DNA of 64,000 nt from an uncultured Acidobacteriota bacterium (GTDB lineage: Bacteria > Acidobacteriota > Polarisedimenticolia > J045): the NCBI GenBank assembly GCA_963702545.1, contig CAVPDB010000009.1, positions 199,743 through 263,742 of the forward strand, given 5' to 3'. The notes beneath the pieces were generated by a model. That model was not told the DNA's origin and made no database searches. It worked only from the letters and a program-made list of their open reading frames with translations. Below are positions 1 to 64,000 of this stretch, one piece after another. How positions within the stretch are numbered: position 1 is the stretch's first letter; every line of letters starts with the position of its first letter. The translations under genes were made by a program, and so were the position numbers.

Positions 1-560
1 TGCTGCGCGAGGAGGTCGTGCGGCTCAACGAGATCCTCGAGGAGTGGCTCGCGTTGACCGCGCCGGAGGAGCGCGCGGCGGGGGACGCGGATGTCGCCGA
101 CGTCGCCGACTCGGTCGCGCGGCTGCTGAAGGTCGAGGCGCGGCACCAGCGGGTCGAGCTGACGGTGGAGCGCGATCCCGACCCGGGCCGGGCCAGGATC
201 TCGACCGCGCGGCTGCGCCAGGTGCTGCTCAACCTCGCGCTCAACGGGCTGCAGGCGATGCCGTCGGGCGGCCGGCTCGTGCTGCGCGTCAAGGCGATGG
301 GGGACCGCGTCGTGCTCGAGGTCGAGGACACCGGCAGCGGGATTCCCGAGGAGGTCCGCGATCGGATCTTCGACTTCCACTTCACGACGCGGGAGGAGGG
401 GAGCGGGCTGGGGCTGGCGATCTGCCGCCGGATGGTCGAGGAGGCCGGCGGGACGATCAGCTTCCTCAGCCGGGTCGGCACCGGGACGACCTTCACCGTG
501 ACGCTGCCCGGGAGCGGGCTGGGCCGGACCCGGCCCGCCTCGGCCGGGCCCTCCGCCTGA
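1..560 (+). CDS. Sensor histidine kinase, C-terminal HATPase_c part (5' end outside window)
   Basis: ORF open from the window edge (codon phase of nt 3) to the stop at 558-560. Translation shows N-box LLNLALNGLQA, G1 EVEDTGSGIP and G2 GSGLGLAI ATP-lid motifs. Confidence 0.85.
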   Translation, partial: LREEVVRLNEILEEWLALTAPEERAAGDADVADVADSVARLLKVEARHQRVELTVERDPDPGRARISTARLRQVLLNLALNGLQAMPSGGRLVLRVKAMGDRVVLEVEDTGSGIPEEVRDRIFDFHFTTREEGSGLGLAICRRMVEEAGGTISFLSRVGTGTTFTVTLPGSGLGRTRPASAGPSA

Positions 561-566
561 GGCGGG

Positions 567-830
567 TCAGTCGGTGCAGCGGCAGCGGGGGAGCGTGCGG
601 TTGCAGGAGAAGCAGTAGCCGCTGGCGCGGAACATCTCGCGCATCTCCCCCTGCCAGGCGTCCGCGATCCCGATCCGCTCGACCTCGGACAGGCCGGCTG
701 CGTCCAGCCACAGGCGCATCGTCTCCAGCGAGGAGTTGTAGGCGCGGAGCAGTTCGAAGATGCCGACCGGGCCGCCGGGGGCGGGGGTCGGCTCGGCCGG
801 CAGCGCAAGCTTGTTCGTGATCGTTCTCAT
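567..830 (-). CDS. Small hypothetical Cys-rich protein (87 aa, ends CFSCNRTLPRCRCTD)
   Basis: Internal ATG (MRTITNK...) of ORF 567..1049. The longer ORF runs through the tRNA-Ser gene, so the short form is preferred. No family recognised. Confidence 0.4.
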   Translation of the reverse strand: MRTITNKLALPAEPTPAPGGPVGIFELLRAYNSSLETMRLWLDAAGLSEVERIGIADAWQGEMREMFRASGYCFSCNRTLPRCRCTD

Positions 831-965
831 CGCGTCTCGACTCGCATGAAAGTACGGGCGATCCGCGGGAAGGGGGGCGTGGAATCGGCGGAATCGGCGG
901 GGTTTTTGCAGCAGCCGGGGACCGGGGGGCGGCCCGGGGGTGCGGGGCCGGGCCCCGGGACGATC

Positions 966-1055
966 TGGCGGAAGGGGTGGGATTCGAACCCACGGTACGG
1001 TTACCCGTACACCGGTTTTCGAGACCGGCGCCTTCAACCGCTCGGCCACCCTTCC
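966..1055 (-). tRNA. tRNA-Ser (anticodon CGA), encoded CCA
   Basis: The reverse complement folds as a cloverleaf: acceptor GGAAGGG/CCCTTCC, anticodon loop CTCGAAA, long variable arm GTACGGGTAACCGTAC, T-loop GGTTCGAATCC, 3' CCA. Confidence 0.9.
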
Positions 1056-1107
1056 AGAAGGCGCCGGGGATCGTAGCAGAGGCTGGTCGGAGCGTCACGG
1101 GAGGGGG

Positions 1108-1782
1108 TCAGCGCGCCGCCATCCGGACCCTCAGCTCCAGGCCGAGGGCCGCGCTGCGGGCCACGACCTCCTCGCCCGGGCCGATCGGGCCCACCCCTGC
1201 CGGCGTCCCGGTGAAGACCAGGTCGCCCGGCTCCAGCGCGAACCAGCGCGAGAGCTGGGCCACGATCGCCGGCGGGTCGAGCAGCATCGAGGCGGCACGG
1301 TCCGACTGGCGGACCGAACCGCCGACCGCGAGGGACAGGTCGATCTCGCCCCACGGAACCGCCAGCGCCGCGCGCGGCACGAACTCGGCGACCGGGGCCG
1401 CGCCGGGGAAACCCTTGCTGCGGGCCCACGGCTGCCCCTTCGCCTTGGCCTGCGCCTGGAGGTCGCGCGCCGTCAGGTCGATCCCGAGGCCGGCCGCGGC
1501 GATCGCGGCCTCGCTCTCCGCGCGGGTCAGGCCGGTCCCGCCGGCGCCGAGCAGCAGGACCAGTTCCACCTCGTGGTGCACCTCCGTGCTCCCCTCGGGC
1601 CAGGCGATCTCGACCGTCGCGCCGGCGCCCGGCGCGACGGCGAGGGCCGAAGCCGGCATCAGGAACACCACCGGCTCGGCCGGTGCGCCCATCTCCCGGG
1701 CGTGCTCGGCGTAGTTGCGTCCCAGCGCGTAGATCGTGCCGGCGCGCACGGGCGCCCCCCCGCGAACCGCGATCTCGGTCAT
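1108..1782 (-). CDS. Fumarylacetoacetate hydrolase (FAH) family protein
   Basis: Internal ATG at 1782 (MTEIAVRGG...). The GRNYAEHAREMG, HHEVELVLLLG and DLVFTGTPAGVGP motifs are typical of FAH-family hydratases/isomerases. Its ATG overlaps the stop of the upstream ORF by 4 bp. Confidence 0.85.
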   Translation of the reverse strand: MTEIAVRGGAPVRAGTIYALGRNYAEHAREMGAPAEPVVFLMPASALAVAPGAGATVEIAWPEGSTEVHHEVELVLLLGAGGTGLTRAESEAAIAAAGLGIDLTARDLQAQAKAKGQPWARSKGFPGAAPVAEFVPRAALAVPWGEIDLSLAVGGSVRQSDRAASMLLDPPAIVAQLSRWFALEPGDLVFTGTPAGVGPIGPGEEVVARSAALGLELRVRMAAR

Positions 1783-2135
1783 GCGCCGTGCCTCGGCCCG
1801 GGCGACCGCGGATCCCCTGCCGGGAAGACCGTGCGCGGCCGCACGGTGTGCAGCGGGATCACGTCGCCGACGAGCCAGGCCAGGGCCACGACCGCGACCG
1901 CGGCGATCAGCGCCGGTTCCCACCAGAGCGAGATCGCTCCGCGGCCGTGCAGCCACACCGGAATCGCGAGCGCGGCGATCAGCCCGGCGCCAAGCAGCCC
2001 GTCCCGCAGCAGGCGCCCCGCCGCCGACCAGCGCAGCACGGCGTTGCACCAGCGGCAGGGAAAGGTCGCCGCCGGCTTCAGGCTGGCCAGCAGGCCCGGG
2101 AACACCCGCCCGCCGCACTCGGGACAGACCGCCAT
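1779..2135 (-). CDS. Small membrane protein with N-terminal zinc-ribbon (CPECG...CRWC)
   Basis: ORF 1779..2135 has two CxxC pairs followed by two hydrophobic helices. It is translationally coupled (ATGA overlap) to the FAH gene. Confidence 0.55.
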   Translation of the reverse strand: MAVCPECGGRVFPGLLASLKPAATFPCRWCNAVLRWSAAGRLLRDGLLGAGLIAALAIPVWLHGRGAISLWWEPALIAAVAVVALAWLVGDVIPLHTVRPRTVFPAGDPRSPGPRHGA

Positions 2136-2208
2136 GCACTCTCCCCGTCGAAAAACCCCAACTGCGGCCCAAGATAGCGAGGCGGGAGTCCCGGCACCAG
2201 CCGGGGTC

Positions 2209-3051
2209 TCACGCCCGGGTCAGTCGGCCGCGCAGGAAGGCCCGGGCTGCGATCCAGGCCTTGAGCGGGCGGGGCAGTTCGATCCGCCGCGGCCCGGCCG
2301 GGAAGCCGGCGCGCTCGACCCGCTCGAGCAGCCGGCGGTAGATCGCGGCCATCGCCTCCGCCGCGCAGAGGTCGCGCGGCCAGCGCCGGCCAAACCCGCG
2401 CGCGGCCTCGAAGCACTCGCGCGCGCGCCCGGCCTCGAACCGCAGCAGCGCCAGCCGCGCGGGGTCCGCGCCCAGCACCCCGGCCTCGTCCACCCCGAAG
2501 AGCGCCAGGTCCTCCTGCGGCAGGTAGAAGCGCCCGGCGGCCGCGTCGGGGCCGAGATCGCGCAGGATGTTGGTCAGCTGCAGGGCCAGCCCAAGCTGCC
2601 GGGCGTACTCGTCGGCCTCCGGCTCGCGGTGTCCCAGGATCCGCACGGTGAGCCGCCCGACCGCCCCCGCCACCAGGTCGCAGTAGCCGGCCAGCTCGTC
2701 GAAGCGCTCGAAGCGCCGGGGCGCCAGATCCCAGCCGACGCCCTCGAGCACCTCTTCGAACAGCCGCCGCTCCAGCCCGAACTGCCGCGCCGCTTCGCCG
2801 GCCCGCACCGCGACCGGATGCGACGCGGTCCCCTCGAAGGCGCGGCCCAGCTCCGCGCGCCAGAACGCCAGCTCGCGCGCCGCGCGCTGCGGGTCGGGCG
2901 CGTCGTCGACCGCGTTGTCGGCGGCGCGGCAGAAGGCGTAGACCGCGACGATCCCGTCGCGCCGGTCGGGCGGTAGCGTGAGAAACGCGTAGTAGAAGTT
3001 GCTCTTCGCCGCGCGCGTGAACTGGCGGACATGGTCGAGCGGCGAGCGGCA
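2209..3051 (-). CDS. Squalene/phytoene synthase family protein (HpnD/CrtB-like); start codon unresolved
   Basis: The ORF track gives only 2209..2808 (GTG start). The same frame stays open up to the lnt stop and encodes FTRAAKSNFYYAFLTLPPDRRDGIVAVYAFCRAADNAVDD, the family's N-terminal DxxxD region. No ATG/GTG/TTG exists in that frame. Confidence 0.8.
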   Translation of the reverse strand, partial: CRSPLDHVRQFTRAAKSNFYYAFLTLPPDRRDGIVAVYAFCRAADNAVDDAPDPQRAARELAFWRAELGRAFEGTASHPVAVRAGEAARQFGLERRLFEEVLEGVGWDLAPRRFERFDELAGYCDLVAGAVGRLTVRILGHREPEADEYARQLGLALQLTNILRDLGPDAAAGRFYLPQEDLALFGVDEAGVLGADPARLALLRFEAGRARECFEAARGFGRRWPRDLCAAEAMAAIYRRLLERVERAGFPAGPRRIELPRPLKAWIAARAFLRGRLTRA

Positions 3052-4662
3052 TCAGCGCGGGGCGTCCGCGCGGCGCAGCCGCCGCCGCACCAGGAACCAC
3101 GCCATCGCGGCGACCCAGGCCGCGCCCCAGGCGCGGTCGATCAGGCCGCCCCAGCGGGTGTAGGGGGGCGGCCCGCCGTGCGGCACGGTCACCGGCCGGA
3201 TCAGCGTTCCTTCTTCCAGCCGGAAGCGTCCGGTCCGGGCGCCGCGCAGGTACTCCTCGACCCGCCCGTCGGGGGCGACGAAGGCCGACGGGCCGGTGTT
3301 GCCGACCCGCACCATCCCGACGCGGTTCTCCACCGCACGCAGGATGTTCACCCCCATCTGGTTGTTCGAGAGGGCCCAGCCCAGCCAGCCCTCCGAGCTG
3401 AGGTTGACGAAGAACTCCGCGCCGCGCCGGCGCGCCTCGCGGCCCAGTTCGGGGTAGCACGACTCGTAGCAGAGCGGCGTCCAGAACGTCCACTGGCGGC
3501 CGTCCGCCTGCAGCGCGAGCGGGATCGCGCCCGGCCCGGCGTAGCCGTTGGGCGCGTTGCGCCAGGCCGAGAGCGTGATCTCTGTCAGCCAGCGCCCCAG
3601 CGCCGGGAACTGGCGCTCGAGCCACGGGAACCCGCGGCGCTCGGTGAAGGGGAAGAGCACGACCTTGTCGTAGCGCCCGACGCGCTCGCCGGCGGGGTCG
3701 ATGATCATCGCGGTGTTGGTGGGGCGCCGGCCGTCCGGCCCGAAGTTCTGCGTCCCGAAGAGCACGGGCGTGCCGAGCGTCCGAGCCACCGCCGCGACGT
3801 TCTTCTCGTATTCCGGCCAGCGGTCGAGGTTGGCCAGGATCGAGTTCTCCGGCCAGGCGATCAGGTCGGCCGCGCCGCGCGGCACGGTCGCGAGCGTCTG
3901 CTGGACCGTCCCGGCCAGGACCTGCGGGGTGAGCTGGAACGAGTGCTCGAGCGCCGGTTGGACCACCGCGATCCGCGGCCCCGGCCCCTCCGCCACGCCG
4001 CCGATGCGGGCCGCGCCGTAGATGACCAGGAAGGCCACCGCGGCCGCGGCCAGCCCCGCGCCCCAGCGCAGCCGGCGCGCGTCGCCGGATCGCGGGCCGT
4101 CGAGCGCCCGCTTCGCGAGGTCCGCCAGCAGCCCCACCGGGATGGTCCAGAGGAAGGTGAGGCCGTAGGAGCCGACCAGATCGGCGGCCTGGATCAGCAC
4201 CGGGTAGCCGAAGAGAAAGGTCCCCACCTGGTACATGTTGTAGTTGCCCACCCCGAGGATCGCGCGGGTCCACTCCCCGGCCGCCATCGTCAGCGGCAGG
4301 ACCACGAACAGCGGCCAGCCCGAAACGCGGTGGAGCGACCAGGCCAGCAGCGACTGGACCACGTAGTGCAGCGTGATCACCGCCGGCAGCAGGGCCAGCG
4401 CGATCCAGCCGAACTTCAGCAGCGGCAGGTTGGCGACCCACATGAAGAGCAGCAGTCCGGGCAGGAAGCCGAGCACGGGGGCGCGCCAGCGGTCGATCAC
4501 CGCCGGCGCCATGAGCACGGCCCAGCCCAGCGCGAGCAGCGGACCCAGCGCCTCGTAGCGGGTGGCCGCCAGCAGCACCAGGCCGCCCGCGAGGGAGACG
4601 GCAAGGACCTCGGCGAGGCGGCGCAGGCGGGGAAGCGGCGTCGGGCCGGGGCTCGGGGACAT
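3052..4662 (-). CDS. lnt: Apolipoprotein N-acyltransferase
   Basis: 536-aa ORF with a multi-helix N-terminal membrane part and a C-terminal CN-hydrolase domain. Motifs: WPENS, YDKVVLFPFTE, LCYESCYP (catalytic Cys). Confidence 0.9.
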   Translation of the reverse strand: MSPSPGPTPLPRLRRLAEVLAVSLAGGLVLLAATRYEALGPLLALGWAVLMAPAVIDRWRAPVLGFLPGLLLFMWVANLPLLKFGWIALALLPAVITLHYVVQSLLAWSLHRVSGWPLFVVLPLTMAAGEWTRAILGVGNYNMYQVGTFLFGYPVLIQAADLVGSYGLTFLWTIPVGLLADLAKRALDGPRSGDARRLRWGAGLAAAAVAFLVIYGAARIGGVAEGPGPRIAVVQPALEHSFQLTPQVLAGTVQQTLATVPRGAADLIAWPENSILANLDRWPEYEKNVAAVARTLGTPVLFGTQNFGPDGRRPTNTAMIIDPAGERVGRYDKVVLFPFTERRGFPWLERQFPALGRWLTEITLSAWRNAPNGYAGPGAIPLALQADGRQWTFWTPLCYESCYPELGREARRRGAEFFVNLSSEGWLGWALSNNQMGVNILRAVENRVGMVRVGNTGPSAFVAPDGRVEEYLRGARTGRFRLEEGTLIRPVTVPHGGPPPYTRWGGLIDRAWGAAWVAAMAWFLVRRRLRRADAPR

Positions 4663-4666
4663 CCTC

Positions 4667-5944
4667 TCAGGCCTCCCAGCGCCGCAGCGCGAGGCAGGCG
4701 TTCGTGCCGCCGAAGCCGAAGCTGTTCGAGAGCGCCGTGCGGGCCTCCAGCGCGTTGTCCGGCTCGAGCGCCAGCTTCAGGTGCGCACACCGTTCGTCGA
4801 CCGTGTCGACGTTGATCGAGGGGGCCAGGAAGCCGCCCCGCAGCATCTGGATCGTGTAGATCGCCTCGAGGCTCCCGGCCGCCCCGACGGCGTGGCCGGT
4901 CGTCGACTTGGTCGAGGAGATCCAGGGCTGGCGCTCGCCGAAGACCGCCTGCATCGCCGTCGCCTCGGAGGGGTCGCCGGCCGGCGTCGAGGTCCCGTGG
5001 GCGTTGACGTAGTCGATCTCGTCCGCGCGCAGCCCGGCGTCGGCGAGCGCCTCGCGCATGACCTCGATCGCCCCGTCGGTCAGCGGCGCCACCATGTCGT
5101 TGCCGTCGGAGTTGGCGGCGAAGCCGACCAGTTCGGCCAGGATCGGCGCACCGCGCCGGCGGGCCGCGTCGAGATCCTCCAGCAGCAGGATTCCCGCGCC
5201 GCCGCTGATCACGAAGCCGTCGCGGTCGGCGTCGAAGGGGCGCGACGCGCGCTCGGGCCGATCGTTGAAGTCGCGCGAGAGCGCGTGCATCGCGTCGAAG
5301 GCCGCGGCCCGCGTCCAGTCCAACTCGTCGGCGGCGCCGGCCAGGATCCGCTCGTAGCGGCCGGTGCGGATCAGCAGTGCGGCCAGCGCGATCGCGTGCG
5401 AGCCGGTCGAGCAGGCCGACGAGACGCACCAGCTCTCGCCCCGCGTGCCGAGCGCGACGCTGACGTTGGCGGCGGCGGTCGAGGTCATGACCTGCGGGAC
5501 CGTGAAGGGGCTGACCCGCCGGGTCGACTGGAACTTCTCGAGCCCGGCGGCGCGCGCCCTCTCGGCCTCCTGCTCGACCTGCTTCAGCGCGTTGTAGTTG
5601 CGGATCGCCGAGCCGATCCCCGAGCCGATGATCACGGCGACCCGCGTCCCGCGGACCTCGGCCGGCTCGATCCCCGCGCCGGTCAGGGCCTCGTGCGTCG
5701 CGTAGAGCGCCATCCGCGACATGCTGGTCGCCGACTTCTCAACCTTGCGGGTCAGCAGCGGGGAGTCGGGCTCGGCCTCCGGCACGCCCGCGACCTGCGA
5801 GGCGAAGCCGATCCCGACCCATTCCGGCATGAATCGGACGCCCGAGCGGCCCGAACGGAGGGACTCCTCGATCGCCGCCAGGCCGGTGCCGATCGACGAG
5901 ACGGCCCCCATTCCGGTCACGACCACCCGTCGCAGCGACCCCAT
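4667..5944 (-). CDS. fabF: Beta-ketoacyl-ACP synthase (KAS II-like)
   Basis: Internal ATG at 5944 (MGSLRRVVVTGMGAVSS). Active-site CSTGSHAI, HGTSTPAGD and GHAVGAAG motifs. Stop lies 5 nt upstream of the lnt start. Confidence 0.9.
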   Translation of the reverse strand: MGSLRRVVVTGMGAVSSIGTGLAAIEESLRSGRSGVRFMPEWVGIGFASQVAGVPEAEPDSPLLTRKVEKSATSMSRMALYATHEALTGAGIEPAEVRGTRVAVIIGSGIGSAIRNYNALKQVEQEAERARAAGLEKFQSTRRVSPFTVPQVMTSTAAANVSVALGTRGESWCVSSACSTGSHAIALAALLIRTGRYERILAGAADELDWTRAAAFDAMHALSRDFNDRPERASRPFDADRDGFVISGGAGILLLEDLDAARRRGAPILAELVGFAANSDGNDMVAPLTDGAIEVMREALADAGLRADEIDYVNAHGTSTPAGDPSEATAMQAVFGERQPWISSTKSTTGHAVGAAGSLEAIYTIQMLRGGFLAPSINVDTVDERCAHLKLALEPDNALEARTALSNSFGFGGTNACLALRRWEA

Positions 5945-6103
5945 GCCACCCTCCGCGGCCCCCTGGCCAGGACCGGCATGATACCGACAGATCGTGCGTT
6001 CCGGTCCCAAGCTGGACAGCCCGGGGGGGCGGTATTAGACTCCCCCCTTCGGTCGTAAAGGCCACGGGCGGCGCCGGACGGCGCGCCCCGCAAGGAGTCC
6101 CAG

Positions 6104-6487
6104 ATGTCGACCAACCCGACCCAGACCAGCGAACCGGCCGGCGCCCCGGCCCCGGGCGGCGAGATGCTCGTGCTGACCCCGGCCGCGGTGAAGAAACTGC
6201 TCGTCTACCAGTCCGAGAACCCCGAGTTCCAGGGCAAGGCTTTCCGGATCTTCATCGAGGGCGGCGGCTGCTCCGGGTTCCGCTACGGCTTCGGCTTCGA
6301 TGACGCGTCGGAGGACGACTGGAGCTTCGAGGCCGGCGGCCTGAACGTGACCGTCGACCCGACGTCGATGCAGTACCTGCAGGGCGCGACCGTCGACTTC
6401 GTGGACGACCTGTCGGGCTCCGGGTTCCTCGTCAAGAACCCGAACGCCAAGACCTCCTGCGGCTGCGGGAGCTCTTTCGGCGGCTGA
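6104..6487 (+). CDS. erpA: Iron-sulfur cluster insertion protein, HesB/IscA/ErpA family
   Basis: 127-aa ORF with [17 protein letters not shown] and the C-terminal SCGCGSSF cysteine motif. Confidence 0.9.
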
Positions 6488-6511
6488 GCCGCCCCCCGCG
6501 CTGGACATCGC

Positions 6512-6548
6512 GAGGCCCCCGGGCGGTCGCCCGGGGGCCTCGTTTTTT
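6512..6548 (+). terminator. Rho-independent terminator after erpA
   Basis: GAGGCCCCCGGGCGGTCGCCCGGGGGCCTC stem-loop followed by TTTTTT. It sits between convergent genes. Confidence 0.65.
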
Positions 6549-6585
6549 GCAGCGGAACCAAGGAAAGAGGGAAGGAGCCAGGTCC

Positions 6586-7551
6586 TCACGCCCCGGTGTG
6601 GGCCGGGGCCGGTGGCGCGTGGGGGGCCACCGCGGGCGCGCCGTTGCCGCTCCAGTCGATCGGCCAGACCGGGACCTGGGCCCCGGCCGGCGCACCGCGC
6701 GCGGCGGCCAGCGCATGCTGCGCGGCGACCAGCAGCGCCTCGACCTCGGGCCACGGCCCGTTCTCGGGGATGGCGATTCCGGCCATCACCAGGTCGCGCC
6801 GCCCCACGCCGGCCTGAGTCGCGAGCACGGTGACGAGGCGCGAGACGGCGGGGCGCGCGTCGCGGCAGTGCGGCAGCAGGATCGCGACCCGCCGCGCGTC
6901 CCAGCGGCCGACCGAGTCCGACCCGCGGACCGCCTGCTTGATCGCGCGGCCGAGCCGGCGGCTCCAGCGATCGGGCTGCGCCAGGGCGACCAGCGGCAGC
7001 GACTCGGCCAGTTCGATCAAGAGCAGCGTCGCCGCCTCGCGGGCCTCCTCGGCCTCCGACAGCGCCTGCTCGAGCGTCGCGGTGAAGCCCTTGCGGTTGA
7101 GCAGGCCGGTGGCCTGGTCGTAGAGGTCGAGCCGGCGGATCCGGTCGGCCTGCGCGCGCACATCCCCCTCCCGGCGGGCCAGGCGCGAGCGGATCGACTC
7201 CGAGTCCTCCGCCAGGGTCTGCCAGAGGTGCAGCGTGCGGGCCAGGCCCCACGCGGTGAGCACGGCACCGACCAGAGCGAGTGCCGGGGCGACCCAGGGC
7301 TCCAGCCCCTCCGAGAGCCCCATCACCAGCGCCGCGGCCAGCAGCGTGAGGCCGCCCGCGAGCGCCAGCCGCGCGCTCCACGGCCGGCCGCGGCCGAGCC
7401 ACAGCACCAGGGCGACGCCGGTCAGGAAGGCGACCGCGCCGCCGGCGGCAAGCGAGGCGCGCTCCGAGCCCGGGAACAGGAAAGGGGCCGCCGCGGCGGC
7501 GGCCGTGACGGACGCCAGCGGAAGGTACGGACCTCCCCGCAGCCACTTCAT
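6586..7551 (-). CDS. Membrane protein with degenerate GGDEF (diguanylate-cyclase-like) domain
   Basis: Four or five N-terminal hydrophobic helices and a coiled linker, then DQATGLLNRKGF (start of the GGDEF fold). The signature position reads RWDARRV instead of R(Y/W)GGDEF. Confidence 0.75.
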   Translation of the reverse strand: MKWLRGGPYLPLASVTAAAAAAPFLFPGSERASLAAGGAVAFLTGVALVLWLGRGRPWSARLALAGGLTLLAAALVMGLSEGLEPWVAPALALVGAVLTAWGLARTLHLWQTLAEDSESIRSRLARREGDVRAQADRIRRLDLYDQATGLLNRKGFTATLEQALSEAEEAREAATLLLIELAESLPLVALAQPDRWSRRLGRAIKQAVRGSDSVGRWDARRVAILLPHCRDARPAVSRLVTVLATQAGVGRRDLVMAGIAIPENGPWPEVEALLVAAQHALAAARGAPAGAQVPVWPIDWSGNGAPAVAPHAPPAPAHTGA

Positions 7552-7850
7552 CGCTCAGGACTCCACACCCGCACGATCCCCCGACGGAACTAACGCAAAG
7601 TTCGTGCCCCGGACCGGGCGAACGCAAGCGGAACCGGGCGTTTGGTCCCGGACCGGGCGGGCAGGAGAGGGGTCCGACCCCCGCCGGAGCCGGTGGACGA
7701 GGAATGTCGCCAGGTGACGCGGAGGGGCAGCGGCGGGGGGTGGCGGGAGCGGGCGGCCCGGCGGAGAGCTGGTGGGGTGGGCGTGGGAGAGGGCGGCGGC
7801 CTCCGGGGGGGCCGGCGGGGCCGCGACCCGGGGCGCAGGCTCGGTGGGAC

Positions 7851-7939
7851 TGGTGCCGGAAGTGGGAGTCGAACCCACAAGGGGCGTGAGCCCCGGCGGA
7901 TTTTGAATCCGCTGCGTCTGCCGATTCCGCCATTCCGGC
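7851..7939 (-). tRNA. tRNA-Leu (anticodon CAA), encoded CCA
   Basis: Reverse complement: acceptor GCCGGAA/TTCCGGC, anticodon loop TTCAAAA, long variable arm, T-loop GGTTCGACTCC, CCA. Confidence 0.9.
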
Positions 7940-7957
7940 GCGGGTCAGCCCGTCATC

Positions 7958-8737
7958 TTAGCTCCGGCCCTGCAGCCGCCGCCGCCCGCGGGGCCCGCCG
8001 GTCACCGGATCCCCCAGCGCCTCCCGCAGCAGCGCCGTCGCCGCCGCCCAGGACCGCTGGTCGGCGTCCGGCTCGTAGAACAGCCCGCCGCGCGGGTCGC
8101 GGGGCAGTTCGTAGTTCGTGAAGCCGTGGCCGGCGCGACCGTAGACGACGAGCTGCCAGTCCGCGCCCGCGTCCTCCATCTCGCGCTGGAACGCCTGCAC
8201 GTGCTCGGCGCTGACCATCGGGTCGAGCACGCCGTGGAACGCGAGCACCCGCGCCTGCACCGCGCCGCGGGCGGCGCGCCGCGGCGTGTCGAGCAGCCCG
8301 TGGAAGCTGATCGCCGCGGCCAGGTCGGCGCCGTCGCGAGCCAGTTCCAGCGCCACGCCGCCGCCGAAGCAGTAGCCGAGCGCGGCGACCTCGCACCCGC
8401 GGACCAGCGGGCTGTCGGCCAGCCGCGCCAGCCCGGCCCGGGCCCGTCGGCGCAGGAGCGGGCTGTCGGCCACGAGCCGGTTCATCTCGCGGGCGGCCTC
8501 CTCGTTGGACTGCGGCCGCACGCCGCGGCCGTACAGATCGAGCGCGAAGGCGACGTAACCCAGCGCCGCCAGCGCGCGCGTTCGCTCCTCGACGAACGGG
8601 ACCAGCCCCTTCCACATGTGACAGACCAGCACGCCCGGGCGCGGCCAGGGGAGGGTGGGGTCGTACGCGGCGTAGCCCTCGAGCGGCAGGCCGCCGTGGG
8701 CGTAGAGCACGCGTTCGGTGCGGAGCGGGGCGCGCAT
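7958..8737 (-). CDS. Dienelactone hydrolase family protein
   Basis: Internal ATG at 8737 ([10 protein letters not shown]...). The GYCFGGG nucleophile elbow, HG...D and GHGF motifs are typical of DLH. The longer 462-aa ORF upstream is low-complexity. Confidence 0.85.
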
Positions 8738-8783
8738 GGGCTGGACCTCCGGCGGCGAGCCAACGCCGATCGTACAGCGACCG

Positions 8784-8857
8784 GTAGGGGCCGGCCTCCG
8801 TGCCGGCCCGCACGATCCGGGTCGCACCTTCGGGCCGGCACGGAGGCCGGCCCCTAC
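8784..8857. repeat. 27-bp perfect inverted repeat (20-nt loop) in a divergent intergenic region
   Basis: GTAGGGGCCGGCCTCCGTGCCGGCCCG (8784-8810) is the exact reverse complement of 8831-8857. Confidence 0.85.
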
Positions 8858-8974
8858 AGGAGGGCCGAGGCGGCGGGCTTGACGGCCTGCGCAACCGGTC
8901 TTAGGGTTTGGCGTGGAATCGTTCCAATCGAAAGTATCGGCCGCCGGGGGCGGACCCGGCGGCGGGAGGTTCCG

Positions 8975-9675
8975 ATGATCAAGCTGCGCAAGGCCGAGGA
9001 CCGCGGCCACGCCGACCACGGCTGGCTCGACACCTGGCACACCTTCTCGTTTGCCGACTACTACGACCCGGAACACATGGGCTTCCGCGCGCTGCGTGTC
9101 ATCAACGACGACGTCGTCGCGCCGGGCCGCGGCTTCGGGACCCACCCGCACCGCGACATGGAGATCGTGACCTACGTGCTGGAGGGGGCGCTGGCCCACA
9201 AGGACAGCATGGGCAACGCCTCGACCATCGTGCCGGGCGAGGTCCAGCGGATGAGCGCCGGGACCGGCGTGCTGCACAGCGAGTTCAACCACTCGAAGAC
9301 CGACCGGGTCCACCTGCTGCAGATCTGGATCCTGCCGGACGCGCACCGGGCTCGCGCCGTCCTACGAGCAGACCTTCTTCCCCGACGACGGAGAAGCGGG
9401 GCCGGCTGCGGCTGGTCGCCTCGCCCGACGGCGCGGACGGCTCGGTCACGATCCACCAGGACGCGCGGCTCTACGCCACGCTCCTGGAGCCGGGCCAGGA
9501 GGTGGCGCACGACCTGGCGCCGGGCCGGCACGCCTGGGTCCACGTCGCGCGCGGCAAAGCCAGCCTCAACGGGCAGCCGCTCGAAGCCGGCGACGGGGCC
9601 GCGATCAGCGCCGAGGAGCGGCTCGTGCTGCGCGGCGACGGCCGGGCCGAGGTCCTGCTCTTCGACCTGGCCTGA
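8975..9675 (+). pseudogene. Pirin family protein, reading frame broken twice (+1 near 9347 and +1 near 9390)
   Basis: RBS GGGAGGT, ATG at 8975. [32 protein letters not shown]...[12 protein letters not shown] is a cupin/pirin signature. [11 protein letters not shown] and then [25 protein letters not shown] continue in the two other frames. Confidence 0.85.
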
Positions 9676-9784
9676 CGGGGCCCCGCGCGCCCCGCCGCGC
9701 CCCGGGGCCGCCTCCCGGCGGCCCGGGGCGCGCCCGTCCCGGGTGCTAGATTCCTCCCTCGCCCCGCACCCGGAGCCCCGCCCG

Positions 9785-11058
9785 ATGCCGAAGAGCAAGG
9801 TCGCGATTCTCAAGACGACGCCGCGCACCGTCCTGTCCGACTACCACGAGCTGCTGAACCTGGCCGACTACCAGCAGGTCGTCGCGCGGGACGCCGACAC
9901 GGCGCTGAAGGTCAACATTTCCTGGCACTTCTTCTTTCCGGCCAGCTCGACCACGCCCTGGCAGCTCGAGGGCGTGATCCGGGCGATGAAGGCCGACGGC
10001 TACGACCCGAACCTGATCCACGCCTGCCACAACCGGACGGTCGTGATCGACGCCCGCCTGGGCGAGCGCGAGAACAAGCAGGTGAACGTGGTCGAGGCCC
10101 ACGGCCTGCGCAACGTCCACCTCTACGACGACGGGAACGAGTGGATCCCGGTCGGCGAGGCGGTGGGCGACCTGACGAAGAAGTTCCTCTGCCTGAACCA
10201 GGTCTATCCCGACGGGTTCATGATCCCGAAGCGCTTTCTCGGCGAGAACATCATCCACCTGCCGACCGTCAAGACCCACGTCTTCACCCACACCACCGGC
10301 GCGATGAAGAACGCCTTCGGCGGGCTGCTCAACGAGCGGCGCCACTGGACCCACCCGGTCATCCACGAGACGCTGGTCGACCTGCTGATGATCCAGAAGA
10401 AGATCCACCGCGGCGTCTTCGCGGTGATGGACGGGACCTTCGCCGGCGACGGGCCGGGGCCGCGCTGCATGCTGCCGCACGCCAAGAACGTGATCCTGGC
10501 CAGCGCCGACCAGGTCGCGATCGACGCCGTGGCCGCGAAGCTGATGGGCTTCGACCCGCTGTCGATCAAGTTCATCCGGCTGGCCCACGACGCGGGCCTG
10601 GGCTGCGGCGACCCGCGCGAGATCGAGATCGTCGGCGATGCGAGCCGCGGCCGCCGAGAACTGGCACTTCGACGGGCCCTACAAGAAGATGACCTTCGCC
10701 TCGCGGATGCAGCACCAGGATCTACTGGGGCCCGCTCAAGGGGCCGATCGAGTGGTCGCTCAAGACGGTGCTCGCCCCCTGGGCCTACGTCGCGAGCGTG
10801 GTCTACCACGACAGCCTCTGGTACCCGCTCAAGGCGAAGAGCGCGATGCGTGCGGCGCTGGCCTCCGACTGGGGCCGGCTCTTCCAGAACTGGGAGACGC
10901 TGACGCCCGACGCGCAGGGCTTCCCGCAGGTCGGAGACGCGGCGGCCGAACTGAAGACCACGGGTGCGGCCGCCTTCGCGCGCTCGCTGGGGATCCTCGG
11001 GACCTGCGTGCGCGAGGCGCCTGAGTTCGCTGCGCGGCGCCGGCGGGCGGCGCGCTGA
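9785..11058 (+). pseudogene. DUF362 domain protein, frame broken twice (near 10643 and 10718)
   Basis: Starts [11 protein letters not shown]... The central [22 protein letters not shown] motif is typical of DUF362. The C-terminus continues as [21 protein letters not shown] and then [31 protein letters not shown] in shifted frames. Confidence 0.8.
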
Positions 11059-11061
11059 CGG

Positions 11062-12980
11062 ATGGACCGGGGCCGCCGCGAGAGGTTCGGGCTGGGGAGC
11101 TTTACGCTGCTGTTCGGGGCGCTGGCGGCGGTCTCGCCGCTCCTCACCGACGCCAACCCGTGGACCCTGATCGGCCTGCTGCTCGCCGTCACCGGCGCGA
11201 TGCAGGCCTTCCACAGCTTCCGCCGCGTCGACCTGGCGGAACGCCGGTCGGCCTACTGGTCCGGCCTGACCTCGATCTCGGCCGGGCTGCTGGTGCTGGC
11301 GGCCCCGCTGCTGGTCGCGCAGGGGCTGGTGCTGCTGCTGGCCGGGATGTTCGTGGTCGAGGCGGCGCGCAAGGTCGTCGCCGTGGCCCGCGGGACCGAC
11401 GACCGGGCGGAGCGGCTGCGCGGCGTTGCCGGCGCGGCGGCGAACGCTCTGCTCGCGATCGTGATTCTCGCGCTGGGGCGTCGCTCGCCCGAGTGGGCGA
11501 TCGCGATCACGGCGGGCCTTCGCATCGTCATGGCCGGCTGGAGCATGGTCACCGCCCCGGTCCACGCGCTCCGCGAGGCGGGCGAGGCCGTGCTGGCCGA
11601 CCTGGACCTGCCCGACGACCCGCGCGCTCGGGCGGCGGCCGAGGTGGTGGTCGAGGCCGAAGCCCGCCGGCAACCGATCGACCGCGGGTGGATCGTCGCC
11701 TTCATCCTCACCCTGTTCGCGATCCACGTCGGGCGGATGCAGGTCGACTGGACGCTCGTCGGACTGATCTCGCCGCTGTTCGCGGTGCTCGGCGACGTGC
11801 TGATGGCGCTGCTCATCGCCTATGGCCTGGTGATTCCGGCCCGCTCGCTGCTGCGTCGCCTGGTGCGTCCCTTGGCGCAGCGGACGACGAGCCGGATGCT
11901 CGCCACTGCCGCCGGCAGCGTTGCCGCGCCCGGCCTGCTCGGCTGGCTGCGCCGGGCCTGGCTGCGCCAGCGGCTGCACGATGAGGTCCAGTCACGCTTC
12001 GCCCGCTACTCGGTTCCGGCCGCGCTCGTTTACGGGCTCCAGACCGGCCTGCCGATCGTCGCGATCCTGGTCGCGACCGTTCCGGTCTGGGGGATGAGCT
12101 GGTACTTCGACTCGGAGAACTGGGCGGCCGGGATCTACAACTCCTGGGCCGAGCACCGCACCGACACCTGGCGCGCGGCGATGGTCCGCGCGGTCGAGTC
12201 GACGGTACCGCCGCCGGCCGGCTTGCCGTCGCGGTTCGCGGTCGCGCCCGACGGCGCGACCGGGAGCGCCGACTTCTCCTTCCTCGTGATCGGCGACACC
12301 GGGGAAGGGGACCCCAGCCAGCGCGTGCTGCAGGACCGCTACCAGTCGCTCGCGGCGCGCGAGGACGTGAAGTTCGTCGTGATCTCCTCCGACGTGATCT
12401 ATCCGACCGGCGCGATGGTCGACTACGAGACCAACTTCTGGCTCCCCTTCAAGGGGGTGACCAAGCCGGTCTACGCGATCCCGGGCAATCACGACTGGTA
12501 CGACGCGCTGGAGGGGTTCAACGCGACCTTCCTGGCCGAGCCCGCGGCGCGCGCGGCGATCGAGGCCCGCGTCGTCGCCGATGGCCGGCTCTCCGGGACC
12601 ACGCCACGGCGAATCGACGCGCTGCTTCGGCAGGCGGCGTGGCTGCGCTCGCAGTACCGCGTTCCGACCGGCCTTCAGCAGGCCCCGTTCTTCGAGGTGC
12701 AGGCCGAGCGCTTCGCCCTGATCGCGGCCGATACCGGCGTCGTGAAGAAGCTCGACGCCGCGCAGCTGGCCTGGTTCAAGGACGCGCTGGCGCGGGCCCG
12801 CGGGAAGTTCCGGATGGTGATCCTGGGCCACCCGATCTACGCCGGCGGCGACGACGGGACCGACGGGTACGGGCCGTTCGCCGCGCTGCACCGGCTGCTG
12901 CGGCAGGAGGGGGTCGAGGTCGTGATGGCCGGTGACACCCACGATCTCGAGTACTACCGCGAGGAATACGCTGGCCCGGT
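11062..12980 (+). CDS. Membrane-anchored metallophosphoesterase (calcineurin-like), 3'-truncated at a sequence breakpoint
   Basis: About 330 aa of multi-helix membrane region, then GDTGEGD, PGNHDWY, ILGHPIY and AGDTHDLEYY phosphoesterase motifs. Family similarity ends near EEYAGPV, where the sequence becomes homologous to nt ~20,770 of this window. Confidence 0.8.
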
Positions 12981-13898
12981 GAAGTCCTGGATAACGTCAT
13001 TCGCAACAACGGCGGGAGCGGGATCTTCATCGACTCGAATTTTGGTAACCTGGTGCATGGGAATCAGATCTACAGCAACGCCGATGACGGCGTGACCATC
13101 GTAGGCGGCGACGCGTCCTACCACATTCAAATCACGCAGAACGATATCCACGACAACGGGGACCAGTCGATCGACCTGAACGACGACGGAGCGTCGGAGA
13201 ACGACCTGGGCGACCCGGATGCAGACGCCAACGGCACCCAGAATTACCCTGTGTTGGTGCGGGCGCGGCCGATTTCCGGCGGTGCTGTTGTGGAGGGGTA
13301 TCTCAACAGCATTCCAGGCGAGGAATATGGTATCGAGTTGTTTGGTGGCGCCAAGTGTGGCCAGGGCCCGCAGGCGTTCTTGCCAAGCATCCCATACACG
13401 ATCAGCCTGCCGACGGGCACAGGCTTTTTCAGCGTGACGGTCATGCAGCCGGTGGCGCTGGGGACCGCCATCCAGGCGACGGCGACGAGGGGGCCGTTTA
13501 TTGGAAGTAGTGAGACCTCGGAGTATTCTGACTGCGTCATTGCGGGACCGGGCAACGACTCATGGCCGAAGGCACTGCGGACAAACGTGCCGGCGAGCGC
13601 AGCAGCCGTCAGTGCAGCGGAGGCGGCGGAGGTGGCCCAGGCGTGCTGGCGTGACCGAGGTGGACGCCACGACCGGCGTGGTGACCATGACGCAGTACAT
13701 CGATTCGCTGGGGCAGTCGCGCTGGTTCAAATTCAAGATCCGGCCCAATAGCCAGCTCATCGTGACGTTGACGGGGCTGCCGAGGAAGGGGCTGCCAGCG
13801 AACTACGACCTGACATTGTACAAGGACATTGCGCCGAGTATCAAATTCGGCGGATCCGAGAACGCGAGTGATTTGACGCTCATATGCGGCAGTTTCGA

Positions 13899-14050
13899 CG
13901 TCGGCGTTTGCTCCGTCGTCATTTGCGCCGTCGTTGTTTGCGCCGTCGTCGTTTGCGCCGTGCGTCGTTTGCGCCGTCGTCGTTTGCGCCGTCGTCGTTT
14001 GCGCCGTCGTCGTTTGCGCCGTCGTCGTTTGCGCCGTCGTCGTTTGCGCC
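13899..14050. repeat. 15-bp tandem repeat GCGCCGTCGTCGTTT (~10 units; APSSF / RRLRR / VCAVV in the three frames)
   Basis: Direct reading of the sequence. One unit carries an extra g near 13962. Confidence 0.9.
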
Positions 14051-17000
14051 GGCGGCGTACAGTCCTGACTCCTACAGCTCGTCGTCGTACAGCCCATGGG
14101 CATTCGACCAGGACGCATTCAGTCGGCGGCTTCAGTCGCCAGTGCCTACAACCCATCCACCTTCGACCCCAAGTCGTTCACGGGCGCACAGACTTGAGCC
14201 TGGTGGGGGTTTCGGCGTTCGAGGGAACGTCGAGAGAGGGGTCTGATCATGAATACGTGGCTGAACGACGGGGACTTCTACGTACGGGTGCGAGGGCGTG
14301 ACGGTGCGTTCAGCCTGGATGCGCCGTTCGCCCTGACGGTGCAACTGGAGCCGGGCCCCTGTGCGAATGCGTTCGACACGCCGCTGCCGGCGACGTCGCT
14401 GGCGCCGCAGGCTGGCGGATTCAAGAGCATCATCCTGGTCGATCGGGCCCGCATGAACGCGGCGTACGGTAAGCCCAGGTCAACGCCATGCTGGCGAAGT
14501 TGAAGAACTCCGGCTGCGCCCCGAAGTGAACGGCGGGATCCTCGACATAAGCCAGGATGCGCGGGTGGCGGCTGCGAACCAGCGGGCGGACCAATACTAT
14601 GTGTGTCCGTACGGGAAGAACGTCGTGGCGGAGTCGATCAAGGCGATCGTGGATGCGTATCGCAGGGTGAACCCGCTGGAGTACGTGGTCATCGTGGGCG
14701 GGGACAACAGCATCCCCTTCTTTCGCTACCCGGACAACGCACTGTTGGGACCCGAGTCGGACTACTTCCCGCCGGTGCTGGACTTCAGCTCATCGCAGGC
14801 GGGGCTGCGGCTGAACTACGTCCTCAGCCAGGATGGCTACGGCGCATCTGAGTTTCTATCTCTCAATGGCACGGAATTTCCGGTACCCGACCTGGCGGTG
14901 GGGCGCCTGGTGGAGACGCCTGGGGACATTCTGAAGCAGCTTGGATGCCTACTTCCTGACGACCAACGGGGTGGCGCCGGCGCCGCAGGCCGCACTGGTA
15001 ACCGGCTACGACTTCATGGAGGACGTCGCCCAGGCGGTGAAAGGTGAGCTCGGCACGGCACTAGGGGCGGGCAAGACAGTCGATACGCTGATCACGCCGA
15101 ATACGGTGTCACCGCTGGACCCGCAGTCGTGGACTGCGTTTCAGTGGACGAGAAGCTGCACAGTCGGCGCTACGATCTGGTGTTCCTGGCGGGGCATTTC
15201 GCGGCTGACAATGCGCTGGCGGCGGACTTCCGACGGCACTGCTGCCGACCGACATACTGTCGTCGACGGTGGACATGCGGAATGCCCTCTTCTATAGCAT
15301 GGGTTGCCATTCCGGGTACAACGTCGTGAACGAGCATCGTATCCCCAACGTGACCTCGGAACTGGACTGGGCGTCGGCGTTTGCGGAGAAGGGTGTGACC
15401 TGGATCGGCGGGACCGGCTTCCAGTACGGCGACACGGAGTTCATCGAGTACAGTGAGCGGCTCTACCTGGACTTCACCGCAACCTGCGCTACGAGGATCC
15501 GGGCGATCCGGCGGGGGCGCCCGTGGCCATCGGCAAGGCGCTGGTGCGGGCCAAGCAGCGCTATCTGGCACAGACGCCGGCGATGAAGGGGATCCACGAG
15601 AAGTCGCTGCTGATCCCGACAATCTATGGGCTGCCGATGTTCAGCATCGACTTCCAGGGTGCGGCGTGGACGCCGGCGGCGCGCCGGTCGCTCTTCACCA
15701 GCACGCGCCGCCGGTCGTGACTGGTCTGCCCGGCTCGGCGCTGCAGATGCGCCAGACGGACATCACGGTGACGCCGGTGACGACCGAGACGCTGAAGACG
15801 CTGAAGGACGTGGACACGGGGCAGCCGGTGGTGGCGAGTTACCTGCGCGGCCGGGACGGGGCGCTGACCGAATCCGTCGGAGCCGACGCTGCCGGTGGAG
15901 GGGGTGAACCTCAGCGCGCCGGATAACGCCTTGCGCGGCGTTGGGTTCCGCGGCGGTGACTTCTGTGACGTGCCGAACATCATCCCGCTGACGGGTGCGC
16001 CGGCGACGGAGATTCGGGGCGTCTACACGCCGTTCTACAGCAAGACCTGGTTCCCCTTACAGCCGTGGAGCGTCAACTACTACGACGTGCTGGGGCAGGG
16101 GCCGGGGGCGTGGGGGACGCGGCTGTACGTCATGCCGGCGCAGCACCGGTCGACCGGGCCCGGGACGTTGACCAGCATCCGGCGGCAGTTCAGCGAGATG
16201 GTGTTCCGGCTCTTCTACAGCGCAAACACCTCGTCCATCGGGGAAGGTAGCGCCAAGAGTACCGCCGGCCCTGGCCGACACGCCGACCATCGTGACGGTG
16301 AGCACGCCGGAGGCGCCGGACAAGGCTGCGCTTCCTGTTAGCGTGTGGTGGGGAATCCGGCGGCGGGGGTGCACGCGGTGTGGGTCACATGGACACGAAA
16401 CGGCGTTGCGTGCAGCCAATGGCAGTCGATCGATCTCGTCGAGAGCAGCCAGGATACGACGAAGTGGGGAGGCGTGCTGACCCTGCCGGCGGGCGTCGCA
16501 CCGAAGGATGTGCGTTTCATCGCACAGGCGGTGAATGGCGTGGGAGTCGTTGGGCTGTCCAACAACATGGGCCGGTACTACGGCGACGCGGGCAGCCTGG
16601 CGTCGGAGCTCCTGCCGACGACGCTGACCCTGGAGCCGCTGGCCACCACCATGGGTGCGTTCTCCACCAAGGCGACGTTCGCCGCCGTGCTGCGGGATGG
16701 GAGCAACAATCCCGTGGCAGGCCGTACCGTCGTCATCGGCTTGGGTGCACAGGAGCAGTTTGCGGTGACGGATGGTGCGGGTCGGGCGGCGGTGACCATG
16801 CCGCTCCTGCTGCAGTCGGGCGCCTATCCGGTCCACGCGTCGTTTGACGGCGACGCTCAGTACACGCCATCGTCGGCGAGCAGCCCCGACCAGTTCACGG
16901 TGACACGCCAGGGGACGGCGATCCAGGTGGATCCGGTTGTGGCTGTCAGTGCTGCCGCGGGGTCATGGGTCGCGGCGGCCAATGACCCCGCGGCAGCGCA

Positions 17001-17221
17001 GTTCATGGCGACGCTCTTCGACGTGGATGGCGTGCGCCTGTTAGCCCAGAGTGTCTTCTTCGAATTCTCGGGGGGTGGGCAGGTCATCACCAAGCCGGTC
17101 CAGACCAATCTGATGGGCGAGGCCATTGTGACGGTTCCGGCGCTGCCGCCGGGCGCCTACATGCTGACCGTCATGTTCACCGGCACCGGGTCTTACTTGC
17201 CGGCCATCGTGACATTCGGCG

Positions 17222-19790
17222 TTAAACAGTCGCAGGAAATTAGCTTTGCGCCGCTGCCGGACAAGCGGCTGAACGATCCGCCGTTCAGCGTGTCGGCGAC
17301 GGCATCGTCGGGGCTGCCGGTGAGCTTCGCCAGCACGACTGCTGCGGTCTGTACGGTGACGGGAAACAGCGTGACGTTACAGGGGGTCGGCAGTGCAGCA
17401 TTGTGGCATCACAGGCTGGCAACGATGCGTTCAGCGCTGCGCCGAACGTGGTGCGCACCTTCACGGTGGCCGCCGCCGCGCTGCAGTCCCAGACGATCGA
17501 TTTCACGCCGCTGCCGGACAAGCGGCTGAACGATCCGCCGTTCAGCTTGTCGGCGACGGCATCGTCGGAGCTGGCGGTGAGCTTCGCCAGCACGACACCT
17601 GCAGTCTGTACGGTGACGGTAAACACCGTGACGTTACAGGCGGTCGGCCAGTGCAGCATTGTGGCATCACAGGCTGGCAACGGTGCGTTCAGCGCTGCGC
17701 CGAACGTGGTGCGCACCTTCACGGTGGCCGCCGCCGCGCCGCAGTCCCAGACGATCGATTTCGGGCCGCTGCCGGACAAGCGGCTGAACGATCCGCCGTT
17801 CAGCTTGTCGGCGACGGCATCGTCGGAGCTGGCGGTGAGCTTCGCCAGCACGACACCTGCGGTCTGTACGGTGACGGGAAACACCGTGACGTTACAGGGG
17901 GTCGGCCAGTGCAGCATTGTGGCATCGCAGGCTGGCAACGATGCGTTCAGCGCTGCGCCGAACGTGGTGCGCACCTTCACGGTGGCCGCCGCCGCACCGC
18001 AGTCCCAGACGATCGATTTCGGGCCGCTGCCGGACAAGCGGCTGAACGATCCGCCGTTCAGCTTGTCGGCGACGGCATCGTCGGGGCTGGCGGTGAGCTT
18101 CGCCAGCACGACACCTGCAGTCTGTACGGTGACGGGAAACACCGTGACGTTACAGGCGGTCGGCCAGTGCAGCATCGTGGCATCGCAGGCTGGCAACGAT
18201 GCGTTCAGCGCTGCGCCGGACGTGGTGCGCACCTTCACGGTGGCCGCCGCCGCGCTGCAGTCCCAGACGATCGATTTCGGGCCGCTGCCGGACAAGCGGC
18301 TGAACGATCCGCCGTTCAGCGTGTCGGCGACGGCATCGTCGGGGCTGCCGGTGAGCTTCGCCAGCACGACACCTGCAGTCTGTACGGTGACGGGAAACAG
18401 CGTGACGTACAGGGGGTCGGCCAGTGCAGCATCGTGGCATCACAGGCTGGCAACGATGCGTTCAGCGCCGCGCCGAACGTGGTGCGCACCTTCACGGTGG
18501 CCGCCGCCGCGCCGCAGTCCCAGACGATCGATTTCGGGCCGCTGCCGGACAAGCGGCTGAACGATCCGCCGTTCAGCGTGTCGGCGACGGCATCGTCGGG
18601 GCTGCCGGTGAGCTTCGCCAGCACGACTGCTGCGGTCTGTACGGTGACGGGAAACAGCGTGACGTTACAGGGGGTCGGGCAGTGCAGCATTGTGGCTTCA
18701 CAGGCTGGCAACGATGCGCTACAGCGCCGCACCGAACGTGGTCCGCACCTTCACGGTGGCCGCTGCCGCGCTGCAGTCCCAGACGATCAATTTCGGGCCG
18801 CTGCCGGACAAGCGGCTGAACGATCCGCCGTTCAGCTTGTCGGCGACGGCATCGTCGGGGCTGGCGGTGAGCTTCGCCAGCACGACTCCTGCGGTCTGTA
18901 CGGTGACGGGCAAACACCGTGACGTTACAGGCGGTGGGCCAGTGCAGCATTGTGGCTTCACAGGCTGGCAACAGTGCGTACAGCGCTGCGCCGAACGTGG
19001 TCCGCACCTTCACGGTGGCCGCTGCCGCGCGGCAGTCCCAGACGATCAATTTCGGGCCGCTGCCGGACAAGCGGCCGAGCGATCCGCCGTTCAGCCTGTC
19101 TGCGACGGCATCGTCGGGGCTGGCGGTGAGCTTCGCCAGCACGACCCCTGCAGTCTGTACGGTGACGGGCAACACCGTGACGCTGCTGGCGGTGGCCAGT
19201 GCAGCATTCTGGCTTCGCAGGCCGGCGACAGTGCCTACACGCCGCACCGAACGTGGTCCGCACCTTCATGGTGGCCGCCGCCGCGCATCAGTCCCAGACG
19301 ATCGGTTTCGGGCCGCTGCCGAACAAGCGGCTGAGCGATCCGCCGTTCAGTGTGTCGGCGACGGCATCGTCGGGGCTGACGGTGAGCTTCGCCAGCACGA
19401 CTCCTGCGATCTGCACGGTGACGGGCAACAGCGTGACGTTACTGGCGGTGGGCCAGTGCAGCATTCTGGCATCACAGGCTGGCAACAGTGCCTACAGCGC
19501 CGCGCCGAACGTGGTCCGCACCTTCATGGTGGACACCGCGCTGCAATCCCAGACGATCGATTTCGGGCCGTTGCCCGACAAGCGGCCGGACGATCCACCG
19601 TTCAGCTTGTCTGCGACGGCATCATCGGGGCTGGCGGTGAGCTTCGCCAGCACGACTCCTGCGGTCTGCGCGGTGACGGGCAACACCGTGACGCTACTGG
19701 CGGTCGGCCAGTGCAGCATCCTGGCTTCGCAGGCAGGCAACAGTGAGTTCGGCGCCGCACCGAACGTGGTCCGCACCTTCGTGGTGTCGA
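17222..19790. repeat. Tandem array of ~10 x 261-bp units (87-aa Ig-like module SQTIDFGPLPDKRLNDPPFS.SATASSGL.VSFASTTPAVCTVTGN.VTLQ.VGQCSIVASQAGN.AFSAAPNVVRTFTV)
   Basis: CAGTCCCAGACGATCGATTTC recurs at a 261-bp period (about 17484, 17745, 18006, 18267, 18528, 18789...). Units are roughly 90% or more identical by eye. Confidence 0.9.
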
Positions 19791-20151
19791 ACGGTCAGAC
19801 ATGCTACCTGCCGATCATGTCGGAGCGTAGCATGCTACTGCCGGTCATCGAGGTGAGTCCGAGGCCGCTTGACCGCCGGCCTATCCGGCGATCGCTTCTT
19901 CCGGAAACGGAACAGATGAGTCGCCGCCTGTGCCTGCCGAGCGGCGGTGGTAGACTGTGGTGCCAACTTCGCGGCTGGAGCCCGGCAGATGGTTGAGATC
20001 GAGCTGTGCTCTGCAATGCTCCCCGGTAGTGTCGTACATCACTGTTTGGCTGTCGACGTGGTGTATAAGACGGATGGGGATTCGTCCGCTGGACGGATCG
20101 TGGGGATTGAGCCTTGGCCGTCGCCAGGGAAAGAAATCGAGGAGACCTGAC

Positions 20152-31221: not shown

Positions 31222-31821
31222 ATGCTCCTCGGCGGCGTGATCGGCGCCCAACGCGAGTTGAGCGGGCATGCGGCCGGATTCCGCACGCACATCCTGATCT
31301 GTGTCAGCTCCACCCTCCTGGTCATCATTTCGTTGAACATGACTGCCGAGAGCGGGGACCCCTCGCGCGTCGCCGCGGCCATCGTCGCGGGGATCGGTTT
31401 TCTGGGTGCGGGCGTGATCCTGCGCGACCAGGGGCGCGTACTGGGGCTGACGACCGCCGCCGGCATCTGGATGGTGGCCGCCATCGGCATCGCGGTGGGG
31501 TTTGGGATGATTGGCCTCGCGGTGCTCGTCGGCGCAATGACCTTCTTTGTTCTGTCGGACTTTCCCCGCATCGCCGAGCTGCTGCGCGGCGGGTGGACGA
31601 CGCGCGAGTATATCCTCACTCTGGCGCACGACGTCGACAGCCAGGAGAAGCTGCGTACGCTGGCACAGGCGCACGAGCTGCGTGTCTATACGCGCACGCA
31701 GCAGTGGCATCCATCCGGACTGCACACGACGGTGCGAGTGACCGGCCGTCGGGCGCGCCAGGATCGGTTCTTCGTCGCCCTGACTGCGCAGCCCTGGGTG
31801 AAAGCGGTGGAGTGGCGGTAG
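31222..31821 (+). CDS. MgtC/SapB family membrane protein
   Basis: LLGGVIGAQRE..GFRTHILICVSS..GIGFLGAGVIL..GLTTAAGIWMVAAIG is the MgtC signature. The true start may lie slightly upstream (CTG at 31210). Confidence 0.8.
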   Translation: MLLGGVIGAQRELSGHAAGFRTHILICVSSTLLVIISLNMTAESGDPSRVAAAIVAGIGFLGAGVILRDQGRVLGLTTAAGIWMVAAIGIAVGFGMIGLAVLVGAMTFFVLSDFPRIAELLRGGWTTREYILTLAHDVDSQEKLRTLAQAHELRVYTRTQQWHPSGLHTTVRVTGRRARQDRFFVALTAQPWVKAVEWR

Positions 31822-31958
31822 GCGGACGGCTTGTGCTGGATATCGTCACGCCGACTGCAACGAAATTGTCCACCGTGTGGGCGATCATGGTAGGATGAGT
31901 AGTCAGTTGCGTCAAGATGCGACGCAAAGAATTGTCTGGATTTCAAAGGGAGCAATTG

Positions 31959-33023
31959 ATGAGTCAGAACGTCCAACCTGGAGCCACGCCCGCCGAAGCC
32001 CCCACTGCCTACGAAGGGTGGCGGGCGATCGTCGCCAAGTACCAGCGTCCCAGCATTTCGAAGGCCACCTGGCAGATCGTCAACTCGTTTGGCGGGCTCT
32101 TCCTGATGTGGGTGCTGATGTACCTCAGCCTCAGCGTCGGCTACTGGCTGACGTTGCTGCTTGGCCATCCCGGCCGCAGGTTTCACGGTGCGTATCTTCA
32201 TTATTCAGCACGACTGTGGCCACGGCTCGTTCTTCAAGTCTCGCAAGGCGAACGACGTCGTCGGTTCGGTGTGCAGCCTCTTCACGTTGGTGTCGTACAG
32301 GTATTGGCGCAAGGCGCACGCGGTCCACCATGCCGATCACGCAGAACTGGAAGAGCGCGGCATCGGCGACGTCTGGACGATGACGGTGGACGAGTATCTG
32401 GCCGCGCCCTGGTGGAAGAAGACGGCCTATCGGGTCTTCCGGAATCCATTCTTCCTCTTCGGGATTGCGCCCGGCGTCAACTTCCTCATCCTCGAACGCT
32501 TTCCGCTCTCGGTTCAGAAGGAGTGGCACAGCGGCGAGCGCGCGTCCGTCTGGTGGACGGATTTTGCCCTCGCCGGCCTGTTCATAGTCGCCGGTCTCTG
32601 GCTCGGATTCGGCGCCGTCCTGGCGATCCTCTTGCCGGTCACGCTGATTGCTGCGAGCGTCGGCACCTGGCTGTTCTACGTCCAGCACCAGTTCGAACGG
32701 ACGTACTGGGAGCATACGCCCGAATGGGATTACACGCTGGCGGCCATGCACGGCAGCTCGTACTATGAGCTGCCCAAGCTGCTGCAGTGGTTCACGGGCA
32801 ACATCGGCTTCCACCACATCCACCACCTGAGCCCCCGCATCCCGAACTACAACCTGGAGAAGTGCCACGTCGAGAATCCGCTGATGCAGCGCGTGGTGCG
32901 CCTGACGATCAGCTCCAGCCTGCAATCGGTGTCGCTGGCCTTGTGGGATGAGGACAAGCGCCGGCTGGTGACCTTCGGCGAGGCGCAGGCTGGCCGCGGC
33001 GTAAGGCAACTCGGGATGGCTGA
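31959..33023 (+). pseudogene. Membrane fatty-acid desaturase, +1 frame break near 32163; 3' end uncertain
   Basis: RBS AAAGGGAG, ATG at 31959. His boxes HDCGH, HAVHH and HHIHH. ORF 31917.. switches to ORF 32161.. at LLL|AIPAAGF. A stop is only reachable by assuming another indel near 33,000 (TGA at 33021-33023 in the adjacent frame). Confidence 0.75.
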
Positions 33024-33036
33024 ACTGAGGGACGCC

Positions 33037-33659
33037 ATGACCGGCAGCGAAAACGCACAACCCCCGCATGATTCATCGCCGCTCGATGCGATGATGCGCC
33101 GGGTGATCGGCGACATCGACGACAAGCAGATCGCGGCGGCGCGCGGCAAGGTGGCGGGCCTGCGCGCCCGCCATCCCCAAGCCACGCCCGACGAGACTCG
33201 CGGAGCTGCTGATCCGCAAGCGCTGCCTCGACACCGGCACCGGTCGGGCTGTTGGCGTCCGCGCCGGCGCTGATCCCCGGCATCGGCTCGACCGTCGCCC
33301 TGACTGCCGGCCTCGTGGCCGACGTGGGCAAGACGATGGAGATGCAGAAGGACCTGATCCTGGAGCTGGCGGCGGTCTACGACCGCGAGCTTGGGCCGGT
33401 GGATCGGCGCAACCTGCTGGTCCTCGCGACGGGCGTCGACTCGGGAAACAAGGTGGCGGCAAAGGCTGCTGGAGACCTGGTGGCCAAGGCTGGCGCCAGG
33501 CTGGCCTTCGGTGGGGGATCGCGTCTGGTCGTGAAGGCCATCCCACTGGTCGGCCTGGTGACGTCGGCGGCCATCAACGTGGTGTCGACCTACCTGATCG
33601 GCCGGCGGGCGCAGGCGTATATGAATCTTGGGCCGGACGTGGCGAGAGGACTGGCGTGA
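33037..33659 (+). pseudogene. Hypothetical protein, tentatively EcsC-like; two frame breaks (near 33197 and 33240)
   Basis: GAGGGA RBS then ATG at 33037. HPQATPDE|LAELLIRKRCLDTGT|VGLLASAPALIPGIGSTVALTAGLVAD reads across three frames. Family call is from memory of the motif pattern only. Confidence 0.4.
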
Positions 33660-33865
33660 TGGTGTCGCGGGCACTGTCAGGGGTGGACGAGCGCAAGCTG
33701 GCGGGACTCCTGGACGAGGTCGCGGCACAGTTGTCGGGCCTCGACGTGCACGCAAAGTGGCTGGGGAGCGCAGCAGTCGGCGCGGGGCGTTCGGTGGGCG
33801 ACTTCCTGCAGACGCAGGGAGGTCGCCTGGCCCGCCGGGGCAAGACGGCGGGCGACGGAGAGTAG
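33656..33865 (+). CDS. Small hypothetical protein (69 aa)
   Basis: ATGA overlap with the preceding ORF; ends 6 nt before the MscS start. No family recognised. It could be a shifted C-terminal piece of the preceding gene. Confidence 0.3.
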   Translation: MMVSRALSGVDERKLAGLLDEVAAQLSGLDVHAKWLGSAAVGAGRSVGDFLQTQGGRLARRGKTAGDGE

Positions 33866-33871
33866 GCGCAC

Positions 33872-34704
33872 ATGCCGACGCAAAGTGAAATCCTGAAGTT
33901 CCTCGTAGAGGCGGGCTTGCGCGTTGGCCTTGCCGCGCTCATCTTTTTCGTGGGGCGCTGGTTGGCGGGGTGGTCGCGGCGCCGGGTGCGGCCGATCCTG
34001 GTGCGGGCCAATTTATCGAAGTCGTTGGTGCTGTTGTTCACCACCCTGTTGTACTACGGCATTTGGGTGGCGACCGCGACCGCCATGCTGGCCGCGATGG
34101 GTGTGCCGCTGAGCTCTGCAGTCTACTGTCGTTGGGATCGTGCTTGTCATCCTGGGAATTGCGCTGCAGCAGACGGTGCGCGATCTGGCGGCCGGGGTCA
34201 TCTTCTTCTTGTTCAAGCCTTTTGCATCCGGAGAGTTGATTGGCACCAATGCATTCATCGGAACCGTTGAAGAAATCCAGCTCTTCAATACGGTGCTTGT
34301 TCAGGGCGACAACAAGGTCGTGATCCTGCCCAATTCCCAGGTGCAGCAGAACGGCATCACCAACTATTCGCGCATGGGGACCTTGCGCATCGACCTGGTC
34401 TTCGGCATCGACTATGGGGACGACCTGCGCAAGGCCAGGCAGGTGCTGGAGGAGATCATGGCGGCAGACCCGCGGGTGCTGCGCGACCCGGCGCCGCAGG
34501 TGATCGTCCTGGCCCTGGGCGACAGCAGCGTGAACCTGGGCGTGCGGCCGTGGGTGAAGGTGCAGGATTACTGGAGCCGTCCAGTTCGATCTGACCGAAC
34601 AGGTGAAGCTGCGCTTCGACGCCGAAGGGATCAAGATCCCCTTCCCCCAGCGCGAGGTGCACGTCTATCCGGCGAACGGGTTTACCGCCACGACGCCGGC
34701 GTAG
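33872..34704 (+). pseudogene. Small-conductance mechanosensitive channel (MscS family), two frame breaks (near 34125 and 34580)
   Basis: Three N-terminal TM helices, then the LQQTVRDLAAGVIFFLFKPFASGELI pore/beta-domain motif. The C-terminus VQFDLTEQVKLRFDAEGIKIPFPQREVHVY is recovered in a third frame; stop at 34702-34704. Confidence 0.8.
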
Positions 34705-35080
34705 TTCTGGCCTGAATTCAAGTCTTCCGAATAGACCACCGTGCACCCAAGGTGGCGCGCTGGCTGCGAGGATGGCAGCGTCCCAGTAGCTGATGCCATA
34801 GCGATTCCACCAGCCAGAGCGCATCTTCCACCACACCCAGAGTAATGGGCTGGATGGAAACAGCGACCAAACGTCGATGAGGTCCCGCGCTTCTCGGTGC
34901 GAAAGCCCCAGCTTGTGTGGGCGCGTTCGCGACCCAGTAAAACTCCTGCAGGACTTGAGTAGAAATGGCTACATCTTCTTCGAGCAACAACCTGCGCGCT
35001 CGCTGCGACTTCGTATGGTCTGTCGGGGCGGAACTCGCAGCATAGAGGAGGACATTCGTGTCAACGAAGCGCATCATCAT
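34665..35080 (-). pseudogene. vapC: PIN-domain toxin VapC, two frame breaks
   Basis: MRFVDTNVLLYA.....QVLQEFYWV, then RYGISYWDAAILAA, then LGCTVVYSEDLNSGQNYAGVVAVNPFAG in three successive frames. ATGA overlap with the upstream antitoxin. Confidence 0.8.
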
Positions 35081-35310
35081 AAACCTCGGTGCGATCGAAG
35101 CGCCCAACGGCCCGCACATCCGCCCGTGAGGTCCGCCTCGCGAAATGCCTGTTCCAGCCGCTGGCGCCGCTCTGCCCGTAACTGGTCTTCAGAACTCAAC
35201 GAACGAAGAAACTCCACGACCAGGCGGCTCACCGATGTGTTTCGTTCGGCGGCCTGGCGGCGCGCGTTTCGATAGGTCTCTTCGTCGACGCTGACCGTGA
35301 TGTTCTTCAT
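35077..35310 (-). CDS. vapB: Ribbon-helix-helix (CopG/VapB-type) antitoxin
   Basis: GGGAG RBS, ATG at 35310. MKNITVSVDEETYRNARRQAAERNTSVSRLVVEFLRSL is an RHH fold pattern. Confidence 0.8.
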   Translation of the reverse strand: MKNITVSVDEETYRNARRQAAERNTSVSRLVVEFLRSLSSEDQLRAERRQRLEQAFREADLTGGCAGRWALRSHRGL

Positions 35311-35494
35311 GAGAGACTCCCTGCGTGTGACTTGTAGCATATCAACTCCCGTCTTCTTCGAATGATATCACAGAATCACAGAAATTGTGAAGAGTTGCCC
35401 GCGGCGGGGCTGTGCTCACCGCTGGCATCTCGCAATCAGATTGTATCGTACGCCGGAGACGGCGTCATGCGACATTTGTCGGATTTGAAACGAC

Positions 35495-35547
35495 AAAAAA
35501 CCTCCCGCCGCGGTTCGGTTGTCACCAACTGAACCTCGGCGGGAGGT
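35495..35547 (-). terminator. Rho-independent terminator downstream of the VOC gene
   Basis: The minus strand reads ACCTCCCGCCGAGGTTCAGTTGGTGACAACCGAACCGCGGCGGGAGGT followed by TTTTTT. Confidence 0.7.
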
Positions 35548-35613
35548 CTCTCCTGCTATCGTCGTCTATGCCGAGTCGAACGCCGCCTCACCGGCGTCCT
35601 CCTCGGCCCCGGC

Positions 35614-36415
35614 TCACGCACCCGGCGGCGGATCCACGAACCCCGGCTCGAACTGCATGATCGTGAAGGCGCCGCCTTGTGGATCCTGCACCACGGCAAA
35701 ATTGCCCATGGCGCCGGCGGGCGTCGGCGGGACGAGGACCCGGCCACCCAGCTCCGCAACCTTGGCGACGGACGCGGCCAGATCCTCCACCATGAAGTAT
35801 ACCGCCCAGTTGGGCGGCACGGGACCCCAATCGTCGCCGATCTGCATCATGCCGGCGTGGCGGCGTCCATGGTTGTCGAAGACGTAGTAGCCGCTGTCGT
35901 CCCGGTCGGCGGTCCAACCGAACACGTGGCTATAGAACGCCAGGGCCTGTTCAGGCGCACGGCGTCTGCAGTTCGTTCCACACCAGCGTGTTTGGCATGT
36001 TGACCAACTGCGCACCGATGTGGTTGCGCGGCTGCCAGATGCCGAAGGCGGCCCCCGTGGCGTCCAGGGCGAGGGTCATGCGCCCCTCTTCCATGACGTC
36101 CATGGGTGGGAACATGACCGTGCCGCCAGCCTCGCTGACCCGCGCAGCCGCGGCGTCCACTTCGCTGCTCTTGACGTACGACGACCAGTTGGGCGGGATG
36201 CCCTGGGCCTGCATGTCCGGGCTCATGGCGCTGAGTCCGGCGACGTTCTTGCCGTCGATCTGCAGCATGGTGTAGACCGTGCCCATGCCCGTGGGGCGAT
36301 CCTCGGCTTCCCAGCCGAAGAGTCCCATGTAAAACGCCTTGGCTGCCTCTGCGTCGGTCGTGTTCAAATCGACCCAACAGACGATCCCATCCGGATACTC
36401 GGTGACGACGTGCAT
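35614..36415 (-). pseudogene. Two-domain VOC (glyoxalase/bleomycin-resistance) family protein, one +1 frame break near 35961
   Basis: ORF 35951..36415 (domain 1, FYMGLFGWEAE) continues as ...WNELQT|RAPEQALAFYSHVFGWTAD in ORF 35614..36015 (domain 2). Confidence 0.8.
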
Positions 36416-36588
36416 GTGTTCTCCTCCTCCTGTGCAATACCACCCGTGCGGCCAACAGTGTGCGGGGCTCTGCTGACAGGCCTATTGTAGCACGAATAGA
36501 ACGTTTGGTCTAGTGGTGGGATCTGGCAAATTCTGTTTTTGCGCCTCTGCGTCGGGCTGTCGACGCAGACCGCATGGAACGATGCGCC

Positions 36589-37002
36589 CTATCCCGCGCC
36601 GGTCGGCGGCGTCAGATTGCTGCTGCAATAGTGGCAGCGGGCCATCGTGGGGGTGACCCACGTGACCTTCTGGGGATCGACCGGCGCGCCGCAGACCGGG
36701 CAGGTCGCCGGCAGCGTGGCCCGGGCGCCGCGGCTCGCCTGCTGGAGCTGGGCTTGCTCCGCCTCGCGATCGGCCAGTCGATGCAGCCAGGCCTGCGTGA
36801 TGCCGCTGATCGCTACCAACACGAGGATGCCAGGAAACCACCAGCCCTGCCATGCGAGAATGGCCAGGCCGATGAGCCAGATGGCGCTCTGGATGGCCTT
36901 CCAATGAGGCGGTAGCTCGCGCTCGCCATCCTCGCGATCAGTCGGTTCTTTGGTTGGTGTGCCGCTGCTTTGAGTCATCTTCGGGTCCTCATTACGAGAC
37001 AT
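36589..37002 (-). CDS. Hypothetical membrane protein with C-terminal zinc-ribbon (CPVCG...CHYC)
   Basis: 137-aa ORF with two TM helices flanked by a charged N-terminus and CxxC...CxxC. No family recognised. Confidence 0.5.
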   Translation of the reverse strand: MSRNEDPKMTQSSGTPTKEPTDREDGERELPPHWKAIQSAIWLIGLAILAWQGWWFPGILVLVAISGITQAWLHRLADREAEQAQLQQASRGARATLPATCPVCGAPVDPQKVTWVTPTMARCHYCSSNLTPPTGAG

Positions 37003-37230
37003 CAGGAAAGTGGTTTGCGAGCGAAATCAAAGTGGGCGACGAGACGATATCTACCGTAGGTTTCGTCATCCTCCAATTGTAAAGTAGCGCATGAATAAGC
37101 CGAAACGCCGCATGGAGACAACACCTTATGCGCCTTGGCCGGTCTTGGGCTAATGGGCGCAGCGCAAGGTGGCGTTCTGCCAACGCTGAGTTGGTGGCGG
37201 CTGTGCTCCTGGCAACGAATCTTCCAATAG

Positions 37231-37266
37231 TAACCCTTGACGATATGATTCTTAAGGGTTATTATG
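37231..37266 (+). promoter_or_regulatory. Candidate higBA promoter (TTGACG-17 nt-TATTAT) embedded in an 8-bp palindrome
   Basis: TTGACG at 37237-37242 and TATTAT at 37260-37265. TAACCCTT (37231-38) pairs with AAGGGTTA (37254-61). The -10 element ends 6 nt before the GTG start. Confidence 0.5.
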
Positions 37267-37271
37267 CCTTC

Positions 37272-37553
37272 GTGATAAAGACATTCAGGGACAGAGAAAC
37301 TGAGAGGGTTTTCAACGGTCAATTTTCCCGGCGGCTGCCACATGATACGCAGCGAATAGCCGAAAGAAAACTGATCATGCTTCATCGAGCCACCTCCCTG
37401 AGCGATCTCCGTGTTCCGCCGTCGAATCGGCTGGAAGCTCTACATGGGCAGAGATCAGGCCAGCACAGTATCCGAATCAACGACCAATGGCGCATCTGTT
37501 TCGAATGGCGAGAAGACGGCGTCTATGACGTTGAAATCGTGGATTATCACTGA
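37272..37553 (+). CDS. higB: HigB-type RelE/ParE-superfamily toxin (plasmid maintenance system killer family)
   Basis: GTG at 37272. IKTFRDRETERVF...PPSNRLEALHGQRSGQHSIRINDQWRICFEWREDGVYDVEIVDYH matches the HigB family pattern. Confidence 0.85.
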   Translation: MIKTFRDRETERVFNGQFSRRLPHDTQRIAERKLIMLHRATSLSDLRVPPSNRLEALHGQRSGQHSIRINDQWRICFEWREDGVYDVEIVDYH

Positions 37554-37558
37554 GTGAG

Positions 37559-37864
37559 GTGTATAGCATGAGAGACTATCCCCCCATCCATCCCGGCGAG
37601 ATCCTGCTGGAAGAGTTCATGAAGCCGATGAATATCAGCCAATACCAGCTGGCGAAGGACATCGGCGTACCCTCGATGCGTATTAGCAAAATTGTGCGCG
37701 GCGAAAGAGGCATAAGCGCAGATACGGCGCTGCGCCTCGCGCGATATTTTGGCATGTCGGTGGAGTTTTGGACCGGAATCCAGACCCACTACGAAATCGA
37801 GAACGCCAAAATGGTCCTGGCTGATCGATTGGAACAGGAAGTCAAGGTGTTGGTCATGGCGTAG
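37559..37864 (+). CDS. higA: HigA antitoxin, XRE-family HTH
   Basis: PIHPGEILLEEFMKPMNISQYQLAKDIGVPSMRISKIVRGERGISADTALRLARYFG is the canonical HigA/VapI HTH. Confidence 0.9.
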   Translation: MYSMRDYPPIHPGEILLEEFMKPMNISQYQLAKDIGVPSMRISKIVRGERGISADTALRLARYFGMSVEFWTGIQTHYEIENAKMVLADRLEQEVKVLVMA

Positions 37865-37963
37865 CGTACAACGCTCACTTCAGGCTGCGATATGCCTCGC
37901 GCAGGGTTTCCCCGATCCGGCGCTAATTGCCCGCACCATCGGTCGAATAGCCATTCTTCTTTC

Positions 37964-40305
<2,342 letters not shown>

Positions 40306-40312
<7 letters not shown>

Positions 40313-41398
40313 ATGCGCGGCAACTGCTCGCCGACCTGCATGTCCACCACCCGGCTGCCGCCGATCCCCGTGCGCGCCACCACGACGCCAGGGTGTTGGT
40401 CGGTCACCTGGCCGATGATCGCCGCCTTGGCGCCCAGCGGATGGCGCCGCATGGCCTCCAGCACGGCTTCGGCCGCGGCCGGCGGGACGATCGCCGCCAG
40501 CTTGCCCTCGTTGGCCACGTAGACCGGATCCATGCCCAGCATGTCGCAGGCAGCCGCCACCGCCAACGGCACGGGCAGCTTGCGCTCGTCGTAGGCGATG
40601 CCCACATGGGAGGCCCGGGCGATCTCGTTGAGCGTAGACGCCAGCCCGCCACGCGTGGGATCGCGCAGGACATGGATATCGCGCGTCACGTCCAGCATGG
40701 CGGCGACCAGCCCGTTGAGGGCGGCGCAATCGCTCTCCACCGGGGCGCCGAACTCCAGCCCCTCGCGCACGCTCAGGACGGCGATGCCGTGCAGCCCCAG
40801 CTCGCCGCTCACGAGGACGACGTCGCCCGGCCGCGCCCGGTCGGGCGCAATGTGCACGCCGTCGGGCACGAGGCCCAGACCGCTGGTGTTGATGAAGACG
40901 CCGTCGCCGTGGCCCTTGTCGACGACCTTGGTGTCGCCGGCCGCCAGGACGACGCCGGCGGTCCGTGCGGCCGCGGCCATAGCCTCGACGATGGCGCCGA
41001 GGCTATCCAGCGGCAGCCCTTCCTCCAGGATGAAGCCGGCGGTGAGGTAGAGCGGCTGGGCGCCCATCATGGCCAGGTCGTTCACCGTGCCGTTGACGGC
41101 CAGGTGGCCGATGTTGCCGCCGGGGAAGAAGAGCGGGCGGACGACGAACGAGTCGGTCGTCAGCGCCAGGCGTGTGCCGCCGACGGTGACCAGCGTGGCG
41201 TCGCCGAGCGCGGCCAGGCCCTCGTTGCGGAACGCGGGCAGGAAGAGGTGTTCCACGAGCTCGGCCGAGAGCTTGCCGCCGCCCGCCGTGGCCCATGACG
41301 ATGTTCGGGTAGGCGCGGAGGGGGAGTGGGCAGGTCCAGCCGGAGAAGTCGAGTGGGTTCGTATCGAGATTGGGTTGACTCTTAGTAGACGACGTCAT
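40306..41398 (-). pseudogene. hypE: Hydrogenase maturation protein HypE, one +1 frame break near 41281
   Basis: ORF 41003..41398 (..CPLPLRAYPNIVMGHGG) joins ORF 40306..41256 (GGKLSAELVEHLF...). AIR-synthase-like fold with the hallmark C-terminal PRIC. Confidence 0.85.
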
Positions 41399-41666
41399 GC
41401 GTTCCTATGGAAATCAAAAGGATGACTTCCTGTTGCCGCTCTTCATCCATCTGGATCGAGAAGACGATCCGACAGTCGTAGCCGCACGAACAGGCAAGCA
41501 GTCCGTATAGTTCGCCGCTTAATTTGTGAGTGCCGAGGGCTGGAGAGAAGACATCGGCGCTCATCTGGCGGAGCGTGAGCTGCACGCGCTCTTGGAGGGC
41601 CGGATTTCGGCGGACGAATCTCCGAAAGGCCCGCCTGAAGCCGGGAGTCTCGACGAGAAGTCTCAT
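41382..41666 (-). CDS. RelE/ParE-superfamily mRNA-interferase-type toxin
   Basis: 94-aa ORF. HKLSGELYGLLACSCGYDCRIVFSI...ISIGTHDVVY fits the RelE/StbE pattern. ATGA overlap with the upstream antitoxin ORF. Confidence 0.75.
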   Translation of the reverse strand: MRLLVETPGFRRAFRRFVRRNPALQERVQLTLRQMSADVFSPALGTHKLSGELYGLLACSCGYDCRIVFSIQMDEERQQEVILLISIGTHDVVY

Positions 41667-41905
41667 TCGTCATCGGATTCCAGCAGCGAGGCATCGAGAC
41701 TCGCGACAATCTCATCAATAGACCGCGGTTCCAGTTCTCCGGCGCGGAATTGAGTAATCGCTGTGCGCGCTTCCTGCGCGATTTGGCGCCGTTCTTCGTC
41801 GATGTGGCGACCACGGACGATATCGAGCAACATCTCTCGCTGCGAGGAAGGCAGTCGTCCAATGGCGTCAAGGACTTGATCCAGGTTCGGATAGGCAGGC
41901 ATCAT
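41663..41905 (-). CDS. Cognate antitoxin (acidic C-terminus)
   Basis: AAGGAA RBS then ATGATG at 41905/41902 (MMPAYPNLDQVLDAIGRLPSSQREMLLDIV...). The longer 98-aa form would overlap the preceding gene. Confidence 0.65.
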   Translation of the reverse strand: MMPAYPNLDQVLDAIGRLPSSQREMLLDIVRGRHIDEERRQIAQEARTAITQFRAGELEPRSIDEIVASLDASLLESDDE

Positions 41906-41936
41906 GAGGGTTTCCTTCAGTTCCCGTGTTGGCCGC

Positions 41937-42431
41937 TCAGTCGTATCCACTGATTCCATAAGTCACGACCGGCTCCGCAGTTGGACGATATTCGAACAAG
42001 GTGCGTTCTACCTCACGCACGGTGAGTCCGAGCTGGTTGGCCCAGAGGCGGAGCTTCGGGAGGTAGTCCAAGCCAACTCTCCAGCGTCAGGTAAGCACCC
42101 TCAGGATCGTAGTCCACTTCTCCATATTGGTACAGCAGGCGCCAGACGCGCCGTATCGATCACGCCATACGATTGCGGATCGTGCACGGCGAGAATGGCC
42201 GACGCAACCGGAATGCCAACCCCCTGCAAGCGGTCCAGGAGGGATATCCGTTTGTACTCTTCACTGGCCGAGAACGCATCTCCTGTCAACCGGACCACTT
42301 CGTCTTCGCTGTTCTTGAGAATTGCGGCAAGTTGGCGTCTCCGCGGCTCTTTCCAGACGTATATCTCAACTAGCTGTTCTCTGCTCAGGTGACGCGGCCT
42401 GTCTGAATTCCGCCAGTTGCCTGGCATCCAT
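41937..42431 (-). pseudogene. Hypothetical helix-hairpin-helix / OGG-fold-like protein, about 3 frame breaks
   Basis: [12 protein letters not shown] | [65 protein letters not shown] | [18 protein letters not shown] | DYLPKLRLWANQLGLTVREVERTLFEY. The GVG.P.AS.IL hairpin motif is present. The family name is tentative. Confidence 0.5.
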
Positions 42432-42512
42432 GCTTCCGACCTGAATTCGGATCGGGTCATCTGACTGTGGGGCGACGATGGCGAAGCAGCTCGATAACTG
42501 GACGGGAACTCT

Positions 42513-43626
<1,114 letters not shown>

Positions 43627-43630
<4 letters not shown>

Positions 43631-43932
43631 GGGGACCCTCCCGCCGCTGAGCGTGGGATGGCTTCGCTCTCGGCGGCCGGCACACCACCCGCATTCAATT
43701 CCTCTTCCAGCCGTCCCATCTCCGTAAACAGCCGGAGCGATTCCAGGGCCGCCGCCTCGTCGAGCTGGGTAATGGCGAAGCCGACGTGGACGATAGTGTA
43801 GTCGCCCACCTCAATCTCCGGCACGTAGGCCAGGCAGACCTCCTTGGTGATGCCGGCGAAGTCGACCTTGCCCATGCGGATGCCGGCTGATTCGTATATC
43901 TCTTTTATCTGCCCTGGAATGCCGAGACACAT
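43627..43932 (-). CDS. hypC: Hydrogenase assembly chaperone HypC/HupF
   Basis: [10 protein letters not shown]-terminus and [16 protein letters not shown] overlap with hypD. Confidence 0.9.
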
Positions 43933-43990
43933 GAGGTCCTCCTGAGGAAGATCCGCGTGCCGCGGGGATCACGCGCGGCGCTCCGGTTGA

Positions 43991-44674
43991 CTATTGGGGG
44001 ACGGCGGCGGGTTGCAGTGAGCGCCGCCGCTCGACCAGATATTCGATCCACGTCTCGAGGCCGGACCCGGTCCGTGCCGATGTCTCGAAAACGGCGATGC
44101 CCGGCCGGACGGCGGCCAGGTTGGCCAACGTTGCGGCCCGGTCGAAGCCCGCCGCATCGGCGATGTCGATCTTCGTCAATACCGCCACGTCGGCGCTGCT
44201 GAACAGCGGCGGGTATTTCAGGGGCTTGTCCTCCCCCTCGGTGACCGCCAGCAGCACCACCCGCAGCCCCTCGCCCAGGTCATAGTCGGCGGGGCAGACC
44301 AGGTTGCCCACGTTCTCGATGAACAGGAAGTCCAGCTCCGCCAGCTCCCAGCCGGCGAGATGGCGGCTGACCAGATCGGCCTCCAGGTGGCAGAGCGTGC
44401 CGGTCTCGATCTGGCGGACGGGCGCGCCGCTGCGGGCCAGGCGCCGGGCGTCGTTGGCCGTGGCCAGGTCGCCCACGAGTGCGGCCGCCCGCCACCCGGC
44501 GGCCACCAGGCGCCGGAGGGTCTCCTCCAGCAGGGCGGTCTTGCCGGTGCCGGGGCTGGAGACCAGGTTGACGGCCAGCACGCCGGCCGCCGTGAAACGC
44601 TGGCGCAGCTCCTGCGCCAGCCGGTCGTTCTTGTCGAGCACTCCCTGCCGAATCTCAAGAATGCGCGGCTGCAT
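43991..44674 (-). CDS. hypB: Hydrogenase nickel-incorporation GTPase HypB
   Basis: Internal ATG at 44674 (MQPRILEI..). SSPGTGKT P-loop, ENVGNLVCP, TKID. Confidence 0.9.
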   Translation of the reverse strand: MQPRILEIRQGVLDKNDRLAQELRQRFTAAGVLAVNLVSSPGTGKTALLEETLRRLVAAGWRAAALVGDLATANDARRLARSGAPVRQIETGTLCHLEADLVSRHLAGWELAELDFLFIENVGNLVCPADYDLGEGLRVVLLAVTEGEDKPLKYPPLFSSADVAVLTKIDIADAAGFDRAATLANLAAVRPGIAVFETSARTGSGLETWIEYLVERRRSLQPAAVPQ

Positions 44675-45063
44675 GGGCGAACTCCGGTTCGTTGGCTGCG
44701 GGTTCTGCGATGTCGGGAACGGTAATCTCCACTGCCCGCAACTCCAGTTCGCGGCCGTGCACCACTTGCGGTGTGGCGTGCCCCGCACTCGGGGCACTGC
44801 AAGATGAAGGGAGCTTCGAGTTGGCGGGTTGCGGCGCACGCGGTGCAGTAGATCTGCACGGGCACGACCTCGATCACCAGCTCTGCGCCCGCGGCCAGCG
44901 TATCTGCGGCGGCGATGGGGAAGCTGAACTGGAGCGCGTCCGGGACGACGCCGGACAGTGCGCCCAGGCGCAGGTGAACGGCGGTGAGTTTGATTGCGCC
45001 GGCGCGCCGGGCTGCATCGTCGGCGAGTTCTACGAGGTTGTAGGCAATCGATAATTCGTGCAT
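44655..45063 (-). pseudogene. hypA: Hydrogenase nickel-insertion protein HypA, one frame break near 44775
   Basis: MHELSIAYNLVE.., CTAC...CPECG zinc site, then ATPQVVHGRELELRAVEITVPD continues in the adjacent frame to the stop at 44655-44657. Confidence 0.8.
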
Positions 45064-45253
45064 GGCGAGTTCGTCTGGCGCCAGTATACCAACCCTGTTT
45101 TCAGACCGCTGTCCATCTAAAACCCACCAAAAATCTCCGCCAAATGGGTAGTTGCGCTTTTTGATTCGCTTTTATAATCAGCGAGTCTCGAAACGGTGCT
45201 TGCGCATTGCTGTACGGATGCGATGTGGGTGGTGTCCGAAAGCCGGGGGGAAG

Positions 45254-48200
45254 ATGACGACATTGCGTTTGGGAATCGATATCGGTTCCGTGACGGCCAA
45301 GGTGGTATGCTGGATGCAGAGAACCGCCATGTGTTCTCGGCGTACCGCCGGCATCGCGCCGAGACCCGCACCACGCTGTGTGCGATCCTGCAGGAGGCGA
45401 TGGCGGAACAGGGCGATGTTCCGGTGAGCCTGGCGATCACGGGCTCCGCCGGCATGGGCGTCAGCGAACGTTGCCAGATTCCGTTCGTCCAGGAAGTGAT
45501 CGCGTCGGCCGCGGTCGTGAAGGAGATTTATCCCGAGGCGCGCACGTTGATCGACATCGGCGGCGAGGACGCGAAGCTGATCTATTTCGATGCGGATGGC
45601 ATTCCCGATATGCGGATGAACGGCGCCTGTGCGGGCGGGACCGGCGCGTACATCGACGAGATGGCGACGCTGATGAATGTGCCCGTGACGGAATTGAGCA
45701 CGCTGGCGGATCAACACACCCAGGTGTACCCGATGGCTTCGCGCTGCGGTGTGTTTTGCCAAGACCGATGTCCAGAATATGCTGGCCCGCCAGATTCCAC
45801 GCCCCGACATTGTGGCGTCCATTCTCCATGCGGTCGTGCTTGCAGACCGTCACGACGCTTGCCGCGTGGGATCGAACTGGAGCCGAAACTGCTGTTTAGC
45901 GGCGGCCCGTTGACGTTCGTTCCGGCGTTGTGCAAGGCCTTCGTAACCGAACTGGGCCTGCAGCGGAGGATGTGCTTCAGGCGGACATATGGAGTTGATG
46001 CCGGCCACGGGCGCAGCCTTGCAGGCATCGGCCGGGCAGCGCGTCATGCGCTTGTCCGAACTGGTCACGTTGCTGCGCATCTCGCATGACCTATCTGTCG
46101 CGAGAATCGGCGGTTGGCCCCGCTGTTCGCCGATGAGGACGAGTGGCGGCGGTGGTCCGCCGCACGTGCAGCGCCACCGGATCGACCGTGTCGACATCCA
46201 GCACGTTGCCGGCGAGCCCTGTTTTCTCGGCATCGACTCCGGCTCCACGACCACCAAGATCGTCCTCGTCGACACGCAGGGGCGCCTGGTATTCGCGCAT
46301 TACGCGGGCAACAGTGGGAACGCCATTCAGGCGGCTCAAGATGGATTGGAGCAACTGCGCGCGTGACTTCGCAACCTGCCAGCAGCCCCCGGAGATCGCG
46401 CGCAGCACGGCGACCGGCTACGGCGAGGATTTGATCAGCACGGCCTTTGGGCTCGACGACGGCATCGTGGAGACGGTGGCCCATTTCCGGGGCGCCAAGG
46501 CCTTCGATCCCGGCAGTATCCTTCATCCTCGACATTGGCGGCCAGGACATGAAGGCGATTTTCGTGCGGGATGGCTACATCCATAATATCGCCCTGAACG
46601 AAGCGTGTTCGGCGGGCTGCGGCACATTCATTCAGACCCTCGCCGGTTCGCATGGGCTATCAGCGTGGCTGACTTTGCGCAGCAGGCTTGCGCCTCCAGC
46701 GCTCCCTGTGATCTGGGTTCACGGTGCACGGTCTTCATGAACTCCAAGATCAAGCAGTCGCTGAAGGAAGCAGCCGAAGTCAGCGACATTTCTGCCGGGC
46801 TGGCCTACTCGGTCATCAAGAACGCCCTCCACAAGGTGCTGCGCATCACCGATACTTCGACGCTGGGTGAGCACATCGTCGTCCAAGGCGGCACCTTCCG
46901 GAATCCGGCGGTGCAGCGTGCCCTGGAAGTACGTTGGGCAAGGAGGTGGTCTGCCCGGACATCGCCGAGTTGATGGGCGCCTACGGCGCCTCCCTCACGG
47001 CACGCGATGCGTGGCTGACCGAGACGTGCCGCGCCAGCCACTTCGTCGGGCTGGAGGAGTTGGCGGTGGCCAGCGACCTACGAGAAGAGCACAATTCAGT
47101 GCCGAGGCTGTGAAAACCGTTGCAGCGTCGCCAAACTGCGTTTTCCCAACGGCGGTGCATTCTTCACCGGGAATCGGTGCGAACGGATCTACAGCAACCA
47201 GGGTCAGCGCCATATGCATGGCACCAGCCTGACCGACGCCAAACTCGAGTTGCTCTTCGGGCGCAAAACCGAGCCGGTCGGGCCTACCAGCTTGACCCTA
47301 GGGATTCCCCGCGTGCTGAACATGTATCGGGATTTTCCGTTCTGGAACACGCTGTTTGTCGAATGCGGCATCAGGGTCCAGCTTTCCGATCCATCCAGCT
47401 CCGGGCTGTTTGGGCGTGGCGCCGGAACCATCATGTCGGAGAACATCTGTTTCCCTGCAAAGCTGGTTCACGGCCACATCCAGAATCTGATCGAGAAGAA
47501 GGTCGATCGCATCTTCTACCCGATGGTGTTTGCGGACGAAAAGGAGCATTGCAACGCGGCCAAATCGTACCAATGTCCGATCGTCACCGGCTATCCTGAC
47601 GTGATCGACAGCGCCATGAATCCACTCAAGAAGCATGGCATCCCGCTGGACAAGCCGACCGTCACCTTTCGCGACGAGAGACTGCTGCGCAAGGCGTGCG
47701 AGGAGTATCTGAAGGGCCTGGGGGTGGAGCGCAATCACGTTCGAGCGGGCGTTCGCGCATGCGCTGGCCGCCCAGGGCGAATACGAGGAATCTGTGCGTG
47801 GCGCCGGTGCGCAGCTCCTGGCGGATGCCCGGGCGACGGGCGGCTCGTCGTCTTGCTGCTCACCCGCCCCTATCACCTGGATCCCATGATCCATCACGGC
47901 GTGCCGCGTATCCTGGCCGATTTCGGCGTGGATGTCATCACCGAGGATGCGATTCCGACTGCGGGGCAGGAACTGGTCGACAACCGGCACGTCCCTGCAC
48001 AGTGGAGCAACATCAATCGGCTGTATCATGCGGCTCATTGGGCGGGTCAGCAGGATGACGTGGAGGTGTGCAGTTGAATTCCTTCGGTTGCGGGCCGGAT
48101 GCGTTTACGCTGGACGAGGTGAAGCAGCATTCTGGACTCGTATGGCAAGAGCCACACCGTCATCCGTATCGACGAAATCGAAAGCACCGGTTCCATCCGC

Positions 48201-49554
48201 CTGCGGCTGCGCTCGCTGATCGAGACGCTGCGCGCCAGCGAACGGCCGGTACCGGTGAGCAAACCGCGCCAGACCGTCCGCCCATTCCTTGCCGAGGATC
48301 GGCAAAGGACGATCCTGATCCCGCAATTCTCGCACTTCCAGGCGCCGGTCATCGTCGGGCCGCTGTTGAACATGGGCTATAACCTGGTGACTCTGCCACC
48401 GCCCGATCGGGAATCGGTGGAGATTGCACTGAAACATACGCAGAACGAAATCTGTTATCCGGGTATCATCATGATCGGCGACGTGATCAAGGCGCTGCAG
48501 TCCGGGCGCTACGATCTATCCCAGGTGGCCATCGGCAGTTGGCAGACCGGGGGGCAGTGCCGCGCCACCAGCATGCTCTCGCTGCTCAGGAAGGCGATGG
48601 TCATCGCCGGCTTTCAGGACATCCCCATCGTGGCGCTCACGACGAACGGCCAGTTGCACGAGCAGCCGGGCAATAACTTGAACTGGCTGGAGTTCTTGCC
48701 GAAGGCCTTGATGGCGTGCATCTATGCGGACGCCATTTCGACCATGTACTATGCCACCGCCATCCGCGAGGTGCGGCGCGGGGAGACGCAAGAACTGGCC
48801 GAGGCGCTGCTCGCCCCATTGAACCGGGGCGTCATGCCGCTCGAGCGGGAGGCGGTGTTGGAGAAACTGGCCGCAGCCGTGGCGCAATTCAACGCCATCC
48901 CGACGCACGATCGTTCGTTTCCCAAGGTCGGCATCGTGGGCGAGATCTACGTCAAATACAACGCTTTCTCCAACAACCATACCGCCGACTGGCTGATGGA
49001 GCAGGGTCTCGAAGTAGTCATGCCGGACTTCCTGACGTTCTTCCTCTCTTGGTTCGTGAGCAGCGACGTGCGCGTGCAGGAGAATCTGCAGCGGCGGAAC
49101 GTCACGTGGTTAGTGCATCGCGCTCTGGAATGGGGCATCCAGAAGGTATTGAACCAGGCCCAGGCTGTGATGCGTAACTTCAAATATCACCGGCCCGGTC
49201 ACAGTGCACGTGAACTTGCCCGATAAGGCCGAGGAGACGATCAGCCTGACGCACGCCTATGGTGAAGGCTGGCTCATCGCGGGGGAGGTCGGCGCCATGG
49301 CCGAACAGGGCATCAACAACGTAGTCTGCCTGTCGCCATTTGGCTGTATCGCCAACCAGATCGTGGCGCGTGGCGTGGCAAAGCGGATGAAGGACAAGTA
49401 TCGCGGCCTCAACATGCTGTTCTTGGACGTTGACGCGGGCTTGAGTGAAGTCAACTATTTCAACCGGCTGCATTTCTTCGCCAGTCAGGCGAAAGATGCC
49501 GCTGCGGTCGTATCTGTCGGCGACGGGCACCTGGATCTCATGGGCGCGGATTGA
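45254..49554 (+). pseudogene. Large acyl-CoA dehydratase activase-type fusion protein (2 BcrAD/BadFG ATPase domains + DUF2229 + HgdB/D-like domain), ~1,430 aa, at least 8 frame breaks
   Basis: MTTLRLGIDIGSVTAKVV, IDIGGEDAKLIYF, NGACAGGTGAYIDEMA; second ATPase [43 protein letters not shown]-terminal SPFGCIANQIVARG...FLDVDAG. Stitched from ORFs 45152, 45196, 45989, 46143, 46447, 46605, 46867, 47214, 48255 and 49204. Confidence 0.8.
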
Positions 49555-49606
49555 ACGACGGCGGTCCGCATTGACCCGGATGGCCGTCGCGGCTACAATC
49601 AGCCGC

Positions 49607-52332
49607 ATGGGCAGGGCGGCGATATTCACCACCAGCGATCCGAGGCAGGCGCCGCTGCTTGCGACCAAGCTGTTCGTCCCGCGCCTGCGCCAGAATCTGG
49701 TGCTGCGCCCTCGATTGACCTCTCAGCCTGAACGAAGCCCTCGCTGCCCCCCTCACCCTGATATCGGCGCCGGCCGGCTTCGGCAAGACGACGCTCGTCA
49801 GCACGTGGGTGCGTGGGCTCCAGCCGCCTGCGGCCTGGCTCTCCCTCGACGAGGCCGACAACGACCCCACGCGCTTCCTGCGCTACCTGATTGCCGCCCT
49901 GCAGCAGATCGACGGCACGGTTGGGCAATCCGTGTCCGCCGCGCTCGAAACATCTGTCCCGCCGCCGCCCGTCGCCGTTGTCGCCGCGCTCGTCAACGAC
50001 CTGCATGCTCGTGCCGCGCTGACTTCGTGCTCGTGCTCGACGACTGCCAGGTGCTGGACGACGCCGCCGTCCACGAGGCCATCCGCACGCTGGTCGCGCA
50101 TCAACCGCCGCAGATGCATCTCGTCCTCGCCACCCGCGAAGACCCGCAGCTTCCGTTGGCCCGGCTGCGAGCCCGCGGCCAACTTCTCGAATTGCGCGCT
50201 CACGACCTGCGTTTCACCGCGCAGGAATCGGCCAGCTTCCTCGCCGACGTCATGGGGCTGGACCTGTCCCCCGCGGCCGTCGCGGCGTTGGACGCCCAGA
50301 TCGAAGGCTGGATTGCCGGCCTGCAGTTGGCGGCGCTCTCCCTGCAGGGCCGCCCGGAGCCGGACCAGCTCATCGCGGAGCTCTCCGGGAGCCATCACTT
50401 CATCCTCCGCTATCTCACCGAGGAAGTGCTGCGCCAGGTGCCGCCCGACATTCAGTCGTTCTTGCTGGAAACTGTCCGTGCTCGGCCGGTTGAGCGGCCC
50501 GCTGTGTGACGCAATCACAGGGCGCACGGACAGCGACGCACTCCTGGAAGCCCTGTACGCCTCCAACGTCTTCGTGGTCCCCCTCGACGAAGAGCACCGC
50601 TGGTACCGCTATCATCATCTGTTCGCCGATCTGCTGCGCAGCCAGTTGCAGCGCACGCGCCCGCAGGACACACCCGAGCTGCACGTGCGCGCCAGCGCCT
50701 GGTACGAACGGCAGGGTAGAGCGGAAGAGGCCATCGAGCACACGCTGGCGGCCGGCGACTTTCCACGCGCCGTCCGCCTGCTGGAGACCCACGCCCGCAG
50801 CGTCGTGTTGCAGGGGTTCGCACAGACGATGGAGACCTGGCTGCGGCGCCTGCCCGAAGCGTGGCGGGTGACCGGGCCCCGTGCCTGCCTTGCCTTCGCC
50901 TGGTCGCTGCTGCTGCGGGGCCAATTGCACGAGATCGAACCCTACCTGAGCATCGCCGAGGATGCCGCCGGCCACCCTGACCGTGCCGCCCCTGGCGACT
51001 CCGTATCGGCCGAGAGCCTGGCCCTGCGCGCGGCGCTCGTTTCGCTGCGGGGGGAAACGGAGCGTGGGTGCGAGCTGGCCGCCTCTGCGGTGGCGTTGGC
51101 TGCGGACGGCGATCTCTATGTGCGGGGCATGACCCGTTTTGCCCTGGGCACGGCCCTCAACTACGCCGGCCGCGTCGACGAAGCCATCGCAACCTACCTG
51201 GAGGCGCTCCCGCTCTGCCGGGCCGCGGGCAACGAGGTGGCTTCCATGCTCATCGTGTCCAACCTGGTGGTGCTGTACATTGCGCACGGGAAATTGCGGG
51301 CCGCGGCAGAGCTCTGCCAGCAGGTCATCGCCGCGGCGGACCGGGCGGGCGGCCTGCGTTCCCCCGCATTGGCGTCGGTTGCCGGTGGCTACGGCGAGGT
51401 GCTGTACGCCCGTGGGGAACTGGAGGCGGCGCAGCGCCAGGCGGAGGCTTCGCTGGAGCTGGCCCAGCGCGGGGGACACGTGGCCGCCGTGGCCTACATT
51501 CGGGTCGTGCTCTCCCGCATCCTGCAGGCACGCGGCGATCTGGGCGGCGCGGCGGCGATCCTCCAGCCCGCCGTCGAGCTGCGCGAGCGCGGGATGCCGG
51601 CGTGGGTGGCGCCGCAGGTCGTGGCCCAGCAGGTAGTGTTGGCGTTAGCGCGCGATGACGGCGGTGCGGCGGCGGCGCTGCTGGCGCAGGCTGGCATCGG
51701 CGGTGACTCTCCACTCCACCACACCCGCGAGGTGCTCTTCACGGCCTGCCTGCGGTGGTACTTGTGGCAAGGGCGGGAGCGGGCGCAGGACCGCTCGTTC
51801 GACTGAGGCGCTGCTCGTGGCAGATCGAGTACTGGCTGCGGCAGAGCCCGCCGGCCGCCGCGGCCGTGTGCTGGAGACGCTCGTGCTGCGGGCGCTCGTT
51901 CATCATGCACAGGGGGACGTCGCTGCCGCACTGGACGATATCCAGCGGGCGCTGCTCCTGGGCGAACCGGAAGGGTACGTGCAGGTATTCGTCAACGAGG
52001 GCGCGGCGTTGGCGCCGCTGTTGCGAGCCGCCCACACACGGGGCACGGCGCCGGCCTTCGTCGCCAGGCTGCTGGCGGCACTGCCACCCGGAGAAGCTGC
52101 CTTCGCCGCCTCTGCGGCGCTGCCGGAGCCGTTGACCGAGCGCGAGCTGGAGGTGTTGCGCCTCATGGCCGAAGGCCTCACCTACGACGAGGTGGCGCAG
52201 CGGCTTGTCGTGAGCCTGAACACGGTGCGCTTTCACGTGAAGGGCATCTACGGCAAGCTGGGGGTGGACAGGCGCATGGCAGCCATCGAGCGGGCGACGG
52301 CGCTGGGGCTGCTACAAGGCCCTCCGTCCTGA
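49607..52332 (+). pseudogene. MalT-like STAND transcriptional regulator (AAA ATPase + TPR-like + LuxR HTH), about 5 frame breaks
   Basis: ATG at 49607. APLLATKLFVPR, Walker A APAGFGKTTL, LVLDDCQ, GWIAGLQLAALSL; C-terminal LTERELEVLRLMAEGLTYDEVAQRLVVSLNTVRFHVKGIYGKLGV. Confidence 0.85.
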
Positions 52333-52365
52333 GCTTCTTGGCAGAATTCAATTTGTGCACTAAAA

Positions 52366-52387
52366 TGTGGCTACAATTGTGGCTACA
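52366..52387 (+). promoter_or_regulatory. Tandem direct repeat TGTGGCTACA-at-TGTGGCTACA upstream of phd (candidate operator)
   Basis: Two exact 10-mers at 52366-52375 and 52378-52387, 18 nt upstream of the ATG. The first overlaps a TACAAT -10-like hexamer (52372-77). Confidence 0.4.
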
Positions 52388-52404
52388 TTTCTCAGGAGTC
52401 AACT

Positions 52405-52620
52405 ATGCCGCAGATTGGCATCCGCCAACTCAAGAACGATGCTTCCGAGATTATCCGCGCGGTGCGCGACGACAAAGTGGAATACGTCGTGACTCACCAC
52501 GGTCGACCGGTTGCGGTGATCCGCCCGGTGGAGGCGCCCGCGGAAGACGTCGAGGAGATCCTCGCCCTGGCCACATCCGTGTACGCTGGGCTCGATGCGG
52601 AGGAGAACGACACTTTGGCG
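52405..52620 (+). CDS. Phd/YefM-family antitoxin; 3' end uncertain (no stop in frame, probable indel)
   Basis: AGGAG RBS. MPQIGIRQLKNDASEIIRAVRDDKVEYVVTHHGRPVAVIRPV is a canonical Phd/YefM N-terminal domain. Confidence 0.7.
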
Positions 52621-52939
52621 GATTACGATCAGAGACCGCGAATCCGTCCGGTCCCGGCAGGCATTTCTTCTGGGGAAATGTCTCCCGGTAGTGCGTCAGC
52701 GCCAGGCCTTCGATCGCCTGTGTGCGGCGAGCGAACTGCTTCCGCTCACCGACGAAGTGGCGCGGCAAGCGGCCGAGATCTATGCCGATCTACATGTCCG
52801 TGGCGCACTTATCGGAGACGCGGATATCCTTATCGGGGCATCGGCGCTCGTGTACGACTATGCAGTCGTGACGAACAACGAAGCCCATTTCAAGCGCATA
52901 TCGGCACTCCGCGTCGAGAATTGGCTGCGCGCCGACTGA
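52595..52939 (+). CDS. vapC: PIN-domain toxin (VapC-like); N-terminus uncertain
   Basis: LPLTDEVARQAAEIYADLHVRGALIGDADILIGASALVYDYAVVTNNEAHFKRISALRVENW matches the C-terminal two-thirds of VapC/MvpA-type PIN toxins. The N-terminal LDT acidic motif cannot be found in any single frame. Confidence 0.7.
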   Translation: MRRRTTLWRITIRDRESVRSRQAFLLGKCLPVVRQRQAFDRLCAASELLPLTDEVARQAAEIYADLHVRGALIGDADILIGASALVYDYAVVTNNEAHFKRISALRVENWLRAD

Positions 52940-53161
52940 GGAGTGGGTCGTAGCCGCACCCCGCGGCGCCTCCACAGCATTGCATCCGGAAGCCCACATC
53001 TTTTTCTCCCCACGACTACATCACCATGTGGTTTCTTTGCCCGCGTCTTTCGTTATCCTGGGTTCCGAAGTGTTCAGCCGCCACCGGACCAGGAGCATAT
53101 CTCGTAGGGTGGTGTGGCTTGCAGTGGAACGGGTGGAGAAGTAACGAAGGCAAGATGGCAA

Positions 53162-53205
53162 TAGACACAAAGACACCAAGGGTCGAAGTTTCACGAAGAG
53201 AAAGG
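53162..53205 (+). repeat. Purine-rich ~45-nt leader motif, copy 1 (TAGACACAAAGACACCAAGGGTCGAAGTTTCACGAAGAGAAAGG)
   Basis: Ends 6 nt before the flavodoxin-like ATG. About 85% identical by eye to the two copies at 56309-56443 (opposite strand). Confidence 0.75.
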
Positions 53206-53211
53206 CAACCA

Positions 53212-53865
53212 ATGGACAAGACGACGTACATCAACCGGCGGCGTTTCCTGATGATGGCAGGCGGCACGTTGGGCGCCGGCGTGCTTCTGTGCAGCGGCGT
53301 GACCTACGTGGGCAGCCAGGCGCCGGCCGTCGATTTTATTCGTTCGAGTTGTGGCAAGGGGGACAAGATGAAGAAAGTTCTGGTGGCGTATGCCAGCAAA
53401 TATGGGTCGACCGGCGAAGTTGCCCAGGCGATCGCGGATCAACTGTGTCTGCGTGGCGCGGCCGCCGACGTGCGGCGGGTCGAAGAGGTGACGGACGCCA
53501 CCGGCTACGACGCAGTGGTCGTCGGGAGCGCCGTGCGCATGGCACGCTGGCTGCCGCCGGCAGTGGAGTTCGTCGAGAGGAATGCTGCCGCGCTGCAGAA
53601 GGCGCCTACGGCATTCTTCACCGTGCACATGCTGGCGACGGACGACAGCGAGGCCAGCCGCCAGCAGCGCGCCGCCTACGTGGAGCCGGTGCACGCCTTC
53701 CTCACGCCGCAGCACGAGGCCTTTTTCGTCGGCGAGATCGATACCGGCAAACTTGCGCTGGGCGACCGGCTGATGGTGAAGCTGGTGCGCTCGCAGACGG
53801 GGGATTGCCGCGACTGGCCCAGCATTCGGTCTTGGGCGGACCAGTTGTTTCCCGATGTCGTCTGA
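53212..53865 (+). CDS. Flavodoxin-domain protein with twin-arginine signal
   Basis: MDKTTYINRRRFLMMAGGTLGAG is Tat-like. KVLVAYASKYGSTGEVAQAIA is the flavodoxin FMN-loop pattern. Confidence 0.75.
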   Translation: MDKTTYINRRRFLMMAGGTLGAGVLLCSGVTYVGSQAPAVDFIRSSCGKGDKMKKVLVAYASKYGSTGEVAQAIADQLCLRGAAADVRRVEEVTDATGYDAVVVGSAVRMARWLPPAVEFVERNAAALQKAPTAFFTVHMLATDDSEASRQQRAAYVEPVHAFLTPQHEAFFVGEIDTGKLALGDRLMVKLVRSQTGDCRDWPSIRSWADQLFPDVV

Positions 53866-54045
53866 GCAGTCGGGTGGATAGGGGTTTTTTTGCCACCTGG
53901 AGCGTCCCCGTCACGGTCTGTTCGTTGGCGAGTTGTCTCGGCGGACGTGCCGGGGACGGGGACTGGACCCTGCGGCGTCCCCGGCACATCAGATTGCCGG
54001 CGAGGAAAACCAGGCCGGCGTGCTCGGGGAACGTTCGACCGCATG

Positions 54046-54477
54046 CTACACGGATTCGCTTGCCGCCCAGTCCGCGACTTTGCTCCGAATCGCGTCACGA
54101 ATCACGCGGACCTGGGCAAGCTTCTCTTCGTCTGTGCCCTGGACCTGCGACGGATCGGGGAATGACCAGTGCAGGCGCTGGCTGACGCCGGGAAAGACAG
54201 GACAGCGCTCGGCAGCCGTCTCATCGCAGACGGTGATCACGTAGTCGTAGAGCTTGCCGGCGCGATAGAGGTCGAAGACGCTCTTCGTCTCTTTCTGCGA
54301 GATATCGATTCCTTCCTCTGCCATCACCTGCACGGCCAACGGGTTCAGGACGCCCGGCTCCAGGCCCGCGCTGGACGCCTCGAAGTGGTCGCCTGCCAGC
54401 GCGTTGAGCCACGCTTCGGCCATCTGGCTGCGGGCGCTGTTGTGGACACAGACGAACAATGCCTTTGTCTTGCTCAT
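54046..54477 (-). CDS. arsC: Arsenate reductase, LMW-PTPase (thioredoxin-coupled) type
   Basis: [17 protein letters not shown] carries the CX5R(S) P-loop. The downstream Cys pair context [14 protein letters not shown] is typical of this ArsC class. Confidence 0.9.
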
Positions 54478-54543
54478 GTGCTCGGTCTCCTGTGGGTGAA
54501 AGACAGTTCAGCTCTTTGCGCTTGTTGCGGGGCGTTTGGCTGC

Positions 54544-54662
54544 GTCCCCGGTTTGCGGCGAGGGCGTCAGCATTCCGGGAATCGACGACGAGGATCTCGG
54601 CCGACCCCACGATCTTGCGGTCGATTCCCGGAATGCTGACGCCCTCGCCGCAAACCGGGGAC
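54544..54662. repeat. 43-bp perfect inverted repeat with 33-nt spacer between ACR3 and arsC
   Basis: GTCCCCGGTTTGCGGCGAGGGCGTCAGCATTCCGGGAATCGAC (54544-54586) is the exact reverse complement of 54620-54662. Confidence 0.9.
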
Positions 54663-54689
54663 ATACCCGGTCGTAACGACCAGTGATTG

Positions 54690-55842
<1,153 letters not shown>

Positions 55843-55902
55843 CTAAGTTCTCCTTGGTGCACCAAATGGTCTGTCAATCCTGGGTCGTTGGTTCGGGTAT
55901 TC

Positions 55903-55971
55903 GTCCTCCGGGAGGTGGCTTGCGGGAGGCGGGGGACGCCCCCGCCTCCCGCAAGCCACCTCCCGGAGGAC
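55903..55971. repeat. 33-bp perfect inverted repeat, 3-nt loop, between the thioredoxin-like gene and ACR3
   Basis: GTCCTCCGGGAGGTGGCTTGCGGGAGGCGGGGG-acg-CCCCCGCCTCCCGCAAGCCACCTCCCGGAGGAC. Confidence 0.9.
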
Positions 55972-56024
55972 CAGCCCCCGTACTACCCTGGTCTGAAAGG
56001 CTCAGGAACGGCCATGGAAAGACC

Positions 56025-56270
56025 CTACGCCGGCTGCGCGCGGCGGATCATCTCGATGACCTGGCTCTTGGCCGGCACCTTGCCGGTGCTGACCACCTTC
56101 TCGTCGATCACGATGGCCGGCGTGCTCATGACGCCGTAGGCCATGATGGCAGGAATATCCTGCACCTCGACGACCTGGGCGTCGAGCCCCAGCTCCTTGA
56201 TCGCTTCCGCGACGACGGCCTTGGTCTTCTTGCAGTTGTTACACCCCGTCCCCAACACCTTGATTTCCAT
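56025..56270 (-). CDS. Thioredoxin-fold redox-active disulfide protein (81 aa)
   Basis: GGGGAGAG RBS. MEIKVLGTGCNNCKK has a CxxC, and YGVMSTPAIVIDEKVV is the cis-Pro region. This family is commonly found next to COG0701 permeases. Confidence 0.85.
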   Translation of the reverse strand: MEIKVLGTGCNNCKKTKAVVAEAIKELGLDAQVVEVQDIPAIMAYGVMSTPAIVIDEKVVSTGKVPAKSQVIEMIRRAQPA

Positions 56271-56308
56271 TTCTCTCCCCGATCCTTCCTTTTTGTCTTT
56301 CCTTCTTG

Positions 56309-56443
56309 TCTTTCTTCGTGAACCTTCGTCGCTTTGTGTCTTCGTGTCTACTCGGGTCCGTGTCACGACTGCGAACAGAAGGGCGATTCTCTTCCCATCT
56401 TTCTTCGTGAACCTTCGTCCCTTTGTGTCTTCGTGTCTACTCG
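56309..56443 (-). repeat. Purine-rich ~46-nt leader motif, copies 2 and 3 (direct repeat, 89-bp period, 1 mismatch)
   Basis: The minus strand reads CGAGTAGACACGAAGACACAAAG(G/C)GACGAAGGTTCACGAAGAAAGA at 56398-56443 and 56309-56354. It fills the permease/thioredoxin intergenic region. Confidence 0.85.
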
Positions 56444-56446
56444 ATC

Positions 56447-57541
56447 TCAAATCACGAGATTGAACAAGTACCCCGTCAAGATGATCCCCACCGACACCAC
56501 CCCGACGAACACCGCAATAAGGCGCGGCTTCAACACACGCCGCAAAATGATGATCTCCGGCAGGCTCAGCGCCACCACGCTCATCATGAAGGCCAGCACC
56601 GTGCCCAGCGCGGCGCCCTTGGCCATCAACGCCTCCGTCACCGGGATGATGCCGGCTGCGTTCGAGTACATGGGCACGCCGATGGCCACGGCCGCCGGCA
56701 CGCTCCACCAGGCGTCCTTGCCCATGATGCCGGCCAGCGCGTTTTCGGGCACGTAGCCGTGGATCACGGCGCCCACGGCGATGCCGGCCACCACGTAGGG
56801 CCACACCTTGCCCACGATCTCGCGCGTCGTCTGCCAGGCAATGGCGAAGCGCTCCGGCCAGCTCATGCGGTCGCCCGGCTGCGCGCCCGACCTGCCGACC
56901 GAGATCTTCCAGACGAAGTCCTCCACGCCCCGCTCGACGTTCGGTACGCGGCCAATGACGACGCCGGCCAGAATTGCGATGAGCAGGCCGGTCGCCATGT
57001 ACAGGGCGGCGACCTGCCAGCCATACATCCCAAAGAGCATGATCAGCGCGATCTCGTTGATCATGGGCGCGGCGATGAGAAATGAGAAGGTGACGCCGAG
57101 GGGGATGCCCGCCTCGACGAAGCCGATGAAGAGCGGCACGGCCGAGCAGGAGCAGAAGGGCGTCACCATGCCCAGCATGGCGGCCAGGACGTTGCCGACG
57201 CCCTGGCGTTTGCCGCCCAACAGTTGGCGGGTGCGTTCCACGCCGAAGAAGGTGCGCACGGTGGTGACCAGGAAGATCATGCCCGTGAGGAGCAGCAGAA
57301 TCTTGGGCACGTCGTAAATGAAGAAGGCGACGGCGCTCCCCAGCGCCGAACCGGGGGCCAGCCCAAGCAGATCGAAGGTGATCCAGGCGGCCAGACGTTC
57401 CAGGTTGCTCCAGGCGACCCACCAGAGCGCCGCGGCGCCGGCCAGCAATACCCACACGCGCCACGGATGGCTGTGAGGCGCAGCATCCAATGGCTGGGGA
57501 GATGCACTGTCAGACGGAGAGGATAGCAGGCTGTTGCTCAC
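56447..57541 (-). CDS. COG0701/DUF318-type permease (ArsP-like)
   Basis: GTG at 57541, 14 nt after the arsR stop. About 10 TM helices. The TPFCSCSAVPLF Cys motif is typical of this family. Confidence 0.8.
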   Translation of the reverse strand: MSNSLLSSPSDSASPQPLDAAPHSHPWRVWVLLAGAAALWWVAWSNLERLAAWITFDLLGLAPGSALGSAVAFFIYDVPKILLLLTGMIFLVTTVRTFFGVERTRQLLGGKRQGVGNVLAAMLGMVTPFCSCSAVPLFIGFVEAGIPLGVTFSFLIAAPMINEIALIMLFGMYGWQVAALYMATGLLIAILAGVVIGRVPNVERGVEDFVWKISVGRSGAQPGDRMSWPERFAIAWQTTREIVGKVWPYVVAGIAVGAVIHGYVPENALAGIMGKDAWWSVPAAVAIGVPMYSNAAGIIPVTEALMAKGAALGTVLAFMMSVVALSLPEIIILRRVLKPRLIAVFVGVVSVGIILTGYLFNLVI

Positions 57542-57554
57542 GGCTGAATGCCTT

Positions 57555-57932
57555 TCATGATCGCCAAATTTCCAGCGCGATCGGTTGCGGTTCCTCCTGG
57601 CACTTGGGACAGGGGCAGGAAATGACCTTCTTGTGCCTCGCCAGTTCGGGATGTTCACCCACCGCTGGCCCGAGCACGCTGTCGAGCCAGGCGCGGACCG
57701 TCTCGTCGCTGAGCCGGTAGAAGACGTTCTGGCCCTGCTTCTCGTCCGCGATCAGGCCGGCCTCGCGCAGCAGCCGCAACTGCTGGGAGACGTAGGGCTG
57801 CGGCTTGCCGAGCATGGCCTCCAGGTGGCAGACGCACTCGCTGTCGCGGCGGATGGCGTCCAGGATGCGCAGGCGTTCGGGGTGGGCCAGGAGTTTCAGG
57901 CGGCTGCTGAGAAGATCGTAGTCGGGAATCAT
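57555..57932 (-). CDS. arsR: ArsR/SmtB-family metalloregulator
   Basis: LKLLAHPERLRILDAI..ECVCHLEAMLGKPQPYVSQQLRLLREAGLI is a winged HTH with an ECVC metal site, plus a C-terminal CPCPKC. Confidence 0.9.
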   Translation of the reverse strand: MIPDYDLLSSRLKLLAHPERLRILDAIRRDSECVCHLEAMLGKPQPYVSQQLRLLREAGLIADEKQGQNVFYRLSDETVRAWLDSVLGPAVGEHPELARHKKVISCPCPKCQEEPQPIALEIWRS

Positions 57933-58053
57933 TTTTGACCGTAGTCACCATTGAATGCGAAAAGAGATATATTCAGGATATTGCATGGATTGTCTCACAG
58001 TGTAGACGTCGTGTCAATAATGGGTCTTTGCCTGGGTCTATTTACTTTCTGGG

Positions 58054-58183
58054 GCAGCACTGTCAGCGGATTCGGAAGCGGATTGAGCGGATGACGACAG
58101 CGGATTGCCGGGCCGGAATTGGTGCGCTCTGCGTCCCCTGCGCGCAGCCAGACAAGGATGCTGGGGGCGATCCGCTCAATCCG
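58054..58183. repeat. Cluster of AGCGGAT(T/G) motifs (4 direct, 2 inverted) including a 16-bp perfect inverted repeat
   Basis: AGCGGATTGAGCGGAT (58067-58082) is the exact reverse complement of 58160-58175. Extra copies lie near 58054 and 58089. Confidence 0.8.
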
Positions 58184-58212
58184 CTAATGAGATCTTCCAG
58201 CCCTCGGGGGTA

Positions 58213-60586
58213 TCAGTCCATGCGCGCCAGCAATTCTTCGAGTTCGGCCAACGCCTGGTGCAGAGGAGCGGTGACGCTGGCCCCTGACCTTGGCCCGGCC
58301 ATCGTCGCACGGCCAGGGACCGTCGCGACGGGCGCGCCTTCCCTTCCCCGCAGGTCCTCCCACTCCTCCAGGGCCTCCATGGCGCTGCGGTATCCTATGT
58401 CGGCAATCTGCTGATAGGAGCCGAAGTCCAGGATGTTGAATTGCTCCACGGGCGGACGGATGTAGACGTCGGCGAACCCACGCTTGGTCTTGGCCTGGTG
58501 CACGTCATTGAGCGCCAACACCCGCAGCAAGCTTTCGAAGATCAGCGGGGCGCTCCGATCCCGGCGCTGCAGCGGATTCAGCTTGGCCGCGAGGGCCTGC
58601 CAGCCTGAGACGCTGGGGCCGAAGCGGTAGTCGCGCAGCAGGTCCACGTCGGGGAACACGTTCACGGCGATGATCGGCCCGCCATAATTCAGCCGCTGCA
58701 TAACGTCGATGGGCAGGTTGTTGAGCACGCAGCCGTCTACCAGAAGGTCTCCCTCGGCAAGGATAGGGGAAAAGACGCCGGGGATGGCCATGCTGGCGCG
58801 CACCGCCTGCCACAGTGGGCCCCGGCGGTGCACCATGGCGACGGCATGGGTCAGGTTGCTGGAGACGCAGAAGCAGGGCATCCACAGATCCTCGATCTGC
58901 GTGTCGCCGTAGAGCCGCTGCAGCACTTGCGTGACCTTCCCCGAGGCAAAGAACGAGACCACAGGCATCGTAAGGTCGAAGAGCTTCAAAGGCGAGGCCA
59001 ACTGCCGCGCCAACTTCAGGGTGTCCCGGTCGTTCAGGCCCATGGCGAATGTGGCGCTGAGGATGGCGCCCATGCTGGTGCCGCCGACCAGGTCCACGGC
59101 GACCCCGCACTCCCTGAGGGCTTTGAAGACCCCAATGTGCGCAAAGCCGCGGGCCCCGCCGCCACCCAATACCAGCCCCATGCCGCGGCCGGTGACCCGG
59201 CGCACAAAGCTGTCAAAATCTGCCGGCTGGCCCAACCGGACGTGATGGTGGCCGGCTGCCGGGTATCGGTCCAGCCAGGCCGCCGTGCCTGAGGGTCGGG
59301 AGATGTGATCCGGCTGGAGCAGCACCAGCTCGGTAGTGGTGGAATCGCTGTGGACGGCCAGATGCTGGTCTAGTTCGGTGGGCACCGGAGGAGACCCGCC
59401 CTGGCCCACCAGCAGCACCCGGTCGGCCATGCGCAGGCAGCGCTGCGTCCATGGAGTCCAGGCATCATCTGCCTCGTAGATCACGTAGCAGTAGCTTTGC
59501 TCCTGCCGCTGCAGCCAGGCAGCGAGCATGGGCTCGGAGGGATCCGGTGCGTCCACCTGGGCGATGCCCGGCCTGCCGAGGAGTCCCTCCAGGCGAGCGC
59601 TGCTGAGGTGTAAGGTCGTACCACGGACCGAAAGAACCGACGCCAGCCGCTCCGCGAAGGCCGCAAGCGGCACGCCGCCCCGGGGGACGCCCACCGGCAA
59701 CACGGCAAAGCCCACGGCGTCAGAGGCGTGGAAGGCATTAGGCGTGGCAGCGCGGCGCTGCACGCGGCGCAACGCGATGCGGGCCAGGCGCGTCATCACC
59801 TCTGGATACTGGAGCTTCAGGTTCTCGAAGAGGGACCGCGTGATCACCCCTACCGCGCTGTCACGCAGGGCGTAGACCGTGGCCGAGCGTACGTCGCCGG
59901 TGAGCAGGCTCCTCTCGCCCACGGTGTCCCCGCGGCCGATCTCGTCGATGACCGTCTCCGTTCCCTCGGCATCGCGGGCCACGATGCGCAGCCGGCCCAT
60001 AGATCACGACGAACAGGCGATCGGCGTCCTCGCCCTCGCGGATCAGGACATCCCCGCGCTTCAGTTGCAGGCACTCGATTTCCGCCAGCAGCGCCGCCAA
60101 CTGCGCGGCGTCCCGCTCGCCGAGCAAGTCGCAGATGACTCGGGCCAGCAGCGTCTCATCCGCAACCGGGGCGATGAAATCTGCAAGCCTGGACATGGAC
60201 TCCGGGTGCCTCTCGCACAGCCCCTCGAAGGCGATCCTGCCCAGCCGCAAGACCCTGGCGTCGTCGAGGGCCCGCGCTGTGCTGGTGTGCGGCCCGCGGG
60301 CTACCAGGCCGATCTCGCCGACCCCCTCCCCTGGGCTTAGCACGCGGACCGGCTGGGCGCCGCCCTGGGGGAATTGTTCCGTTAGCGAGATGCGCCCGCG
60401 CAGGATGAGGAATGCGGCGTCACGCGGATCGCCGCCAGCGAAGAGGGTTTCCCCCGCGTGCAGATCGATGGGCTCCAATGCCTGGTCCAGTTCTTCCCGG
60501 GCGATGGGGTCCAGCGCCTCGATCGCCAGGCGCGCCGCGGGGTACGCCGCCGGCGCCGAGAGCCATTCTTCCAGCAGATCTTCCAT
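58213..60586 (-). pseudogene. Patatin-like phospholipase with two N-terminal cyclic-nucleotide-binding domains (NTE family), one +1 break near 59997
   Basis: cNMP domains: GETLFAGGDPRDAAFLILRGRISL and GDVLIREGEDADRLFVVIYG|RLRIV. Patatin: GLVLGGGGARGFAHIG, GGTSMGA (GxSxG), LVDGCVLNNLP (Asp). Confidence 0.85.
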
Positions 60587-60719
60587 CGGATCAAACTCCT
60601 TTTGCGGTACCCGAGCTCCCGAGTCGTAAGCGAAGCGACGCCCGCGCTGTTCCAGCCACAGGCAGGCCTCAGCTCACCTGCTCACGACACAGCGCCGCTC
60701 GTCCGCCTGGCAAGCGCAC

Positions 60720-62007
60720 TCAGCTATACAACTGCTTGGCGAGCGCGCTCACCCGCTTGGCGAGCGCGATGATGGTCAGGATGGGCGGGTTGCCCAGGGA
60801 GCGCGGCAGCAGGCTGGCGTCGGCGACGTAGAGGTTGTCAGGCAGCCGGTCGTGATGCAGCGACCCGGCCTCCCGCTCGGTCAGCGGCAGGCTGCCACCC
60901 GGATGGCCGGCATTGATGGTGCCGAGGAAAAGATCTTCCTCCTTGGCTCCCAGCCGGCAGAGTATCTCGGTCGCCACCCCCTGCGCTGCGACCAGCCGTT
61001 CCTTATCGGTATCCGTGAGCGTCTTCTGAACACCGTGCCTCGTGACACTGCCCTCGTTGGACTCCGCCAGCTTGATCATGATGCCCAGGATATCCCGGGC
61101 CGGGTACTTCCACTCATCGTTGAAAAAGAAGCTCAGGAAATCGAAGTACGGCGAAAGGATGTAACCGGGCATCTGGGCCACGAAGGGCATCTCGACTTCC
61201 CGGCACTGGTGGCTGCCCGGCCAATGCGTGGCGACCGTCAGCACCGGGTCGACAAACAGGTGCGGTTCGCAAGGGATGCCGGACTCATCAAGGATGGCCG
61301 GGGTGGCGAAGCCGCCAGCCGCCAAAATCACCAGGTCGGCCGGGTAGAAGCGATGCAGGAGTCCATGGTGCGCCCACACACCCGTAGCCCGGCCGTCCTC
61401 GATCTCCACCGACTCGACCGCTGCAGCCGGTGATCAGCTCCGCGCCCTTCTCCAGTGCCGCGTCCAGGTACTGCCGGCTGTCCCACTTCACCCCCTCGGG
61501 ACAGCCGAACATGCAGCGACCGCAGCTCTTGCAGCGCGTGAAATCGCCCATCTTGGGCATGGGCATCGGCTCCAGGCCCATCTCCTGAAATATCTGGAAG
61601 AGCTGCCTGGTATGCTTGCGCCAGACCCTTTGGTGCGCCGTGGAGATGGGGATCTCCCGGAAGATCTCCTCGAACTCCGCATCGAGGTCGATGCCGAGCG
61701 CCCGCAGGTCCTGGTCCATGCGCACGGCATTGCCGCAACAGATGGCGGTCGAGCCGCCTGTGCCGATGCCGTTCACCAGCACCATGTCCGGCGTCTTGCG
61801 GATCTGCATCGCCGGGAAAGGAAAATGAATCAGCCGCTCGTCGAACAGCAGGTGCGTGCTCTTCAGCCGCTCCAGGGTCCGCAGGCTGAGGGACAGGGGG
61901 CGGAACTCTCCCCCGGCCTCCAGCACGGTGACGTCGAAGGCCCCCTGCAGTTCTTTGGCCGCAGTGGCGCCCCCGGCGCCGCTGCCGATCACAAGCGCAC
62001 GTTTCAT
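60720..62007 (-). pseudogene. GMC-type FAD-dependent oxidoreductase, one frame break near 61420
   Basis: AGGAG RBS. MKRALVIGSGAGGATAAKEL is a Rossmann motif. Internal CKSCGRCMFGCPEG. C-terminal GTINAGHPGGSLP...LYVADASLLP is the GMC C-terminal motif. Confidence 0.8.
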
Positions 62008-62596
62008 CTTGTTTGCTCCTGCCACGGTTGGGCTGAAGAGGGACTGCCTGCCAGCGTAAAGCGGGCGCGGCAGCAGGGCTGTCCTTCGGTGATACGCTCG
62101 AATGAAAACGAGTTCGCCTCCGCCTGCCAGGCCGGCCAACAATCCGCGATCCATGGCCGACATCACCCGGCAGGCCTCGGGTGAGTAGAAACTGCTGAAA
62201 TAGCAGCGGCTGATGGTGATCTCGCCGCTGCCACTGCCGCTGTCGCTGCCGTGGAAGTCGATGTCCAGGACGTCGTAGAGAAGGCGTCCGAGCGCCATGA
62301 CGTCGTCGACGCTGCTGGACGCGCAGCAACCATCCTGGCGTCCGGCCCAGGCGGTACGCGTTCCGATACAACCGCTCCTGCAACTCGGAGAGATCGCCAC
62401 CCTGGCGAAGCGCCTCCTCGGCCTGGTCCGCCGTGAACCGGGCATACGCCAGCAGGCACTGCTCCCGCGATAGCCCGGACAGCCGGGGCATATCGGCTTG
62501 AAACGCTGCGGCTGTAGCGCGGAAGAGCAGCACCAGCGCCTGCCGCTTGACGATCGCGGGCGTGTGAGTCAGAAGTCGCGCCAGCAATGGGCTCAT
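62004..62596 (-). pseudogene. ATC-hydrolase-like (L-2-amino-thiazoline-4-carboxylate hydrolase family) protein, 2 frame breaks
   Basis: MSPLLARLL... then ISRCYFSSFYSPEACRVMSAMDRGLLAGL then ERITEGQPCCRARFTL, read across frames. ATGA overlap with the oxidoreductase start. Family call is from the motif pattern only. Confidence 0.5.
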
Positions 62597-62598
62597 GG

Positions 62599-64000
62599 TC
62601 AATCCCTGGCCGCTTCGCCGGCAAAAAGGAAGCCTTCGCAGAGGCTGCCCGGCTCAGCTTTGCTGAGCACGGCGGCAGCGGCGGGCGCCCCGTCGTAGAG
62701 CGCTTCGATCAGGCCCTGCAAGCGAACTCCGACCGCCTGCCGCTTGAGCTTCAGGTTCGCGGTCAGGTCGCCGCGCTCGATGGACAGATCGTTGCGCAGG
62801 ACCGCCCAGCGCTTCACCTGCTCCGGGTGTGAAAGCCCGCGGCTGAGATCCGCCATGGCCTGGCTGATCGCGGCTTCGCTCGGGGCGTCGTCCGGGTCGA
62901 TGATCCACAGCAGCGCCACGCAATACGGGCGGCCCTCGCCCACCAGCATGGTCTCGGCGATGCCGGGGATGTCGCGCAGCAGCGCCTCGATCTTGGCCGG
63001 CTGCACGTACTTGCCGTACGAGGTCTTGAACAACTCCTTCTTGCGGCCCTCCAGGACCAGGTAGCCGTCCGCGGTCAGGCGTCCCAGATCGCCCGTGTGC
63101 AGCCAGCCGTCCTGCACGGGCGAAGGCGCGTCCGCCTCGAAGTAGCCGGCGGTGACCTGCGGCCCCCGGACCAGCACCTCGCCGTCCTCGGCGAGGCGCA
63201 CCTCCGTACGGGGCAAGGGCGCGCCAACCGTGCCGATGTGGTTGGCGCCCGCGCGGTTGAGCGTGACCAAGGGCGCCTCGGTGAGGCCGTAGGCGTTGTG
63301 GATCTCAATCCCCAGCTCACGAAAATTCAGCAGCAGCTTCTCGCTGGCAGACGCAGAGCCGACGGCCAACTGGGTGGCGCCGCGCAGTCCCAGCTTGCCC
63401 AGGAGGCTCCACCGCAGCAACGGGCGGATCGCGTTCTTCAGGGGACCTGCGGACAGGCCGAGGTAGAACTTGCCCGGCCCGCTCTCCTCCAGTCCTTCCC
63501 ACGCCCGCTCGAACACGCGCGGCACGGAGAAGAAGAAGGTGGGCTTCACCTGCGGCAGGTAGCGCTGCGCCTGCCTGAAATCCTCCAGGAAGTAGATGTC
63601 CAGCGCCTGGGGGATGTAGTAGCCGGCGTACGCGACCAGGATGCCTTCGACGACATGGTTCAGGGGCAGGAAGGACAGGTAGCGGGCGCGCCGCGTGCGA
63701 GCTCGCCAGGGCAGGAGCGCCGCCATGGTCTCGCCCATCCAGCGCAGGCCGTCGTGCCGGAACATCACGCCCTTGGGCCGGCCGGTGGTGCCCGAGGTGT
63801 AGCGCAGCGTCGCCAGGTCGCCGAAACCTGCGGGCGATTGCGGCTTGGGATCGAGTGGCTGCTGGCGGCCCAGTGCCAGGAACGCCTCCCAGGCCATGAC
63901 GGGCCGCGCGCCGGCCGCAGCCGGTGCCGCAGGCGCGGGATCGCTGCAGAAGGAGATGACCGGGGCGTCCGAGCGCAGCTCTCCGAGGCGTTCCAGCACC
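62599..64000 (-). CDS. AMP-dependent synthetase/ligase (long-chain acyl-CoA ligase-like), 5' end outside window
   Basis: LRYTSGTTGRPKGV AMP motif, NAYGLTEA, GWLHTGDLG and ELFKTSYGKYV. The ORF is open to the window edge. Confidence 0.9.
   Translation of the reverse strand, partial: VLERLGELRSDAPVISFCSDPAPAAPAAAGARPVMAWEAFLALGRQQPLDPKPQSPAGFGDLATLRYTSGTTGRPKGVMFRHDGLRWMGETMAALLPWRARTRRARYLSFLPLNHVVEGILVAYAGYYIPQALDIYFLEDFRQAQRYLPQVKPTFFFSVPRVFERAWEGLEESGPGKFYLGLSAGPLKNAIRPLLRWSLLGKLGLRGATQLAVGSASASEKLLLNFRELGIEIHNAYGLTEAPLVTLNRAGANHIGTVGAPLPRTEVRLAEDGEVLVRGPQVTAGYFEADAPSPVQDGWLHTGDLGRLTADGYLVLEGRKKELFKTSYGKYVQPAKIEALLRDIPGIAETMLVGEGRPYCVALLWIIDPDDAPSEAAISQAMADLSRGLSHPEQVKRWAVLRNDLSIERGDLTANLKLKRQAVGVRLQGLIEALYDGAPAAAAVLSKAEPGSLCEGFLFAGEAARD

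What the first reader, a model, noticed from the sequence alone, without database searches (positions are those of the whole stretch)
8975..62600. Pervasive single-base indels (mostly +1 insertions) break about 20 otherwise well-conserved genes
Conserved family motifs continue in an adjacent frame after one extra or missing base.

Examples:
- pirin: extra c near 9347, extra g near 9390;
- DUF362: extra a at 10643, extra g near 10718;
- copy A: +t 13644, +g 13962, -c 17390, -t 18408;
- copy B: -c 20891, +a 21906;
- desaturase: +g near 32163;
- VOC: near 35961;
- hypE: near 41281;
- activase: three +1 events between 45,750 and 45,870 that together restore the frame;
- ACR3: -g in a G-run near 55733;
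- patatin: +g in a run near 59997.

Other similar-sized genes (lnt, fabF, hypB, the permease, the acyl-CoA ligase) are intact.

The density (about 1 per 0.5-1 kb in part 2) and the insertion bias look like unpolished long-read consensus error rather than biology. If real, this would be an organism-wide pseudogenisation pattern.
Basis: partly seen in the sequence, partly recalled or inferred. Interest (0 to 1): 0.6.

Follow-up and report, generated by a model that had tools for sequence, protein, structure and literature searches.

The report
Assembly indel errors on chimeric contig
The many single-base frameshifts are really in the deposited sequence, but they are consensus errors of a long-read metagenome assembly. 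They are densest in a roughly 55-kb Chloroflexota fragment that was probably wrongly joined to the end of an Acidobacteriota contig, so this is a data-quality problem and not biology.

Summary

The interpretation (long-read consensus error) is supported.
- Short-read contigs 98.3% identical to window 30813-32693 lack all five window indels, and every one is an extra base in the window.
- Fragmented same-genus MAGs (93-96% identical) lack the pirin and DUF362 insertions.
- Two sibling assemblies with contig_N record names carry their own, different frameshifts in the same genes.
- Only two candidate junctions keep the frame, so nonsense mutations are few at most. Fragments stay highly conserved, and insertions outnumber deletions.

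New result: the window has two parts. Bases 1-12979 are Acidobacteriota (73% GC). Bases 12981-64000 are Chloroflexota-like (65% GC), run to the contig end, are absent from 40 relatives, and start mid-gene on both sides of the junction. They carry about ten times the frameshift density of the core. C10, C17 and C12 have similar foreign-GC tails (C16 is less sharp). The join is most likely a chimeric misassembly.

The indels are not in homopolymers.

The parts
1..12979 (.). Core Acidobacteriota segment (73% GC). It is syntenic with same-genus genomes G001-G004.
   Evidence: 83-96% DNA identity to G001-G004; cluster mates are named Acidobacteriota bacterium.
3047..3047 (-). +1 base (C) relative to G001, near the end of a minus-strand gene.
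   Evidence: alignment; the gene model places an insertion at 3040.
9337..9389 (+). Pirin gene with two +1 insertions, at about 9337-9344 and at 9389. The stretch between them has extra substitutions.
   Evidence: G001 and G002 lack both; gene-model insertions at 9344 and 9390; tblastn frames 1>2>3.
10644..10717 (+). DUF362 gene with two +1 insertions. At 10717 the window reads CACCAGGATC, where G004 has CACCAGATC and G002 has CACCGGATC. This looks like two alleles merged into one consensus.
12979..12981 (.). Junction between the two parts. The metallophosphoesterase gene loses about 150 C-terminal codons. Beta-helix gene copy A starts about 200 codons inside the gene.
   Evidence: GC drops from 0.73 to 0.65.
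12981..64000 (.). Chloroflexota-like tail (65% GC). It continues to the end of contig C9 and carries about 53 frame changes.
   Evidence: no match in 40 relatives; best protein hits are Anaerolineae, Caldilinea and other Chloroflexota..
12981..17256 (+). Copy A of a giant beta-helix/Ig-like surface protein. It is 5'-truncated and has at least 8 frame changes.
17250..19855 (+). About ten tandem copies of a 258-nt (86-aa) repeat, with at least 5 frame changes.
20152..25014 (+). Copy B of the giant surface protein, with at least 9 frame changes. It is 88% identical to copy A, with 83 gap positions.
25161..28832 (-). Cyclase-AAA-TPR regulator. It is 1240 aa in relative P0147 and is broken here at about 28118 and about 26318-26390.
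31148..32159 (+). Five window-only extra-base events against short-read contigs: 31148 (+2), 31190 (MgtC N-terminus), 31841, 31856 and 32159 (desaturase).
   Evidence: L048 and L049, 98.2-98.5% identity.
33037..34701 (+). A hypothetical gene (2 frame changes, about 33190 and 33250) and MscS (2 frame changes, about 34128 and 34576-34619).
   Evidence: The genes are intact in L046, L050 and L052.
35617..36415 (-). Two-domain VOC/glyoxalase gene, broken at 35954-35976. All homologues are single proteins of about 266 aa.
37976..40312 (-). hypF with three window-only +1 insertions, at 38473, 38805 and 38933.
   Evidence: Pfam domains run across the breaks.. It is intact (809 aa) in L052.
40309..41353 (-). 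hypE with +C at 41281.
41774..42545 (-). Eight window-only +1 bases within 770 nt, between hypD and hypE.
44676..45063 (-). hypA, broken at about 44765-44788.
45223..49551 (+). CoA-enzyme activase. It is a single protein of about 1420 aa in all homologues and is shattered here by at least 11 frame changes.
49571..52311 (+). MalT-like LuxR regulator with at least 4 frame changes.
55732..55735 (-). ACR3 N-terminus frame change.
59996..60002 (-). Patatin-like/cNMP-binding gene with a +1 base (GGG against GG). The sibling contig_N-named assembly has its extra base 6 nt away. The MEGAHIT-style contig is in frame.
61419..62315 (-). GMC-oxidoreductase-like region with window-only +1 bases at 61419, 62100 and 62315.

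Best explanation
The frameshifts are residual single-base errors, mostly spurious extra bases, in the consensus of what is probably a long-read metagenome assembly.

The genome (G000) is an Acidobacteriota MAG of 24 contigs, 81.5% complete. Across its core it carries about one frame-breaking indel per 10 kb.

Window 12981-64000 is a different thing. It is about 55 kb of a Chloroflexota genome (65% GC) that the assembler attached to the end of contig C9. The most likely route is a chimeric read or a spurious overlap at a point where the true contig could not be extended. I infer, but could not show, that this tail came from a rarer and less deeply covered population. That would explain why its consensus is about ten times worse (about 1 indel per kb), and worst in the repeat-rich surface-protein genes.

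Shown here: the positions of the indels, their absence from short-read and sibling assemblies, the change of taxon and composition, and the mid-gene junction.

Inferred: the sequencing platform, the low depth of the tail, and that the join is artefactual and not a real insertion.
For: 1. Against short-read or fragmented (probably short-read) assemblies, 13 of 15 one- or two-base differences are extra bases in the window. All five differences against L048/L049 (98.3% identity), the four pirin/DUF362 sites, and the patatin site against L053 are of this kind.

2. Frameshifts are private to each assembly.
- Against L047 (92% identity) there are 16 single-base indels. Thirteen are extra in the window and three are extra in L047.
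- hypF is broken at three sites in its 3' half in the window. In L047 it is broken at three other sites in its 5' half.
- Against L051 (97.3% identity), three +1 bases are unique to the window and five indels are unique to L051.
- The JGI contig L052 has hypF, VOC, MscS, desaturase and MgtC all intact.

3. Reciprocal test. G004 proteins detect 26 frameshifts in 247 kb of G000. G000 proteins detect 27 in 247 kb of G004. The events fall at different genes.

4. In the tail there are 53 frame-changing events against 2 same-frame junctions, and insertions outnumber deletions. Pfam domains run straight across the breaks. Stitched fragments cover 97-100% of intact homologues.

5. Evidence for a chimera.
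- GC drops from 0.73 to 0.65 at the junction.
- The tail has no match in 40 relatives, while the core is 85-96% identical to same-genus genomes.
- HypD is 85-93% identical to Chloroflexota proteins, and the core proteins are named Acidobacteriota.
- Both genes are cut mid-gene at 12979/12981.
- The core has its own hypF-like and hypE-like DNA matches elsewhere in the genome.
- C10, C17 and C12 have sharp foreign-GC tails, and C16's first 20 kb is lower in GC. The C10 tail also begins mid-gene, exactly where G004 synteny would continue from C9.
- Frame breaks are 4-5 times denser in the C9 tail than in most other ~65% GC segments of G000.
Against: - Depth, junction-spanning reads and the platform are therefore inferred.
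- The comparison sequences are 90-98.5% identical, not identical. Individual indels could in principle be real strain differences.
- The indels are not homopolymer-associated. About 5 of 21 match a neighbouring base and none lies in a run of three or more. This does not fit classical nanopore error and leaves the error process unidentified.
- At the patatin site, two contig_N-named assemblies both carry a +1 within 6 nt. This points to a systematic component, not purely random error.
- My gene model has a background of about 4-10 apparent frameshifts per 100 kb. Genome-wide model counts are therefore only relative.
Confidence: 0.88

Rival explanations
1. The join is real. The Chloroflexota segment is a recent 55-kb inter-phylum transfer carried by a minority strain of the acidobacterium. 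The frameshifts are still errors, caused by that strain's low coverage.
For: Metagenome contigs often end at strain-variable islands. G000 also has internal low-GC segments flanked by core sequence on both sides. The rest of the truncated phosphoesterase gene is nowhere else in G000, so an insertion cannot be strictly excluded.
Against: - Both genes at the junction are truncated, not split.
- None of the Pfam scans of tail genes returned an integrase, transposase or conjugation family. Not every ORF next to the junction was scanned.
- The tail runs to the contig end.
- C10's tail (52% GC) starts mid-gene at the point where G004 synteny continues from C9. A single insertion would therefore need two unrelated compositions.
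- C10, C17 and C12 show the same pattern, and C16 shows it less sharply.
- The core has its own hypF-like and hypE-like matches elsewhere in the genome.
Confidence: 0.08
2. The frameshifts are real. The segment is a decaying island, or the organism is undergoing genome-wide pseudogenisation.
For: The indels are present in the deposited sequence. One site (about 60000) is frameshifted in two independent assemblies.
Against: - The indels are absent from a 98.3%-identical short-read population.
- They are private to each assembly, even within one gene.
- Only 2 same-frame junctions that could hide a nonsense codon stand against 53 frame changes.
- Insertions predominate, whereas bacterial mutation is deletion-biased (my own knowledge: Mira, Ochman and Moran 2001).
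- The fragments keep strong Pfam scores, up to E=1e-152.
- At the shared site the extra base differs between the two assemblies.
- G004 shows an equal, non-overlapping load.
Confidence: 0.03
3. Programmed ribosomal frameshifting or another recoding mechanism restores the proteins.
For: Some breaks come in nearby pairs or triplets that restore the frame, in the activase and at 61419/62100/62315.
Against: Orthologues in relatives are in frame at the same positions. The sites share no slippery motif (contexts). About 50 sites in 51 kb is far beyond any known recoding system.
Confidence: 0.01

Closest known systems
Frameshift-inducing indel errors in long-read (meta)genome assemblies. The problem is described by proovframe (bioRxiv 10.1101/2021.08.23.457338) and by Sereika et al. 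2022 (PMC9262707).
   Same: Single-base indels split otherwise conserved genes. They disappear in short-read data. They lower marker-gene completeness: G000 is 81.5% complete in only 24 contigs, and relative G006 is 74% complete in a single contig.
   Different: According to the Sereika et al. 2022 abstract, nanopore indels derive from homopolymer regions. Here the errors are mostly non-homopolymer insertions, often next to variable positions. That fits low-depth or mixed-strain consensus, or an insertion-prone chemistry. The platform is not known.
Chimeric (inter-genome) contigs in metagenome assemblies and MAG bins.
   Same: There is an abrupt change of GC and of taxon at a single base. Genes are truncated on both sides. 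The foreign part lies at a contig end. Several contigs of the same bin show the same pattern.
   Different: The tail is long, at about 55 kb. Read-level support for or against the join could not be examined.
Genuine pseudogene-rich genomes, such as those of recent host-restricted bacteria.
   Same: Many conserved genes are interrupted.
   Different: Such genomes show shared lesions among relatives, nonsense mutations, deletions and insertion-sequence (IS) elements. Here the lesions are private and almost all are frame changes, mostly insertions. Coding density stays at about 86-90%.

Membership tests
Long-read consensus indel artefact | The indels are absent from independent high-accuracy sequence of the same or a near-identical population. 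| tested here: met
   L048/L049 (Logan contigs, 98.3% identity): all 5 differences are window-only extra bases. G001/G002: the 4 pirin/DUF362 insertions and the one at 3047 are absent. L053 is in frame at about 60000.
Long-read consensus indel artefact | Lesions are private to each assembly and are not inherited. | tested here: met
   hypF is broken at different sites in the window and in L047. The window and L051 each have their own indels. G000 and G004 have reciprocal, non-overlapping loads.
Long-read consensus indel artefact | Almost all damage is by indels, and the coding sequence is otherwise conserved. | tested here: met
   53 frame changes against 2 same-frame junctions. Pfam domains are continuous across the breaks. 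Stitched fragments cover 97-100% of homologues.
Long-read consensus indel artefact | Homopolymer association (the nanopore type of error). | tested here: not met
   Of 21 well-placed window insertions, about 5 match a neighbouring base and none lies in a run of 3 or more (contexts). The exception is GG to GGG at about 59997.
Long-read consensus indel artefact | Error density rises where read depth is low. | not testable with these tools
Indirect evidence only: density is about 10 times higher in the foreign tail and is patchy along contigs.
Chimeric contig | Abrupt change of composition and of taxon at one point. | tested here: met
   GC 0.73 to 0.65 at 12980. Acidobacteriota on one side and Chloroflexota on the other. 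The tail is absent from 40 relatives.
Chimeric contig | The junction does not respect gene boundaries, and there is no integration machinery. | tested here: met
   The phosphoesterase gene lacks about 150 codons. Beta-helix gene copy A starts at Pfam profile position 61 of 158. No integrase or transposase family appeared in the Pfam scans, although not every ORF near the junction was scanned.
Chimeric contig | Few or no reads span the junction, and depth steps there. | not testable with these tools
Genuine pseudogenisation | Lesions are shared by close relatives, with a mix of nonsense mutations, deletions and IS insertions. | tested here: not met
Programmed frameshifting | The frameshift site and a slippery motif are conserved in orthologues. 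| tested here: not met
   Orthologues are in frame at the tested sites.

The most novel reading that the evidence does not exclude
The Chloroflexota segment is physically part of an acidobacterial chromosome in a minority strain. That would be a very recent 55-kb inter-phylum acquisition carrying hyp, ars, a CoA-enzyme activase and giant surface-protein genes. In this reading only the frameshifts are artefacts of that strain's low coverage.
Probability: 0.07. Interest if true: 0.4.

Novelty: not a real feature. Interest (0 to 1): 0.08.

Why it matters
There is no new biology here, but the result has practical weight. This assembly is the one held for its species in the GTDB-based genome set.
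- About one gene in ten is frame-broken in the core.
- At least three contigs (C9, C10, C17), and probably C12 and possibly C16, end in DNA of foreign composition.
- Gene-content, pseudogene, HGT or "novel fusion" claims drawn from these regions would be wrong. Examples are the hyp, ars and activase genes at C9:212,722-267,410, or the phosphoesterase/beta-helix "fusion" at window 12980.
- Same-genus G004 shows a similar frameshift load.
- Other findings from this scan that fall in window 12981-64000 should be read as Chloroflexota sequence of low consensus quality.

Tried and rejected
- **GC3 frame plot.** A simple plot was too noisy to place frameshifts. I replaced it with a codon-usage Viterbi gene model that allows one-base skips.
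- **Gene-model calibration.** On 400 kb of G004 the model gives about 10 apparent events per 100 kb. I therefore used genome-wide model counts only as relative values and relied on homology tests.
- **Continuation of the truncated gene.** I looked for the rest of the phosphoesterase gene elsewhere in G000 and did not find it.
- **Exact-protein look-up** of the window's own 657-aa fragment returned nothing, because records of the window's own genome are withheld.
- **Literature search** for the run and assembly accessions found no paper, so the sequencing platform remains unknown.
- **Homopolymer and common-motif explanations** for the insertions were considered and rejected from the contexts.
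- **Programmed frameshifting** was considered and rejected because orthologues are in frame.
Full report
**Where the window lies.** The window is C9:199743-263742 of a 3.95-Mb, 24-contig genome that is 81.5% complete. GC is 0.73-0.75 up to about 12 kb and 0.63-0.67 from there on. On the whole contig, the low-GC part runs from C9:212,722 to the contig end at 267,410.

**Two parts with different origins.**
- Window 1000-6000 matches same-genus genomes at 85-94% DNA identity, and 6000-12979 at 83-96%.
- Window 26000-31200 has no real match in any of 40 relatives.
- Core proteins cluster with proteins named Acidobacteriota bacterium.
- The tail's HypD is 85-93% identical to proteins of Anaerolineae, Caldilinea, Kouleothrix and Roseiflexaceae. 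The VOC protein and the activase also have Chloroflexota best hits.
- The core has its own hypF-like and hypE-like DNA matches on C24 and C13.

**The junction.**
- Identity to G002 stops at window 12979, inside a metallophosphoesterase gene.
- That gene's reading frame is 791 codons long in G002. In the window it loses about 150 C-terminal codons and reads 38 junk codons instead.
- From 12981 the sequence is colinear with position 20761 of the same window, which lies about 200 codons inside copy B of a giant beta-helix/Ig-like surface-protein gene.
- Its first Pfam match starts at profile position 61 of 158. Both genes are therefore cut mid-gene.
- An earlier first-reader note had seen the same breakpoint, and I confirmed it independently.

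**Checking the listed frameshifts.**
- *Pirin and DUF362.* Alignment with G001 and G002 shows two +1 bases in pirin (about 9337-9344 and 9389). It shows two in DUF362 (about 10644 and 10717).
- *Gene model.* I wrote a codon-usage Viterbi model that allows one-base skips. It recovered three of these four unaided and treated the fourth as a gene boundary.
- *Pfam domains run across breaks in the tail.* HypF_C and HypF_C_2 span three breaks, HypA spans one, and the second cNMP-binding domain of the patatin-like gene spans one. BcrAD_BadFG and DUF2229 of the activase span several, and AAA_16 and TPR_MalT of a MalT-like regulator span several.
- *tblastn with intact proteins from relatives shows frame switches*:
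  - VOC at 35954-35976
  - MscS at two sites
  - a hypothetical gene at two sites
  - the 1240-aa cyclase-AAA-TPR protein at two sites
  - hypE at about 41282
  - at least 8-9 sites in each surface-protein copy
- *Activase.* It is a single protein of about 1420 aa in thousands of homologues. Here it shows at least 11 frame changes.
- *Total.* There are about 53 frame-changing events in 51 kb (22 within gene models and 31 at junctions). Only two junctions keep the frame.

**Artefact or biology?**

*Short-read sequence.* Two Logan contigs (L048, L049) are 98.2-98.5% identical to window 30813-32693. They differ by five indel events. All five are extra bases in the window: 31148 (+2), 31190, 31841, 31856 and 32159. 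In those contigs MgtC is 213 aa (199 aa in the window) and the desaturase frame is open. Pooling these with the G001/G002 and L053 comparisons, 13 of 15 one- or two-base differences are extra bases in the window.

*Sibling assemblies.* ENA assemblies ERZ25039459 and ERZ25039502 have records named contig_N, which I take to be long-read assemblies.
- Against L047 (92% identity) there are 16 single-base indels. Thirteen are extra in the window and three are extra in L047.
- The window's hypF breaks (38473, 38805, 38933) and its hypE break (41281) coincide exactly with window-only insertions.
- L047's hypF is instead broken at three other positions in its 5' half.
- Against L051 (97.3% identity) the window has private +1 bases at 61419, 62100 and 62315. 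L051 has five private indels of its own.
- At the patatin site both assemblies carry one extra base, but at different positions 6 nt apart. The contig L053, whose k141 name suggests a MEGAHIT short-read assembly, is in frame.
- JGI contig L052 has hypF (809 aa), VOC, MscS, desaturase and MgtC all intact.

*Reciprocity in the core.*
- Proteins from 400 kb of G004 detect 26 frameshifts in 247 kb of aligned G000 sequence, or 10.5 per 100 kb.
- G000 proteins detect 27 in G004.
- The events fall at different genes.
- Two congeneric, contiguous MAGs each breaking about one gene in ten at unrelated places is the pattern expected from sequencing error, not from descent.

*Kind of lesion.* Almost all lesions are frame changes, insertions predominate, and the fragments remain strongly conserved. 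Natural decay would give nonsense codons and a deletion bias (the latter point is from my own knowledge).

**Why the tail is worse.** Its density is about 104 per 100 kb, roughly ten times the core rate. It is also 4-5 times the density in most other ~65% GC segments of G000 measured with the same model. I infer a rarer, thinly covered source population, but I could not test depth.

**Other contig ends.**
- C10 drops from about 0.8 to 0.5 GC at about 155.3 kb, C17 from 0.77 to 0.49 at about 179 kb, and C12 from about 0.72 to 0.58 at about 261 kb. The first 20 kb of C16 is 0.65 against 0.72 beyond, a less sharp change.
- G004 synteny runs from C9:210,484 directly to C10:155,272.
- The C10 orthologue there lacks its first 186 residues, so that tail also begins mid-gene.
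- This recurring pattern makes chimeric joins much more likely than a single real insertion.

**Homopolymers.** Several sit beside variable positions. At 10717 the window reads CACCAGGATC, where relatives read CACCAGATC or CACCGGATC. This looks like two alleles merged by a consensus step. The exact error process and the platform remain unknown.

**Limits.**
- The comparison sequences are near-identical, not identical.
- The gene model has a non-zero background.
- A real but low-coverage island is not excluded. I put it at about 8%.

**Verdict.** This is not a biological feature, and the tail should be treated as misjoined Chloroflexota sequence of low consensus quality.

Noticed in passing
G000 contigs C10:~155,300-172,670; C17:~179,000-196,561; C12:~261,000-265,670; C16:1-20,000: Other contigs of this MAG end in DNA of sharply different GC (0.52, 0.45 and 0.58; C16's first 20 kb is 0.65, a weaker contrast). 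The C10 tail starts mid-gene. The C17 tail has no ORF longer than 217 aa. These are likely further chimeric tails.
   Followed up: partly
G000 C9:~210,484 and C10:~155,272: Synteny with G004 shows that the true chromosome continues from the core end of C9 into the core end of C10 (reverse strand). About 14 kb of the G004 equivalent is missing between them.
   Followed up: partly
G004:C4:1,200,001-1,600,000 (loci L021-L040): Same-genus genome G004 (5 contigs) carries about 11 frameshifts per 100 kb relative to intact G000 proteins. It probably has the same assembly-quality problem.
   Followed up: partly
window 59990-60010: Two independent contig_N-named assemblies both have a spurious extra base within 6 nt of each other, next to a GATC site. 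This may be a systematic error, for example one linked to methylation.
   Followed up: no
window 17250-19855: About ten tandem copies of a 258-nt (86-aa) unit, roughly 88% identical to each other, follow surface-protein copy A. Relative contig L046 has a single gene copy and shows no BLAST match to this repeat.
   Followed up: partly
window 54070-57932: The Chloroflexota tail carries an arsenic-resistance cluster: ArsR, ArsP-type permease, a thioredoxin-like protein, ACR3 and an LMW-phosphatase-type ArsC. A Phd/PIN toxin-antitoxin pair lies at 52405-52936, and only the C-terminal half of its PIN domain matches.
   Followed up: no
window 45223-49551: Within the activase, short out-of-frame excursions of 60-150 nt are flanked by paired frame changes that restore the main frame. 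This suggests local consensus misalignment and not independent point errors.
   Followed up: partly
earlier notes on other pieces of this genome: Earlier follow-up reports name the organism inconsistently: Acidobacteria/Acidobacteriota in some and Anaeromyxobacteraceae in one. Given the chimeric tails found here, the taxon of each window of this MAG should be checked separately.
   Followed up: no

What the first reader, a model, noticed from the sequence alone, without database searches (positions are those of the whole stretch)
12940..13010. Hard breakpoint: a metallophosphoesterase ORF runs directly into the middle of a beta-helix surface-protein gene, with a composition shift
The phosphoesterase reading frame (..AGDTHDLEYYREEYAGPV) loses family similarity at about 12,978.

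From 12,981 (GAAGTCCTGGATAACGTC...) the sequence is colinear with nt ~20,770 onward of this same window, which lies about 200 codons inside copy B of the giant protein. Both genes are therefore truncated at one point, and neither is flanked by a stop or intergenic spacer.

Hand counts on sample lines give about 67-82% GC to the left and 60-68% to the right. AT-rich intergenic regions and TA modules occur only on the right.

This is either an assembly chimera of two organisms or bins, or a real rearrangement/deletion joint.
Basis: partly seen in the sequence, partly recalled or inferred. Interest (0 to 1): 0.6.

Follow-up and report, generated by a model that had tools for sequence, protein, structure and literature searches.

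The report
Chimeric assembly joint in a MAG contig
The abrupt gene-into-gene breakpoint is real in the sequence, but it is almost certainly an assembly error that glued 55 kb of DNA from a Chloroflexales-like bacterium onto the end of a contig from an unrelated 73 %-GC bacterium, so it is a data-quality warning and not biology.

Summary
The DUF308-metallophosphoesterase gene (11062-) matches its orthologues only up to base 12979. From 12981 the sequence is colinear with 20761 onward, which lies 203 codons inside the second giant beta-helix gene. One unassigned base separates the two parts. There is no stop codon, spacer or microhomology.

GC drops from 73.5 % to 64.9 % at the joint and stays low to the contig end, 54,688 bp away.

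- **Left side:** it matches same-genus genomes at 84-95 % nucleotide identity, and two matches end exactly at 12979. Those relatives continue with 150 more codons, then nrfH and nrfA.
- **Right side:** the 19 kb tested has no match in 20 relatives. Its hyp cluster and an arsenic-type cluster are closest to Chloroflexales MAGs.

The same assembly carries other terminal artefacts. C17 ends in archaeal-type DNA although its native continuation lies on C1. C12 has a foreign tail although its continuation lies on C23. C10 has a 52 %-GC tail that cuts the Lhr helicase gene. C1 begins with a 23.6-kb foldback palindrome. In two relatives, the native ends of C9 and C10 lie 11-15 kb apart.

Verdict: assembly chimera (about 0.92). 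A real inter-phylum insertion remains possible at about 0.05. Interest is low.

The parts
1..12979 (.). Native segment of the 73 %-GC host genome. It holds a histidine kinase 3' end, tRNA-Ser, squalene/phytoene synthase, an Lnt-like CN hydrolase, FabF, an Fe-S protein, a GGDEF protein, tRNA-Leu, a stretch with no gene confirmed here (about 8-9.7 kb; an earlier unchecked note places a pirin gene there), a DUF362 gene and the 5' part of the metallophosphoesterase gene.
   Evidence: It matches same-genus genomes G001-G004 colinearly at 84-95 % nucleotide identity. The DUF362 gene is identified through its orthologues (PF04015 on L089 and L090; tblastn). Pfam hits are, tRNAs, and GC is 73.5 %.
11062..12979 (+). 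First ~640 codons of a DUF308 (HdeD)-metallophosphoesterase gene. The 3' ~150 codons are missing.
   Evidence: Pfam Metallophos spans residues 406-628. The G002 orthologue is 89 % identical and 790 aa. The JGI homologue P0003 is 91 % identical and 790 aa, and about 120 relatives are almost all 740-810 aa. Matches end at 12979.
11062..13095 (+). Chimeric ORF of 677 aa. Codons ~641-677 are an out-of-frame reading of the foreign beta-helix gene.
   Evidence: In the 5.8-billion-protein collection this product is its own cluster, with 1 member on 1 contig, this one.
12980..12980 (.). The joint. One base (T) matches neither the native orthologue nor copy B. It is a blunt join with no microhomology, repeat, adapter, stop or spacer.
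   Evidence: Three-way alignment and the sequence itself.
12981..64000 (.). Foreign block at 64.9 % GC. It continues to the contig end (C9:267410), 54,688 bp in all, and is Chloroflexales-like chromosomal DNA.
   Evidence: The 19 kb tested (12981-32000) has no match in 20 relatives. HypD is 80-87 % identical to Chloroflexia, Chloroflexus and Chloroflexaceae MAGs, and the hyp cluster is syntenic with L005. Positions 54.8-57.9 kb are colinear with the same Chloroflexia MAG at 73-80 % nucleotide identity. None of 30 ORFs scanned against Pfam matched an integrase, transposase or relaxase family; seven matched no family.
12981..19996 (+). Copy A of a giant secreted beta-helix / Ig-like surface protein gene. 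It is 5'-truncated, lacking 203 codons including the start and the signal anchor, and has many frame changes.
   Evidence: Beta_helix and NosD hits lie just after the joint, and Big_3_5 and Big_1 hits at 16342-17526. Colinearity with copy B is shown and the frame switches.
17227..19750 (+). About 10 tandem ~258-nt (86-aa) modules, present in copy A only.
   Evidence: the repeat finder families D1 and D2, spacing 255-259. The A/B homology ends at 17221/24980.
20152..25100 (+). Copy B, the full-length paralogue. It starts at the ATG at 20152 and has an in-frame TAG at 20512. Its 3' end is approximate because of frame changes.
   Evidence: The Beta_helix hit is in 20515-20955.
37967..45100 (-). 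hypA-hypB-hypC-hypD-(1.2 kb insert)-hypE-hypF cluster of the foreign block, used here as the taxonomic marker.
   Evidence: Pfam HypF and HypD hits and synteny with Chloroflexia MAG L005. The host genome has its own HypD on C13, 46 % identical, as in all same-genus relatives.

Best explanation
The joint at window 12979/12981 (C9:212721/212723) is an assembly chimera. DNA from two different organisms in a metagenome was joined end to end in one contig.

The left side is the host genome of this MAG, at about 73 % GC. The right 54.7 kb is a chromosomal fragment of a Chloroflexales-like bacterium at about 65 % GC.

The likely mechanism is inferred, not shown. The assembly comes from noisy long reads. 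The native contig reached a dead end inside a strain-variable region (the phosphoesterase-nrfHA cassette). The same process gave other contigs of this assembly foreign tails, and gave C1 a foldback palindrome.

Neither truncated gene reflects the biology of either organism.
For: **Shown for this joint**
1. The join is blunt, with one unassigned base and no repeat, stop or spacer, and it cuts both genes.
2. GC steps from 73.5 % to 64.9 % exactly at the joint and stays low to the contig end. This is the lowest 50-kb window in the genome, 5.7 SD below the mean. The tetranucleotide signature also shifts.
3. The left 12,979 bp match four same-genus genomes colinearly at 84-95 % nucleotide identity. 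The matches of G002 and of JGI contig L089 end exactly at 12979.
4. Those two relatives continue with 150 more codons of the gene, then nrfH and nrfA. A third relative (L090, 71 %) also has the full-length 781-aa gene, followed by different genes.
5. The 19 kb to the right of the joint have no match in any of 20 relatives.
6. Right-block genes are closest to Chloroflexia, Chloroflexus and Chloroflexaceae MAGs: HypD at 80-87 % aa with a syntenic hyp cluster, and a second colinear cluster at 73-80 % nucleotide identity in the same MAG. The host has its own HypD on C13, 46 % identical, like all same-genus relatives.
7. None of 30 right-block ORFs scanned matched an integrase, transposase or relaxase family. 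The recognised genes are ordinary chromosomal genes, and seven ORFs matched nothing.

**Shown for the rest of the assembly**
8. C17 ends in 17.6 kb of 43-52 % GC DNA with archaeal-type genes: isopentenyl-phosphate-kinase-like AA_kinase, AcnX, UbiA and Trm1. Its native continuation lies on C1, with a 2.5-kb overlap at 98 %.
9. C12's native match ends at about 261,681-261,684. Its continuation lies on C23, and 4 kb of 54-60 % GC DNA follows on C12.
10. C10 ends in 17.4 kb of about 52 % GC DNA. That joint removes the DEAD N-terminus of Lhr helicase, which is intact in G004.
11. C1:1-23622 is its own reverse complement at 97.4 %, a foldback artefact.
12. In G003 and G004, the native end of C9 and the native end of C10 lie 11 and 15 kb apart on one contig. 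The two contigs are therefore native neighbours that were each capped by different foreign DNA.

**Literature**
13. Inter-phylum and inter-domain chimeric contigs are a documented error class of long-read metagenome assemblers. They are recognised by sudden shifts in GC, coverage and gene taxonomy (bioRxiv 10.1101/2025.04.22.649783).
Against: - The defining evidence, clipped reads and a coverage step at the joint, is missing.
- The native continuation of C9 (the phosphoesterase 3' end, nrfH and nrfA) is not found anywhere in this 81.5 %-complete assembly. For C9 itself, unlike C17 and C12, the chimera is inferred from relatives and by analogy.
- The native ends of C9 and C10 are neighbours. 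This is also what one would see if a single large foreign segment had really replaced the 11-15 kb between them.
- The sequencing technology and the assembler are unknown to me. Noisy long reads are inferred from the pervasive indels, the 24 long contigs, the foldback and the error-rich overlapping contig ends.
Confidence: 0.92

Rival explanations
1. The joint is a real genomic junction. A large piece of foreign DNA (at least 55 kb, Chloroflexales-derived) entered the host chromosome by illegitimate recombination. It replaced the 3' end of the phosphoesterase gene, nrfHA and the following 11-15 kb up to the Lhr helicase gene. The contig simply ends before the other boundary.
For: - The locus is variable within the genus. 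The phosphoesterase-nrfHA-methyltransferase cassette is present in G000, G002 and L089 but absent at the same site in G001, G003 and G004.
- The C9 and C10 native ends flank one and the same 11-15 kb interval in relatives, as expected for a replacement.
- The missing native interval is nowhere else in the assembly.
- Internal lower-GC regions that are flanked by native DNA exist elsewhere in the genome (C7 20-30 kb, C16 120-140 kb).
Against: - The two foreign tails that would form one island have unrelated compositions: 65 % against 52 % GC, with a tetranucleotide correlation of 0.45.
- None of 30 scanned right-block ORFs matched an integrase, transposase or relaxase family, and there is no direct repeat or host tRNA at the joint.
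- The foreign gene is cut mid-domain with no microhomology.
- The content is ordinary chromosomal DNA, including a second hyp cluster redundant with the native one.
- All four strongly foreign blocks in the assembly are terminal and none is internal.
- For two of them the native continuation lies on another contig, and one is archaeal-type.
- The assembly also contains a foldback palindrome.
Confidence: 0.05
2. The joint is an artefact, but of a different origin. Two separately assembled contigs were concatenated without an N spacer by a later scaffolding, gap-closing, bin-refinement or contig-extension step, not through a chimeric read inside the assembler.
For: The joint is perfectly blunt and falls at arbitrary positions in both genes, as contig ends do. 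Several contigs show the same terminal pattern.
Against: - Scaffolders normally insert Ns, and there are none in the genome.
- The foldback at the start of C1 and the error-rich overlapping contig ends (C17/C1, C7/C22, C12/C23) point to single-read artefacts at the assembler level.
- These tools cannot distinguish the two origins, and the consequence for the finding is the same.
Confidence: 0.15

Closest known systems
Inter-phylum / multi-domain chimeric contigs in long-read metagenome assemblies (Trigodet et al. 2025, bioRxiv 10.1101/2025.04.22.649783)
   Same: There is a sudden shift of GC content and gene-level taxonomy inside one contig, and sequences of distinct phyla are merged (on C17 of this assembly, bacterial with archaeal-type DNA). 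Indel-broken genes and false repeats or duplications occur in the same assemblies.
   Different: That work identifies chimeras by read clipping and coverage, which could not be examined here. The assembler and read type of this MAG are unknown to me.
Foldback (palindromic) chimeric long reads, in which template and complement strands are read as one molecule. This rests on my own knowledge, not on a paper read here.
   Same: C1:1-23622 is its own reverse complement at 97.4 %. This is the expected footprint of such a read when it is used to extend a contig end, and it shows that single-read artefacts entered this assembly.
   Different: The joint under study is a heterologous join between two organisms, not a foldback.
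Genomic island / integrative element insertion
   Same: A block of deviating GC and foreign gene taxonomy lies next to native DNA at a locus that varies between strains.
   Different: No integrase or recombinase family was found, and there is no attachment-site repeat and no tRNA target at the joint. No second boundary is present. Both the host gene and the incoming gene are cut mid-ORF, and the cargo looks like an ordinary chromosome segment.

Membership tests
Chimeric contig (misjoin of two populations in a metagenome assembly) | Abrupt change of base composition and k-mer signature at one point | tested here: met
   GC changes from 73.5 % to 64.9 % at 12980. The flanking 500 bp are 72 % and 60 % GC. 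The tetranucleotide correlation of the right block to native DNA is 0.90, against 0.99-1.00 among native pieces.
Chimeric contig (misjoin of two populations in a metagenome assembly) | Different taxonomic affinity of the genes on the two sides | tested here: met
   The left matches same-genus genomes at 84-95 % nucleotide identity. The 19 kb tested on the right has no match in 20 relatives, and the best matches of right-block genes are Chloroflexales MAGs.
Chimeric contig (misjoin of two populations in a metagenome assembly) | A native continuation different from the one in the contig exists | tested here: met
   G002 and the JGI contig L089 (94 % nucleotide identity) continue past 12979 with the rest of the gene, then nrfH and nrfA. 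This continuation was not found in the same assembly for C9. For C17 it was found on C1, and for C12 on C23.
Chimeric contig (misjoin of two populations in a metagenome assembly) | Read clipping and/or a coverage step at the joint, with few or no spanning reads | not testable with these tools
Chimeric contig (misjoin of two populations in a metagenome assembly) | Recurrence of structural artefacts in the same assembly | tested here: met
   Foreign tails occur on C10, C17 and C12. C1 has a 23.6-kb foldback. Several contig ends overlap with many errors.
Genomic island / integrative element | Recombinase (integrase or transposase) and/or transfer genes in the block | tested here: not met
   None of 30 right-block ORFs scanned against Pfam matched such a family; seven matched no family. 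The scan was not exhaustive, because frameshifted genes and the last 3.7 kb of the contig were not scanned.
Genomic island / integrative element | Defined boundaries: attachment-site direct repeats, often a tRNA target, and a return to native DNA | tested here: not met
   The joint is blunt and lies inside two ORFs with no repeat. The nearest host tRNA is 5 kb away. The block never returns to native composition before the contig end.
DUF308 (HdeD)-metallophosphoesterase family (the truncated left gene) | N-terminal DUF308 membrane region, a Metallophos domain and a conserved ~150-aa C-terminal extension, total ~780-790 aa | tested here: not met
   DUF308 and Metallophos are present. The C-terminal ~150 aa, present in the listed relatives (almost all 740-810 aa), are replaced by 37 out-of-frame foreign codons. 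As assembled, this is a truncated member.

The most novel reading that the evidence does not exclude
The junction is real. A soil bacterium with a 73 %-GC genome recently acquired at least 55 kb of unameliorated Chloroflexales chromosomal DNA, including a complete hyp hydrogenase-maturation cluster and two giant surface-protein genes. The DNA entered by end-joining-type illegitimate recombination at a strain-variable locus and replaced nrfHA and its neighbours.
Probability: 0.04. Interest if true: 0.6.

Novelty: not a real feature. Interest (0 to 1): 0.06.

Why it matters
It matters as quality control, not as biology.

**Sequence that does not belong to the host organism**
- About 55 kb of this contig (C9:212,723-267,410).
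- About 17 kb of C10.
- About 18 kb of C17, which is archaeal-type.
- About 4 kb of C12.
- One 11.8-kb arm of the C1 palindrome is a false duplication.

Standard completeness and contamination scores did not flag this (contamination 2.25 %).

**Consequences for other notes on this window**
Every feature described to the right of 12,980 belongs to a Chloroflexales-like organism. This covers the giant beta-helix paralogues, the STAND cyclases, the hyp cluster, the arsenic-type genes and the patatin lipase. None of them should be interpreted together with the left-hand genes or attributed to the host lineage.

The 'truncated' phosphoesterase and the 5'-truncated copy A are not pseudogenes of either organism.

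Tried and rejected
- **Missing native piece:** tblastn of the orthologue's C-terminal 150 aa, NrfH and NrfA against the whole assembly found nothing. The direct proof obtained for C17 and C12 is therefore not available for C9.
- **Other pieces of the donor in the assembly:** blastn of the 54.7-kb block against all contigs gave only its own internal repeats.
- **Donor's intact copy A in public data:** a search with the N-terminal 246 aa of copy B returned only the window's own fragment.
- **Error density as a coverage proxy:** the N50 of GC3-supported ORFs is lowest in the genome just right of the joint (210 aa, against a median of 413). This is confounded by the repetitive giant genes, so I use it only as a hint.
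- **C12 breakpoint:** I first took the GC step at C12:260,792 as a joint. Relatives show that native homology continues to about 261,681, so the true joint is about 0.9 kb further on.
- **C17 joint:** I first read it as truncating TrpF (Pfam PRAI from profile position 38). Comparison with C1 shows TrpF is complete there but frameshifted on C17. The joint lies at the end of the neighbouring SGNH-hydrolase gene.
- **Left-side ORFs:** my first choice for Pfam were wrong-frame ORFs typical of high-GC DNA, and they gave 0 hits. I repeated the scan with GC3-selected frames.
- **Naming the host phylum:** Earlier notes of this scan call it Acidobacteriota, and one calls it Anaeromyxobacteraceae. This is untested here.
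Full report
**1. What is in the sequence**

The window is C9:199,743-263,742 of a 3.95-Mb, 24-contig genome. An ORF at 11062..13095 (677 aa) encodes a DUF308 membrane region followed by a calcineurin-like metallophosphoesterase domain (Pfam Metallophos, residues 406-628).

A three-way alignment of the joint, the same-genus orthologue (G002) and copy B of the giant gene gives the following picture:
- The window follows the orthologue through ...GAATACGCTGGCCCGG, ending at 12979.
- The window follows copy B from GAAGTCCTGG..., starting at 12981, which pairs with 20761.
- A single T at 12980 matches neither.

There is no stop codon, spacer, repeat or microhomology.

Positions 12981-17221 are colinear with 20761-24980 at 88.1 % identity (4,280 columns, 99 gaps). 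Copy B begins at the ATG at 20152, with a hydrophobic anchor. Copy A therefore lacks its first 203 codons.

**2. Composition**

All 24 contigs have 71-75 % GC. Within C9, GC is 73.8 % up to the joint and 65.0 % for the remaining 54,688 bp, right to the contig end. The 500 bp on either side of the joint are 72 % and 60 % GC.

This is the lowest 50-kb GC window of the genome, 5.7 SD below the mean. The block's tetranucleotide profile correlates 0.90 with native DNA, against 0.99-1.00 between native pieces.

**3. Taxonomic affinity of the two sides**

*Left side.* The 12,979 bp match all four same-genus genomes colinearly at 84-95 % nucleotide identity. The G002 match (C242:1-2605) ends exactly at base 12979. 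An independent JGI metagenome contig (L089, 94 % identity) also ends its match at 12979.

Both of these relatives continue with about 150 more codons of the phosphoesterase, then nrfH (Cytochrom_NNT) and nrfA (Cytochrom_C552). A third relative (L090, 71 %) also has the full-length 781-aa gene after DUF362, but different genes follow it. Among the 120 closest homologues almost all are 740-810 aa. The window's 677-aa product is a singleton found on this contig only.

*Right side.* The 19 kb immediately right of the joint have no match in any of 20 relatives. The right-hand HypD is 80-87 % identical to Chloroflexia, Chloroflexus, Chloroflexaceae and Oscillochloridaceae MAGs. The whole hyp cluster is syntenic with the best of them (L005). 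A second cluster (54.8-57.9 kb: ACR3-type transporter, ArsP-type permease with thioredoxin, ArsR) is colinear with another contig of the same Chloroflexia MAG at 73-80 % nucleotide identity.

The host genome has its own HypD on C13. It is 46 % identical to the right-hand one, exactly like the HypD of all four same-genus relatives.

Thirty right-block ORFs were scanned against Pfam. Those with hits are ordinary chromosomal genes: MgtC, a desaturase, MscS, hypA-F, CoA-enzyme activase, MalT/LuxR and STAND regulators, a patatin lipase, a GMC oxidoreductase and an acyl-AMP ligase. Seven matched no family, and none matched an integrase, transposase or relaxase family.

**4. The same assembly has other terminal artefacts**

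A genome-wide scan showed that every block of strongly deviating composition sits at a contig end.

- *C17.* Native homology to relatives stops at 178,986. The contig then runs 17.6 kb through 43-52 % GC DNA that encodes an isopentenyl-phosphate-kinase-type AA_kinase, aconitase X, a UbiA prenyltransferase and Trm1. This is an archaeal-type gene set. The native continuation exists on C1: C17:176,448-178,986 equals C1:11,821-9,294 at 98 %. C1 goes on with the SGNH hydrolase gene that should precede TrpF.
- *C12.* Native homology stops at about 261,681-261,684 and continues on C23:4-390. On C12 it is followed by 4 kb of 54-60 % GC DNA.
- *C10.* Native homology stops at 155,271, and 17.4 kb of about 52 % GC DNA follow. 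That joint removes the roughly 165-residue DEAD-box N-terminus of Lhr helicase, which is intact in G004.
- *C1.* Positions 1-23,622 are their own reverse complement at 97.4 %, a foldback palindrome.
- *Contig ends.* Several ends overlap each other with 2-10 % differences (C7/C22, C17/C1, C12/C23).

Together these features indicate a noisy long-read assembly whose contig ends rest on very few reads. That is an inference.

**5. C9 and C10 are native neighbours**

In G004, C9:209,432-210,798 and C10:155,271-151,917 (reversed) map 15 kb apart on one contig. In G003 they map 11 kb apart. The true chromosome therefore runs from the left side of this window, through the rest of the phosphoesterase gene, nrfHA and about 11-15 kb more, into the Lhr gene of C10.

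In the assembly both ends are capped instead by foreign DNA of two unrelated compositions: 65 % and 52 % GC, with a tetranucleotide correlation of 0.45.

The interval is strain-variable. The phosphoesterase-nrfHA-methyltransferase cassette is present in G000, G002 and L089 and absent in G001, G003 and G004. That variability is a plausible reason for the assembly to break there.

**6. Interpretation**

The best explanation is an assembly chimera (confidence about 0.92).

*Shown:*
- a blunt heterologous joint;
- a composition step and a taxonomy step at the same base;
- a different native continuation in close relatives;
- a terminal position in the contig;
- recurrence of the same artefact, twice with the native continuation present in the same assembly and once across domains.

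*Inferred:* the cause is a chimeric long read or a false graph edge at a dead end. This error class is documented for long-read metagenome assemblers, together with indel-broken genes and false repeats (bioRxiv 10.1101/2025.04.22.649783).

*Not shown:* read clipping and a coverage step at the joint.

**7. Rival explanations**

A real replacement of the 11-15 kb interval by a large foreign segment would also explain why the C9 and C10 joints flank one interval, and why the interval is absent from the assembly. Several points argue against it:
- the mismatch between the two foreign tails;
- the lack of any mobility gene or boundary signature;
- the mid-ORF cut in the incoming gene;
- the chromosomal nature of the cargo;
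- the demonstrably artefactual tails of C17 and C12.

I give it about 0.05. Whether the artefact arose inside the assembler or in a later concatenation step cannot be decided here, and it does not change the verdict.

**8. Consequences**

Everything right of 12,980 in this window, and on to C9:267,410, should be attributed to a Chloroflexales-like organism. This includes the two giant beta-helix/Ig-like surface-protein paralogues and their repeats, the STAND cyclases, the hyp cluster and the arsenic-type genes.

The truncated phosphoesterase and the truncated copy A are products of the misjoin. The finding is not a biological feature, and its interest is low except as a contamination flag for this MAG.

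Noticed in passing
G000 contig C1:1-23,622 (outside the window): The first 23.6 kb of C1 are their own reverse complement (97.4 % identity, hinge near 11,814). This is a foldback palindrome that is very likely an artefact of one long read, so one 11.8-kb arm is a false duplication.
   Followed up: partly
G000 contig C17:178,987-196,561 (outside the window): This is a 17.6-kb terminal block of 43-52 % GC with archaeal-type genes (isopentenyl-phosphate-kinase-like AA_kinase, aconitase X, UbiA prenyltransferase, Trm1, a tRNA-Thr), joined to bacterial DNA. The bacterial continuation lies on C1 (2.5-kb overlap at 98 %). It is an inter-domain chimeric contig.
   Followed up: yes
G000 contig C10:155,271-172,670 (outside the window): This is a 17.4-kb terminal block of about 52 % GC. 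It holds a tRNA-Asp 650 bp from the joint, an acyl-CoA synthetase-like gene, a nitroreductase-like gene, an M20 peptidase-like gene and three ORF6N-like paralogues. The gene names other than the tRNA were read off the translations and not checked. The joint removes the DEAD-box N-terminus of the native Lhr helicase. In G003 and G004 this native end lies 11-15 kb from the native end of C9.
   Followed up: yes
G000 contig C12:~261,685-265,670 and C23:4-390 (outside the window): C12's homology to relatives ends at about 261,681-261,684 and continues on the start of C23 (93 % over 388 bp). On C12 itself 4 kb of 54-60 % GC DNA follow. This looks like another terminal misjoin.
   Followed up: partly
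window 41,400-42,550 (- strand): hypD and hypE are separated by about 1.2 kb that is absent from the Chloroflexia MAGs compared. The hypD ORF reads on for about 150 codons past the normal HypD end into this insert. The extra 148 residues have no Pfam hit. This could be a lost stop, an indel or a small inserted gene.
   Followed up: no
window 11,062-12,979 and relatives G001-G004, L089: The DUF308-phosphoesterase / nrfH / nrfA / methyltransferase cassette (about 5.3 kb) is present after the DUF362 gene in G000, G002 and JGI contig L089. It is absent at the same site in G001, G003 and G004, so nitrite-ammonifying capacity seems to be a strain-variable insertion in this genus.
   Followed up: partly
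window 8,900-62,600: Frame changes without stop codons are frequent on both sides of the joint. Examples are the DUF362 gene at about 10,640-10,720, read in three frames against its orthologue, and many switches in copies A and B. This is consistent with uncorrected long-read indel errors. The N50 of GC3-supported ORFs is lowest in the genome at C9:220-240 kb.
   Followed up: partly
window 20,512-20,514: There is an in-frame TAG in copy B, 120 codons after its start, with the beta-helix domain continuing in the same frame behind it. It is either a substitution error or real decay of copy B.
   Followed up: no
The A/B homology ends exactly where the array starts (17,221 / 24,980).
   Followed up: no
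G000 contigs C7:330,778-333,050 / C22:1-2,289 and C14:1-2,521 / 1,671-4,188: There is an unmerged contig-end overlap (97.4 %) and a terminal tandem duplication (97.2 %). These are further signs that contig ends in this assembly are unreliable.
   Followed up: no
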